From contig NC_090357.1 of the NCBI RefSeq assembly GCF_035084215.1, positions 806,001-870,000 of the forward strand: a DNA stretch of 64,000 nucleotides, read 5' to 3'. The position numbers and the translations under genes were made by a program. Positions within the stretch are counted from its first letter, which is position 1; each line of letters opens with the position of its first letter. Below, piece by piece: positions 1 to 64,000 of this stretch. The notes under the pieces were generated by a model. That model made no database searches. It worked only from the letters and a program-made list of their open reading frames with translations, and was not told the origin of the DNA. This DNA comes from Heptranchias perlo. Taxonomy: Eukaryota.

Positions 1-399
1 AGAACAAAAGGAAAGGTCTGTGATAGGGCGGAGGGCACGAGAGATTAAATAGAACTGAGGATCAGGACAACTCTGAAATAGAGTGAGTCGGTGCTGCTGT
101 GATAGGCTGGTGTCCAGAGTGGAATTGCTCTTCAAGGGCCGCCCACAGCCCATGACTGTGGTGGCTGTAGATCATACTCTGTAGCTACTGGTCTCAGCCA
201 TCGAGCCCATTACAACTGCTGCCTTAGAGAGAGGGAGGGAGGCTCTCAATCACAGGGGGTGGGTTCAGTGATATGAGATAATCTCTGAGAAACAGTCATC
301 GTCCAATATAACAAATAACAAGTTGATTCAAACCAACTCTATTGAGCAAATAATCAGAGCAAATTCACAACTCTGTTTATTGCTTTCAAATGCTGTCCT

Positions 400-620
400 T
401 CTCCATCTGTATCTCCCCCATCTGTATCTCCCCCAACTGTATCTCCCCCATCTGTATCTCCCGTAACTGTCCCTCCCTCAACTGTCTCTCCCTCAACTGT
501 CTCTCCCTCAACTGTATCTCCCCCAACTGCATCTCCCCCATCTCTATCTCCCCCATCTGTATCTCCCCCATCTGTATCTCCCCCATCTGTATCTCCCCCA
601 TCTGTATCTCCCCCATCTGT
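400..620. repeat. 15-bp minisatellite (CCCCCATCTGTATCT)n, inverted member of the GAGAGACAGWTGGGG family
   Basis: Direct tandem 15-mers; the reverse complement resembles the satellites at 21380-21960 and 34190-34555. Confidence 0.9.
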
Positions 621-1200
621 ACAAACTTTTTCCCTTTCTAATTGGATCTTAAACTTTATCATATTATGATCACTACTCCCAAGGTGCTCCCCCGCCCTGA
701 TCGATTTAATTACATGTGACTAGATCCAGCAACCTCTCTCCACCTATAGGCATGGGGTTAGATGGAGTAGGGAGGGAGGAGGCGAGGGTGGGGCCTAAAT
801 GCCGGCATTGGCCAGTTGGGCCGAATGGCCTGTTTCTGTACTGTAGATTCGATGTAATTCTGTGTAACACACTGCTCGCAGAGGGAGTCCGCACACATTT
901 AGGAATTCCATCCCTCTTTCTCCATTTGCTCCCTCCCGGCTCCAATCAATGAGTGGGTAATTAAAATCGCCACCCAGGATAATTTTGTTATTTCTGCTAA
1001 TTTTCCTGATCTATCGACAGATTTCCACGTTTGTTTCCCTCCCACAGTTAGAGGGTCTGTCGTACCCCAGTAATGTAACAATCCCTTTTTATCTCTGATC
1101 TCTAACCACAGTAACCCTGTGTGAATCTCCTTTTTATGTACCTCGGCCCTCTCTACAATGTGTATTCGCTCCTGCACCAATATCGTCTCCTCCTCCTTCC
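620..1200 (-). mobile_element. Degenerate CR1 endonuclease-region fragments, with a plus-strand CR1 3' end at ~740-860
   Basis: Minus-strand translation resembles a CR1 APE segment (LWLEIRDKKG); GGGCCGAATGGCCTGTTTCTG 3'UTR motif on the plus strand. Confidence 0.55.
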
Positions 1201-1209
1201 TTATCTATT

Positions 1210-2285
1210 TGGTGTCACTCTTACCCCTCAGTCAGAAGGTCATAAGTTCAAGGCTCCACTCCAGAGACGAGAGCCCCATAACCCAGGCCGACATTCCAGT
1301 GCAGTGCTGAGGGAGTGCCGCACTGTCAGAGGGTCAGTGCTGAGGGAGTGCTGCCCTGTCGGAGGGTCAGTACTGAGGGAGTGCTGCCCTGTCGGAGGGT
1401 CAGTACTGAGGGAGCGCCGCACTGTCGGAGGGTCAGTACTGAGGGAGTGCTGCCCTGTCGGAGGGTCAGTACTGAGGGAGCGCCGCACTGTCGGAGGGTC
1501 AGTACAGAGGGAGCGCTGCACTGTCGGAGGGTCAGTGCTGAGGGAGCGCTGCACTGTCGGAGGGTCAGTGCTGAGGGAGTGCTGCACTGTCGGAGGGTCA
1601 GTACTGAGGGAGTGCTGCCCTGTCGGAGGGTCAGTACTGAGGGAGCGCCGCACTGTCGGAGGGTCAGTACTGAGGGAGTGCTGCCCTGTCGGAGGGTCAG
1701 TACTGAGGGAGCGCCGCACTGTCGGAGGGTCAGTACAGAGGGAGCGCTGCACTGTCGGAGGGTCAGTGCTGAGGGAGCGCTGCACTGTCGGAGGGTCAGT
1801 GCTGAGGGAGTGCTGCACTGTCGGAGGGTCAGTACGGAGGGAGTGCTGCCCTGTCGGAGGGTCAGTGCTGAGGGAGTGCTGCCCTGTCGGAGGGTCAGTG
1901 CTGAGGGAGTGCTGCACTGTCGGAGGGTCAGTACTGAGGGAGCACTGCACTGTCGGAGGGTCAGTACGGAGGGAGTGCTGCCCTGTCGGAGGGTCAGTGC
2001 TGAGGGAGTGCTGCACTGTCGGAGGGTCAGTGCTGAGGGAGTGCTGCACTGTCGGAGGGTCAGTACGGAGGGAGTGCTGCCCTGTCGGAGGGTCAGTGCT
2101 GAGGGAGTGCTGCACTGTCGGAGGGTCAGTGCTGAGGGAGTGCTGCACTGTCAGAGGGTCAGTACTGAGGGAGTGCTGCCCTGTCGGAGGGTCAGTACTG
2201 AGGGAGCGCTGCACTGTCCGAGGGTCAGTATTGAGGGAGTGCTGCACTGTCGGAGGGTCAGTACTGAGGGAGCGCCGCACTGTCA
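1210..2285 (+). repeat. tRNA-derived Deu-type SINE head expanded into a 33-bp minisatellite (~30 copies)
   Basis: B-box-like GTTCAAGGC near 1246, followed by the Deu-domain-like CCAGTGCAGTGCTGAGGGAGTG, then tandem TCAGTACTGAGGGAGTGCTGCMCTGTCGGAGGG units from ~1300 to 2285. The repeat is seen directly; the SINE family is recalled. Confidence 0.8.
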
Positions 2286-2325
2286 GAGAGGAGAGTGGGA
2301 GGGGAAGGGAGGGGGGAGGGGGAGT

Positions 2326-3903
2326 TTTTTTATTATTCGTTCATGGGATGTGGGCGTCGCTGGCGAGGCCGGCATTTATTGCCCATCCCTAATTTCCCTC
2401 GAGAAGGTGGTGGTGAGCCGCCTTCTTGAACCGCTGCAGTCCGTGTGGTGAAGGTTCTCCCACAGTGCTGTTAGGAAGGGAGTTCCAGGATTTTGACCCA
2501 GCGACAATGAAGGAACGGCGATATATTTCCAAGTCGGGATGGTGTGTGACTTGGAGGGGAACGTGCAGGTGGTGTTGTTCCCATGTGCCTGCTGCCCTTG
2601 TCCTTCTAGGTGGTAGAGGTCGCGGGTTTGGGAGGTGCTGTCGAAGAAGCCTTGGCGAGTTGCTGCAGTGCATCCTGTGGATGGTACACACTGCAGCCAC
2701 AGTGCACCGGTGGTGAAGGGAGTGAATGTTTAGGGTGGTGGATGGGGTGCCAATCAAGCAGGCTGCTTTGTCCTGGATAGTGTCGAGCTTCTTGAGTGTT
2801 GTTGGAGCTGCATTCATCCAGGCAAGTGGAGAGTATTCCATCACACTCCTGACTTGTGCCTTGTAGATGGTGGAAAGGCTTTGGGGAGTCAGGAGGTGAG
2901 TCACTCGCTGCAGAATACCCAGCCTCTGACCTGCTCTTGTAGCCATAGTATTTATATGGCTGGTCCAGTTAAGTTTCTGGTCAATGGTGACCCCCAGGAT
3001 GTTGATGGTGGGGGATTCGACGATGGTAATGCCGTTGAATGTCAAGGGGAGGTGATTAGACTCTCTCTTGTTGGAGATGGTCATTGCCTGGCATTTGTCT
3101 AACGCGAATGTTACTTGCCACTTATGAGCCCAAGCCTGGATGTTGTCCAGGTCTTGCTGCATGCAGGCTCGGACTGCTTCATTATTTGAGGGGTTGCGAA
3201 TGGAACTGAACACTGTGCAGTCATCAGCGAACATCCCCATTTCTGACCTTATGATGGAGGGAAGGTCATTGATGAAGCAGCTGAAGATGGTTGGGCCTAG
3301 GACACTGCCCTGAGGAACTCCTGCAGCAATGTCCTGGGGCTGAGATGATTGGCCTCCAACAACCACTACCATCTTCCTTTGTGCGAGGTATGACTCCAGC
3401 CACTGGAGAGTTTTCCCCCTGATTCCCATTGACTTTAATTTGACTAGGGCTCCTTGGTGCCACACTCGGTCAAATGCTGCCTTGATGTCAAGGGCAGTCA
3501 CTCTCACCTCACCTCTGGAATTCAGCTTTTTTGTCCATTTTTGGACCAAGGCTGTAATGAGGTCTGGAGCCGAGTGGTCCTGGCGGAACCCAAACTGAGC
3601 ATCGGTGAGCAGGTTATTGGTGAGTAAGTGCCGCTTGATAGCACTGTCGATGACACCTTCCATCACTTTGCTGATGATTGAGAGTAGACTGATGGGGCGG
3701 TAATTGGCCGGATTGGATTTGTCCTGCTTTTTGTGGACAGGACATACCTGGGCAATTTTCCACATTGTCGGGTAGATGCCAGTGTTGTAGCTGTACTGGA
3801 ACAGCTTGGCTAGAGGCGCAGCTAGTTCTGGAGCACAAGTCTTCAGCACTACAGCCGGGATGTTGTCGGGGCCCATAGCCTTTGCTGTATCCAGTGCACT
3901 CAG
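2326..3903 (-). mobile_element. 5'-truncated non-LTR retrotransposon (CR1/L2 group) with an open reverse transcriptase ORF (2389-3876)
   Basis: Motifs NYRPISLL, QFGFR, DIKAAFDRVWH, GVPQGSVLGP and FADD; 3'UTR GGGCAATAAATGCCGGCC... and an A-rich tail at ~2326-2336. Confidence 0.92.
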
Positions 3904-4335
3904 TGGAGAGGGGAGATGGGAGAGGAGTGGGGAGGGGGGAGAGAGGAGGGGGGAGAGGAGAGGGTGTGTGCGCTAAGTGTAACAGGTTGCATGACTAAGG
4001 ATTGGTACCAACAGGATCCAATAGCCCCTCTCGACCCTCCAAAATCAGGATCCTGGATCTGTGCAATGAAGACACCACTGGATCTTCACTAAAGAGGACA
4101 TCACAAACGGTGAAAAAATGAGGAAACATTATCAATTCTAAATTCATTTAAAGATTTCTTGTCCATAATTTGCAGTCCACACTCTAGAATTTTAATTAGT
4201 GATGTTAATATCATTCCTTTCTGCAACAAATAAGTACATTGAAAACAGTTATGATCAAAGACACAGTACTCTGAGCTCAGAAGCGACTCTACAATCCGAG
4301 ACACAGTTATTTCCGAATAACTTTCTATTTTTAAG

Positions 4336-7300
4336 TTAGTTTTGATGGTTCTGGTGAACGTAGTTCCACAAAGTGGTGAGTTGGAACTGAATTGCCCGCC
4401 GAATGCTGTCTGTATACGGGGCAAGTGTCTCTCGCATTTCCTCCGCATTCTGACTGGTCACCTTCTTCTGATAGAACTCTTTGATTCTCTGACTGCTGTT
4501 GAGGTACTCGATGTATGGGCTCAGACTTTGGTTCGTGCTTCCCACACTCTCAGTGAACTTTTCTTTCAGTTTAATGATGTAAGGGGCCAGCTTTAGCAAC
4601 AGAGCTTTCACAGTCTCGTTGACCTTTGCTTGTACCTCCTGAGTGGATGGCACAACCCTGTGGATTATTTCACTAATCTGGACACTTTTAGCGTAGGCAG
4701 CCAGGGTATTGCGAAGCTCCTGGACTTTCTCATCAAACCTGGTGCGGAATTCCTCAGCATCGGCTGTCACCTTCTGCCTGAGCTTGTCCACGTTCTCAGT
4801 GATCTTCTGCTGGGGTTGTTCAACGTATGTAGCCAGAGCTTCCCTCAGGTTCTCTGCGTTGTCTTCCAGTTTGGCCTGAAGCTCTTCAGTGTAGGGAGTC
4901 AACCTCTGGCGGAGCTCTTCAGCGTAAGGTGTCAGCTTCTGATGAAATTCTTCAATGTTCCTGCTGATCTTCTGGTGAACTCCATCAGCAAAAGGAGAAA
5001 GCTTCACCCTCAGGTCTTCCAGCTCCCGCCTGATCTGCTGGCGGAGATTCTCAGCATCTACTGTCATCTTTACACGTAGGTCGTCTACGATGGGAGTCAG
5101 CCTCTGTTGGAGATCCTCAGCGTATCCATTGATGTTCTGCAGGTTATCCTTTATAAGATAACTGGAAAAGCAAACAAGAAAAGGTGATTTATTACATAGA
5201 TGGAATAGGAAAAAATCATTTTGTTTGAGAGCTTTTTGGCCAATGGACTCTTGACTAAGAATGGTTCAGGAACAGAACACAGTGGAGGTCAGGGAGACCA
5301 GAAATGATGAGGACAGTGGTTTATCAGGAAAATAATTGACGTGGGACCACAAAACCAACCATCCCACTGAGCGAGTTCCTGCCACCCGAGTTGGATTGTG
5401 TAACACCAGAGTAATATTGGCCTGTAGTGGCAGGAATGGGTTTATCAAACACCATCGAAAGACGTCCATTTTACACCGATGGACATTTTTTGATGATGTC
5501 ATTCCCTCCTTTTCTGTAATTTTTGATCCTCTTGTTTGAAGCTGAATAGGCCACTGCCCATTGGCTCGCGGGTCACTCTCAATCAGCTGGCCATTGGTTG
5601 ACCGTGAGGTGATGGTTCCCTCTGACTCTCTCGCCTCCCACTCAATGCCCCCTCCCCCGATTCAGTTCAAGGACTCCGCAAAGTGTGATTCCATTCTGTC
5701 TCTATCCCGGCCCCATGGCAGTGGGAATTAACTGGCCAAGTTTTCAATGACGTTTCTTCCTTCGATGTTTTTACTGGACGGCCATTTCTCGCTGTGTCCC
5801 AGGAGGCTGATCTGTACCGATGGCCCCACCTCACTCCCGGTACTCACTTGAGCCGTTGTCCGATTTCCGAGCGCTGGATCTGATCTACACTGTCCTTGGC
5901 GTCATTGGTCAATTGGCTGATGTAATCCCAGAATGCATCTCGAACCTGACCTCCATTGAACTCAGCCCGGGAGCCTATAGGGAGGAAGGAAACGAGCGGA
6001 TCATAAGACCATAAGACCATAAGAGATAGGAGCAGGAGTAGGCCATTCAGCCCTTCGAGCCTGCTCCGCCATCCAATGAGATCATGGCTGATCCGATTTT
6101 TACCTCAACTCCACTTTCCCGCCCTTTCCCCATATCCTTTGACTCCCTTGCTGATCAAAAATTTGTCTAACTCAGCCTTGAATGTATTCAATGACTCAGC
6201 CTCCACAGCTTTTTGGGGTAAAGAATTCCAAAGATTCACAACCCTCTGGGAGAAGAAATTCCTCCTCATTTCCGTCTTAAACGGGCGACGCCTTATTCTG
6301 AGACTATGCCCCTAGTTTTAGATTCCCCCATGAGGGGTAACATCCTCTCAGCATCTACCCTGTCGAGTCTCCTCAGAATCTTGTATGTTTCAATAAGGTC
6401 TCCTCTCATTCTTCTAAACTCCAATGAGTGTAGACCCAACCTGTTCAATCTTTCCTCATGAGACAATCCTTCCATACCCGGAATCAACCTGGTGAACCTT
6501 TTCTGAACTGCCTCCAATGCAAGTATGTCCTTCCTTAAATAAGGGCACCAGAACTGTACGCAGTACTCCAGGTGTGGTCTCACCAGCACCCTGTACAGTT
6601 GTAGCATGACTTCCCTGCTTTTATACTCCATCCCCTAGAAATAAAGGCCAATATTCCTTTTGCCTTCCGGATTACCTGCTGCACCTGTATGTTGACTTTT
6701 TTGTTTCATGTACGAGGACACCCAGATCCCTCTGTACCGCAGCATTTTGTAGTATTTCTCCATTCAAATAATAATATTTTGCTTTTTTATTTTTCCTCCC
6801 AAAGTGGATGACTTCACATTTTCCCACATTATATTCCATCTGCCAAATTTTTGCCCATTCGCTTAACCTGTCAGTATCCCTTTGCAGACACTTTGTGTCC
6901 TCATCACAACTTGCTTTTCCACCTATCTTTGTATCATCAGCAAATTTGGCCACAAGACACTCTGTTCCTTCATCCAAGTCATTGATATATATTGTAAATA
7001 GTTGAGGCCCCAGCACTGAGCCCTGCGGCACCCCACTAGTTACAGATTGCCATTTTGAAAATGACCCTTTTATCCTGACTCTTTGTTTTCTGTTAGTTAG
7101 CCAATCCTCGATCCATGCCAGTATATTACCCCCAACACCATGAGCTCTTATCTTGTGCAGTAATCTTTTATGTGGCACCTTATCGAATGCCTTTTGGAAA
7201 TCCAAATATACTGTGTCCATTGGCTCCCCTTTATCCACCCTGCCCGTTACTACCTCAAAGAACTCGAATAAATTTGTCAGACACGATTTCCCCTTCATAA

Positions 7301-10300
7301 AACCATGTTGACTCTCCTTGATTGTATTTTGAGTCTCCAAATGTCCTGCTACTACTTCCTTAATAATGGATTCTAGCATTTTCCCAATGACAGATGTTAG
7401 GCTAACTGGTCTATAGTTACCCGCTTTCTGTCTCACTCCCTTCTTCAATAGGGGTGTTACGTTTGCGATTTTCCAATCCGCTGGGACCTTTCCAGAATCT
7501 AGTGAATTCTGGAAGATTACAATCAGTGCATCCACTATCTCTGTAGCCACTTCTTTTAAGACCCTCGGATGCAAGCCATCAGGTCCAGGGGACTTGTCAG
7601 CCTTTAGACCCATTAGTTTACCTAGTACTTTTTCTCAGTGATTGTTTGTTTTTAGTTCCTCCCTCCCCTTTGCCCCTTGATTTTCTACTATTATTGGTAT
7701 ATTATTAGTGTCTTCTACTGTGAAGACAGTCACAAAATATCTGTTTCAATGCCTCTGCCATTTCCTTGTTTTCCATTATTATTTCCCCAGTCTCATCCTC
7801 TAAGGGACCAATGTTTACTTTAGCTACCCTCTTCCTTTTTATATACTTGTAGAAGCTTTTACTGTCAGTTTTTATATTTCTTGCTAGTTTACTCTCATAA
7901 TTTATTTTCTCCCTCTTTATTATTCTTTTAGTCATCCTTTGCTGGTTTTTAAAGTTTTCCCAATCTTTGGGCTTACCAGTAATCTTTGCCATGTTGTATG
8001 CTTTTTCTTTTAACCTGATACCATCCTTTACTTCCTTAGTTAGCCATGGTTGGTTCACCCTTTTTGTGGAGTCTTTCCTCCTCACAGGGATATATTTTTA
8101 TTGCGAGTCATAAAATATCTTTTTAACTGTTTGCCACTGCTTATCCACCATCATCCCATCTAATCTGTTTACCCAGTCCACTTTAGCCAATTCCGCCCTC
8201 ATTCCTTTATAATTGCCCTTATTTAAGTTTAATACAGTAGTTTCAGACCCAAGATCCTCGCTCTCAAACTTGATGTGAAATTCTATCATGTTATGATCAC
8301 TGCTTCCCAAGGGATCCTTTACTTTGAGATCATTAATTAATCCTGTTTTGTTACCCATACCAGATCCAAAATGGCCTGTTCCCTGGTTGGTTCCCCGACA
8401 TATTGGTCTAAGAAACAGTCCCTAATACACTCTATGAACTCCTCCTCAGGGCTATTTTTGCCAATTTGATTTGTCCAATCTATGTGAAAGTTAAAATCGC
8501 CCATGATTATTGCATTACCTTTTTTACAAGCCCCCCTTATTTCCTGATTTATATTTTGCCCTGCAGTGTAGCTACTGTTAGGGGGCCTATATACTACTCC
8601 CACCAGTGATTTCTTTCCCTTGCTATTTCTTACCTCCACCCAAATTGATTCGACATCTTGATCTTCTGAGCCAAGATCATTTCTCACTATTATACCAATT
8701 TCATCCTTTATTAACAGAGCTACCCCACCACCTTTACCTCTTTTCCTATCCTTCCAAAATGTTAAATAACCCTGAATATTTAGCTCCCAACCTTGGTCAC
8801 CTTGCAACCACGTCTCTGTAATGGCCACGAGATCATACCCATTTGTTTCTATTTGTGCCGTCAATTCATCTATCTTATTACGAATGCTGTGTGCATTCAG
8901 ATAAAGAACCTTTAATTTTGTCTTTTTACCATTCTTTCCTACCCCGGCCCCGGGGAGGGAGTGATGGGGAGGGGTGACGGGGTGGGGTGACGGTGAGGGC
9001 GTGACAGGGAGGTGTGGGGGGAAGGGGTGATGGGGAGGAGTGACGGGGAGGGGTGACGGGGAGTGAGTGACGGGGAGGGGGTGATTGGGAGGGGGTGATG
9101 GGAAGGGGTGATGGGGAGGGAGGGACGGGGAGGGGGTGACGGGCAGGGGTGACAGGGAGGGAGTGACGGGGATGGGGTGACAGCGGGGGAGTGACGGGAG
9201 GGAGTGACGGGGAGGGGGTGACGGGGAGGGGGTGATGGGAGGGAGTGACGGGGAGGGAGTGACGGGGTTGTGGAGGGGTGTGGGAGGGGGTGATAGGGAG
9301 GAGTGACTGGGAGGGGGTGATGGGGGAGGTGTGGGGGAGGGGTGACGGGGTGGGAGTGACGAGGAGGGGGTGACGGGGAGGGGTGACGGGGAGGTGGTGA
9401 CAGGGAGGGAGTGACGGGGAGGGGGGTGACGGGGAGGGGACGATGGGGAAGGGTGTTGGGGAGGTGTGAGAGGGGTGATGGGGCGGAGGTGACGGGGAGG
9501 GGGTGACGGGGAGGGGGTGACGGGGAGGGGGGTGATGGGGAGGGGGGTGACGGGGAGGGGGTGATGGGGAGGGGGGTGACGGGGAGTGGGTGACTGGGAG
9601 GGGACGATGGGGAGGGGTGACGGGGAGGGAGTGACGGGGAGGGGGTGACGGGGAGGGAGTGACGGGGAGGGGGTGACGGGGGAGGGGGTGATGGGGGAGG
9701 GGGTGACGGGGAGGGGGTGATGGGGAGGGGGGTGACGGGGAGTGGGTGACTGGGGAGGGGGGACGATGGGGAGGGGTGACGGGGGAGGGAGTGACGGGGA
9801 GAGGGTGATGGGGAGGGGGTGACGGGGAGGGGTGACAGGGAGGGAGTGACGGGGAGGGGGGGGACGGGGGAGGGGACGATGGGGAGGGGTGTTGGGGAGG
9901 TGTGAGAGGTGTGATGGGGCGGAGGTGACGGGGAGGGGGGTGACGGGGAGGGAGTGACGGGGAGGGGTGACGGGGAGGGAAGGTGACGGGGAGGGAGTGA
10001 CGGGGAGGTGTGGGGGAAGGAGTGACGGGGAGGGAGTGACGGGGAGGGGGTGACGGGGAGGGGGTGATGGGGAGGGGGGTGACGGGGAGTGGGTGACTGG
10101 GAGGGGACGATGGGGAGGAGTGACGGGGAGCGAGTGACGGGGAGGGGGGTGATGGGGAGGGGGTGACGGGGGAGGGGGTGACAGGGAGGGGAGTGACGGG
10201 GAGGGGGGGTGACGGGGAGAGGACGATGGGGGAGGGGTGTTGGGGAGGTGTGAGAGGGGTGATGGGGCGGAGGTGACGGGGAGGGGGGTGACGGGGAGGG

Positions 10301-13300
10301 AGTGACGGGGAGGGAGTGACGGGGAGGTGTGGGGGAAGGAGTGACGGGGAGGGAGTGACGGGGAGGGGGTGACGGGGAGGGAGTGACGGGGAGGGGTGAC
10401 GGGGAGGGAGTGACGGGGAGGGGTGTGGGAGGGGGGTGATAGGGAGGAGTGACTGGGAGGGGGTGATGGGGAGGTGTGGGGGAGGGGGTGACGGGGTGGG
10501 AGTGACGAGGAGGGGGTGATGGGGAGGGGGGTGACGGGGGAGGGGGTGACGGGGAGGGAGTGACGGGGAGGGGTGACGGGGAGGGAGTGACGGGGAGGGA
10601 GGTGACGGGGAGGTGTGGGGGGAAGGAGTGACGGGGAGGGAGTGACGGGGAGGGGGTGACGGGGAGGGGGTGATGGGGGAGGGGGTGACGGGGAGGGGTG
10701 ACAGGGAGGGAGTGACGGGGAGGGGGGTGACGGGGAGAGGACGATGGGGAGGGGTGACGGGGAGGGTGACAGGGAGGGAGTGACGGGGAGGGGGTGACGG
10801 GGAGAGGACGATGGGGAGGGGTGTTGGGGAGGTGTGAGAGGGGTGATGGGGCGGAGGTGACGGGGAGGGGGTGACGGGGAGGGAGTGACGGGGAGGGAGT
10901 GACGGGGAGGGGTGACGGGGAGGGAGTGACGGGGAGGGAGTGACGGGGAGGTGTGGGGGAAGGAGTGACGGGGAGGGAGTGACGGGAAGGGTTGACGGGG
11001 AGGGAGTGACGGGGAGGGGTGACGGGGAGGGAGTGACGGGGAGGGAGTGACGGGGAGGTGTGGGGGAAGGAGTGACGGGGAGGGAGTGACCGGGAGGGGG
11101 TGACGGGGAGGGGGTGATGGGGAGGGGGTGACGGGGAGGGGGGGACGGGGAGGGGACGATGGGGAGGGGTGTTGGGGAGGTGTGAGAGGGGTGATGGGGC
11201 GGAGGTGACGGGGAGGGGGGTGACGGGGAGGGAGTGACGGGGAGGGAGTGACGGGGAGGTGTGGGGGAAGGAGTGACGGAGAGGGAGTGACGGGGTGGGG
11301 GTGACGGGGAGGGAGTGACGGGGAGGGGTGACGGGGAGGGAGTGACGGGGAGGGAGTGACGGGGAGGGGTGACGGGGAGGGAGTGACGGGGTGGGAGTGA
11401 CGGGGAGGTGTGGGGGAAGGAGTGACGGGGAGGGAGTGACGGGGAGGGGGTGACGGGGAGGGGGTGATGGGGAGGGGGGTGACGGGGAGTGGGTGACTGG
11501 GAGGGGACGATGGGGAGGGGTGACGGGGAGGGAGTGACGGGGAGGGGGTGATGGGGAGGGGGGTGACGGGGAGGGGTGACAGGGAGGGTGTGACGGGGAG
11601 GGGGTGACGGGGAGAGGACGATGGGGAGGGGTGTTGGGGAGGTGTGAGAGTGGTGATGGGGCGGAGGTGACGGGGAGGGGGGTGACGGGGAGGGAGTGAT
11701 GGGGAGGGAGTGACGGGGAGGTGTGGGGGAAGGAGTGACGGGGAGGGAGTGACGGGGAGGGGGGTGACGGGGAGGGAGTGACGGGGAGGGGTGACGGGGA
11801 GGGAGTGACGGGGAGGGAGTGACGGGGAGGTGTGGGGGAAGGAGTGACGGGGAGGGAGTGACGGGGAGGGGGTGACGGGGAGGGGGTGATGGGGAGGGGG
11901 TGACGGGGAGTGGGTGACTGGGAGGGGACGATGGGGAGGGGTGACGGGGAGGGAGTGACGGGGAGGGGGTGATGGGGAGGGGGTGACGGGGAGGGGGTAA
12001 CGGGGAGGGGGTGACGGGGCGGGAGTGACGGGGAGGGGGTGACGGGGAGGGGGTGACGGGGGGGGGAGTGACGGGGACCGGTGATGGGGAGGGGGTGACG
12101 GGGAGGGGTGACAGGGGGGGGAGTGAGTGGGAGGAAGTGGCGGGGAGGGGGTGTCGGGGAGGGGGTGACGGGGAGGGGGTGACGGGGCGGGAGTGACGGG
12201 GAGGGGGGTGACGGGGAGGGGGTGACGGGGGGGGGGAGTGACAGGGGCGGAGGTGTCGGGGAGTGGGTGACTGGGAGGGAGTGACGGGGAGGGGTGTGAC
12301 GGAGAGGGGTGACAGGGAGGGAGTGACGGGGAGGGAGTGACGGGGAGGGGGTGATGGGGAGGGGGTGATGGGAAGGGGTGATGGTGAGGGGTGGGGGAGG
12401 TGTCGGGGAGTGGGTGATGGGGAGGGGTGACAGGGAGGGAGTGACGGGGAGGGGTTGATGGGGAGGGGGTGACGGGGATGGGTGATGGGGAGGGGGTGAC
12501 GGGGAGGGGGTGATGGGGAGGGGGTGACGGGGAGGGGTTGACAGGGGGGAGTGACGGGGAGGGGGTGACTGGGAGGGGACGACGGGGAGGGGTGACGGGG
12601 AGGGAGTGACGGGGAGGGGGTGATGGGGAGGGAGTGATGGGGAGGGAGTGACGGGGAGGGGGTGATGGGGAGGGGGTGACGGGGAGGGGGGGACGGGGAG
12701 GGGACGATGGGGAGGGGTGTTGGGGAGGTGTGAGAGGGGTGATGGGGCGGAGGTGACGGGGAGGGGGTGACGGGGAGGGAGTGATGGGGAGGGAGTGACG
12801 GGGAGGTGTGGGGGAAGGAGTGACGGGGAGGGAGTGACGGGGAGGGGGTGACGGGGAGGGAGTGACGGGGAGGGGTGACGGGGAGGGAGTGACGGGGAGG
12901 GAGTGACGGGGAGGTGTGGGGGAAGGAGTGACGGGGAGGGAGTGACGGGGAGGGGGTGACGGGGAGGGGGTGATGGGGAGGGGGTGACGGGGAGTGGGTG
13001 ACTGGGAGGGGACGATGGGGAGGGGTGACGGGGAGGGAGTGACGGGGAGGGGGTGATGGGGAGGGGGTGACGGGGAGGGGTGACAGGGAGGGTGTGACGG
13101 GGAGGGGGTGACGGGGAGAGGACGATGGGGAGGGGTGTTGGGGAGGTGTGAGAGGGGTGATGGGGCGGAGGTGACGGGGAGGGGGTGACGGGGAGGGAGT
13201 GACGGGGAGGGAGTGACGGGGAGGTGTGGGGGAAGGAGTGACGGGGAGGGAGTGACGGGGACGGGGTGACGGGGAGGGAGTGACGGGGAGGGGTGACGGG

Positions 13301-16300
13301 GAGGGAGTGACGGGGAGGGAGTGACGGGGAGGTGTGGGGGAAGGAGTGACGGGGAGGGAGTGACGGGGAGGGGGTGACGGGGAGGGGGTGATGGGGAGGG
13401 GGTGACGGGGAGTGGGTGACTGGGAGGGGACGATGGGGAGGGGTGACGGGCAGGGAGTGACGGGGAGGGGGTGATGGGGAGGGGGGTGACGGGGAGGGGG
13501 TAACGGGGAGGGGGTGACGGGGCGGGAGTGACGGGGAGGGGGTGACGGGGAGGGGGTGACGGGGGGGGGAGTGACGGGGACCGGTGATGGGGAGGGGGTG
13601 ACGGGGAGGGGTGACAGGGGGGGAGTGACGGGGAGGAAGTGGCGGGGAGGGGGTGTCGGGGAGGGGGTGACGGGGAGGGGGTGACGGGGCGGGAGTGACG
13701 GGGAGGCGGTGACGGGGAGGGGGTGACGGGGGGGGGAGTGACAGGGGCGGAGGTGTCGGGGAGTGGGTGACTGGGAGGGGATGATGGGGAGGGTGTGACG
13801 GGGAGGGAGTGACGGGGAGGGAGTGACGGGGAGGGGGTGATGGGGAGGGGGTGATGGGAAGGGGTGATGGTGAGGAGTGGGGGAGGTGTCGGGGAGTGGG
13901 TGATGGGGAGGGGTGACAGGGAGGGGGTGATGGGGAGGGGGTGACGGGGAGGGGTTGACAGGGGGGAGTGACGGGGAGGGGGTGACTGGGAGGGGACGAC
14001 GGGGAGGGGTGACGGGGAGGGAGTGACGGGGTGGGGGTGATGGGGAGGGAGTGATGGGGAGGGAGTGACGGGGAGGGGGTGATGGGGAGGGGGGTGACGG
14101 GGAGGGGTGACAGGGAGGGAGTGACGGGGAGGGGGTGACGGGGAGAGGACGATGGGGAGGGGTGTTGGGGAGGTGTGAGAGGGGTGATGGGGCGGAGGTG
14201 ACGGGGAGGGGGTGACGGGGAGGGAGTGACGGGGAGGGAGTGACGGGGAGGTGTGGGGGAAGGAGTGACGGAGAGGGAGTGACGGGGAGGGGGTGACGGG
14301 GAGGGAGTGACGGGGAGGGGTGACGGGGAGGGAGTGACGGGGAGGGAGTGACGGGGAGGTGTGGGGGAAGGAGTGACGGGGAGGGAGTGACCGGGAGGGG
14401 GTGACGGGGAGGGGGTGATGGGGAGGGGGTGACGGGGAGGGGGGGACGGGGAGGGGACGATGGGGAGGGGGTGACGGGGAGGGAGTGACGGGGAGGGGTG
14501 ACGGGGAGGGGGTGATGGGGAGAGGACGATGGGGAGGGGTGTTGGGGAGGTGTGAGAGGGGTGATGGGGCGGAGGTGACGGGGAGGGGGTAACGGGGAGG
14601 GAGTGACGGGGAGGGAGTGACGGGGAGGGGGTGACAGGGAGGGGGTGACGGGGAGGGAGTGACGGGGAGGGGTGACGGGGAGGGAGTGACGGGGAGGGAG
14701 TGACGGGGAGGTGTGGGGGAAGGAGTGACGGGGAGGGAGTGACGGGGAGGGGGTGACGGGGTGGGGGTGATGGGGAGGGGGTGACGGGGAGTGGGTGACT
14801 GGGAGGGGACGATGGGGAGGGGTGACGGGGAGGGAGTGACGGGGAGGGGTTGATGGGGAGGGGGTGACGGGGAGGGGTGACAGGGAGGTTGTGACGGGGA
14901 GAGGACGATGGGGAGGGGTGTTGGGGAGGTGTGAGAGGGGTGATGGGGCGGAGGTGACGGGGAGGGGGTGACGGGGAGGGAGTGACGGGGAGGGAGTGAC
15001 GGGGAGGTGTGGGGGAAGGAGTGACGGGGAGGGAGTGACGGGGAGGGTGGTGACGGGGAGGGAGTGACGGGGAGGGGTGACGGGGAGGGAGTGACGGGGA
15101 GGGAGTGACGGGGAGGTGTGGGGGAAGGAGTGACGGGGAGGGAGTGACGGGGAGGGGGTGACGGGGAGGGGGTGATGGGGAGGGGGTGACGGGGAGTGGG
15201 TGACTGGGAGGGGACGATGGGGAGGGGTGACGGGGAGGGAGTGACGGGGAGGGGGTGATGGGGAAGGGGTGACGGGGAGGGGGTAATGGGGAGGGGGTGA
15301 CGGGGCGGGAGTGACGGGGAGGGGGTGACGTGGAGGTGGTGACGGGGGGGGAGTGACGGGGACCGGTGATGGGGAGGGGGTGACGGGGAGGGGTGACAGG
15401 GGGGGAGTGACGGGGAGGAAGTGGCGGGGAGGGGGTGTCGGGGAGGGGGTGACGGGGAGGGGGTGACGGGGCGGGAGTGACAGGGAGGGGGTGATGGGGA
15501 GGGGGTGACGGGGCGGGGAGTGACAGGGGCGGAGGTGTCGGGGAGTGGGTGACTGGGAGGGGACGATGGGGAGGGAGTGACGGGGAGGGGGTGATGGGGA
15601 GGGGGTGATGGGAAGGGGTGATGGTGAGGGGTGGGGGAGGTGTCGGGGAGTGGGTGATGGGGAGGGGTGACAGGGAGGGAGTGACGGGGAGGGGTTGATG
15701 GGGAGGGGGTGACGGGGATGGGTGATGGGGAGGGGGTGACGGGGAGGGGGTGATGGGGAGGGGGGTGACGGGGAAGGGTTGACAGGGGGGAGTGACGGGG
15801 AGGGGGTGACTGGGAGGGGACGATGGGGAGGGAGTGACGGGGAGGGGGTGATGGGGAGGGGGTGATGGGAAGGGGTGATGGTGAGGGGTGGGGGAGGTGT
15901 CGGGGAGTGGGTGATGGGGAGGGGTGACAGGGAGGGAGTGACGGGGAGGGGTTGATGGGGAGGGGGTGACGGGGATGGGTGATGGGGAGGGGGTGACGGG
16001 GAGGGGGTGATGGGGAGGGGGTGACGGGGAAGGGTTGACAGGGGGGAGTGACGGGGAGGGGGTGACTGGGAGGGGACGACGGGGAGGGGTGACGGGGAGG
16101 GAGTGACGGGGAGGGGGTGATGGGGAGGGAGTGATGGGGAGGGAGTGACGGGGAGGGGGGTGACGACGGGGGTGACGGGGAGGGGGTGACTGGGAGGGGA
16201 CGATGGGGAGGGGTGACGGGGAGGGAGTGACGGGGAGGGGGTGATGGGGAGGGAGTGACGGGGAGGGAGTGACGGGGAGGTGGTGACGGGGAGGGGTGAC

Positions 16301-18101
16301 AGGGGCGGAGGTGTCGGGGAGTGGGTGACTGGGAGGGGACGATGGGGAGGGAGTGACGGGGAGGGGGTAATGGGGAGGGGTGATGGGGAGGGGTGGGGGA
16401 GGGGTGGGAGGGGTGAAGGGGCGGAGGTGTCGGAGAGTGGGTGACTGGGAGGGGACGATGGGGAGGGGTGACAGGGAGGGAGTGACGGGGAGGGTGTGAC
16501 GGAGAGGGGTGACAGGGAGGGAGTGACGGGGAGGGAGTGACGGGGAGGGGGTGATGGGGAGGGGGTGATGGGAAGGGGTGATGGTGAGGGGTGGGGGAGG
16601 TGTCGGGGAGTGGGTGATGGGGAGGGGTGACAGGGAGGGAGTGACGGGGAGGGGTTGATGGGGAGGGGGTGACGGGGATGGGTGATGGGGAGGGGGTGAC
16701 GGGGAGGGGGTGATGGGGAGGGGTTGACGGGGAGGGGTTGACAGGGGGGAGTGACGGGGAGGGGGTGACTGGGAGGGGACGACGGGGAGGGGTGACAGGG
16801 AGGGAGTGACGGGGAGGAGGTGATGGGGAGGGAGTGATGGGGAGGGAGTGACGGGGAGGGGGTGATGGGGAGGGAGTGATGGGGAGGGAGTGACGGGGAG
16901 GGGGTGACGACGGGGTTGACGGGGAGGGGGTGACTGGGAGGGGACGATGGGGAGGGGTGACGGGGAGGGAGTGACGGGGAGGGGGTGATGGGGAGGGAGT
17001 GACGGGGAGGGAGTGACGGGGAGGTGGTGACGGGGAGGGGTGACAGGGGCGGAGGTGTCGGGGAGTGGGTGACTGGGAGGGGACGATGGGGAGGGAGTGA
17101 CGGGGAGGGGTGGGGGAGGGGTGGGAGGGGTGAAGGGGCGGAGGTGTCGGAGAGTGGGTGACTGGGAGGGGACGATGGGGAGGGAGTGATGGGGAGGAGT
17201 GACGGGCAGGGCGTGACGGGAGGGGGTGACGGGGAGGGGTGACAGGGGGGCAGTGACGGGGAGGAAGTGACGGGGAGGGGGTGACGGGGAGGGGGTGACG
17301 GGGCGGGAGTGACGGGGAGAGGGTGACGGGGAGGGGGTGACCGGGCGGTAGTGACGGGGAGAGGGTGACGGGGCGGGAGTGACGGGGAGAGGGTGACGGG
17401 GAGGGTTGACGGGGAGGGAGTGACGGGGAGGGAGTGACGGGGAGGGGGTGACGGGGACAGGTGATGGGGAGGGGGTGACGGGGAGGGGGTGATGGGGAGG
17501 GGGTGACAGGGAGAGGGTGACAGGGGGGGAGTGACGGGGAGGGGATGACGGGGAGGGGTGACAGGGAGGGAGTGATGGGGAGGGGGTGACGACGGGGGTG
17601 ACGGGGAGGGGGTGACGGGGACGGGTGATGGGGAGGGGTGATGGGGAGGTGGTGACGGGGAGGGGGTGATGGGGAGGGGTGGGGGAGGTGTGGGAGGGGT
17701 GATGGGGCGGAGGTGTCGGAGAGTGGGTGACTGGGAGGGGACGATGGGGAGGGAGTGACGGGCAGGGAGTGACGGGAGGGGGTGACAGGGAGGGGTGACA
17801 GGGGGGCAGTGACGGGGAGGAAGTGACGGGGAGGGGGTGACGGGGAGGGGGTGACGGGGAGGGGGTGACGGGGCGGGAGTGACGGGGAGGGGCTGACGGG
17901 GAGGGAGTGACGGGGAGGGAGTGACGGGGAGGGGCTGACGGGGATGACTTTTGATCTGGTTCCTTGTGGTTTCGAGACAAGAGCAAAAATTCATCCTTAC
18001 AACAGGCTTCACAACAAATAATCGGAGGGCTGAGAGGAAAGTGTAAGAGACAAACCTGAGGTGAGGAGGATGAGAACCACAACTGTTGTCTTGAGAAACA
18101 T
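4336..18101 (-). CDS. apoa4: Divergent apolipoprotein A-IV-like paralog (predicted 332 aa; coding exons 18101-18056, 5974-5848, 5161-4336; ~12-kb intron 2)
   Basis: Last exon (826 nt) and 127-nt exon are homologous to the array genes, with intact GT/AG. A 46-nt phase-1 exon ccaccATG-MFLKTTVVVLILLTS-G|GTTTGT lies at 18101-18056, with acceptor ttccag|AGATTGG at 18129 matching the array exon-2 start. The spliced CDS of 999 nt is open. Joining across 12 kb is inferred. Confidence 0.75.
6003..8945 (-). mobile_element. CR1 LINE, ORF2 region (APE endonuclease + RT) broken by frameshifts; inserted in intron 2 of the divergent apoa4
   Basis: ORF pieces 8337-8864 (ITETWL, YRPPNS, GDFN), 6672-7613 (RT, PQGSVLGP, FADD) and 6293-6631 (RPHLEYC); 3' tail (TCTTATGG)n at ~6003-6025. 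Confidence 0.93.
8950..17945. repeat. ~9-kb G-rich minisatellite, basic unit ~14 bp TGACGGGGAGGG(A/G)G, with higher-order variant cassettes
   Basis: Continuous strand-asymmetric tandem repeat; marker variants such as GAGGTGTGAGAGGGGTGATGGGGCGGAGG recur every few hundred bp. Confidence 0.97.
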
Positions 18102-18450
18102 GGTGGATGTTTCAAACTACGACCAATCTCTGGAATGAAATGAAAATCAGTGTCCGGCTCATATTTAACTGCCAAAACTGTAATCATTTATAATTGTGTC
18201 TCTTGGAGTCCCGGAGGGTTGTTAATCATTCTCCTCTTTATGATTTTGACCCTGTTAATGAGAATTCTTTGACTCTACAATGTTACTCAATCATCGTTCA
18301 AACCAATGAAAATATCAGTAAGATAATCACTTGAGGGAAAGAGTTAATCCAGTTTTGGAGTTCTCCAATCTGTGTGGAGGACTCAGGAGTGAGACTCTGT
18401 TTCTTGCTGTATCATACACACTAGATCTGTAAGTTCCTGATCCAAACAGA

Positions 18451-18605
18451 AATCCAATGGACCAAACCCTTTCCCATTCCCATTGTACAGAATCCCAATG
18501 GACCAAACCGTTTCCCATTCCCATTGTACAGAATCCCAATGGACCAAACCCTTTCCCATTCCCATTGTACAGAATCCCAATGGACCAAACCCTTTCCCAT
18601 TCCCA
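18451..18605. repeat. 41-bp tandem repeat (~3.8 copies)
   Basis: AATCCCAATGGACCAAACCCTTTCCCATTCCCATTGTACAG starts at 18491, 18532 and 18573, with a variant at 18451. Confidence 0.92.
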
Positions 18606-18909
18606 GTCTATGGAATACATTTGAAAGATTCTCCAGTTACCAACTCTGCACGACATTACTGCTCAAAGCAACACTGCCCCTCAACTCTATGACCTCTTTT
18701 TTTCAATTGACACTAACAAGAGGCCGTTCCTTTGAAGGGGATACTCTTCTGTCCCCCTGCTCCATCCCCGTCAATCTGTTAAAGGGGCAGTGTCTTCCTG
18801 AAAACCAAACCTTTCCCCATCAGTTTTCAAGCATGTGCAGTGATAACATAAGAGATCTCATTGGACCATGTGACAAGAATGCTGAGCTCCTGGTTCCTGA
18901 ACATCACAC

Positions 18910-19240
18910 AAGAAAAAACAGAGAGAAACTGTTCCCATTGGTCAGAGGGTCGGTAACCAGATGACAAAGATTTAAGGTAATTGGCAAAAGAACCAGGGGG
19001 GAGATGAGGAGAATGTTTTTACGCAGCGAGTTGTGATGATCTGGAATGCGCTGCCTGAAAGGGCGGTGGAAGCAGATTCAATAATAACTTTCAAAAGGGA
19101 ATTAGATAAATACTTGAAAAGGAAAAGCTTGCAGGGCTCTGGGGAAAGAGCAGGGGGAGTGGGATTAATTGGAAAGCTCTTCCAAAGAGCCGGCACGAAG
19201 GGCCAAATGGCCTCCTTCTGTGTTGTATGATTCTATGATT
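18910..19240 (+). mobile_element. CR1 3' fragment
   Basis: REKLFPL and IWNALPERAVEADSI translations; GATTCTAT tail. Homologous to the fragment at ~33725-34000 upstream of the array genes. Confidence 0.85.
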
Positions 19241-19359
19241 CCACCTCCTCATAAGGTAAGGTCCAGCTGCATATATTCCAACTGTTGCATCTTAAGCACA
19301 GTTGGGGGAGAGGGGGCTTGAGAGCCTAGAACCAGGGGGCATCGTCTCAGGATAAGGAC

Positions 19360-21380
19360 ACGGACCACTTTAAAGTAAAAATACTCAATTGGAGGAGGGC
19401 CAATTTCATTGGGATGAGAACAGATCTGGCCCGAGTGAATTGGAATCAAAGATTGGCGGGAAAAACTGTAATTGAACAGTGGGCAGCCTTTAAGGAGGAG
19501 ATGGTTCGAGTACAGTCTAGGGACATTCCCACAGGGAGAAAGGGCAACTAAAGCCAGAGCTCCCTGGGTGACAAAAGAGATAGAGAGTAAAATGAAGCAG
19601 AAAAAAGGGGCATATGACAGATGTCAGGTTGATAACACAAGTGAGAACCAGGCTGAATATAGAAAGTTCAGAGGGGAAGTGAAAAAGGAAATAAGAGAGA
19701 CACAGAGAGAGTTAAAGGCAAATCGTGTTTAACCAACTTGATAGAGTTTTTTGATGAGGTAATAGAGAGGGTCGATGAGGGCAATGCAGTTGATGTGGTG
19801 TATATGGACTTTCAAAAGGCGTTTGATAAAGTGCCGCATGGTAGGCTTATCATCAAGATTGAAGCCCATGGAATAAAGGGGGCAGTAGCAACATGGATAC
19901 AGAATTGGCTAAGTGACAGGAAACAGAGAGTAGTGGTGAACGGTTGTTTTTCGGACTGGAGGGAGGTGTACAGTGGTGTTCCCCAGGGGTCGGTGCTGGG
20001 ACCACTGCTTTTCTTGATATATATTAATGACTTGGACTTGGGTGTACAGGACACAATTTCGAAATTTGCAGATGACACAAAACTTGGAAGGGTGGTGAAC
20101 AGTGAGGAGGATAGTGATGGACTTCAAGAGGATATAGACAGGCTGGTGGAATGGGCGGACACGTGGCAGATGAAATTTAACGCAGAAAAATGCGAGGTGA
20201 TACATTTCGGTAGGAAGAACAAGGAGAGGCAAAATAAACTAGAGGGTGCAATTCTAAAAGGGGTACAGGAACAGTGAGATCTGGGGGTATATGTACACAA
20301 ATCGTTGAAGGTGGCAGGGCAGGTTGAGAAAGTGGTTAAAAAATCATACAGGATCCCTAGGTAGATGGGAAAGTAGGGTTGAGGTCACAATCAGATCAGT
20401 CATGATCTTATCAAATGGCAGAGCAGGCTCGAGGGGCCGAATGGCCTACTCCTGCTCTTAATTCGTATGTTCGTATGGATTTTATAAATAGAAGCATAGA
20501 GTACAAAAGTATGGAAGTCATGATGAACCTTTATAAAACACTGGTTCGACCACAACTGGAGTATTGTGTCCAGTTCTGTGCACCGCACTTTAGGAAAGAT
20601 GTGAAGGCCTTAGAGAGGGTGCAGAAGAGATTTACTAGAATAATTCCAGGGATGAGGGACTTTAGTTATGTGGATAGACTGGAGAAGCTGGGGTTGTTCT
20701 CCTTGGAACAGAGAAGGTTGAGAGGAGATTTGATAGAGGTATTCAAAATCATGAAGGGTCTAGACAGAGTAGATAGAGAGAAACTGTTCCCATTGGCAGA
20801 AGGGTCAAGAACTAGAAGACATAGATTTAAGGTGATTGGCAAAAGAACCAAAGGTGACATGAGGAAAAACTTTTTTACACAGCGAGTGGTTATGATCTGG
20901 AATGCACTGCCCGAGGGGGTGGTGGAGGCAGATTCAATCATGACCTTCAAAAGGGAACTGGATAAATACTTGAAGGGAAAAGATTTGCAGGGCTACGGGG
21001 ATAGGGCGGGGGAGGAGGACTAGCTGGATTGCTTTTGCATAGAGCCGGCATGGACTCGAGGGGCCGAATGGCCTCCTTTCTATGATTCTACAATTCTATG
21101 AGGGGTCGGCCATTTAAGACTGAGACGAGGAGAAATTTCTTCACTCAGAGGGTTGTGAATCTATGGAATTCTCTATCCCAGCGGGCTGTGGATGCTCAGT
21201 CGTTGAGTATATTCAAGGCTGAGATCGATAGATTTTTGGACTCTCGGGGAATCAGGGGTTATGGGGATCAGTCGGGAAAGTGGATTTGAGGTCAAAGATC
21301 AGCCATGATCTGATTGAATGGTGGAGCAGGCTCGAGGGGCCATACGGCCTACTCCTGCTCCTATTTCTTATGTTCTTATG
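19360..21380 (+). mobile_element. Composite of CR1 fragments (internally deleted RT, nested and adjacent 3' ends)
   Basis: ORFs 19738-20277 (RT, FADD), 20415-21023 (RPQLEYC) and 21098-21289; nested 3'UTR at ~20360-20475; TTCTTATG and ATTCTAT tails. Confidence 0.88.
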
Positions 21381-21960
21381 AGAGACAGTTGGGGGAGAGA
21401 GAGAGGGGGGAAAGGCAGTTGGGGGATAGATGATTGGAACGAGTGAACAATTGGGGGAGAGACAGTTAGGGGAGAGACAGTTGGTTCGAGTGGACAATTG
21501 GGGGAGAGACAGTTGGGGGAGAGACAGTTGGGGGAGAGACAGTTGGGGGAGAGACAGTTGGGGGAGAGACAGTTGGGGGAGAGACAGTTGGGGGAGAGAC
21601 AGTTGGGGGAGAGACAGTTCGGGGAGAGACAGTTGGGGGAGAGGTGGTTGGGGAGAGACAGTTGGGGGAGAGACAGTTCGGGGAGAGGTGGTTGGGGAGA
21701 GATAGTTGGGGAGAGACAGTTGGGGGAGAGACAGTTCGGGGAGAGACAGTTGGGGGAGAGACAGTTGGGGGAGAGACAGTTCGGGGAGAGACAGTTGGGG
21801 GAGAGACAGTTGGGTCGAGTGGACAATTGGGGGAGAGACAGATGGGGGAGAGACTGTTGGGGAGAGACAGTTGGGGGAGAGACAGATGGGGAGAGACAGT
21901 TCGGGGAGATGTGGTTGGGGGAAAGGCAGTTGGGGGAGTGAGAGACAGTTGAGAGACAGC
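21380..21960. repeat. 15-bp minisatellite (GAGAGACAGTTGGGG)n
   Basis: Direct tandem 15-mers. Confidence 0.93.
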
Positions 21961-22317
21961 ATTTAAAATCAATATTCAGAAGTTGTGAATTTGCTGCCTA
22001 CGCTCAATAGGATTGGGTTTTTGTCACCTTGTTATTTCTCCAGTTGGATTACAACCTGCCAAACAAACACTGACTTTTTTTGTTGTATTTGGAGGTGTCT
22101 GTTTCTCGGAGATTATTCTGTATCACACACTGCTCCTGGAATTGATTGAGAGCCTCCCTCCCTCTCTCTAAGGCAGAGGTTGTACTGGGCTTGATGTTTG
22201 AGACAGAGACATTGGCTGTGAGCTGCCCTGAAGAGGAATTTCACTCTGGGCACCGGGTGGGAGCTCTGTCCATGTGTGCTCTGATCCAGGGCTGTGAGTT
22301 TCGAATGATTTGAATGA

Positions 22318-23175
22318 ATGACTCACCTCCTGACCCCTCAAAAACTCTCCACCACCTACAAGGCTGAAGTTGGGAATGTGATGGAATATTCACCACTCAC
22401 TGGGATGGTGTTGCTGCAACAACACAACACCATCCAGGACAAAGCAGTTCACTCGATCGACACCCTCATCAATGGACTGAATATCCACTCTCTTCACCAT
22501 TGGTACATTGTGGTCGCAGTACGTGCAATCCACAGGATGCAGTGCAGGAACTCACCAAGTTTGCTTACACGTCAAATCCCAGCCACACAATCTCGGCCAT
22601 TGAGAAGGACAAGAGCAGCGACACTATGAAAACACCATCACATGTATGTTCTCCTCTCCTTAACCCTTGAAGTCCGGGTATCATTCTAGTAAACCTACGC
22701 TGCACTCCCTCCAAGGCCAATATGTCCTTCCGAAGGTGCGGTGCCCAGAACTGCTCACAGTACTCCAGGTGCGGTCAAACCAGGGTTTTGCACAGCTGCA
22801 GCATAACTTCTGCCCCCTTGGTTACGGGGAGCGGGCAGGAAATTGGACATTAATTTAGATTGAGGTTAGGATCAGATCAGCCATGATCTTATTGAATAGC
22901 GGAGCAGGCTCGAGGGGCCGATTGGCCTACTCCTGCTCCTATTCCTTATGTTCTTATGTTAACACACCAACCTGTCATGAACATATATGGCCATTCCTTC
23001 ACCGTCACTGGATTAAAATCCTGGAATTCCCTGCTTAAAACCATTGTTGGAACGCCATCATCACAGGGACTGCTGGGGTTCAATGCGAAGGCTGACCAGC
23101 ACCTGCTTAGGGCAAGTGATGGGCAATAAATGTGGCCTTGCCAGCGACGCCCACCTCCCGAGAACAAATAATAAT
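22318..23175 (+). mobile_element. Old 3' fragment of the 2326-3903 LINE family, interrupted by a small CR1 insertion (22660-22963); repeated at 35470, 43922 and 52357, and without the insertion at ~60734
   Basis: THLLTPQ..MEYSPL..IQDKA translation; 3'UTR GGGCAATAAATGTGGCCTTGCCAGCGACGCCCAC. Confidence 0.85.
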
Positions 23176-23310
23176 TTAAAAAATGAAAATGATAAAGTAT
23201 CTGGAGGTCTAGCTGGACAGGGACTGGAGTTATACTGCCACGCTCCGGAATTGGATCAATTCTATCGTCACTTTCGTGTTACAATGAAGTGGAAACCAGT
23301 TGCACAGTAT

Positions 23311-23386
23311 AGAAAGAGAGACTTGCATTTATATAGTGCCTTTCACAACCTCAGGACGTCCCAAGGCGCTTCCCGGCCAATGAAGT
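23311..23386 (-). mobile_element. SINE/L2-type 3' tail fragment (present in each unit)
   Basis: Reverse strand reads ...TTGGGACGTCCTGAGGTTGTGAAAGGCACTATATAAATGCAAGTCTCTCTTTCT, a typical L2-derived tail (recalled). Confidence 0.55.
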
Positions 23387-23727
23387 TCAGAGTAACGGCA
23401 GGGTAACAGAGTGAAAATAACCTGAGATTGGTTTGAGCCTGACTCCAATTCTGAGCAGAAACAGCCTCACTGCCTAAAGACACAAACACAAAGCCTGAAA
23501 TATTTCAATCAGTGAGTCACTTCACTGCTTTGCAATGTCACGCCTCTGATGTGTGTAATATTTGTGAGATAGAACAGAATCATTGACTCATACAGAACAG
23601 GAGGAGGCCATTCGGCCCATCGTGCCTGTGCCGGCTCATTCATAGAATCATAGAATCATAGAAGTTACAACATGGAAACAGGCCCTTCGGCCCAACATGT
23701 CCATGTCGCCCAGTTTATACCACTAAG

Positions 23728-26676
23728 CTAGTCCCAATTGCCTGCACTTGGCCCATATCCCTCGATGCCCATCTTCCCCATGTAACTGTCCAAATGCTTT
23801 TTAAAAGACAAAATTGTACCCGCCTCTACTACTGCCTCTGGCAGCTCGTTCCAGACACTCACCACCCTTTGAGTGAAAAAATTGCCCCTCTGGATCCTTT
23901 TGTATCTCTCCCCTCTCACCTTAAATCTGTGCCCCCTCGTTATAGACTCCCCTACCTTTGGGAAAAGATTTTGACTATCGACCTTATCTATGCCCCTCAT
24001 TATTTTATAGACTTCTATATGATCACCCCTTAACCTCCTACTCTCCAGGGAATAAAGTCCCAGTCTGTCTAACCTCTCCCTGTAAGTCAAACCATCAAGT
24101 CCCGGTAGCATCCTAGTAAATCTTTTCTGCACTCTTTCTAGTTTAATAATATCCTTTCTATAATAGGGTGACCAGAACTGTACACAGTACTCCAAGTGTG
24201 GCCTCACCAATGCCCTGTACAACTTCAACAAGACATCCCAACTCCTGCATTCAATGTTCTGACCAATGAAACCAAGCATGCTGAATGCCTTCTTCACCAC
24301 CCTATCCACCTGTGACTCCACTTTCAAGGAGCTATGAATCTGTACTCCTAGATCTCTTTGTTCTATAACTCTCCCCAACGCCCTACCATTAACGGAATAG
24401 GTCCTGGCCCGATTCGATCTACCAAAATGCATCACCTCACATTTATCTAAATTAAACTCCATCTGCCATTCATCGGCCCACTGGCCCAATTTATCAAGAT
24501 CCCGTTGCAATCCTAGATAACCTTCTTCACTGTCCACAATGCCACCAATCTTGGTGTCATCTGCAAACTTACTAACCATGCCTCCTAAATTCTCATCCAA
24601 ATCATTAATATAAATAACAAATAACAGCGGACCCAGCACCGATCCCTGAGGCACACCGCTGGACACAGGCATCCAGTTTGAAAAACAACCCTCTACAACC
24701 ACCCTCTGTCTTCTGTCGTCAAGCCAATTTTGTATCCAATTGGCTACCTCACCTTGGATCCCATGAGATTTAACCTTATGTAACAACCTACCATGCAGTA
24801 CCTTGTCAAATGCTTTGCTGAAGTCCATGTAGACCACGTCTACTGCACAGCCCTCATCTATCTTCTTGGTTACCCCTTCAAAAAACTCAATCAAATTCGT
24901 GAGACATGATTTTCCTCTCACAAAACCATGCTGACTGTTCCTAATTAGTCCCTGCCTCTCCAAATGCCTGTAGATTCTGTCCCTCAGAATACCCTCTAAC
25001 AACTTACCCACTACAGATGTCAGGCTCACTGGTCTATAGTTCCCAGGCTTTTCCCTGCCTCCCTTCTTAAACAAAGGCACAACATTTGCTACCCTCCAAT
25101 CTTCAGGCACCTCACCTGTAGCGGTGGATGATTCAAATATCTCTGCTAGGGGACCCGCAATTTCCTCCCTAACCTCCCATAACGTCCTGGGATACATTTC
25201 ATCAGGTCCCGGAGATTTATCTACCTTGATGCGCGTTAAGACTTCCAGCACCTCCCTCTCTGTAATATGTACACTCCTCAAGACATCACTATTTATTTCC
25301 CCAAGTTCCCTAACATCCATGCCTTTCTCAACCGTAAATACCGATGTGAAATATTCATTCAGGATCTCACCCATCTCTTGTGGTTCCGCACATAGATGAC
25401 CTTGTTGATCCTTAAGAGGCCCTACTCTCTCCCTAGTTACCCTTTTGCCCTTTATGTATTTGTAGAAGCTCTTTGGATTCACCTTTGCCTGATCTGCCAA
25501 AGCAATCTCATATCCCCTTTTTGCCCTCCTGATTTCTCTCTTAACTCTACTCCGGCAATCTCTATACTCTTCAAGGGATCCACTTGATCCCAGCTGCCTA
25601 TGCATGTCATATGCCTCCTTCTTCTTTTTGACTAGTGCCTCAATCTCCCGAGTCATCCAAGGTTCCCTACTTCTACCAGCCTTGCCCTTCACTTTATAAG
25701 GAATGTGCTTACCTTGAACCCTGGTTAACACACTTTTGAAAGCCTCCCACTTACCAGACGTCCCTTTGCCTGCCAACAGACTCTCCCAATCAACTTCTGA
25801 AAGTTCCTGTCTAATACCATCAAAATTGGCCTTTCCCCAATTTAGAATTTTAACTTTTGGGCCAGACCTATCCTTCTCCATAGCTATCTTAAAACTAATG
25901 GAATTATGATCACTGGTCCCAAAGTGATCCCTCACTAACACTTCTGTCACCTGCCCTTCCTTATTTCCCAAGAGGAGGTCAAGTTTTGCCCCCTCTCTAG
26001 TCGGGCCATCCACATACTGAATGAGAAATTCCTCCTGAATACACTCAACAAATTTCTCTCCATCCAAGCCCCTAATGCTATGGCTATCCCAGTCAATGTT
26101 GGGAAAGTTAAAGTCCCCTACTATTACCACCCTATTTTTCTTGCAGCTGTCTGTAATCTCCTTACATATTTGCTCCTCAATTTCCCGTTGACTATTTGGG
26201 GGTCTGTAGTACAATCCTATCAAAGTGATCTCTCCCTTCTTATTTTTCAGTTCTACCCATATGGACTCAGTGGGCGAACCCTCGGATATATCCCCTCTCA
26301 CTACTGCCGTGATGTTCTCCCTAATCAAGAACGCAACTCCCCCTCCTCTCTTACCTCCTGCTCTATCTTTCCTATAGCATCTGTACCCTGGAACATTGAG
26401 CTGCCAGTCCTGCCCCTCCCTTAGCCATGTTTCAGTAATAGCTATAACATCCCAGTCCCATGTACCCATCCATGCCCTGAGTTCATCTGCCTTGCCCATC
26501 AGACTTCTTGCATTGAAATAAATGCAGTTTAATCTAGACTTCCCTTGGTCTTTGCCCTGCTTTCTCAGACCATCTGTCCGGTCATGTTCTGTACACTCTC
26601 CCTTACTGCCTTTTGTTTCTGTCACCACTTTACTTCCCACTGACTTCCTGCATCGGTTCCCATCCCCCTGCCACAT
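23728..26676 (-). CDS. CR1 ORF2: APE endonuclease + reverse transcriptase (982 aa from the ATG at 26676)
   Basis: Uninterrupted ORF with NARSL, ITETWL, YRPPNS, GDFNFP, SDHN, NYRPVSLTS, QHGF, PQGSVLGP, FADD and RPHLEYC. Confidence 0.93.
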   Translation of the reverse strand: MWQGDGNRCRKSVGSKVVTETKGSKGECTEHDRTDGLRKQGKDQGKSRLNCIYFNARSLMGKADELRAWMGTWDWDVIAITETWLREGQDWQLNVPGYRCYRKDRAGGKRGGGVAFLIRENITAVVRGDISEGSPTESIWVELKNKKGEITLIGLYYRPPNSQREIEEQICKEITDSCKKNRVVIVGDFNFPNIDWDSHSIRGLDGEKFVECIQEEFLIQYVDGPTREGAKLDLLLGNKEGQVTEVLVRDHFGTSDHNSISFKIAMEKDRSGPKVKILNWGKANFDGIRQELSEVDWESLLAGKGTSGKWEAFKSVLTRVQGKHIPYKVKGKAGRSREPWMTREIEALVKKKKEAYDMHRQLGSSGSLEEYRDCRSRVKREIRRAKRGYEIALADQAKVNPKSFYKYIKGKRVTRERVGPLKDQQGHLCAEPQEMGEILNEYFTSVFTVEKGMDVRELGEINSDVLRSVHITEREVLEVLTRIKVDKSPGPDEMYPRTLWEVREEIAGPLAEIFESSTATGEVPEDWRVANVVPLFKKGGREKPGNYRPVSLTSVVGKLLEGILRDRIYRHLERQGLIRNSQHGFVRGKSCLTNLIEFFEGVTKKIDEGCAVDVVYMDFSKAFDKVLHGRLLHKVKSHGIQGEVANWIQNWLDDRRQRVVVEGCFSNWMPVSSGVPQGSVLGPLLFVIYINDLDENLGGMVSKFADDTKIGGIVDSEEGYLGLQRDLDKLGQWADEWQMEFNLDKCEVMHFGRSNRARTYSVNGRALGRVIEQRDLGVQIHSSLKVESQVDRVVKKAFSMLGFIGQNIECRSWDVLLKLYRALVRPHLEYCVQFWSPYYRKDIIKLERVQKRFTRMLPGLDGLTYRERLDRLGLYSLESRRLRGDHIEVYKIMRGIDKVDSQNLFPKVGESITRGHRFKVRGERYKRIQRGNFFTQRVVSVWNELPEAVVEAGTILSFKKHLDSYMGKMGIEGYGPSAGNWD

Positions 26677-27622
26677 TAGTTTAAACCCTCCCCAACAGCA
26701 CTGGCAAACACTCCCCCTAGGACATTGGTTCCAGTCCTGCCCAGATGCAGACCGTCCAATTTGTACTGGTCCCACCTCCCCCAGAACCGGTTCCAATGGC
26801 CCAGGAATTTGAATCCCTCCAGCTTGCACCATCTCTCAAGCCACGTATTCATCTTAGCTATCCTGTCATTCCTACTCTGACTAGCCCGTGGCACTGGTAG
26901 CAATCCTGAGATTACTACCCTTGAGGTCCTACTCTTTAGTTTAACTCCTAACTCCCTAAATTCAGCTTGTAGGACCTCATCCTGTTTTTTACCTATATCG
27001 TTGGTGCCTATATGCACCACGACAACTGGCTGTTCCCCCTCCCCCTCCAGAATGTCCTGCAGCCGCTCCGAGACATCCTTGACCCTTGCACCAGGGAGGC
27101 AACATACCATCCTGGAGTCTCGGTTGCGTCCGCAGAAACGCCTGTCTATTCCCCTTACAATCGAGTCCCCTATCACTATAGCTCTGCCACTCTTTTTCCT
27201 GCCCTCCTGTGCAGCAGAGCCAGCCACGGTGCCATGAACCTGGCCACTGCCACCTTCCCCTGGTGAGCCATCTCCCCAACAGTATCCAAAACGGTATACC
27301 TGTTTTGGAGGGAGATGACCGCAGGGGACCCCTGCACTGCCTTCCTACTCTTCCTCTGTCTGTTGGTCACCCATTCACTATCTCCCTCAGTAATTTTTAT
27401 CTGCGGTGTGACCAACTCACTGAACGTGCTATCCACGACTTTCTCAGCATCGCGGATGCTCCAAAGTGAGTCCATCCGCAGCTCCAGAGCCGTCAAGCGG
27501 TCAAACAATAGCTGCAGCTGGACACACTTCCCGCAGGTGAAGGAATCAGGGATACAGGAAGGATCCCTGAATTCCCACATCCCACAAGAGGAACATGACA
27601 CGGCGCTGGGATCTCCTGCCAT
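26676..27622 (-). pseudogene. CR1 ORF1 (N-terminal Cys knuckle/coiled coil + SGNH esterase) with a 1-nt frameshift at ~27274-27277
   Basis: CSSC...CGKC and LQNRY in ORF 27176-27622; IVIGDS, PGA, HIGTND and DGLH in ORF 26676-27227. One extra base in the G4 run would join the two frames. Confidence 0.88.
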
Positions 27623-27939
27623 GACTTAACCCTTAAATTAGCTTAAGAACAACTACAATGTCAAGAGAAAAAAAAAGGAAAGAAAAACTACTTACCACTC
27701 CCTTTAAGGAGTTTACTCCTTTAAATTGTTCTCAATTTAGAGAATGTTAACTACACTAGGGACCTTGATTCACTAAAAAATAAACGCTACTTCCTATAAG
27801 ACCTGCAGACCTTCCCTTTCCTTTTACTTCAGTTACTGTAGATAAGTAGAAATACTCACCTGAACCTACTCACCAATCAGGTGCCTCCCCTGTGTCGCGT
27901 CCCGATCTGATTCCTGACGTCACTTCGAACTCGGTCGCA

Positions 27940-28340
27940 GCTCCGCTCGGCTCGGCTCCTCTCAGCTGTTCTCAGCGCTCTGAAATCCCGCCTTTTATCG
28001 GACGCTCCCTCCGCTCGGCTCGGCTCCTCTCAGCTGTTCTCAGCGCTCTGAAATCCCGCCTTTTATCGGACGCTCCCTCCGCTCGGCTCGGCTCCTCTCA
28101 GCTGTTCTCAGCGCTCTGAAATCCCGCCTTTTATCGGACGCTCCCTCCGCTCGGCTCCTCTCAGCGCTCTGAAATCCCGCCTTTTATCGGACGCTCCCTC
28201 CGCTCGGCTCGGCTCCTCTCAGCGCTCTGAAATCCCGCCTTTTATCGGACGCTCCCTCCGCTCGGCTCGGCTCCTCTCAGCTGCACTCAGCGCTCTGAAA
28301 TCCCGCCTTTTATCGGACGCTCCCTCCGCTCGGCTCCTCT
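27940..28340 (-). repeat. CpG-rich tandem monomers (6 copies, 53-68 bp) forming the CR1 5' end
   Basis: TGAAATCCCGCCTTTTATCGGACG starts at 27981, 28049, 28117, 28170, 28228 and 28296. Confidence 0.9.
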
Positions 28341-28342
28341 CA

Positions 28343-30105
28343 ACGCTATCCAATTAGTCCCACTCTCCTGCTCTTTCCCCATAGTCCTGCAAATTTTCCC
28401 CCTTCGATTATTTATCCAATTCCTTTTTGAAATCCGCGATTGAATCTGCTTCCACCGCCCTTTCAGGCAGTGAATTCCAGATCATCACAACTCGCTGCGT
28501 AAAAACATTTTTCCTCACGTCATCTCTGATTCTTTTGCCAGTTACCTTAAATCTGTGTCCTCTGGTTACTAACCCAACTGCCACTGGAAACCGTTTCTCC
28601 TTATTTACTCTGTCAAAACCCTTCATGATTTTGAACACCTCGATTAAATCTCCTCTGAACCTTCTCTGGTCGAAGGAGAACAATCCCAGCTTCTCCAGTC
28701 TCTTCACGTAACTGAAGACTTTTATTCTAGTAAATCTCTTCTGCACCCTCTCTAAGGCCTTGACATCCTTCCTAAAGTGTGGTGCCCAGAATTGGCCACA
28801 ATACTCCAGCTGGGGTCTAACCAGTGTTTTATAAAGGTTTAGTATAACTTCCTTGCTTTCTGCCTCTATTTATTAAGCCCAGGGTCCCGATTGCCTTTTT
28901 AACAGCCTTCTCAACTTGTCCTGTCACCTTCAAAGATTTGTGGATTGTCTCTCCTCATTCTTCCTTCCAAATGTATCACTTCACACTTCTCTGCATTAAA
29001 TTCCATCTGCCATGTGTCTGCCCATTTCACCAGTCTGTCTCTGTCCTCCTGAAGTCTGTTACTATCCTCCACACTCATTACTACATTTCCGAGTTTCGTG
29101 TCATGTGCAAATTTTGAAATTATACCCTCTATATCCAAGTCAAGGTCATTGATATAAATCAAAAAAAGCAGTGGTCCCAACACCGACCCCTGGGAAACAC
29201 CACTGTAAACTTCCCTCCAGTCTGAGAAACAACTGTTCACCTCTACTCTCTGCTTTCTGTCACTTAGTCAATTACGTATCCATGATGCCACTGCCCTTTT
29301 AATTCTATGGCTTTAATTTTGCGAACAAGTCTATTGTGTGAAACTTTATCAAATGTCTTTTGAAAGTCCATTTACACATCGGCTGCACTCCCCTCATCAA
29401 CCCTCTCCGTTACTTCATCAAAGAACTCCATCAAGTTGGTTAGACCACCCTTGGAGCACTGTGCACAGTTCTGTTCTCCATATTATAAAAAAGATGTGGA
29501 GGCACTGGAGAAGGTGCAACAAAGATTCACAAGAATAATATCAGAACTGAATAGTTATAATTGTCGGGAAAGGCTGAACAGGCTGGGGCTCTTTTCTCTA
29601 GAAAAGAGAAGGCTGAGGGGTGACCTGATCGAGGTCTTTAAGATTATGAAAGGGTTTGATGGGGTAGACGTAGAGAAGATGTTTTCACTTGTGGGGGGGT
29701 CCAAAACTAGAATTCATAAATATAAGATAGTCACTAATAAATCCAATAGGGAATTCAGGAGAAACTTCTTTCCCCAGAGAGTGGTGAGAATGTGGAACTC
29801 GCTCCCACAAGGAGCAGTTGAGGTGAATAGTGTAGATCGATTTTAGGGGAAGCTCGATAAACACATGAGGAAGAAAGGAATAGAAGGATATGCTGATAGG
29901 GTGAGATGAAGGAGGGAGGGAGGAGACTCGTGTGGAGCGTAAACACCAGCATGGACCAGTTGGGCCGAATGGCCTGTTTCTGAGCTGTAGACTCGATGTA
30001 ACCCAGTGTTAGTCAAACACGATTTGCCTTTAACAAATCCATGCTGACTTTCATTAACCCATATTTTTCCAAGTGTCAATTAATTTTGTCCCAGATTATT
30101 GTCTC
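28343..30105 (-). mobile_element. Old CR1 3' half with a nested plus-strand CR1 3' fragment (29436-30000), unit A
   Basis: ORFs 28408-28746 and 28911-29240 (minus) and 29436-29846 (plus); the host resumes at ~30005 (ESQHGFVKGKSCLTN). Confidence 0.88.
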
Positions 30106-30770
30106 CAATTTATTTAATAATAGATTTTTAATATATGATGCAAAAGGCAAACTGCAAGGAAACTTCTGATCAAAGAAAGTAAATCAGAAAATGAGGAGAA
30201 AATAAGATATTGAGGCTGTGCTGGTGGGAAGTTGGAGAATTGGAAACAGTCAGTGGAAATACTTGTTAGAAACCCAGTTTCAAGTCAGAGTCACACTGGG
30301 AGCTCGTCCAACACCATCATTATCACTAGTGACAGGCAGAGGGCTGGGGGGAGAGAGGGACCAGCCCGTGAGGGGAGGGGTCTTGTGTCCAGTGCGTGAA
30401 GTGAGTCTTGTTTCATTGACCAAGAATAGGCAGTAACAGAACCCATGGGGATTCTATCAGCTGAAACCTTCCACCCTCCAAATTCAGCAATCTGTGCCAG
30501 TGGAATAAGATAATTAAACAAACTGGACATTTACTGACTGACACTTTGCAAACGATGAAATAAAACACGGAAACGTTATCAGTTCGAAAGTCATTTAAAG
30601 ATTTCTTCTCCACATTTACAGTCCACGCTCTGGGATTTCAATCAGTGATTTTAAATCCATTCCTTTCTACAACAAATAAATACATTGAAGATCGTTATAA
30701 ACAAAGACACAATGCTCTGTGCTCCGAGAGGGCTCCACAATCCTGAGTCACAGTTTGGCCGAATAACTTT

Positions 30771-33028
30771 CTAATCCTCATTTATTTCTCCAAGGTTCTG
30801 GCGGAAGTTGTCCCACAAGGTGGTGAGTTGGATCTCCAGATCCCGCTGGATGCTGTCTGCATACGGGACAAGCCTCTCTCGCATCTCCTCCACATTCTGG
30901 CTGATCACCTTGTTCAGCTGTTCAGAGTAGGGAGCAATGTTCTGATGGAACTCCTCGATTCTCTGGTTGACGTTGCTGTTGAGATCGTCAATGTATGGGG
31001 CCAGATTTTGGTTCATGCTTCCCATGTTCTCGTTGAGCTTTTCTTTCAGTTCTGCGACGTAAGGGACCAGCCTTTGCTTCAGAACCTCCACAGTCTCGTT
31101 GACCTTTCCCTGTAGCTCCTGAGCGTATGGCACAACCTTCTGGGTCATTTCACCAATCTGTTGGTTCATCTTGGCCTGGACATCTTTGGCATAGGGAGCC
31201 ATGGTATTGCGAAGCTCCTGGACTTTCTCATCAAACCTGGTGCGGAATTCCTCAGCATCGGCCGTCACCTTCTGCCTGAGCTTATCCACATTCTCAGTGA
31301 TCTTCTGCTGGAGTTGTTCAGCGTATGGAGTCAGAACTTCCCTCAGGTTCTCTGCGTTGTCTTCCAGTTTAGCCTGAAGCTCTTTGGTGTAGGGAGTCAA
31401 CCTCTGGCGGAGTTCCTCAGCGTTGGTGTTCAGCTGGTGGCGGAGCTCTTCAGCGTAAGGTGTCAGCTTCTGATGAAATTCTTCAATGTTCCTGCTGATC
31501 TTCTGGTGAACTCCATCAGTAAAAGGAGAAAGCTTCACCCTCAGGTCTTCCAGCTCCTGCCTGATCTGCTGGCGGAGATTCTCAGCATCTACTGTCATCT
31601 TTACACGAAGGTCGTCTGCGATGGGAGTCAGCCTCTGTTGGAGATCCTCAGTGTATCCATTGACGTTCTGCAGGTTATCCTTTATAAGATAACTGGAAAA
31701 GCAAACAAGAAAAGGTGATTTATTACATAGATGGAATAGGAAAAAATCATTTTGTTTGAGAGCTTTTTGGCCAATGGACTCTTGGCTAAGAATGGTTCAG
31801 GAACAGAACACAGTGGAGGACAGGGAGACCAGAAATGATGAGGACAGTGGTTTATCAGGAAAATAATTGACATGGGACCACAAAACCAACCATCCCACTG
31901 AGCGAGTTCCTGCCATCCGAGTTGGATTGTGTAACACCAGAGTAATATTGGCCTGTAGTGGCAGGAATGGGTTTATCAAACACCATCGAAAGACATCCAT
32001 TTTACACCGATGGACATTTTTTGATGATGTCATTCCCTCCTTTTCTGTAATTTTTGATCCCCTTGTTTGAAGCTGAATAGGCCACTGCCCATTGGCTCGC
32101 GGGTCACTCTAAATCAGCTGGCCATTGGTTGACCGTGAGGTGATGGTTCCCTCTGACTCTCTCGCCTCCCACTCAATGCCCCCTCCCCCGATTCAGTTCA
32201 AGGACTCCGCAAAGTGTGATTCCATTCTGTCTCTATCCCGGCCCCATGGCAGTGGGAATTAACTGGCCAAGTTGTCAATGACGTTTCTTCCTTCGATGTT
32301 TTTATTGGACGGCCATTTCTCGCTGTGTCCCAGGAGGCTGATCTGTACCGATGGCCCCACCTCACTCCCGGTACTCACTTGAGCCGTTGTCCGATTTCGG
32401 AGCGCTGGATCTGATCCACACTGTCCTTGGCGTCATTGGTCAATTGGCTGATGTAATCCCAGAATGCATCTCGAACCTGACCTCCATTGAACTCAGCCCG
32501 GGAGCCTATAGGGAGGAAGGAAACCAGAGGATCAGAGCGGGAACACGAGAAGAACATTCACTGAATTACTGTTCATTTCACAGACAAGCAGCTTGTGATG
32601 ATTCATTGACTTCACCATATCCTGTCTGGGGAATGTCCATCAGGGAGTAAAAAGATGGATCAGTTGCCTCCTCTCTGGAGACCGGTTCGGGATGGTCCAA
32701 TGAGTAAAATCCCTTTGTCTTTGAACATCTGGGACCAGGGTTTAAAACAAGCCCAGACAGAGGGGATGAAGCCGTCTCTCCACAATGAGACGCTGAGTGG
32801 TAGAACAGGCTATGCACAGGTCTCTTACCTCGAGACCCGAGCTTAGAACTGGTCCAAACAGAGGGCATGAAGATCGTGTGTCTGATGTCCATAAAATGCC
32901 ATTCATGCTCAGACAGGCAGCAAAAACCAACAGCACAAAACAAGCAGTCCAATAACCCAGGGAAGTATGGAAGACCTACCTGAGACCATGATGGCAGCTA
33001 CGAACACAAGGATTGCCTTGGGAAACAT
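30771..33028 (-). CDS. apoa4: Apolipoprotein A-IV-like, array copy A (365 aa; coding exons 33028-32980, 32505-32379, 31692-30771)
   Basis: ccaccATG gives the signal peptide MFPKAILVFVAAIMVS-G (49 nt). A 127-nt exon encodes SRAEFNGGQVRDAFWDYISQLTNDAKDSVDQIQRSEIGQRL. A 922-nt last exon encodes Pro-punctuated 22-mer amphipathic repeats (LTPYAEELR, LAPY...). All introns are GT..AG and the phases join in frame (1098 nt). Collinear with human APOA4 as recalled (MFLKAVVL..., [22 protein letters not shown]). Confidence 0.93.
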
Positions 33029-33439
33029 GGTGGATTTCTCAAACTGGCGAATTGAATACAATTTCTGTTTTCTCAACCAATCTCTGAAAAGGCAAAAAAT
33101 CCGGGTTAGTCTGAGATTTCAATCACAAAATCTTTCATGGTCTGTTATTGCATTCCGTGTGGAACTTGCTTCCTGCTGAAAATCTGTTGCATTTATTTAC
33201 AGGACATTCTGATTATTAAAGTCTCTCTCTGAACCTCACACAATTATAAACTGTCACCTGACTGTAAATATAAACCAGTATTCTTTATATCAGGTGTGAG
33301 CTTCCACCAGTTGTCTGAGACACTGCGACCTTACACAGAGAGCACCGTCTGAGCGGGTCCCTGGGTAAGTGTGTAAACACTGTGTGTTCCCCGGCTTGTA
33401 GCAGTGTGAGGTGCAGCTGTTACACTCAGCTCCTCTTAC

Positions 33440-33700
33440 CTGTCTCGGCTGTGCTGCTCCTGGAGCTCTGTGTCTCAGCCCTACAGGCCCTCGCTGTATA
33501 TGAGGGCATCTTATCAGCGGCTGATAAGGAGCAGCTTTGTTCGGGCTCAGAACATGGACTTTCTCTGCTGCACAGAGAACGTGGAACTTCCAACAAACCT
33601 GTTACAGTCAGCGGTGATGTGTTTCCTCAAATGTGGCTCAAACTCCACCGCGATTCCCCTCCTGGTACAAAAGTCATAGTTTGATAACATCTGTAATGTT
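33440..33700 (-). promoter_or_regulatory. apoa4 copy A non-coding exon 1 and proximal promoter
   Basis: Donor cag|GTAAGAG at 33440/33439. TATA-like CATATACAG at 33502-33494. Palindromic double GATA CTTATCAGC-G-GCTGATAAG at 33510-33528. HNF4-like GAAAGTCCA at 33563-33555. Matching acceptor ttttcag|AG at 33083 with branch point ACTAAC at 33110-33105. Confidence 0.7.
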
Positions 33701-33724
33701 TCTCATCTTCTAAGCACTTATTCT

Positions 33725-34005
33725 GAGGGGTTTTGAGCGAGTAAATAGGGAGCAACTATTTCCAGTGGCAGGAGGGTCGGTAACCAGAGGACACAGATTT
33801 AACTAATTGGCAAAAGAACCGGGGGGGAGATGAGGAGAATTTTTTTTACTCAGTGAGTTGTGATGATCTGGAATGTGCTGCCTGAAAGGGCGGTGGAAGC
33901 AGATTCAATAATAACTTTCAAAAGGGAATTGGTAAAATACTTGAAAAGGAGAAATTTGCAGGGCTCTGGGGAAAGAGGAGGGGAGTGGGATTAATTGGAT
34001 AGATC
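33725..34005 (+). mobile_element. CR1 3' fragment just upstream of the apoa4 promoter (also at ~42177, ~50628 and ~59064)
   Basis: Matches CR1 C-terminal coding sequence (TGGAATGTGCTGCCTGAAAGGGCGGTGGAAGCAGATTCAATAATAACTTTCAAAAGGGAA). Confidence 0.8.
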
Positions 34006-34189
34006 TTTCTCTGATTTCACCCTCTTGTGAGGTAAGGTTCTGCTACACTATCCGATCAAACAATTTCATGCCTACCGACTGTCGCATCTTAATCGAACAA
34101 TCAGTTTTTGTAGATGGACAATAGATACTGCCCGGCAATCACAGAACGATTAAGAATTCCTGGGGCCCTGAGCACGGTTGGGGTGAGAG

Positions 34190-34555
34190 AGACAATTAGG
34201 GGGAGAGACAGATGGGAGAGAGACAGATGGGAGAGAGACAGATGGGGGACAGACAGATGGGAGAGAGACAGATGGGGGACAGACAGATGGGAGAGAGACA
34301 GATGGGGGACAGACGGTTGTGGGAGAGATGGTTGTGGGAGAGACATTTGTGGGAGAGACTATTGGGGAGAGGTGGTTGGGGGCAAGACAGTTGGGGGGAG
34401 ATGGTTGGGGGAGAGAGAGTTGGGAGGAGAGAGAGTTTGGGGAAAGTAGATTGGGGAGAGAGAGTTGGGGGATAGACAGATGGGGAGGGACAGTTGGAGG
34501 TGAGGCGGTCGGGGGAGAGACAGTTGAGGGAGAGCGAGTTGAGGTGAGAGACAGC
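34190..34555. repeat. 15-bp minisatellite (GAGAGACAGATGGGR)n (also at ~42640-43005, ~51090-51440 and ~59525-59845)
   Basis: Tandem 15-mers that degenerate rightwards; the copy at ~51090 is about one repeat shorter. Confidence 0.88.
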
Positions 34556-34569
34556 ATTTGGAAGCAATA

Positions 34570-35302
34570 GGAACATAGGAACAGGAGGAGGCCATTCAGC
34601 CCCTCGTGCCTGCTCCGTCATTTGATAAGATCATGGCTGATCTGTGATCTAACTCCATATACCTGCCTTTGGCCCATATCCCTTAATACCTTTGGTTGCC
34701 AAAAAGCTATCTATCTCAGATTTAAATTTAGCAATTGAGCTAGTATCAATTGCCGTTTGCGGAAGAGAGTTCCAAACTTCTATCACCCTTTGTGTGTAGA
34801 AATGTTTTCTAATCTCACTCCTGAAAGGTCTGGCTCTAATTTTTAGACTGTGCCCCCTACTCCTAGAATCCCCAACCAGCGGAAATAGTTTCTCTCTATC
34901 CACCCTATCCGTTCCCCTTAATATCTTATAAACTTTGATCAGATCACCCCATAACCTTTGAAACTCTAGAGAATACAACCCCAATTTGTGTAATCTCTCC
35001 TCGTAACTTAACCCTTGAAGTCCGGGTATCATTCCAGTAAACCTACGCTGCACTCCCTCCAAGGCCAATATGTCCTTCCGAAGGTGCGGTGCCCAGAACT
35101 GCTCACAGTACTCCAGGTGCGGTCTAACCAGGGTTTTGTATAGCTGCAGCATAACTTCTGCCCCCTTGTACTCTAGTCCTCTCGATATAAAGGCCAGCAT
35201 TCCATTAGCCTTATTGATTATTTTCTGTACCTGTTCATGACACTTCAATGATCTATGTACCTGAACCCCTAGGTCCCTTTGGACATCCACTGTTTTTAAC
35301 TT
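34570..35302 (-). mobile_element. 5'-truncated CR1 (ORF2 C-terminus) with a probable CAATA target-site duplication
   Basis: ORF 34649-35305 (QRDLGV, RPHLEYC, WNSLP); CCTATGTT tail; flanks GCAATA...CAATA. Confidence 0.9.
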
Positions 35303-36724
35303 CAATATACAGAGTTGTTTGAGACCAGTAACTACAGCGTACAGTCTACAGCCGACACAGACATTGGCTGTGAGCTGCCCTGAAGAGGAATTTCACTCTG
35401 GGCACCGGGTGGGAGCTCTGTCCATGTGTGCTCTGCTCCAGGGCTGTGAGTTTCGAATGATTTGAATGAATGACTCACCTCCTGACCCCTCAAAAACTCT
35501 CCACCACCTACAAGGCTGAAGTTGGGAATGTGATGGAATATTCACCACTCACTGGGATGGTGTTGCTGCAACAACACAACACCATCCAGGACAAAGCAGT
35601 TCACTCGATCGACACCCTCATCAATGGACTGAATATCCACTCTCTTCACCATTGGTACATTGTGGTCGCAGTACGTGCAATCCACAGGATGCAGTGCAGG
35701 AACTCACCAAGTTTGCTTACACATCAAATCCCAGCCACACAATCTCGGCCATTGAGAAGGACAAGAGCAGCGACACTATGAAAACACCATCACATGTATG
35801 TTCTCCTCTCCTTAACCCTTGAAGTCCGGGTATCATTCTAGTAAACCTACGCTGCACTCCCTCCAAGTCCAATATGTCCTTCCGAAGGTGCGGTGCCCAG
35901 AACTGCTCACAGTACTCCAGGTGCGGTCTAACCAGGGTTTTGCATAGCTGCAGCATAACTTCTGCCCCCTTGGTTACGGGGAGCGGGCAGGAAATTGGAC
36001 ATTAATTTAGATTGAGGTTAGGATCAGATCAGCCATGATCTTATTGAATGGCGGAGCAGGCTCGAGGGGCCGATTGGCCTACTCCTGCTCCTATTCCTTA
36101 TGTTCTTATGTTAACACACCAACCTGTCATGAACATATATGGCCATTCCTTCACCGTCACTGGATTAAAATCCTGGAATTCCCTGCTTAAAACCATTGTT
36201 GGAACGCCATCATCACAGGGACTGCTGGGGTTCAATGCGAAGGCTGACCAGCACCTGCTTAGGGCAAGTGATGGGCAATAAATGTGGCCTTGCCAGCGAC
36301 GCCCACCTCCCGAGAACAAATAATAATTTTAAAAATGAAAATGATAAAGTATCTGGAGGTCTAGCTGGACAGGGACTGGAGTTATACTGCCACGCTCTGG
36401 AATTGGATCAATTCTATCGTCACTTTCGTGTTACAATGAAGTGGAAACCAGTTGCACAGTATAGAAAGAGAGACTTGCATTTATATAGTGCCTTTCACAA
36501 CCTCAGGACGTCCCAAGGCGCTTCCCGGCCAATGAAGTTCAGAGTAACGGCAGGGTAACAGAGTGAAAATAACCTGAGATTGGTTTGAGCCTGACTCCAA
36601 TTCTGAGCAGAAACAGCCTCACTGCCTAAAGACACAAACACAAAGCCTGAAATATTTCAATCAGTGAGTCACTTCACTGCTTTGCAATGTCACGCCTCTG
36701 ATGTGTGTAATATTTGTGAGATAG

Positions 36725-38557
36725 AACAGAATCATTGACTCATACAGCACAGAAGGAGGCCATTCGGCCCATCGTGCCTGTGCCGGCTCATTCAAAGCTA
36801 TCCAATTAGTCCCACTCTCCTGCTCTTTCCCCATAGTCCTGCAAATTTTCCCCCTTCGATTATTTATCCAATTCCTTTTTGAAATCCGCGATTGAATCTG
36901 CTTCCACCGCCCTTTCAGGCAGTGAATTCCAGATCATCACAACTCGCTGCGTAAAAACATTTTTCCTCACGTCATCTCTGATTCTTTTGCCAGTTACCTT
37001 AAATCTGTGTCCTCTGGTTACTAACCCAACTGCCACTGGAAACCGTTTCTCCTTATTTACTCTGTCAAAACCCTTCATGATTTTGAACACCTCGATTAAA
37101 TCTCCTCTTAACCTTCTCTGGTCGAAGGAGAACAATCCCAGCTTCTCCAGTCTCTTCACGTAACTGAAGACTTTTATTCTAGTAAATCTCTTCTGCACCC
37201 TCTCTAAGGCCTTGACATCCTTCCTAAAGTGTGGTGCCCAGAATTGGCCACAATACTCCAGCTGGGGTCTAACCAGTGTTTTATAAAGGTTTAGTATAAC
37301 TTCCTTGCTTTCTGCCTCTATTTATTAAGCCCAGGATCCCTTTTGCCTTTTTAACAGCCTTCTCAACTTGTCCTGTCACCTTCAAAGATTTGTGGATTGT
37401 CTCTCCTCATTCTTCCTTCCAAATGTATCACTTCACACTTCTCTGCATTAAATTCCATCTGCCACGTGTCTGCCCATTTCACCAGTCTGTCTCTGTCCTC
37501 CTGAAGTCTGTTACTATCCTCCACACTCATTACTACATATCCGAGTTTCGTGTCATGTGCAAATTTTGAAATTATACCCTCTATATCCAAGTCAAGGTCA
37601 TTGATATAAATCAAAAAAAGCAGTGGTCCCAACACCGACCCCTGGGAAACACCACTGTAAACTTCCCTCCAGTCTGAGAAACAACTGTTCACCTCTACTC
37701 TCTGCTTTCTGTCACTTAGTCAATTACGTATCCATGATGCCACTGCCCCTTTAATTCTATGGCTTTAATTTTGCGAACAAGTCTATTGTGTGAGACTTTA
37801 TCAAATGTCTTTTGAAAGTCCATTTACACATCGGCTGCACTCCCCTCATCAACCCTCTCCGTTACTTCATCAAAGAACTTGATCAAGTTGGTTAGACCAC
37901 CCTTGGAGCACTGTGCACAGTTCTGTTCTCCATATTATAAAAAAGATGTGGAGGCACCGGAGAAGGTGCAACAAGGATTCACAAGAATAATATCAGAACT
38001 GAACAGTTATAATTGTCGGGAAAGGCTGAACAGGCTGGGGCTCTTTTCTCTAGAAAAGAGAAGGCTGAGGGGTGACCTGATCGAGGTCTTTAAGATTATG
38101 AAAGGGTTTGATGAGGTAGACGTAGAGAAGATGTTTTCACTTGTGGGGGGGTCCAAAACTAGAATTCATAAATATAAGATAGTCACTAATAAATCCAATA
38201 GGGAATTCAGGAGAAACTTCTTTCCCCAGAGAGTGGTGAGAATGTGGAACTCGCTCCCACAAGGAGTAGTTGAGGTGAATAGTGCAGATCGATTTTAGGG
38301 GAAGCTCGATAAACACATGAGGAAGAAAGGAATAGAAGGATATGCTGATAGGGTGAGATGAAGTTGGGAGGGAGGAGACTCGTGTGGAGCGTAAACACCA
38401 GCATGGACCAGTTGGGCCGAATGGCCTGTTTCTGAGCTGTAGACTCGATGTAACCCAGTGTTAGTCAAACACGATTTGCCTTTAACAAATCCATGCTGAC
38501 TTTCATTAACCCATATTTTTCCAAGTGTCAATTAATTTTGTCCCAGATTATTGTCTC
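36725..38557 (-). mobile_element. Same nested CR1 pair, unit B
   Basis: ORFs 36860-37198, 37363-37692 and 37879-38298. Confidence 0.88.
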
Positions 38558-39222
38558 CAATTTATTTAATAATAGATTTTTAATATATGATGCAAAAGGC
38601 AAACTGCAAGGAAACTTCTGATCAAAGAAAGTAAATCAGAAAATGAGGAGAAAATAAGATATTGAGGCCGTGCTGGTGGGAAGTTGGAGAATTGGAAACA
38701 GTCAGTGGAAATACTTGTTAGAAACCCAGTTTCAAGTCAGAGTCACACTGGGAGCTCGTCCAACACCATCATTATCACTAGTGACAGGCAGAGGGCTGGG
38801 GGGAGAGAGGGACCAGCCCGTGAGGGGAGGGGTCTTGTGTCCAGTGCGTGAAGTGAGTCTTCTTTCATTGACCAAGAATAGGCAGTAACAGAACCCATGG
38901 GGATTCTATCAGCTGAAACCTTCCACCCTCCAAATTCAGCAATCTGTGCCAGTGGAATAAGATAATTAAACAAACTGGACATTTACTGACTGACACTTTG
39001 CAAACGATGAAATAAAACACGGAAACGTTATCAGTTCGAAAGTCATTTAAAGATTTCTTCTCCACATTTACAGTCCACGCTCTGGAATTTCAATCAGTGA
39101 TTTTAAATCCATTCCTTTCTACAACAAATAAATACATTGAAGATCGTTATAAATAAAGACACAATGCTCTGTGCTCCGAGAGGGCTCCACAATCCTGAGT
39201 CACAGTTTGGCCGAATAACTTT

Positions 39223-41480
39223 CTAATCCTCATTTATTTCTCCAAGGTTCTGGCGGAAGTTGTCCCACAAGGTGGTGAGTTGGATCTCCAGATCCCGCTG
39301 GATGCTGTCTGCATACGGGACAAGCCTCTCTCGCATCTCCTCCACATTCTGGCTGATCACCTTGTTCAGCTGTTCAGAGTAGGGAGCAATGTTCTGATGG
39401 AACTCCTCGATTCTCTGGTTGACGTTGCTGTTGAGATCGTCAATGTATGGGGCCAAATTTTGGTTCATGCTTCCCATGTTCTCGTTGAGCTTTTCTTTCA
39501 GTTCTGCGACGTAAGGGACCAGCCTTTGCTTCAGAACCTCCACAGTCTCGTTGACCTTTCCCTGTAGCTCCTGAGCGTATGGCACAACCTTCTGGGTCAT
39601 TTCACCAATCTGTTGGTTCATCTTGGTCTGGACATCTTTGGCATAGGGAGCCATGGTATTGCGAAGCTCCTGGACTTTCTCATCAAACCTGGTGCGGAAT
39701 TCCTCAGCATCGGCCATCACCTTCTGCCTGAGCTTGTCCACATTCTCAGTGATCTTCTGCTGGAGTTGTTCAGCGTATGGAGTCAGAACTTCCCTCAGGT
39801 TCTCTGCGTTGTCTTCCAGTTTAGCCTGAAGCTCTTTGGTGTAGGGAGTCAACCTCTGGCGGAGTTCCTCAGCGTTGGTGTTCAGCTGGTGGCGGAGCTC
39901 TTCAGCGTAAGGTGTCAGCTTCTGATGAAATTCTTCAATGTTCCTGCTGATCTTCTGGTGAACTCCATCAGCAAAAGGAGAAAGCTTCACCCTCAGGTCT
40001 TCCAGCTCCTGCCTGATCTGCTGGCGGAGATTCTCAGCATCTACTGTCATCTTTACACGAAGGTCGTCTGCGATGGGAGTCAGCCTCTGTTGGAGATCCT
40101 CAGCGTATCCATTGACGTTCTGCAGGTTATCCTTTATAAGATAACTGGAAAAGCAAACAAGAAAAGGTGATTTATTACATAGATGGAATAGGAAAAAATC
40201 ATTTTGTTTGAGAGCTTTTTGGCCAATGGACTCTTGACTAAGAATGGTTCAGGAACAGAACACAGTGGAGGACAGGGAGACCAGAAATGATGAGGACAGT
40301 GGTTTATCAGGAAAATAATTGACATGGGACCACAAAACCAACCATCCCACTGAGCGAGTTCCTGCCATCCGAGTTGGATTGTGTAACACCAGAGTAATAT
40401 TGGCCTGTAGTGGCAGGAATGGGTTTATCAAACACCATCGAAAGACGTCCATTTTACACCGATGGACATTTTTTGATGATGTCATTCCCTCCTTTTCTGT
40501 AATTTTTGATCCCCTTGTTTGAAGCTGAATAGGCCACTGCCCATTGGCTTGCGGGTCACTCTCAATCAGCTGGCCATTGGTTGACCGTGAGGTGATGGTT
40601 CCCTCTGACTCTCTCGCCTCCCACTCAATGCCCCCTCCCCCGATTCAGTTCAAGGACTCCGCAAAGTGTGATTCCATTCTGTCTCTATCCCGGCCCCATG
40701 GCAGTGGGAATTAACTGGCCAAGTTTTCAATGACGTTTCTTCCTTCGATGTTTTTACTGGACGGCCATTTCTCGCTGTGTCCCAGGAGGCTGATCTGTAC
40801 CGATGGCCCCACCTCACTCCCGGTACTCACTTGAGCCGTTGTCCGATTTCGGAGCGCTGGATCTGATCCACACTGTCCTTGGCGTCATTGGTCAATTGGC
40901 TGATGTAATCCCAGAATGCATCTCGAACCTGACCTCCATTGAACTCAGCCCGGGAGCCTATAGGGAGGAAGGAAACCAGAGGATCAGAGCGGGAACACGA
41001 GAAGAACATTCACTGAATTACTGTTCATTTCACAGACAAGCAGCTTGTGATGATTCATTGACTTCACCATATCCTGTCTGGGGAATGTCCATCAGGGAGT
41101 AAAAAGATGGATCAGTTGCCTCCTCTCTGGAGACCGGTTCGGGATGGTCCAATGAGTAAAATCCCTTTGTCTTTGAACATCTGGGACCAGGGTTTAAAAC
41201 AAGCCCAGACAGAGGGGATGAAGCCGTCTCTCCACAATGAGACGCTGAGTGGTAGAACATGCTACGCACAGGTCTCTTACCTCGAGACCCGAGCTTAGAA
41301 CTGGTCCAAACAGAGGGCATGAAGATCGTGTGTCTGATGTCCATAAAATGCCATTCATGCTCAGACAGGCAGCAAAAACCAACAGCACAAAACAAGCAGT
41401 CCAATAACCCAGGGAAGTATGGAAGACCTACCTGAGACCATGATGGCAGCTACGAACACAAGGATTGCCTTGGGAAACAT
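39223..41480 (-). CDS. apoa4: Apolipoprotein A-IV-like, array copy B (coding exons 41480-41432, 40957-40831, 40144-39223)
   Basis: Copy of A at +8452; splice sites and ORF intact; private substitutions KVMAD and VQTKM. Confidence 0.93.
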
Positions 41481-41891
41481 GGTGGATTTCTCAAACTGGC
41501 GAATTGAATACAATTTCTGTTTTCTCAACCAATCTCTGAAAAGGCAAAAAATCCGGGTTAGTCTGAGATTTCAATCACAAAATCTTTCATGGTCTGTTAT
41601 TGCATTCCGTGTGGAACTTGCTTCCTGCTGAAAATCTGTTGCATTTATTTACAGGACATTCTGATTATTAAAGTCTCTCTCTGAACCTCACACAATTATA
41701 AACTGTCACCTGACTGTAAATATAAACCAGTATTCTTTATATCAGGTGTGAGCTTCCACCAGTTGTCTGAGACACTGCGACCTTACACAGAGAGCACCGT
41801 CTGAGCAGGTCCCTGGGTAAGTGTGTAAACACTGTGTGTTCCCCGGCTTGTAGCAGTGTGAGGTGCAGCTGTTACACTCAGCTCCTCTTAC

Positions 41892-42152
41892 CTGTCTCGG
41901 CTGTGCTGCTCCTGGAGCTCTGTGTCTCAGCCCTACAGGCCCTCGCTGTATATGAGGGCATCTTATCAGCGGCTGATAAGGAGCAGCTTTGTTCGGGCTC
42001 AGAACATGGACTTTCTCTGCTGCACAGAGAACGTGGAACTTCCAACAAACCTGTTACTGTCAGCGGTGATGTGTTTCCTCAAATGTGGCTCAAACTCCAC
42101 CGCGATTCCCCTCCTGGTACAAAAGTCATAGTTTGATAACATCTGTAATGTT
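41892..42152 (-). promoter_or_regulatory. apoa4 copy B exon 1 and promoter
   Basis: Same motifs as copy A at +8452 (GATA palindrome 41962-41980). Confidence 0.68.
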
Positions 42153-43021
42153 TCTCATCTTCTAAGCACTTATTCTGAGGGGTTTTGAGCGAGTAAATAG
42201 GGAGCAACTATTTCCAGTGGCAGGAGGGTCGGTAACCAGAGGACACAGATTTAATTAATTGGCAAAAGAACCGGGGGGGAGATGAGGAGAATTTTTTTTA
42301 CTCAGTGAGTTGTTCTGATCTGGAATGCGCTGCCTGAAAGGGCGGTGGAAGCAGATTCAATAATAATTTTCAAAAGGGAATTGGTAAAATACTTGAAAAG
42401 GAGAAATTTGCAGGGCTCTGGGGAAAGAGGAGGGGAGTGGGATTAATTGGATAGATCTTTCTCTGATTTCACCCTCTTGTGAGGTAAGGTTCTGCTACAC
42501 TATCCGATCGAACAATTTCATGCCTACCGACTGTCGCATCTTAATCGAACAATCAGTTTTTGTAGATGGACAATAGATACTGCCCGGCAATCACAGAACG
42601 ATTAAGAATTCCTGGGGCCCTGAGCACGGTTGGGGTGAGAGAGACAATTAGGGGGAGAGACAGATGGGAGAGAGACAGATGGGAGAGAGACAGATGGGGG
42701 ACAGACAGATGGGAGAGAGACAGATGGGGGACAGACAGATGGGAGAGAGACAGATGGGGGACAGACGGTTGTGGGAGAGATGGTTGTGGGAGAGACATTT
42801 GTGGGAGAGACTATTGGGGAGAGGTGGTTGGGGGCAAGACAGTTGGGGGGAGATGGTTGGGGGAGAGAGAGTTGGGAGGAGAGAGAGTTTGGGGAAAGTA
42901 GATTGGGGAGAGAGAGTTGGGGGATAGACAGATGGGGAGGGACAGTTGGAGGTGAGGCGGTCGGGGGAGAGACAGTTGAGGGAGAGCGAGTTGAGGTGAG
43001 AGACAGCATTTGGAAGCAATA

Positions 43022-43754
43022 GGAACATAGGAACAGGAGGAGGCCATTCAGCCCCTCGTGCCTGCTCCGTCATTTGATAAGATCATGGCTGATCTGTGAT
43101 CTAACTCCATATACCTGCCTTTGGCCCATATCCCTTAATACCTTTGGTTGCCAAAAAGCCATCTATCTCAGATTTAAATTTAGCAATTGAGCTAGTATCA
43201 ATTGCCGTTTGCGGAAGAGAATTCCAAACTTCTATCACCCTTTGTGTGTAGAAATGTTTTCTAATCTCACTCCTGAAAGGTCTGGCTCTAATTTTTAGAC
43301 TGTGCCCCCTACTCCTAGAATCCCCAACCAGCGGAAATAGTTTCTCTCTATCCACCCTATCCGTTCCCCTTAATATCTTATAAACTTTGATCAGATCACC
43401 CCTTAACCTTTGAAACTCTAGAGAATACAACCCCAATTTGTGTAATCTCTCCTCATAACTTAACCCTTGAAGTCCGGGTATCATTCTAGTAAACCTACGC
43501 TGCACTCCCTCCAAGGCCAATATGTCCTTCCGAAGGTGCGGTGCCCAGAACTGCTCACAGTACTCCAGGTGCGGTCTAACCAGGGTTTTGTTTAGCTGCA
43601 GCATAACTTCTGCCCCCTTGTACTCTAGTCCTCTTGATATAAAGGCCAGCATTCCATTAGCCTTATTGATTATTTTCTGTACCTGTTCATGACACTTCAA
43701 TGATCTATGTACCTGAATCCCTAGGTCCCTTTGGACATCCACTGTTTTTAACTT
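43022..43754 (-). mobile_element. Same truncated CR1, next unit
   Basis: ORF 43101-43757. Confidence 0.9.
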
Positions 43755-45175
43755 CAATATACAGAGTTGTTTGAGACCAGTAACTACAGCGTACAGTCTA
43801 CAGCCGACACAGACATTGGCTGTGAGCTGCCCTGAAGAGGAATTTCACTCTGGGCACCGGGTGGGAGCTCTGTCCATGTGTGCTCTGCTCCAGGGCTGTG
43901 AGTTTCGAATGATTTGAATGAATGACTCACCTCCTGACCCCTCAAAAACTCTCCACCACCTACAAGGCTGAAGTTGGGAATGTGATGGAATATTCACCAC
44001 TCACTGGGATGGTGTTGCTGCAACAACACAACACCATCCAGGACAAAGCAGTTCACTCGATCGACACCCTCATCAATGGACTGAATATCCACTCTCTTCA
44101 CCATTGGTACATTGTGGTCGCAGTACGTGCAATCCACAGGATGCAGTGCAGGAACTCACCAAGTTTGCTTACACGTCAAATCCCAGCCACACAATCTCGG
44201 CCATTGAGAAGGACAAGAGCAGCGACACTATGAAAACACCATCACATGTGTGTTCTCCTCTCCTTAACCCTTGAAGTCCGGGTATCATTCTAGTAAACCT
44301 ACGCTGCACTCCCTCCAAGTCCAATATGTCCTTCCGAAGGTGCGGTGCCCAGAACTGCTCACAGTACTCCAGGTGCGGTCTAACCAGGGTTTTGCATAGC
44401 TGCAGCATAACTTCTGCCCCCTTGGTTACGGGGAGCGGGCAGGAAATTGGACATTAATTTAGATTGAGGTTAGGATCAGATCAGCCATGATCTTATTGAA
44501 TGGCGGAGCAGGCTCGAGGGGCCGATTGGCCTACTCCTGCTCCTATTCCTTATGTTCTTATGTTAACACACCAACCTGTCATGAACATATATGGCCATTC
44601 CTTCACCGTCACTGGATTAAAATCCTGGAATTCCCTGCTTAAAACCATTGTTGGAACGCCATCATCACAGGGACTGCTGGGGTTCAATGCGAAGGCTGAC
44701 CAGTACCTGCTTAGGGAAGTGATGGGCAATAAATGTGGCCTTGCCAGCGACGCCCACCTCCCGAGAACAAATAATAATTAAAAAAATGAAAATGATAAAG
44801 TATCTGGAGGTCTAGCTGGACAGGGACTGGAGTTATACTGCCACGCTCCGGAATTGGATCAATTCTATCGTCACTTTCGTGTTACAATGAAGTGGAAACC
44901 AGTTGCACAGTATAGAAAGAGAGACTTGCATTTATATAGTGCCTTTCACAACCTCAGGACGTCCCAAGGCGCTTCCCGGCCAATGAAGTTCAGAGTAACG
45001 GCAGGGTAACAGAGTGAAAATAACCTGAGATTGGTTTGAGCCTGACTCCAATTCTGAGCAGAAACAGCCTCACTGCCTAAAGACACAAACACAAAGCCTG
45101 AAATATTTCAATCAGTGAGTCACTTCACTGCTTTGCAATGTCACGCCTCTGATGTGTGTAATATTTGTGAGATAG

Positions 45176-47008
45176 AACAGAATCATTGACTCATACAGAA
45201 CAGGAGGAGGCCATTCGGCCCATCGTGCCTGTGCCGGCTCATTCAAAGCTATCCAATTAGTCCCACTCTCCTGCTCTTTCCCCATAGTCCTGCAAATTTT
45301 CCCCCTTCGATTATTTATCCAATTCCTTTTTGAAATCCGCGATTGAATCTGCTTCCACCGCCCTTTCAGGCAGTGAATTCCAGATCATCACAACTCGCTG
45401 CGTAAAAACATTTTTCCTCACGTCATCTCTGATTCTTTTGCCAGTTACCTTAAATCTGTGTCCTCTGGTTACTAACCCAACTGCCACTGGAAACCGTTTC
45501 TCCTTATTTACTCTGTCAAAACCCTTCATGATTTTGAACACCTCGATTAAATCTCCTCTGAACCTTCTCTGCTCTGAGGAGAACAATCCCAGCTTCTCCA
45601 GTCTCTTCACGTAACTGAAGACTTTTATTCTAGTAAATCTCTTATGCACCCTCTCTAAGGCCTTGACATCCTTCCTAAAGTGTGGTGCCCAGAATTGGCC
45701 ACAATACTCCAGCTGGGGTCTAACCAGTGTTTTATAAAGGTTTAGTATAACTTCCTTGCTTTCTGCCTCTATTTATTAAGCCCAGGGTCCCGATTGCCTT
45801 TTTAACAGCCTTCTCAACTTGTCCTGTCACCTTCAAAGATTTGTGGATTGTCTCTCCTCATTCTTCCTTCCAAATGTATCACTTCACACTTCTCTGCATT
45901 AAATTCCATCTGCCATGTGTCTGCCCATTTCACCAGTCTGTCTCTGTCCTCCTGAAGTCTGTTACTATCCTCCACACTCATTACTACATTTCCGAGTTTC
46001 GTGTCATGTGCAAATTTTGAAATTATACCCTCTATATCCAAGTCAAGGTCATTGATATAAATCAAAAAAAGCAGTGGTCCCAACACCGACCCCTGGGAAA
46101 CACCACTGTAAACTTCCCTCCAGTCTGGGAAACAACTGTTCACCTCTACTCTCTGCTTTCTGTCACTTAGTCAATTACGTATCCATGATGCCACTGCCCT
46201 TTTAATTCTATGGCTTTAATTTTGCGAACAAGTCTATTGTGTGAGACTTTATCAAATGTCTTTTGAAAGTCCATTTACACATCGGCTGCACTCCCCTCAT
46301 CAACCCTCTCCGTTACTTCATCAAAGAACTCCATCAAGTTGGTTAGACCACCCTTGGAGCACTGTGCACAGTTCTGTTCTCCATATTATAAAAAAGATGT
46401 GGAGGCACTGGAGAAGGTGCAACAAGGATTCACAAGAATAATATCAGAACTGAATAGTTATAACTGTCGGGAAAGGCTGAACAGGCTGGGGCTCTTTTCT
46501 CTAGAAAAGAGAAGGCTGAGGGGTGACCTGATAGAGGTCTTTAAGATTATGAAAGGGTTTGATGGGGTAGACGTAGAGAAAATGTTTCCACTTGTGGGGG
46601 AGACCAAAACTAGAATTCATAAATATAAGATAGTCACTAATAAATCCAATAGGGAATTCAGGAGAAACCTCTTTACCCAGAGAGTGGTGAGAATGTGGAA
46701 CTCGCTCCCACAAGGAGCAGTTGAGGTGAATAGTGTGGATGGATTTAAGGGGAAGCTCGATAAACACATGAGGAAGAAAGGAATAGAAGGATATGCTGAT
46801 AGGGTGAGATGAAGTAGGGAGGGAGGAGACTCGTGTGGAGCGTAAACACCAGCATGGACCAGTTGGGCCGAATGGCCTGTTTCTGAGCTGTAGACTCGAT
46901 GTAACCCAGTGTTAGTCAAACACGATTTGCCTTTAACAAATCCATGCTGACTTTCATTAACCCATATTTTTCCAAGTGTCAATTAATTTTGTCCCAGATT
47001 ATTGTCTC
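45176..47008 (-). mobile_element. Same nested CR1 pair, unit C
   Basis: ORFs 45311-45649, 45814-46143 and 46339-46812. Confidence 0.88.
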
Positions 47009-47673
47009 CAATTTATTTAATAATAGATTTTTAATATATGATGCAAAAGGCAAACTGCAAGGAAACTTCTGATCAAAGAAAGTAAATCAGAAAATGAGGA
47101 GAAAATAAGATATTGAGGCCGTGCTGGTGGGAAGTTGGAGAATTGGAAACAGTCAGTGGAAATACTTGTTAGAAACCCAGTTTCAAGTCAGAGTCACACT
47201 GGGAGCTCGTCCAACACCATCATTATCACTAGTGACAGGCAGAGGGCTGGGGGGAGAGAGGGACCAGCCCGTGAGGGGAGGGGTCTTGTGTCCAGTGCGT
47301 GAAGTGAGTCTTGTTTCATTGACCAAGAATAGGCAGTAACAGAACCCATGGGGATTCTATCAGCTGAAACCTTCCACCCTCCAAATTCAGCAATCTGTGC
47401 CAGTGGAATAAGATAATTAAACAAACTGGACATTTACTGACTGACACTTTGCAAACGATGAAATAAAACACGGAAACGTTATCAGTTCGAAAGTCATTTA
47501 AAGATTTCTTCTCCACATTTACAGTCCACGCTCTGGGATTTCAATCAGTGATTTTAAATCCATTCCTTTCTACAACAAATAAATACATTGAAGATCGTTA
47601 TAAACAAAGACACAATGCTCTGTGCTCCGAGAGGGCTCCACAATCCTGAGTCACAGTTTGGCCGAATAACTTT

Positions 47674-49931
47674 CTAATCCTCATTTATTTCTCCAAGGTT
47701 CTGGCGGAAGTTGTCCCACAAGGTGGTGAGTTGGATCTCCAGATCCCGCTGGATGCTGTCTGCATACGGGACAAGCCTCTCTCGCATCTCCTCCACATTC
47801 TGGCTGATCACCTTGTTCAGCTGTTCAGAGTAGGGAGCAATGTTCTGATGGAACTCCTCGATTCTCTGGTTGACGTTGCTGTTGAGATCGTCAATGTATG
47901 GGGCCAGATTTTGGTTCATGCTTCCCATGTTCTCGTTGAGCTTTTCTTTCAGTTCTGCGACGTAAGGGACCAGCCTTTGCTTCAGAACCTCCACAGTCTC
48001 GTTGACCTTTCCCTGTAACTCCTGAGCGTATGGCACAACCTTCTGGGTCATTTCACCAATCTGTTGGTTCATCTTGGCCTGGACATCTTTGGCATAGGGA
48101 GCCATGGTATTGCGAAGCTCCTGGACTTTCTCATCAAACCTGGTGCGGAATTCCTCAGCATCGGCCGTCACCTTCTGCCTGAGCTTGTCCACATTCTCAG
48201 TGATCTTCTGCTGGAGTTGTTCAGCGTATGGAGTCAGAACTTCCCTCAGGTTCTCTGCGTTGTCTTCCAGTTTAGCCTGAAGCTCTTTGGTGTAGGGAGT
48301 CAACCTCTGGCGGAGTTCCTCAGCGTTGGTGTTCAGCTGGTGGCGGAGCTCTTCAGCGTAAGGTGTCAGCTTCTGATGAAATTCTTCAATGTTCCTGCTG
48401 ATCTTCTGGTGAACTCCATCAGCAAAAGGAGAAAGCTTCACCCTCAGGTCTTCCAGCTCCTGCCTGATCTGCTGGCGGAGATTCTCAGCATCTACTGTCA
48501 TCTTTACACGAAGGTCGTCTGCGATGGGAGTCAGCCTCTGTTGGAGATCCTCAGCGTATCCATTGACGTTCTGCAGGTTATCCTTTATAAGATAACTGGA
48601 AAAGCAAACAAGAAAAGGTGATTTATTACATAGATGGAATAGGAAAAAATCATTTTGTTTGAGAGCTTTTTGGCCAATGGACTCTTGGCTAAGAATGGTT
48701 CAGGAACAGAACACAGTGGAGGACAGGGAGACCAGAAATGATGAGGACAGTGGTTTATCAGGAAAATAATTGACGTGGGACCACAAAACCAACCATCCCA
48801 CTGAGCGAGTTCCTGCCATCCGAGTTGGATTGTGTAACACCAGAGTAATATTGGTCTGTAGTGGCAGGAATGGGTTTATCAAACACCATCGAAAGACATC
48901 CATTTTACACCGATGGACATTTTTTGATGATGTAATTCCCTCCTTTTCTGTAATTTTTGATCCCCTTGTTTGAAGCTGAATAGGCCACTGCCCATTGGCT
49001 CGCGGGTCACTCTCAATCAGCTGGCCATTGGTTGACCGTGAGGTGATGGTTCCCTCTGACTCTCTCGCCTCCCACTCAATGCCCCCTCCCCCGATTCAGT
49101 TCAAGGACTCCGCAAAGTGTGATTCCATTCTGTCTCTATCCCGGCCCCATGGCAGTGGGAATTAACTGGCCAAGTTTTCAATGACGTTTCTTCCTTCGAT
49201 GTTTTTACTGGACGGCCATTTCTCGCTGTGTCCCAGGAGGCTGATCTGTACCGATGGCCCCACCTCACTCCCGGTACTCACTTGAGCCGTTGTCCGATTT
49301 CGGAGCGCTGGATCTGATCCACACTGTCCTTGGCGTCATTGGTCAATTGGCTGATGTAATCCCAGAATGCATCTCGAACCTGACCTCCATTGAACTCAGC
49401 CCGGGAGCCTATAGGGAGGAAGGAAACCAGAGGATCAGAGCGGGAACACGAGAAGAACATTCACTGAATTACTGTTCATTTCACAGACAAGCAGCTTGTG
49501 ATGATTCATTGACTTCACCATATCCTGTCTGGGGAATGTCCATCAGGGAGTAAAAAGATGGATCAGTTGCCTCCTCTCTGGAGACCGGTTCGGGATGGTC
49601 CAATGAGTAAAATCCCTTTGTCTTTGAACATCTGGGACCAGGGTTTAAAACAAGCCCAGACAGAGGGGATGAAGCCGTCTCTCCACAATGAGACGCTGAG
49701 TGGTAGAACAGGCTACGCACAGGTCTCTTACCTCGAGACCCGAGCTTAGAACTGGTCCAAACAGAGGGCATGAAGATCGTGTGTCTGATGTCCATAAAAT
49801 GCCATTCATGCTCAGACAGGCAGCAAAAACCAACAGCACAAAACAAGCAGTCCAATAACCCAGGGAAGTATGGAAGACCTACCTGAGACCATGATGGCAG
49901 CTACGAACACAAGGATTGCCTTGGGAAACAT
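47674..49931 (-). CDS. apoa4: Apolipoprotein A-IV-like, array copy C (coding exons 49931-49883, 49408-49282, 48595-47674)
   Basis: Copy of A at +16903; ORF and splice sites intact. Confidence 0.93.
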
Positions 49932-50342
49932 GGTGGATTTCTCAAACTGGCGAATTGAATACAATTTCTGTTTTCTCAACCAATCTCTGAAAAGGCAAAA
50001 AATCCGGGTTAGTCTGAGATTTCAATCACAAAATCTTTCATGGTCTGTTATTGCATTCCGTGTGGAACTTGCTTCCTGCTGAAAATCTGTTGCATTTATT
50101 TACAGGACATTCTGATTATTAAAGTCTCTCTCTGAACCTCACACAATTATAAACTGTCACCTGACTGTAAATATAAACCAGTATTCTTTATATCAGGTGT
50201 GAGCTTCCACCAGTTGTCTGAGACACTGCGACCTTACACAGAGAGCACCGTCTGAGCGGGTCCCTGGGTAAGTGTGTAAACACTGTGTGTTCCCCGGCTT
50301 GTAGCAGTGTGAGGTGCAGCTGTTACACTCAGCTCCTCTTAC

Positions 50343-50603
50343 CTGTCTCGGCTGTGCTGCTCCTGGAGCTCTGTGTCTCAGCCCTACAGGCCCTCGCTGT
50401 ATATGAGGGCATCTTATCAGCGGCTGATAAGGAGCAGCTCTGTTCGGGCTCAGAACATGGACTTTCTCTGCTGCACAGAGAACGTGGAACTTCCAACAAA
50501 CCTGTTACTGTCAGCGGTGATGTGTTTCCTCAAATGTGGCTCAAACTCCACCGCGATTCCCCTCCTGGTACAAAAGTCATAGTTTGATAACATCTGTAAT
50601 GTT
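50343..50603 (-). promoter_or_regulatory. apoa4 copy C exon 1 and promoter
   Basis: Same motifs at +16903 (GATA palindrome 50413-50431). Confidence 0.68.
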
Positions 50604-51456
50604 TCTCATCTTCTAAGCACTTATTCTGAGGGGTTTTGAGCGAGTAAATAGGGAGCAACTATTCCCAGTGGCAGGAGGGTTGGTAACCAGAGGACACAGA
50701 TTTAACTAATTGGCAAAAGAACCGGGGGGGAGATGAGGAGAATTTTTTTTACTCAGTGAGTTGTGATGATCTGGAATGTGCTGCCTGAAAGGGCGGTGGA
50801 AGCAGATTCAATAATAACTTTCAAAAGGGAATTGGTAAAATACTTGAAAAGGAGAAATTTGCAGGGCTCTGGGGAAAGAGGAGGGGAGTGGGATTAATTG
50901 GATAGATCTTTCTCTGATTTCACCCTCTTGTGAGGTAAGGTTCTGCTACACTATCCGATCGAACAATTTCATGCCTACCGACTGTCGCATCTTAATCGAA
51001 CAATCAGTTTTTGTAGATGGACAATAGATACTGCCCTGCAGTCAAAGAACGATTAAGAATTCCTGGGGCCCTGAGCACGGTTGGGGTGAGAGAGACAATT
51101 AGGGAGAGAGACAGATGGGAGAGAGACAGATGGGAGAGAGACAGATGGGAGAGAGACAGATGGGAGAGAGACAGATGGGGGACAGACAGATGGGAGAGAG
51201 ACAGATGGGGGACAGACGGTTGTGGGAGAGATGGTTGTGGGAGAGACATTTGTGGGAGAGACTATTGGGGAGAGGTGGTTGGGGGCAAGACAGTTGGGGG
51301 GAGATGGTTGGGGGAGAGAGAGTTTGGGGAAAGTAGATTGGGGAGAGAGAGTTGGGGGATAGACAGATGGGGAGGGACAGTTGGAGGTGAGGCGGTCGGA
51401 GGAGAGACAGTTGAGGGAGAGCGAGTTGAGGTGAGAGACAGCATTTGGAAGCAATA

Positions 51457-52189
51457 GGAACATAGGAACAGGAGGAGGCCATTCAGCCCCTCATGCCTGC
51501 TCCGTCATTTGATAAGATCATGGCTGATCTGTGATCTAACTCCATATACCTGCCTTTGGCCCATATCCCTTAATACCTTTGGTTGCCAAAAAGCCATCTA
51601 TCTCAGATTTAAATTTAGCAATTCAGCTAGTATCAATTGCCGTTTGCGGAAGAGAGTTCCAAACTTCTACCACCCTTTGTGTGTAGAAATGTTTTCTAAT
51701 CTCACTCCTGAAAGGTCTGGCTCTAATTTTTAGACTGTGCCCCCTACTCCTAGAATCCCCAACCAGCGGAAATAGTTTCTCTCTATCCACCCTATCCTTT
51801 CCCCTTAATATCTTATAAACTTTGATCAGATCACCCCTTAACCTTTGAAACTCTAGAGAATACAACCCCAATTTGTGTAATCTCTCCTCATAACTTAACC
51901 CTTGAAGTCCGGGTATCATTCTAGTAAACCTACGCTGCACTCCCTCCAAGGCCAATATGTCCTTCCGAAGGTGCGGTGCCCAGAACTGCTCACAGTACTC
52001 CAGGTGCGGTCTAACCAGGGTTTTGTTTAGCTGCAGCATAACTTCTGCCCCCTTGTACTCTAGTCCTCTTGATATAAAGGCCAGCATTCCATTAGCCTTA
52101 TTGATTATTTTCTGTACCTGTTCATGACACTTCAATGATCTATGTACCTGAATCCCTAGGTCCCTTTGGACATCCACTGTTTTTAACTT
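51457..52189 (-). mobile_element. Same truncated CR1, next unit (premature stop)
   Basis: ORF 51623-52192. Confidence 0.9.
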
Positions 52190-53611
52190 CAATATACAGA
52201 GTTGTTTGAGACCAGTAACTACAGCGTACAGTCTACAGCCGACACAGACATTGGCTGTGAGCTGCCCTGAAGAGGAATTTCACTCTGGGCACCGGGTGGG
52301 AGCTCTGTCCATGTGTGCTCTGCTCCAGGGCTGTGAGTTTCGAATGATTTGAATGAATGACTCACCTCCTGACCCCTCAAAAACTCTCCACCACCTACAA
52401 GGCTGAAGTTGGGAATGTGATGGAATATTCACCACTCACTGGGATGGTGTTGCTGCAACAACACAACACCATCCAGGACAAAGCAGTTCACTCGATCGAC
52501 ACCCTCATCAATGGACTGAATATCCACTCTCTTCACCATTGGTACATTGTGGTCGCAGTACGTGCAATCCACAGGATGCAGTGCAGGAACTCACCAAGTT
52601 TGCTTACACGTCAAATCCCAGCCACACAATCTCGGCCATTGAGAAGGACAAGAGCAGCGACACTATGAAAACACCATCACATGTATGTTCTCCTCTCCTT
52701 AACCCTTGAAGTCCGGGTATCATTCTAGTAAACCTACGCTGCACTCCCTCCAAGTCCAATATGTCCTTCCGAAGGTGCGGTGCCCAGAACTGCTCACAGT
52801 ACTCCAGGTGCGGTCTAACCAGGGTTTTGCATAGCTGCAGCATAACTTCTGCCCCCTTGGTTACGGGGAGCGGGCAGGAAATTGGACATTAATTTAGATT
52901 GAGGTTAGGATCAGATCAGCCATGATCTTATTGAATAGCGGAGCAGGCTCGAGGGGCCGATTGGCCTACTCCTGCTCCTATTCCTTATGTTCTTATGTTA
53001 ACACACCAACCTGTCATGAACATATATGGCCATTCCTTCACCGTCACTGGATTAAAATCCTGGAATTCCCTGCTTAAAACCATTGTTGGAACGCCATCAT
53101 CACAGGGACTGCTGGGGTTCAATGCGAAGGCTGACCAGCACCTGCTTAGGGCAAGTGATGGGCAATAAATGTGGCCTTGCCAGCGACGCCCACCTCCCGA
53201 GAACAAATAATAATTAAAAAAATGAAAATGATAAAGTATCTGGAGGTCTAGCTGGACAGGGACTGGAGTTATACTGCCACGCTCCGGAATTGGATCAATT
53301 CTATCGTCACTTTCGTGTTACAATGAAGTGGAAACCAGTTGCACAGTATAGAAAGAGAGACTTGCATTTATATAGTGCCTTTTACAACCTCAGGACGTCC
53401 CAAGGCGCTTCCCGGCCAATGAAGTTCAGAGTAACGGCAGGGTAACAGAGTGAAAATAACCTGAGATTGGTTTGAGCCTGACTCCAATTCTGAGCAGAAA
53501 CAGCCTCACTGCCTAAAGACACAAACACAAAGCCTGAAATATTTCAATCAGTGAGTCACTTCACTGCTTTGCAATGTCACGCCTCTGATGTGTGTAATAT
53601 TTGTGAGATAG

Positions 53612-55444
53612 AACAGAATCATTGACTCATACAGAACAGGAGGAGGCCATTCGGCCCATCGTGCCTGTGCCGGCTCATTCAAAGCTATCCAATTAGTCCC
53701 ACTCTCCTGCTCTTTCCCCATAGTCCTGCAAATTTTCCCCCTTCGATTATTTATCCAATTCCTTTTTGAAATCCGCGATTGAATCTGCTTCCACCGCCCT
53801 TTCAGGCAGTGAATTCCAGATCATCACAACTCGCTGCGTAAAAACATTTTTCCTCACGTCATCTCTGATTCTTTTGCCAGTTACCTTAAATCTGTGTCCT
53901 CTGGTTACTAACCCAACTGCCACTGGAAACCGTTTCTCCTTATTTACTCTGTCAAAACCCTTCATGATTTTGAACACCTCGATTAAATCTCCTCTTAACC
54001 TTCTCTGGTCGAAGGAGAACAATCCCAGCTTCTCCAGTCTCTTCACGTAACTGAAGACTTTTATTCTAGTAAATCTCTTCTGCACCCTCTCTAAGGCCTT
54101 GACATCCTTCCTAAAGTGTGGTGCCCAGAATTGGCCACAATACTCCAGCTGGGGTCTAACCAGTGTTTTATAAAGGTTTAGTATAACTTCCTTGCTTTCT
54201 GCCTCTATTTATTAAGCCCAGGGTCCCGATTGCCTTTTTAACAGCCTTCTCAACTTGTCCTGTCACCTTCAAAGATTTGTGGATTGTCTCTCCTCATTCT
54301 TCCTTCCAAATGTATCACTTCACACTTCTCTGCATTAAATTCCATCTGCCATGTGTCTGCCCATTTCACCAGTCTGTCTCTGTCCTCCTGAAGTCTGTTA
54401 CTATCCTCCACACTCATTACTACATTTCCGAGTTTCGTGTCATGTGCAAATTTTGAAATTATACCCTCTATATCCAAGTCAAGGTCATTGATATAAATCA
54501 AAAAAAGCAGTGGTCCCAACACCGACCCCTGGGAAACACCACTGTAAACTTCCCTCCAGTCTGAGAAACAACTGTTCACCTCTACTCTCTGCTTTCTGTC
54601 ACTTAGTCAATTACGTATCCATGATGCCACTGCCCCTTTAATTCTATGGCTTTAATTTTGCGAACAAGTCTATTGTGTGAGACTTTATCAAATGTCTTTT
54701 GAAAGTCCATTTACACATCGGCTGCACTCCCCTCATCAACCCTCTCCGTTACTTCATCAAAGAACTTGATCAAGTTGGTTAGACCACCCTTGGAGCACTG
54801 TGCACAGTTCTGTTCTCCATATTATAAAAAAGATGTGGAGGCACTGGAGAAAGTGCAACAAAGATTCACAAGAATAATATCAGAACTGAATAGTTATAAC
54901 TGTCGGGAAAGGCTGAACAGGCTGGGGCTCTTTTCTCTAGAAAAGAGAAGGCTGAGGGGTGACCTGATCGAGGTCTTTAAGATTATGAAAGGGTTTGATG
55001 GGGTAGACGTAGAGAAAATGTTTCCACTTGTGGGGGAGACCAAAACTAGAATTCATAAATATAAGATAGTCACTAATAAATCCAATAGGGAATTCAGGAG
55101 AAACTTCTTTACCCAGAGAGTGGTGAGAATGTGGAACTCGCTCCCACAAGGAGCAGTTGAGGTGAATAGTGTGGATGGATTTAAGGGGAAGCTCGATAAA
55201 CACATGAGGAAGAAAGGAATAGAAGGATATGCTGATAGGGTGAGATGAAGGAGGGAGGGAGGAGACTCGTGTGGAGCGTAAACACCAGCATGGACCAGTT
55301 GGGCCGAATGGCCTGTTTCTGAGCTGTAGACTCGATGTAACCCAGTGTTAGTCAAACACGATTTGCCTTTAACAAATCCATGCTGACTTTCATTAACCCA
55401 TATTTTTCCAAGTGTCAATTAATTTTGTCCCAGATTATTGTCTC
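53612..55444 (-). mobile_element. Same nested CR1 pair, unit D
   Basis: ORFs 53747-54085, 54250-54579 and 54766-55248. Confidence 0.88.
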
Positions 55445-56109
55445 CAATTTATTTAATAATAGATTTTTAATATATGATGCAAAAGGCAAACTGCAAGGAA
55501 ACTTCTGATCAAAGAAAGTAAATCAGAAAATGAGGAGAAAATAAGATATTGAGGCTGTGCTGGTGGGAAGTTGGAGAATTGGAAACAGTCAGTGGAAATA
55601 CTTGTTAGAAACCCAGTTTCAAGTCAGAGTCACACTGGGAGCTCGTCCAACACCATCATTATCACTAGTGACAGGCAGAGGGCTGGGGGGAGAGAGGGAC
55701 CAGCCCGTGAGGGGAGGGGTCTTGTGTCCAGTGCGTGAAGTGAGTCTTGTTTCATTGACCAAGAATAGGCAGTAACAGAACCCATGGGGATTCTATCAGC
55801 TGAAACCTTCCACCCTCCAAATTCAGCAATCTGTGCCAGTGGAATAAGATAATTAAACAAACTGGACATTTACTGACTGACACTTTGCAAACGATGAAAT
55901 AAAACACGGAAACGTTATCAGTTCGAAAGTCATTTAAAGATTTCTTCTCCACATTTACAGTCCACGCTCTGGGATTTCAATCAGTGATTTTAAATCCATT
56001 CCTTTCTACAACAAATAAATACATTGAAGTTCGTTATAAATAAAGACACAATGCTCTGTGCTCCGAGAGGGCTCCACAATCCTGAGTCACAGTTTGGCCG
56101 AATAACTTT

Positions 56110-58367
56110 CTAATCCTCATTTATTTCTCCAAGGTTCTGGCGGAAGTTGTCCCACAAGGTGGTGAGTTGGATCTCCAGATCCCGCTGGATGCTGTCTGCA
56201 TACGGGACAAGCCTCTCTCGCATCTCCTCCACATTCTGGCTGATCACCTTGTTCAGCTGTTCAGAGTAGGGAGCAATGTTCTGATGGAACTCCTCGATTC
56301 TCTGGTTGACGTTGCTGTTGAGATCGTCAATGTATGGGGCCAGATTTTGGTTCATGCTTCCCATGTTCTCGTTGAGCTTTTCTTTCAGTTCTGCGACGTA
56401 AGGGACCAGCCTTTGCTTCAGAACCTCCACAGTCTCGTTGACCTTTCCCTGTAGCTCCTGAGCGTATGGCACAACCTTCTGGGTCATTTCACCAATCTGT
56501 TGGTTCATATTGGCCTGGACATCTTTGGCATAGGGAGCCATGGTATTGCGAAGCTCCTGGACTTTCTCATCAAACCTGGTGCGGAATTCCTCAGCATCGG
56601 CCGTCACCTTCTGCCTGAGCTTGTCCACATTCTCAGTGATCTTCTGCTGGAGTTGTTCAGCGTATGGAGTCAGAACTTCCCTCAGGTTCTCTGCGTTGTC
56701 TTCCAGTTTGGCCTGAAGCTCTTTGGTGTAGGGAGTCAACCTCTGGCGGAGTTCCTCAGCGTTGGTGTTCAGCTGGTGGCGGAGCTCTTCAGCGTAAGGT
56801 GTCAGCTTCTGATGAAATTCTTCAATGTTCCTGCTGATCTTCTGGTGAACTCCATCAGCAAAAGGAGAAAGCTTCACCCTCAGGTCTTCCAGCTCCTGCC
56901 TGATCTGCTGGCGGAGATTCTCAGCATCTACTGTCATCTTTACACGAAGGTCGTCTGCGATGGGAGTCAGCCTCTGTTGGAGATCCTCAGCGTATCCATT
57001 GACGTTCTGCAGGTTATCCTTTATAAGATAACTGGAAAAGCAAACAAGAAAAGGTGATTTATTACATAGATGGAATAGGAAAAAATCATTTTGTTTGAGA
57101 GCTTTTTGGCCAATGGACTCTTGACTAAGAATGGTTCAGGAACAGAACACAGTGGAGGACAGGGAGACCAGAAATGATGAGGACAGTGGTTTATCAGGAA
57201 AATAATTGACATGGGACCACAAAACCAACCATCCCACTGAGCGAGTTCCTGCCATCCGAGTTGGATTGTGTAACACCAGAGTAATATTGGTCTGTAGTGG
57301 CAGGAATGGGTTTATCAAACACCATCGAAAGACGTCCATTTTACACCGATGGACATTTTTTGATGATGTCATTCCCTCCTTTTCTGTAATTTTTGATCCC
57401 CTTGTTTGAAGCTGAATAGGCCACTGCCCATTGGCTCGCGGGTCACTCTCAATCAGCTGGCCATTGGTTGACCGTGAGGTGATGGTTCCCTCTGACTCTC
57501 TCGCCTCCCACTCAATGCCCCCTCCCCCGATTCAGTTCAAGGACTCCGCAAAGTGTGATTCCATTCTGTCTCTATCCCGGCCCCATGGCAGTGGGAATTA
57601 ACTGGCCAAGTTTTCAATGACGTTTCTTCCTTCGATGTTTTTACTGGACGGCCATTTCTCGCTGTGTCCCAGGAGGCTGATCTGTACCGATGGCCCCACC
57701 TCACTCCCGGTACTCACTTGAGCCGTTGTCCGATTTCGGAGCGCTGGATCTGATCTACACTGTCCTTGGCGTCATTGGTCAATTGGCTGATGTAATCCCA
57801 GAATGCATCTCGAACCTGACCTCCATTGAACTCAGCCCGGGAGCCTATAGGGAGGAAGGAAACCAGAGGATCAGAGCGGGAACACGAGAAGAACATTCAC
57901 TGAATTACTGTTCATTTCACAGACAAGCAGCTTGTGATGATTCATTGACTTCACCATATCCTGTCTGGGGAATGTCCATCAGGGAGTAAAAAGATGGATC
58001 AGTTGCCTCCTCTCTGGAGACCGGTTCGGGATGGTCCAATGAGTAAAATCCCTTTGTCTTTGAACATCTGGGACCAGGGTTTAAAACAAGCCCAGACAGA
58101 GGGGATGAAGCCGTCTCTCCACAATGAGACGCTGAGTGGTAGAACAGGCTACGCACAGGTCTCTTACCTCGAGACCCGAGCTTAGAACTGGTCCAAACAG
58201 AGGGCATGAAGATCGTGTGTCTGATGTCCATAAAATGCCATTCATGCTCAGACAGGCAGCAAAAACCAACAGCACAAAACAAGCAGTCCAATAACCCAGG
58301 GAAGTATGGAAGACCTACCTGAGACCACGATGGCAGCTACGAACACAAGGATTGCCTTGGGAAACAT
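56110..58367 (-). CDS. apoa4: Apolipoprotein A-IV-like, array copy D (coding exons 58367-58319, 57844-57718, 57031-56110)
   Basis: Copy of A at +25339; intact; private changes M14V in the signal peptide and VQANM. Confidence 0.93.
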
Positions 58368-58778
58368 GGTGGATTTCTCAAACTGGCGAATTGAATACAA
58401 TTTCTGTTTTCTCAACCAATCTCTGAAAAGGCAAAAAATCCGGGTTAGTCTGAGATTTCAATCACAAAATCTTTCATGGTCTGTTATTGCATTCCGTGTG
58501 GAACTTGCTTCCTGCTGAAAATCTGTTGCATTTATTTACAGGACATTCTGATTATTAAAGTCTCTCTCTGAACCTCACACAATTATAAACTGTCACCTGA
58601 CTGTAAATATAAACCAGTATTCTTTATATCAGGTGTGAGCTTCCACCAGTTGTCTGAGACACTGCGACCTTACACAGAGAGCACCGTCTGAGCGGGTCCC
58701 TGGGTAAGTGTGTAAACACTGTGTGTTCCCCGGCTTGTAGCAGTGTGAGGTGCAGCTGTTACACTCAGCTCCTCTTAC

Positions 58779-59039
58779 CTGTCTCGGCTGTGCTGCTCCT
58801 GGAGCTCTGTGTCTCAGCCCTACAGGCCCTCGCTGTATATGAGGGCATCTTATCAGCGGCTGATAAGGAGCAGCTCTGTTCGGGCTCAGAACATGGACTT
58901 TCTCTGCTGCACAGAGAACGTGGAACTTCCAACAAACCTGTTACTGTCAGCGGTGATGTGTTTCCTCAAATGTGGCTCAAACTCCACCGCGATTCCCCTC
59001 CTGGTACAAAAGTCATAGTTTGATAACATCTGTAATGTT
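58779..59039 (-). promoter_or_regulatory. apoa4 copy D exon 1 and promoter
   Basis: Same motifs at +25339 (GATA palindrome 58849-58867). Confidence 0.68.
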
Positions 59040-59847
59040 TCTCATCTTCTAAGCACTTATTCTGAGGGGTTTTGAGCGAGTAAATAGGGAGCAACTATTT
59101 CCAGTGGCAGGAGGGTCGGTAACCAGAGGACACAGATTTAACTAATTGGCAAAAGAACCAGGGGGGAGATGAGGAGAATTTTTTTTACTCAGTGAGTTGT
59201 TCTGATCTGGAATGTGCTGCCTGAAAGGGCGGTGGAAGCAGATTCAATAATAACTTTCAAAAGGGAATCGGATAAATACTTGAAAAGGAGAAATTTGCAG
59301 GGCTCTGGGGAAAGAGGAGGGGAGTGGGATTAATTGGATAGATCTTTCTCTGATTTCACCCTCTTGTGAGGTAAGGTTCTGCTACACTATCCGATCGAAC
59401 AATTTCATGCCTACCGACTGTCGCATCTTAATCGAACAATCAGTTTTTGTAGATGGACAATAGATACTGCCCGGCAATCACAGAACGATTAAGAATTCCT
59501 GGGGCCCTGAGCACGGTTGGGGTGAGAGAGACAATTAGGGGGAGAGACAGATGGGAGAGAGACAGATGGGAGAGAGACAGATGGGAGAGAGACAGATGGG
59601 AGAGAGACAGATGGGGGACAGACAGATGGGAGAGAGACAGATGGGGGACAGACAGTTGTGGGAGAGACGGTTGTGGGAGAGACATTTGTGGGAGAGACTA
59701 TTGGGGAGAGGTGGTTGGGGGCAAGACAGTTGGGGGGAGATGGTTGGGGGAGAGAGAGTTCGGAGGAGAGAGAGTTTGGGGAAAGTAGATTGGGGAGAGA
59801 GAGTTGGGGGATAGACAGATGGGGAGGGACAGTTGGAGGTGAGGTGG

Positions 59848-60732
59848 TCACAGGTTTGGGAGGTGCTGTTGAAGAAGCCTTGGCGAGTTGCTGCAGTGCA
59901 TCCTATGGATGGTACACACTGCAGCCACTGTGCGCCGGTGGTGAAGGGAGTGAATGTTTAGGGTGGTGGATGGGGTGCCAATCAAGCGGGCTGCTTTGTC
60001 CTGGATGGTGTCGTGCTTCTTGAGTGTTGTTGGAGCTGCACTCATCCAGGCAAGTGGAGAGTATTCCATCACACCCCTGACTTGTGCCTTGTAGATGGTG
60101 GAAAGGTTTTGGGGAGTCAGGAGGTGAGTCACTCGCTGCAGAATACCCAGCCTCTGACCTGCTCTTGTAGCCACAGTATTTATGTGGCTGGTCCAGTTAA
60201 GTTTCTGGTCAATGGTGACCCCCAGGATGTTGATGGTGGGGGATTCGGCGATGGTAATGCCGTTGAATGTCAAGGGGAGGTGGTTAGACTCTCTCTTTTT
60301 GGAGATGGTCATTGCCTGGCACTTGTCTGGCGCGAATGTTACTTGCTACTTATCAGTCCAAGCCTGGATGTTGTCCAGGTCTTGCTGCATGCTGGCTCGG
60401 ACTCCTTCATTATCTGAGGGGTTGCGAATGGAACTGAACAATGTGCAATCATCAGCGAACATCCCCATTTCTGACCTTATGATGGAGGGAAGGTCATTGA
60501 TGAAGCAGCTGAAGATGGTTGGGCCTAGGACACTGCCCTGAGGAACTCCTGCAGCAATTTCCTGGGGCTGAGATGATTGGCCTCCAACAACCACTACCAT
60601 CTTCCTTTGTGCTGGGTATGTCTCCAGCCACTGGAGAGTTTCCCCCTGATTCCCATTGACTTCAATTTGACTAGGGCTCCTTGGTGCCACACTCGGTCAA
60701 ATGCTGCCTTGATGTCAAGGGCAGTCACTCTC
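59848..60732 (-). mobile_element. Internal RT fragment of the 2326-3903 LINE family, with no 3' tail
   Basis: ORFs 59848-60312 and 60346-60690 closely match the translation of ~2620-3503. Confidence 0.9.
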
Positions 60733-61360
60733 GAGTTCACTCGATCGACACCCTCATCAATGGACTGAATATCCACTCTCTTCACCATTGGTACATTGTG
60801 GTCGCAGTACGTGCAATCCACAGGATGCAGTGCAGGAACTCACCAAGTTTGCTTACACGTCAAATCCCAGCCACACAATCTCGGCCATTGAGAAGGACAA
60901 GAGCAGCGACACTATGAAAACACCATCACATGTATGTTCTCCTCTCCTTAACACACCATCCTGTCATGAACATATATGGCCATTCCTTCACCGTCACTGG
61001 ATTAAAATCCTGGAATTCCCTGCTTGAAACCATTGTTGGAACGCCATCATCACAGGGACTGCTGGGGTTCAATGCGAAGGCTGACCAGTACCTGCTTAGG
61101 GAAGTGATGGGCAATAAATGTGGCCTTGCCAGCGACGCCCACCTCCTGAGAACAAATAATAATTAAAAAATTAAAATGATAAAGTATCTGGAGGTCTAGC
61201 TGGACAGGGACTGGAGTTATACTGCCACGCTCTGGAATTGGATCAATTCTATCGTCACTTTCATGTTACAATGAAGTGGAAACCAGTTGCACAGTATAGA
61301 AAGAGAGACTTGCATTTATATAGTGCCTTTCACAACCTCAGGACGTCCCAAGGCGCTTCC

Positions 61361-61573
61361 NNNNNNNNNNNNNNNNNNNNNNNNNNNNNNNNNNNNNNNN
61401 NNNNNNNNNNNNNNNNNNNNNNNNNNNNNNNNNNNNNNNNNNNNNNNNNNNNNNNNNNNNNNNNNNNNNNNNNNNNNNNNNNNNNNNNNNNNNNNNNNNN
61501 NNNNNNNNNNNNNNNNNNNNNNNNNNNNNNNNNNNNNNNNNNNNNNNNNNNNNNNNNNNNNNNNNNNNNNNNN
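61361..61573. other. Assembly gap (213 N)
   Basis: Run of N. Confidence 1.
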
Positions 61574-61765
61574 ACACTCTCTGAGACACACTCTCTCACA
61601 CACACACACACACTCACACACAGAGACACGCTCACAGACACCCACTGACACACACACGCAGGGCACAGGCACACCCAGAGACACACACACTCATGTGGGC
61701 ACGCACACACACATACAATGATATACACACACACACGTACACTCATACACACAATCTCATACACG
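61574..61765. repeat. CA-rich low-complexity microsatellite
   Basis: Imperfect (CA)n. Confidence 0.85.
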
Positions 61766-62012
61766 TTATCTTAAGATTACTCAGTGTTGCTCAGAACACA
61801 ATGTTGAGTTCACTCAAGTGTCTCCGTTAATTAACAAAACACAATGTGCAACTCCTGTGTCCACTGAGTTCGAAACACTGAGACAGAATCAAAGTCCACA
61901 TCCTGGAACAGAATGTTTCAATTTAACACTCACACAGGACAGAGATCAGATAAACCCAGGAAGAGACAACTGTTGAGTGGGGACCCTGCCATTAACTGGA
62001 ACATTTTGAGCA

Positions 62013-63125
62013 GAATCATCGAATCATAGAATGGTTACAGCAAGAAGGAGGCCATTCGGCCCATTGAGTCTGTGCCGGCTCTTTGTAAGAGCAATCCAGT
62101 GAGTCTCTTTCCCCGTAGCCCTGCAAATTTTTTCCTTTCAAGTATTTATCCACTTCCCTTTTGAAGGCCATGATTGAATCTCCACCACCCCCTCGGGCAG
62201 TGCATTCCAGATCATAACCATTCGCTGTGTAAAAAGGTTTTTCCTCATGTCACCTTTGGTTCTTCTGCCAATCACCTTAAAACTATGTCCTCTGGTTCTT
62301 GACCCTTCTGCCAATGGGAACAGTTTCTCTCTATCTACTCTGTCTAGACCCTTCATGATTTTGAATACCTCGATCAAATCTCCTCTCAACCGTTTCTGTT
62401 CCAAGGAGAACAACCCCAGCTTCTCCAGTCTATCCACGTAACTAAAGTCCCTCATCCCTGGAATCATTCTAGTAAATCTCTTCTGCACCCTCTCTAAGGC
62501 CTTCACATTTTTCCTAAAGTGCGGTGCCCAGAACTGGACACAATACTCCAGCTGTGGCCGAACCAGTGTTTTATAAAGGTTCATCATGACTTCCATACTT
62601 TTGTACTCTATGCCTCTATTTTATAAAGCCCAGGATCCCGTATGCTTTTTTAACCACTTTCTCAACCTGTCCTGCCACCTTCAACGAGATTTGTGCACAT
62701 AAACCCCCAGATCTCTCTGTTCCTGTACCCCTTTAGAATTGCACCCTCTAGTTTATTTTGTCTCTCCTCGTTCTTCCTACCAAAACATATCACTTCGCAT
62801 TTCTCTGCGTTAAATGTCATCTGCCACGTGTCCGCCCATTCCACCAGCCTGTCGATATCCTCTTGAAGTCTATCACTATCCTCCTCACTGTTCACTACAC
62901 TTCCAAGTTTTGTGCCATCTGCAAATTTTGTAATTGTGCCCTGTACACCCAAGTCCAAGTCATTAATATATACCCAGAAAAGCAGTGGTCCCAGCACCGA
63001 CCCCTGGGGGACACCACTGTACACCTCCCTCCAGTCCGAAAAACAACCGTTCACCACTACTCTCTGTTTCCTGTCCCTTAGCCAATTCTGTATCCATGAT
63101 GCTACTGCCCCCTTTATTCCATGAC
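62013..63125 (-). mobile_element. 5'-truncated CR1, same subfamily as 19738-21090
   Basis: ORFs 62138-62596 and 62662-63240 (PQGSVLGP, RPQLEYC); ATTCTATG-type tail at ~62013-62031. Confidence 0.9.
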
Positions 63126-63164
63126 TGCAGTTCCCACGAGTGACATTCATAGAGTTTGCAGGGC

Positions 63165-63795
63165 ACTCCCTCCCTCCCTCACTCACAGCATTCACTCCCT
63201 CACTCACAGCATTCACTCCCTCACTCACACCCTCTCTCACTCACTCACTCCCTCACTCACTTCCTCACTAATAGCACTGACTCCCTCACTCTCTTCCCTC
63301 CCTCACTAACAGCACTCAGTCCCTCCCTCCCTCACTCTCTCCCTAACACCACTCACTCCCTCCCTCCCTCACTAACAGCATTCAGTCCCTCACTCACTCT
63401 CTCCCTAACAGCACTCAGTCCCTCACTTACTCCCTCCCTCTCTGCCTCACTCACTCATAGCACTCCCTCACAGCACTCACCCCCTCCCTCCCTCGCTAAC
63501 AGCACTCACTCCCTCAATCACTCCCTCACTCACTAACAGCACTCAGTCCCTCACAGCACTCACTCCCTCCCTCACTCACTAACAGCACTCCCTCCATCCC
63601 TCACTCACTCACTAACAGCACTCCCTCCCTCACTCCCTCCATCCCTCTCACTCACTAACAGCATTCAATCCCTCCCTCGCTCCCTAACAGCACTCACTCC
63701 CTCACTCACTCCCTCCCTCACTCACTAACAGCACTCCCTCCCTCACTCCCTCCCTCACTCACTAACAGCACTCCCTCCCTCCCTCCCTCCCTCGC
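63165..63795. repeat. C-rich degenerate minisatellite built from CACT, CCCT and AACAG motifs
   Basis: Repeated CACTCCCTCCCTCACTCACTAACAG-like units. Confidence 0.85.
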
Positions 63796-64000
63796 TGACT
63801 GTGGATCGAGGGTGTAGTCCCAGTACTCTCTCTGCTGCCCCCAGTGACAGTGTCACAACACCTCCAGTTTCAGAGTTTGGAATCTTTCTGTTTACCTGAT
63901 TTTTATTCACAAATCTTGCAATTCCTACCCCAACTTTTGTAAGTTAAAACCCTCCTATTCCCAGATCATTCCCAGCTCATTCCCAGCTCATTCCAGCTCA

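What the first reader, a model, noticed from the sequence alone, without database searches (positions are those of the whole stretch)
4336..18129. Hidden fifth apoA-IV paralog whose signal-peptide exon lies 12 kb away, behind a LINE and a giant satellite
Seen: the left gene looks decapitated by the CR1 at 6003. However, a phase-compatible exon with a Kozak ATG (MFLKTTVVVLILLTS-G), a GT donor at 18055 and the same AGATTGG exon start as the array genes lies at 18129-18056. Intron 2 would be ~12.1 kb versus 474 nt in the array copies. The signal peptide differs from the array one and starts more like mammalian MFLK. Inference: a functional older paralog that ORF-based annotation would miss or call a pseudogene.
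Basis: partly seen in the sequence, partly recalled or inferred. Interest (0 to 1): 0.7.

Follow-up and report, generated by a model that had tools for sequence, protein, structure and literature searches.

The report
Spliced mosaic shark apolipoprotein A-IV-like gene
A shark lipid-transport gene that looks cut off by a retroposon is intact, because RNA shows its signal exon spliced across 12 kb of repeats, and its middle was recently homogenised with near-identical neighbouring copies, which is a clean case of known processes.

Summary
A contig of public run X2 lies on 18055-18106 without mismatch and runs on directly into the start of exon 3. The 12,081-nt intron 2 (9.0-kb satellite plus a broken 2.9-kb LINE) is therefore spliced out, in 1 of 3 runs of one sample. 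The model gives a stop-free 332-aa secreted apoA-IV-like protein.

Two things change the reading. First, the distant exon carries the usual elasmobranch signal peptide (7 of 13 species), so this is probably the ancestral-type locus and the four-copy array carries the derived peptide. Second, the gene is a mosaic: 6003-4705 differs from all array copies at 19 of 1,299 sites, but 4704-4100 at 130 of 603. This fits a gene-conversion tract running from the LINE tail to the helix B/C hinge. The unconverted C-terminal third is shorter, basic and weakly constrained (dN/dS 0.80).

Long LINE-filled introns are normal in sharks, and conversion between tandem paralogs is well known. New member of a known kind.

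The parts
18056..18129 (-). Exon 2: 5' UTR and signal-peptide codons (ATG at 18101; 15 codons + 1 nt)
   Evidence: RNA contig covers 18056-18106 only; 18107-18129 inferred from the acceptor and branch-point motif
5975..18055 (-). Intron 2, 12,081 nt, GT-AG
   Evidence: bridged by the X2 contig
17945..18055 (-). Unique 5' stub of intron 2 (111 nt)
8951..17944 (.). 14-bp-unit satellite, about 659 copies, 79% matches, C-rich on the transcribed strand; consensus found nowhere else in the window
6004..8950 (-). Broken LINE ORF2 plus 3' tail, in sense with the gene (CR1-type label recalled, not from a call); 5 pieces in 3 frames, 2 in-frame stops, 5 AATAAA
5848..5974 (-). Exon 3, 127 nt; protein-identical to array gene 1
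   Evidence: first 30 shown loose letters of the X2 contig match 5973-5944
5162..5847 (-). Intron 3, 686 nt, 5-9 differences from the array copies
4336..5161 (-). Exon 4 coding part: amphipathic 11/22-mer repeats (PF01442); deletions of 33, 18, 6 and 27 nt and a 1-nt deletion just before the stop
4705..6003 (-). Homogenised (gene-conversion) tract shared with the array
   Evidence: 19 of 1,299 fixed differences against 130 of 603 beyond it; max chi-square 230 against permutation maximum 24
4191..4196 (-). Candidate poly(A) signal ATTAAA
   Evidence: motif only
18916..19181 (.). LINE 3' stub, probably the same insertion as the stub upstream of each array gene
   Evidence: 90% to the array stub against 81-83% to four other stubs; far flank score 43 against shuffle maximum 33; near flank not significant
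30771..33083 (-). Array gene 1 (365 aa)
39223..41535 (-). Array gene 2 (365 aa)
47674..49986 (-). Array gene 3 (365 aa)
56110..58422 (-). Array gene 4 (365 aa)

Best explanation
The left gene is an intact, transcribed gene for a secreted, exchangeable apolipoprotein of the apoA-IV/A-V group. Shown: exon 2 is spliced to exon 3 across the satellite and the LINE, and the frame is open. Inferred: both exons are short and are recognised by exon definition, so the repeat-filled intron is skipped. The 19-residue signal peptide is cleaved, and the 313-aa mature chain binds lipoprotein surfaces through amphipathic helices. History (inferred): the locus duplicated in this lineage. One copy took a new signal peptide and amplified into 8.45-kb tandem units. 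The other kept the ancestral peptide, gained the LINE and satellite in intron 2, and diverged. Gene conversion between it and the array later re-homogenised 6003-4705; the direction is not shown. The tract ends where homology ends at the LINE tail, and at 4704, next to an 18-nt deletion and at the position of human residue 203 (the helix B/C hinge). The product has an array-type N-terminus and helices A-B with its own shorter, basic C/D arm.
For: Junction contig, 152 nt, depth 4,251, 0 mismatches over 52 nt, loose end equal to the exon-3 start. Gene-specific 3' words held by 3 of 3 listed runs; 0 of 591 31-mers of that stretch occur elsewhere in the window. Open 332-aa frame; 4 of 4 internal indels are in frame. 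PF01442 at 178 bits, cut-off 90. Best PDB sequence match is human apoA-IV. KT-type signal peptide in 8 of 14 elasmobranch entries; at 9 sites where left and array peptides differ, three elasmobranch species match left at 5 and array at 1-2. Breakpoint statistics. At 15 of 15 array-polymorphic sites in the tract the left gene carries an array allele. Hinge mapping (helix limits from PMC6523623 section 2.1). TEs and large indels end conversion (PMC3924837 passages).
Against: The junction is seen in 1 of 3 runs, all of one sample and one study, and as an assembled contig rather than raw reads; the runs are only guessed to be RNA. Only 30 of 100 loose letters are shown, and they are identical in all five exon-3 copies, so assignment to 5974 rests on gene order. 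No contig was shown to link exon 2 to the gene-specific 3' end. The donor GTTTGT is weak, and the intron holds 27 acceptor-like sites in satellite and LINE plus 5 AATAAA. C-terminal dN/dS 0.80 (95% 0.47-1.46) does not show purifying selection. Trees do not fix when the duplication happened (AU p = 0.31 for left+array in the C-terminal part).
Confidence: 0.74

Rival explanations
1. The gene is transcribed and spliced but redundant and decaying. The array took over the job, and the C-terminal third drifts almost neutrally, kept looking alive partly by conversion.
For: C-terminal dN/dS 0.80, not distinguishable from 1. Branch 0.35 against 0.14 for the array. 6- and 2-residue deletions break the 11-mer register and the hinge proline is lost. 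Tetrapod outgroups side with the array at differing sites, for example 11 against 4 and 16 against 5.
Against: 4 of 4 internal indels are in frame and there is no premature stop, although synonymous divergence is 0.28. Mean hydrophobic moment is kept (0.363 against 0.380). Signal exon and splice sites are kept. Other sharks' proteins also have rebuilt C-termini.
Confidence: 0.15
2. The junction comes from another locus or haplotype in which the same exon 2 lies close to an exon 3; the copy in this window is functionally decapitated by the LINE and satellite.
For: No whole genome could be searched. The shown loose letters do not tell exon-3 copies apart. The window has a gap at 61361-61573.
Against: The contig matches this exon at 52 of 52 letters, and none of its 22 31-mers occurs elsewhere in the window. 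The same runs hold this gene's own 3' end. The LINE is old enough to carry several breaks while the gene's frame is intact.
Confidence: 0.07
3. The mosaic is an assembly artefact: array reads were merged into the middle of an old paralog.
For: Near-identical repeats, a 9-kb satellite and an N gap lie close by.
Against: The RNA contig joins the left-specific exon 2 to an array-identical exon-3 start (30 of 30 shown letters). The tract has 19 fixed differences and a 33-nt deletion of its own.
Confidence: 0.04

Closest known systems
Elasmobranch 'apolipoprotein A-IV-like' proteins (Pristiophorus, Stegostoma, Chiloscyllium, Rhincodon, Pristis, Carcharodon, Cetorhinus and others)
   Same: One clade with both window proteins (SH-aLRT 100). 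Same KT-type signal peptide as the left gene.
   Different: Only 34-41% identical to the left exon-4 product for the three shark hits; the others are far more derived. No second, array-type paralog was retrieved from any other shark (word-limited or clustered searches).
Human/tetrapod apolipoprotein A-IV (PDB 9hx4, 3s84)
   Same: Best solved-structure match. The array protein is colinear with it up to a 4-residue gap. Introns fall in the signal peptide and after the first repeat block, as described in PMC6523623 (passages).
   Different: Left protein is 33 aa shorter than the array protein and matches human apoA-IV in register only up to about the B/C hinge. Both shark genes seem to keep a 5' UTR intron (motifs only), whereas human APOA4 has three exons.
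Zebrafish apoA-IVb.1-3 paralogs
   Same: A set of closely related apoA-IV paralogs plus a divergent one (PMC4348566 passages).
   Different: Teleost A-IVb falls outside the clade holding the shark genes. No mosaic was mentioned in the passages seen.
Gene conversion between tandem paralogs (e.g. human red/green opsins)
   Same: Patchy identity with homogenised introns; tracts ended by TEs or indels; divergent segments can mark selection (PMC3924837 passages).
   Different: Here the whole 3' flank, UTR included, is divergent, so there is no isolated divergence peak to prove selection.

Membership tests
Exchangeable apolipoprotein A1/A4/E family | PF01442 domain above the curated cut-off | tested here: met
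   178 bits (left) and 271 bits (array) against cut-off 90
Exchangeable apolipoprotein A1/A4/E family | Proline-punctuated 11/22-residue amphipathic repeats | tested here: met
   Array spacing 33,22,22,22,44,22,22,22,22,22; left 33,22,11,27,55,22,22,33 (partly broken); hydrophobic moment 0.376 in both; model all-helical
Exchangeable apolipoprotein A1/A4/E family | Signal peptide on its own exon, phase-1 intron, short repeat-block exon, long last exon | tested here: met
   (hydrophobic core KD 3.5). Cleavage site inferred by alignment; no SignalP available
ApoA-IV/A-V group (against apoA-I and apoE) | Groups with tetrapod A-IV and A-V, apart from A-I and E | tested here: met
   Branch support 97, quick tree of 30 proteins
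ApoA-IV in the strict sense | Sister to tetrapod A-IV rather than A-V | tested here: inconclusive
   Unresolved fork of shark clade, A-IV, A-V and bichir/sturgeon A-IV-like
ApoA-IV in the strict sense | Three exons, first intron lost (PMC6854765, PMC6523623) | tested here: inconclusive
   Branch point, pyrimidine tract and CAG upstream of exon 2 in left and array genes point to a retained intron 1; RNA did not cover it
ApoA-IV in the strict sense | Synteny with APOA1/APOA5 cluster | not testable with these tools
   No genome held; no other host gene recognised among the window's ORFs
ApoA-IV in the strict sense | Domain-swapped dimer fold, lipid binding, LCAT activation | tested here: inconclusive
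   Low-confidence model (pLDDT 61); top fold match 3s84 but E = 0.14; activities not testable
Interlocus gene conversion | Sharp tract of near-identity, non-coding DNA included, flanked on both sides by divergent paralogous DNA | tested here: met
Interlocus gene conversion | Non-reciprocal transfer with known donor | not testable with these tools
   Needs orthologous loci of close relatives or population haplotypes

The most novel reading that the evidence does not exclude
Selection, not just loss of homology, stops conversion at the helix B/C hinge. The shark then makes two apolipoproteins with the same N-terminal backbone but different lipid-opening arms: an acidic, canonical one at four or more copies, and a basic one (net +4 against -9) with two extra glycosylation sequons under the ancestral promoter. 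This would be a natural domain-swap experiment on apoA-IV. In addition, the shark genes would keep intron 1, against the published view that apoA-IV lost it at its origin.
Probability: 0.2. Interest if true: 0.55.

Novelty: new member of a known kind. Interest (0 to 1): 0.32.

Why it matters
It corrects a likely annotation trap: the gene is whole, and short reads or gene finders could merge it with the array or cut off its signal exon. It shows that a sense-strand LINE 29 nt from an acceptor, plus 9 kb of satellite, does not prevent splicing here. It documents a multi-copy apoA-IV-like array in a shark with a dated-looking conversion tract. The slowly evolving array protein is a useful anchor for the unresolved A-IV/A-V split. 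None of this needs a new mechanism.

Tried and rejected
Whole-genome search: none held. No listed run is on record as RNA; X1 and X3 gave no piece on exon 2, and no run covered 18107-18129 or an exon 1; these blanks are not evidence. Cover at 18445-18609 comes from a 41-bp repeat at 90-99% likeness, placed at two sites, and was set aside. Locating exon 1 by homology failed (score 31, shuffle maximum 45). No remnant of array intron 2 was found inside the 12-kb intron (best E 2.3), and the 111-nt stub alone does not align above shuffles. 'Left gene is the orthologue of the galeomorph gene from a duplication older than sharks': the best C-terminal tree hints at it (61/78) but AU tests reject nothing (p 0.19-0.31). 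'Recent duplication with fast ends' was rejected because the 3' UTR differs at 54-56 of 225 sites while intron 3 differs at 5-9 of 686. The huge ORFs over the satellite are a by-product of the repeat. AlphaFold and Foldseek were uninformative. Earlier scan findings: nothing. Eight literature searches listed no paper on a shark apoA-IV array; only listings were seen for most, the library is open-access only, and no supplements were read.
Full report
Observation. The window is shark-like DNA: the best protein matches are elasmobranch apoA-IV-like proteins. It holds five apoA-IV-like genes on the minus strand. Four lie in 8.45-kb units that are about 99% identical and encode 365-aa proteins differing at 2-4 residues. 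The left gene has exon 3 at 5974-5848 and exon 4 at 5161-4336. Its similarity to the array stops at 6003, where the tail of a LINE begins. Joined, the frame is 332 aa without a stop; intron 2 is 12,081 nt against 474 nt in 4 of 4 array genes. The exon region is homologous to the array exon-2 region (score 86, shuffle maximum 44 of 200). It is the only one of 60 phase-1 ATG...GT candidates in 6004-30500 that is hydrophobic and also has an AG|GT donor and a CCACC start (3 were hydrophobic).

RNA test. I searched public runs with 4100-4720, whose 591 31-mers occur nowhere else in the window. Three runs, guessed to be RNA, of one sample and one study hold 0.76, 0.75 and 0.68 of 71 sampled words. 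Laid on 17950-18915, run X2 gave a 152-nt contig of depth 4,251 that fits 18055-18106 with no mismatch or gap and has a 100-nt loose end at the donor. The 30 letters shown are the reverse complement of the exon-3 start (5973-5944) and of the same stretch in the four array genes. The one-base overlap at 18055 is the G shared by donor and exon 3. The array genes lie upstream, so the only exon 3 reachable in cis within the window is 5974. X1 and X3 showed nothing on exon 2, and nothing covered 18107-18129; the tool warns that holes prove nothing and that depth cannot rank genes. So the splice is shown in 1 of 3 runs; linkage to the gene-specific 3' end, exon 1, tissue and level are not.

The intron. 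It is 111 nt of unique DNA, a 14-bp satellite of about 659 copies (8951-17944), a LINE ORF2 with tail in sense orientation (6004-8950; RVT_1; 5 pieces in 3 frames and 2 stops against the intact element in the window), and 29 nt before the acceptor. The CR1 label is recalled. The LINE tail abuts the branch-point motif that sits at -30 in the array and supplies similar motifs at -33 and -41; that it serves as branch point is inference. The satellite has 26 acceptor-like sites but no strong donor, and the LINE has 5 AATAAA. Long CR1-filled introns are the norm in at least one shark: over 88% of whale shark genes have CR1-like LINEs in introns (10.1101/443036, passages). In mammals young LINEs tend to lie far from exons and are insulated by repressive proteins (PMC6108849, abstract and outline only), so the closeness to the acceptor is mildly notable.

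The signal peptide is the ancestral one. A peptide of the M-x-x-K-T-[T/I] type occurs in 8 of 14 elasmobranch entries examined, from 7 of 13 species; the other 6 models have no such peptide. At the 9 sites where left and array peptides differ, Pristiophorus, Stegostoma and Pristis match left at 5 and array at 1-2. The vole protein matches both equally. No search retrieved an array-type paralog from another shark, though these searches are word-limited or clustered. A LINE stub upstream of the left gene looks like the same insertion as the one upstream of the array genes: 90% identical against 81-83% to four other stubs, far flank score 43 against shuffle maximum 33, near flank not significant. 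This favours a duplication within this lineage. Trees do not settle it: left with other sharks has support 61/78 in the C-terminal part, and left+array is not rejected (p 0.31).

The gene is a mosaic. Against the array, exon 3 differs at 1-2 of 127 sites and intron 3 at 5-9 of 686, close to the 0-1 and 2-6 among array copies. The last 369 coding bases differ at 75-76 sites and the 3' UTR at 54-56 of 225. The best breakpoint is 4704 (19 of 1,299 against 130 of 603; chi-square 230, permutation maximum 24), with a weaker step at 4888 (16 of 1,000 permutations as high). At 15 of 15 array-polymorphic sites in the tract the left gene has an array allele. This is the pattern of interlocus gene conversion, which ends at TEs and large indels (PMC3924837, passages; identity dependence in PMC3924818, passages). 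The direction is not shown. The RNA junction confirms the 5' side of the mosaic independently of the assembly.

The protein. Base 4704 is residue 153 of the exon-4 product, which aligns to precursor residue 223, mature 203, of human apoA-IV. Helix B is 96-204 and helix C 206-255 (PMC6523623 section 2.1; mature numbering assumed, and consistent with the proline at 205). So the shared part is the N-terminus plus helices A-B, and the private part is the C/D arm proposed to swing away on lipid binding. An 18-nt deletion at 4680 gives a mechanical reason for the same stop, so selection is not shown. The private part has net charge +4 against -9, a kept hydrophobic moment (0.363 against 0.380), two extra N-glycosylation sequons, no hinge proline and dN/dS 0.80 (0.47-1.46), against 0.34 (0.13-1.05) in the tract. 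All 4 internal indels keep the frame; a 1-nt deletion near the end shortens the tail. The fold model was weak (pLDDT 61; top match apoA-IV 3s84 at E 0.14).

Membership. Apolipoprotein A1/A4/E family: met. A-IV/A-V group: met (support 97). Strict A-IV: unresolved, since the shark clade, A-IV, A-V and bichir/sturgeon proteins form an open fork. PMC6854765 (passages) says apoA-IV lost its first intron when it arose; both shark genes have acceptor and branch-point motifs before exon 2, which suggests otherwise but lacks RNA support. Closely related apoA-IV paralogs are known in zebrafish (PMC4348566, passages).

Verdict. What is there is an ancestral-type apoA-IV-like locus with a repeat-inflated intron and a converted middle, beside a young array. 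Eight searches of an open-access library listed no description of it, and the scan's earlier notes hold nothing. Every ingredient is of a known kind. Interest 0.32.

Noticed in passing
window 30549-59849, gap at 61361-61573: Tandem array of at least four 8.45-kb units, about 99% identical, each with an intact 365-aa gene; unit DNA continues up to the N gap, so copy number may be higher.
   Followed up: partly
window 30771-33083 and copies: The array protein is strikingly slow-evolving: end branch 0.07 against much longer paths in other sharks, and nearly gap-free against human apoA-IV.
   Followed up: partly
window 23640-27629: Apparently intact full-length LINE (open 1,035-aa ORF2 with endonuclease and RT, plus upstream ORFs) that splits 99%-identical array-unit DNA (22202-23645 and 28331-30800), so it is younger than the array.
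   Followed up: partly
window 18130-18175 and 33084-33130: Branch-point motif, pyrimidine tract and CAG before exon 2 in left and array genes suggest a retained 5' UTR intron, unlike mammalian APOA4.
   Followed up: partly
P0003, P0004, P0005, P0021, P0024, P0184: Six annotated shark apoA-IV-like models lack the signal peptide; some carry unrelated N-termini (one looks LINE-derived, one fused to another gene), suggesting that this exon is often missed.
   Followed up: no
window 8951-17944 (+ strand): The satellite has 254 non-overlapping G-quadruplex-type motifs on the template strand and 470 CpG; its length may be polymorphic.
   Followed up: no
window 18446-18605: A 41-bp tandem repeat upstream of exon 2 draws many diverged contigs in all three runs, so it belongs to a dispersed repeat family.
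   Followed up: no
window 27941-28347: GC-rich 53-68-bp tandem repeats between the full-length LINE and the array-unit DNA, possibly the element's 5' end.
   Followed up: no
window 2389-3972: A 527-aa open reverse-transcriptase-like frame of a different LINE family just 3' of the left gene.
   Followed up: no

What the first reader, a model, noticed from the sequence alone, without database searches (positions are those of the whole stretch)
22200..61360. Recently amplified tandem array of intact apoA-IV genes
Seen: four head-to-tail ~8.45-kb units, each with a complete promoter, four exons and an open 365-aa apoA-IV. Each encodes a slightly different protein (A: GYTED/FTDG; B: KVMAD/VQTK; C: consensus; D: M14V/VQAN). 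The array abuts an N gap, so copy number may be higher. Known: mammals have one APOA4, and zebrafish has tandem apoa4b paralogs. Inference: an independent, very recent gene-dosage amplification of a lipid-transport apolipoprotein, probably in a shark. It may be copy-number variable and tied to high lipid flux (e.g. an oil-rich liver). This is the strongest candidate for new biology in the window.
Basis: partly seen in the sequence, partly recalled or inferred. Interest (0 to 1): 0.8.

Follow-up and report, generated by a model that had tools for sequence, protein, structure and literature searches.

The report
Shark apolipoprotein A-IV gene array
A shark carries five nearly identical, intact copies of a blood fat-transport gene plus one older relative; the copies look real and are kept alike by recombination, but nothing found here shows that the extra copies raise output or help the animal.

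Summary
In detail: four head-to-tail 8.44-8.45 kb units each encode an open 365-aa apoA-IV-like protein with the stated differences. A DNA run gives a depth ratio of 5.1 against E's unique part, versus 4.8 expected from the assembly, so false duplication is unlikely. The cluster lies beside ZPR1 and BUD13, the tetrapod APOA5/APOA4 position, and is not the zebrafish apoa4b lineage (AU p=0.0015). Near-identity is partly gene conversion: F and E carry 99% tracts inside flanks 77-83% alike, so 'very recent' overstates; copies differ by 0.75%. Dosage adaptation is unsupported: dN/dS 0.72 is indistinguishable from neutral; one RNA run shows only copy D's letters, another shows mostly E (tissues unknown). 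Best reading: a real, lineage-level tandem amplification under concerted evolution with unequal expression. A new instance of a common process.

The parts
30771..33501 (-). Copy A: TATA-like motif 33501, putative non-coding exon 1 (donor after 33440), coding exons 33028-32980, 32505-32379, 31692-30771; 365 aa (T73, T117)
39223..41953 (-). Copy B: coding exons 41480-41432, 40957-40831, 40144-39223; 365 aa (M202, T232)
47674..50404 (-). Copy C: coding exons 49931-49883, 49408-49282, 48595-47674; 365 aa
   Evidence: both coding introns spliced in RNA contigs laid on this copy
56110..58840 (-). Copy D: coding exons 58367-58319, 57844-57718, 57031-56110; 365 aa (V14, N233); the copy whose letters the spliced contig of run X6 carries
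28331..59849 (.). Tandem block: units 28331-36783, 36784-45234, 45235-53670 and partial 53671-59849; 0.67-0.84% pairwise divergence over shared length
22202..23631 (.). Left end of the array: 3' flank of copy A, cut off from it by a LINE insertion
23642..28331 (-). Full-length CR1-type LINE (open 1035-aa endonuclease-RT frame 23728-26835; GDSL-esterase frame 26676-27344), present in this unit only
21380..21959 (.). 15-bp minisatellite at the array's left edge; the same repeat with the same right-hand flank recurs once per unit (34187-34554, 42639-43006, 51090-51441, 59526-59836): likely crossover site
60734..61360 (.). Remnants of a further unit start (98-99.5% to unit B), behind a LINE fragment 59850-60733, ending at the N stretch
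61361..61573 (.). 213 N; gap or mask cannot be told apart. The gene upstream of it matches the neighbour of apoA-IV in two other elasmobranchs, so the join looks right
4336..18101 (-). Paralog E: exons 18101-18056, 5974-5848, 5161-4336; 332 aa; 12-kb intron 2 holding a 9-kb G-rich satellite; spliced and strongly represented in run X5
4907..6003 (-). Gene-conversion tract in E: 1097 bp, 1.1-1.7% from the array copies, while E's 3' exon is about 80% and its 3' UTR 77% alike
1..410 (+). Far 3' flank of inverted copy F (gene itself outside the window at G000:C36:800823-805862, ATG at L001:5804); only 83% alike to the array's flank 21945-22300, beside an inverted copy of the 15-bp minisatellite (403-621)

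Best explanation
An old apoA-IV(/A-V-type) gene cluster next to ZPR1 holds two paralog types: E and the 'array type'. The array type was duplicated once in inverted orientation long ago (F) and expanded head-to-tail, most likely by unequal crossing-over starting in a 15-bp minisatellite present in every unit; continuing unequal crossover and gene conversion keep A-D, F and part of E about 99% alike (concerted evolution). SHOWN: copy number about 5, intact frames, mosaic variation, conversion tracts, splicing, D (and probably F) transcribed. INFERRED: the crossover mechanism and site; that the proteins are secreted amphipathic-helix exchangeable apolipoproteins acting on lipoprotein surfaces like apoA-IV; that expression is partitioned (E bulk in one tissue, array type lower and led by the edge copies D and F), so that the inner copies add little and copy number drifts nearly neutrally.
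For: Depth ratio 206.7/40.4 = 5.1 vs 4.80 expected. Five distinct sequences, 0.51-0.94% apart, no two-haplotype grouping; 83 transitions (31 at CpG) vs 43 transversions, few indels. 118 of 210 pairs of informative sites fail the four-gamete test. F gene body 99% but flank 83%; E tract 98-99% but 3' part about 80%. Minisatellite with shared right flank at the left edge and in each unit. 9 nonsynonymous and 5 synonymous variants, dN/dS 0.72, p=0.56 against neutrality; coding vs non-coding variable sites p=0.34; chance of no stop among 14 changes 0.56. X6 spliced contig: 0 differences from D, 7-9 from the others at listed letters, while the DNA contig has the non-D letter at 4 of the 5 sites where D stands alone among A-D and F. 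X5: E-type contigs depth 4250-6713, array-type 3' exon 97.7.
Against: The neutrality test has little power (14 variants). Tissues of the runs are unknown and only 2 of 4 same-sample RNA-type runs were laid; intestine or yolk sac may be missing. The tool warns that contig depth is no copy number and cannot rank genes; the baseline is one contig, and the neighbouring 3' flank contig gave 6.6 against about 4.8 expected. 86 difference rows were not shown, so A-, B- or C-specific RNA letters may be hidden. The DNA contig carries the D-only letter at 49892, so the other haplotype may differ from the assembly. All five copies being intact, and the array type being the slowest-evolving shark apoA-IV-like protein in the trees (branch 0.11-0.18 vs 0.3-0.8), also fit a selected function.
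Confidence: 0.6

Rival explanations
1. Dosage adaptation: the array type is the main apoA-IV of a tissue not seen here (intestine, yolk sac, uterus), and extra copies are selected to raise output for high lipid flux.
For: 5 of 5 copies intact; array-type protein keeps regular 22-residue proline spacing and a short branch; a second species also transcribes a spliced array-type mRNA (X9); zebrafish apoA-IV genes are yolk- and gut-expressed and fat-induced (PMC4348566, passages).
Against: No detectable purifying selection among copies; RNA contigs carry D or D/F letters, not an even mix; E dominates the run with strong signal. No ecological or physiological data were available.
Confidence: 0.22
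2. Subfunctionalisation among copies: D, F and E have distinct tissue domains through their different upstream contexts, and these three are retained by selection, while A-C are passengers.
For: X6 shows D without E; X5 shows E plus F-private letters in introns (48839, 49144, 49537) and exon 4 (48084); F has several private changes 330-350 bp upstream of its TATA-like motif.
Against: Two runs of unknown tissue; contig assembly keeps one path per bubble; intronic contigs could include DNA. Overlaps with the best explanation.
Confidence: 0.14
3. Assembly artefact: false duplication or stacked haplotypes of one or two genes.
For: The array ends at an N stretch; the DNA run may be the assembly's own source, so it is not an independent animal.
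Against: Depth ratio 5.1; five distinct sequences exceed two haplotypes; mutation-like spectrum; copy-private letters recur in RNA contigs; unit-specific LINE insertion with a short target duplication.
Confidence: 0.04

Closest known systems
Tetrapod APOA4 (and APOA5) in the 11q23.3 APOA1/C3/A4/A5 cluster
   Same: Best solved-structure match is human apoA-IV (E 2.2e-64; apoA-I 3e-18); lies beside ZPR1 and BUD13 (human APOA4-APOA5-ZPR1-BUD13 grouping seen in a search listing, PMC12263347); 22-mer repeats.
   Different: Five near-identical copies plus a paralog instead of one gene; probable 5' UTR intron, which PMC6854765 says apoA-IV lost; apoA-I lies 7.4 Mb away; tree cannot separate A4 from A5 affinity.
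Zebrafish apoa4b.1-3 tandem triplet
   Same: Local tandem paralogs of an apoA-IV-named gene with short branches among them (PMC4348566, passages).
   Different: Different lineage: zebrafish genes are syntenic with APOE; their counterpart here is G000:C45:11608522; grouping the array with them is rejected (p-AU 0.0015).
Other apolipoprotein cluster expansions: lamprey lal2 (eight loci on one scaffold) and teleost ApoD clusters
   Same: Lineage-specific local amplification of lipid-carrier genes (PMC7431520 passages; PMC6325677 listing and start of abstract only).
   Different: Other gene families or subfamilies; ApoD is a lipocalin (recalled).
Annotated elasmobranch 'apoA-IV-like' genes (Heterodontus, Carcharodon, Cetorhinus, Mustelus, Stegostoma, Pristiophorus, Pristis, Hemitrygon)
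   Same: One clade with array type and E (97/96 and 100/99); same upstream neighbour gene in Heterodontus and Hemitrygon models.
   Different: Only 36-48% identical in exon 4, C-terminal repeats more degenerate; their 90% clusters hold 1-3 members, isoforms where named, so no array is evident, though their genomes were not searched.

Membership tests
Apolipoprotein A1/A4/E family | PF01442 above the curated cut-off | tested here: met
   271.8 bits vs 90 for copy C exon 4; 178.2 for E
Apolipoprotein A1/A4/E family | Proline-punctuated 22/11-residue amphipathic repeats in the last exon | tested here: met
   Proline spacing 33,22,22,22,44,22,22,22,22,22; hydrophobic moments 0.27-0.45 at 100 degrees, no control computed
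ApoA-IV proper | Closest to apoA-IV among named human apolipoproteins | tested here: met
   PDB apoA-IV E 2.2e-64, apoA-I 3e-18, apoE 1.9e-13; apoA-V did not appear among the 40 matches; frog apoA-V 114.9 bits vs alligator apoA-IV 168.2
ApoA-IV proper | Position at the BUD13-ZPR1 end of the APOA cluster | tested here: met
   ZPR1 at C36:777749-790141, BUD13 at 745613-746746, same strand as A-D; in humans the gene next to ZPR1 is APOA5 (recalled)
ApoA-IV proper | One clade with tetrapod apoA-IV to the exclusion of apoA-V | tested here: inconclusive
   Shark clade in an open fork with A4, A5 and sturgeon/bichir genes (82/81); AU p=0.083 with A4, 0.18 with A5; may be pro-orthologous to both
ApoA-IV proper | Three exons (first intron lost), per PMC6854765 | tested here: inconclusive
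   Motifs suggest a 5' UTR intron; no exon 1 joint in 3 of 3 RNA-type runs, X6 contig reads 74 nt into the putative intron
ApoA-IV proper | Lipid binding, chylomicron/HDL association, fat-induced intestinal expression | not testable with these tools
   Run tissues are not on record
Teleost apoa4a/apoa4b (apoE-linked) lineage | Clade with zebrafish apoa4b and synteny with APOE | tested here: not met
   p-AU 0.0015; the C45:11608522 gene groups with Danio apoa4b.2 (93/91)
Tandem gene array under concerted evolution | Real multi-copy state in reads | tested here: met
   Depth ratio 5.1 vs 4.8 expected, one run, one baseline contig
Tandem gene array under concerted evolution | Mosaic variation among copies and conversion tracts in older paralogs | tested here: met
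   118 of 210 site pairs incompatible; E tract and F flank
Tandem gene array under concerted evolution | Paralogs closer to each other than to the ortholog of a related species | tested here: met
   0.75% among copies vs 86 of 1305 exonic letters (6.6%) to organism B; B's own copy number unknown
Adaptive gene-dosage amplification | All copies expressed additively; purifying selection on copies; copy number tied to phenotype | tested here: inconclusive
   D or D/F letters only in two runs, E dominant in one; dN/dS 0.72, p=0.56; phenotype untestable

The most novel reading that the evidence does not exclude
This shark lineage kept an ancestral-type apoA-IV/A-V gene that other annotated sharks lost or let drift, split the work with paralog E (bulk expression in one tissue), and amplified the ancestral type five-fold under selection for lipid export in a tissue not sampled here (gut, yolk sac or reproductive tract): the first dosage-selected APOA4 amplification at the orthologous 11q23-type locus.
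Probability: 0.18. Interest if true: 0.65.

Novelty: new member of a known kind. Interest (0 to 1): 0.36.

Why it matters
Modestly. It documents a six-gene apoA-IV cluster at the tetrapod APOA5/APOA4 position in a shark, which none of my paper searches returned, and corrects the assumption that fish 'apoA-IV' arrays are one lineage. It is a clean natural case of gene conversion disguising old duplicates as new, and private SNPs make copy-resolved expression directly testable. If dosage selection were shown it would link apoA-IV copy number to shark lipid physiology; the present evidence does not.

Tried and rejected
False duplication/haplotype stacking: rejected. Further copies on unplaced contigs: none; 5 matches each for two unit-specific probes, 7 for exon 4 including E and a decayed C10 fragment. 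Mis-join at the N stretch: unlikely, since the next gene upstream matches the neighbour fused to apoA-IV in Heterodontus and Hemitrygon models, and no N or unit sequence lies in C36:8.22-8.33 Mb near apoA-I. E as ortholog of other sharks' genes to the exclusion of the array type: suggested at 83/87 on the unconverted C-terminal part but open under the mixture model and AU p=0.30; not claimed. The 31-row tree did not finish its careful search (quick tree only); the 19-row tree left out E, F and 11 other rows. No run is on record as RNA; RNA status of X5, X6, X9 is the tool's guess, backed here by spliced joints. 4 of 13 listed runs were laid. The alignment-based homolog search added nothing new. 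Earlier scan findings: none. Paper searches listed no report of a shark apoA-IV array; only listings were seen except PMC6854765 (part 1 of 5 plus passages), PMC4348566, PMC10587355, PMC7431520 (passages); no supplements were read and subscription journals are largely missing. No structure or complex prediction was run: identity was clear from sequence.
Full report
1. Observation. The window is G000:C36:806001-870000 of a 3.25-Gb genome; homologs place it among sharks. Self-comparison shows units 28331-36783, 36784-45234, 45235-53670 and a partial 53671-59849, 99.0-99.2% alike. The 3' flank of copy A continues at 22202-23631 beyond a full-length CR1-type LINE found in that unit only. Remnants of another unit start (60734-61360) run into 213 N.

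2. A genome search with exon 4 gave 7 matches: the four copies, an inverted copy F at C36:800823-805862 with an intact 365-aa frame and three private amino-acid changes, a divergent paralog E in the window (exons 18101-18056, 5974-5848, 5161-4336; 332 aa), and a decayed fragment on C10. Two unit-specific probes each gave 5 matches, all on C36. The order is BUD13, ZPR1, F (+), E (-), A, B, C, D (-).

3. Is it real? Over 4485 shared bases the five copies differ by 0.51-0.94%, with private variants in each (F 16, B 15, D 8, A 8, C 6) and no split into two haplotype classes. Changes are 83 transitions (31 at CpG) and 43 transversions, a mutation-like spectrum. In DNA run X4 one collapsed contig covers 47471-50663 at depth 206.7; a contig with 14 differences in 78 letters, exactly E's count, has depth 40.4. 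The ratio 5.1 compares with 4.80 expected from word multiplicity in the assembly; the adjoining 3' flank contig gave 6.6 against about 4.8. The tool warns that such depths are no copy number, the baseline is a single contig, and X4 may be the assembly's source; still, a false duplication would give 1-2. I read about five copies, six at most.

4. Identity. Exon 4 matches PF01442 at 271.8 bits and human apoA-IV at E 2.2e-64 against 3e-18 for apoA-I; prolines fall every 22 residues. ZPR1/BUD13 adjacency is the tetrapod APOA5/APOA4 position (listing of PMC12263347; exact order recalled). In a 19-row tree the shark genes form one clade (100/99) in an open fork with tetrapod A4, A5 and sturgeon/bichir genes; AU tests do not reject union with A4 (p 0.083) or A5 (p 0.18) but reject union with the zebrafish apoa4b type (p 0.0015), whose counterpart is on C45. 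PMC4348566 (passages) reports that zebrafish apoA-IV genes are syntenic with APOE. So 'apoA-IV' is the best name, possibly pro-orthologous to A4 and A5, and the zebrafish triplet is an analogy only.

5. How it arose. A 15-bp minisatellite with the same right-hand flank stands at the left edge and once in each unit, which fits unequal crossing-over seeded there (inference). 118 of 210 pairs of informative sites are incompatible with one tree. E shares a 1097-bp tract 1.1-1.7% from the array while its 3' exon is about 80% and 3' UTR 77% alike. F is 99% alike over the gene but 83% (216 of 259) in its far flank. These are conversion tracts in older duplicates, so identity does not date the duplications. 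Mean divergence 0.75% equals 5.4 million generations (2.7-27) at the epaulette-shark rate of 7e-10 (PMC10587355, passages), a rate from another species. An unnamed relative (organism B) has a spliced array-type mRNA 6.6% away (86 of 1305): the gene type predates that split, and the last homogenisation is about a tenth as old.

6. Does dosage matter? Among the five copies there are 9 nonsynonymous and 5 synonymous variants, dN/dS 0.72, p 0.56; intact frames are expected by chance with probability 0.56. Power is low. Of 4 same-sample RNA-type runs, 2 were laid. X6 gives one spliced 1373-nt contig identical to D at the listed letters (7-9 differences from other copies; the contig has 9 other letters, 7 listed), while the DNA contig has the non-D letter at 47594, 48073, 48274 and 49320 but the D letter at 49892. 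X5 gives E-type contigs (33-nt skip, E exon 2 spliced across the 12-kb intron, confirmed) at depth 4250-6713, and array-type 3' exon at 97.7 with D and F letters; intron contigs carry F-private letters. No A-, B- or C-private letter is in the 40 rows shown; 86 were hidden. Tissues are unknown and contig depth cannot rank genes finely, but the pattern is unequal expression led by edge copies, not additive dosage. For dosage: all copies intact, the array type has the shortest branch among shark apoA-IV-like proteins, and gut or yolk sac may be unsampled.

7. Comparison and novelty. Annotated elasmobranch homologs are 36-48% identical, in clusters of 1-3 members; their genomes were not searched. 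Local expansions of apolipoprotein genes are known (zebrafish apoa4b; eight lamprey lal2 loci). Seven paper searches listed no shark apoA-IV array, within a library that lacks most subscription journals; supplements were not read. Verdict: real, apparently unreported, a new instance of tandem amplification with concerted evolution; adaptive reading unproven (about 0.2). Interest 0.36.

Noticed in passing
window 23642-28331 (-): Full-length CR1-type LINE with an open 1035-aa endonuclease-RT frame and a GDSL-esterase frame; fragments 96-98.6% alike occur in fetched flanks, so the family is young.
   Followed up: partly
window 8951-17944: 9-kb, 72% GC, 14-bp satellite inside intron 2 of paralog E; the intron is nonetheless spliced out in run X5.
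   Followed up: partly
G000:C36:8301952-8302521 and 8698522-8712377: apoA-I (groups with whale-shark apoA-I, 100/99) and SIDT2 lie 7.4-7.8 Mb from the apoA-IV cluster: the 11q23-type APOA cluster is split.
   Followed up: partly
L009-L012 (G000:C36:894227-920710, -): Uncharacterised multi-exon gene with no Pfam match upstream of the array; it matches the N-terminal part fused to apoA-IV in Heterodontus and Hemitrygon gene models, which are probably read-through annotation errors.
   Followed up: partly
L043:8800-9460 and L044:8500-9140 (G000:C36:8269419, 8279089, -): Two further open, divergent apolipoprotein-like last exons next to apoA-I (22-25% to copy C); not named.
   Followed up: no
L053:4010-4627 (G000:C45:11634013): ApoE-like gene (basic RKYRKRLNRD segment; colinear PDB apoE matches E about 1e-12, though apoA-IV scores similarly) 25 kb from the zebrafish-type apoA4 gene; PMC6854765 says cartilaginous fish lack apoE.
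   Followed up: partly
L015:8850-10000, L016:1-200 (G000:C10:68179460-68180190): Decayed, about 80% alike fragment of apoA-IV exon 4 and 3' UTR with stops and a repeat insertion on another chromosome.
   Followed up: partly
window 1302-2288: 33-bp minisatellite, about 30 copies, 92% alike, between F and E.
   Followed up: no
window 47430-47673: No AATAAA or ATTAAA in 380 bases after the stop of copy C (one AGTAAA); RNA contigs end at 47516-47528, near an AAGAAA shared with E.
   Followed up: no
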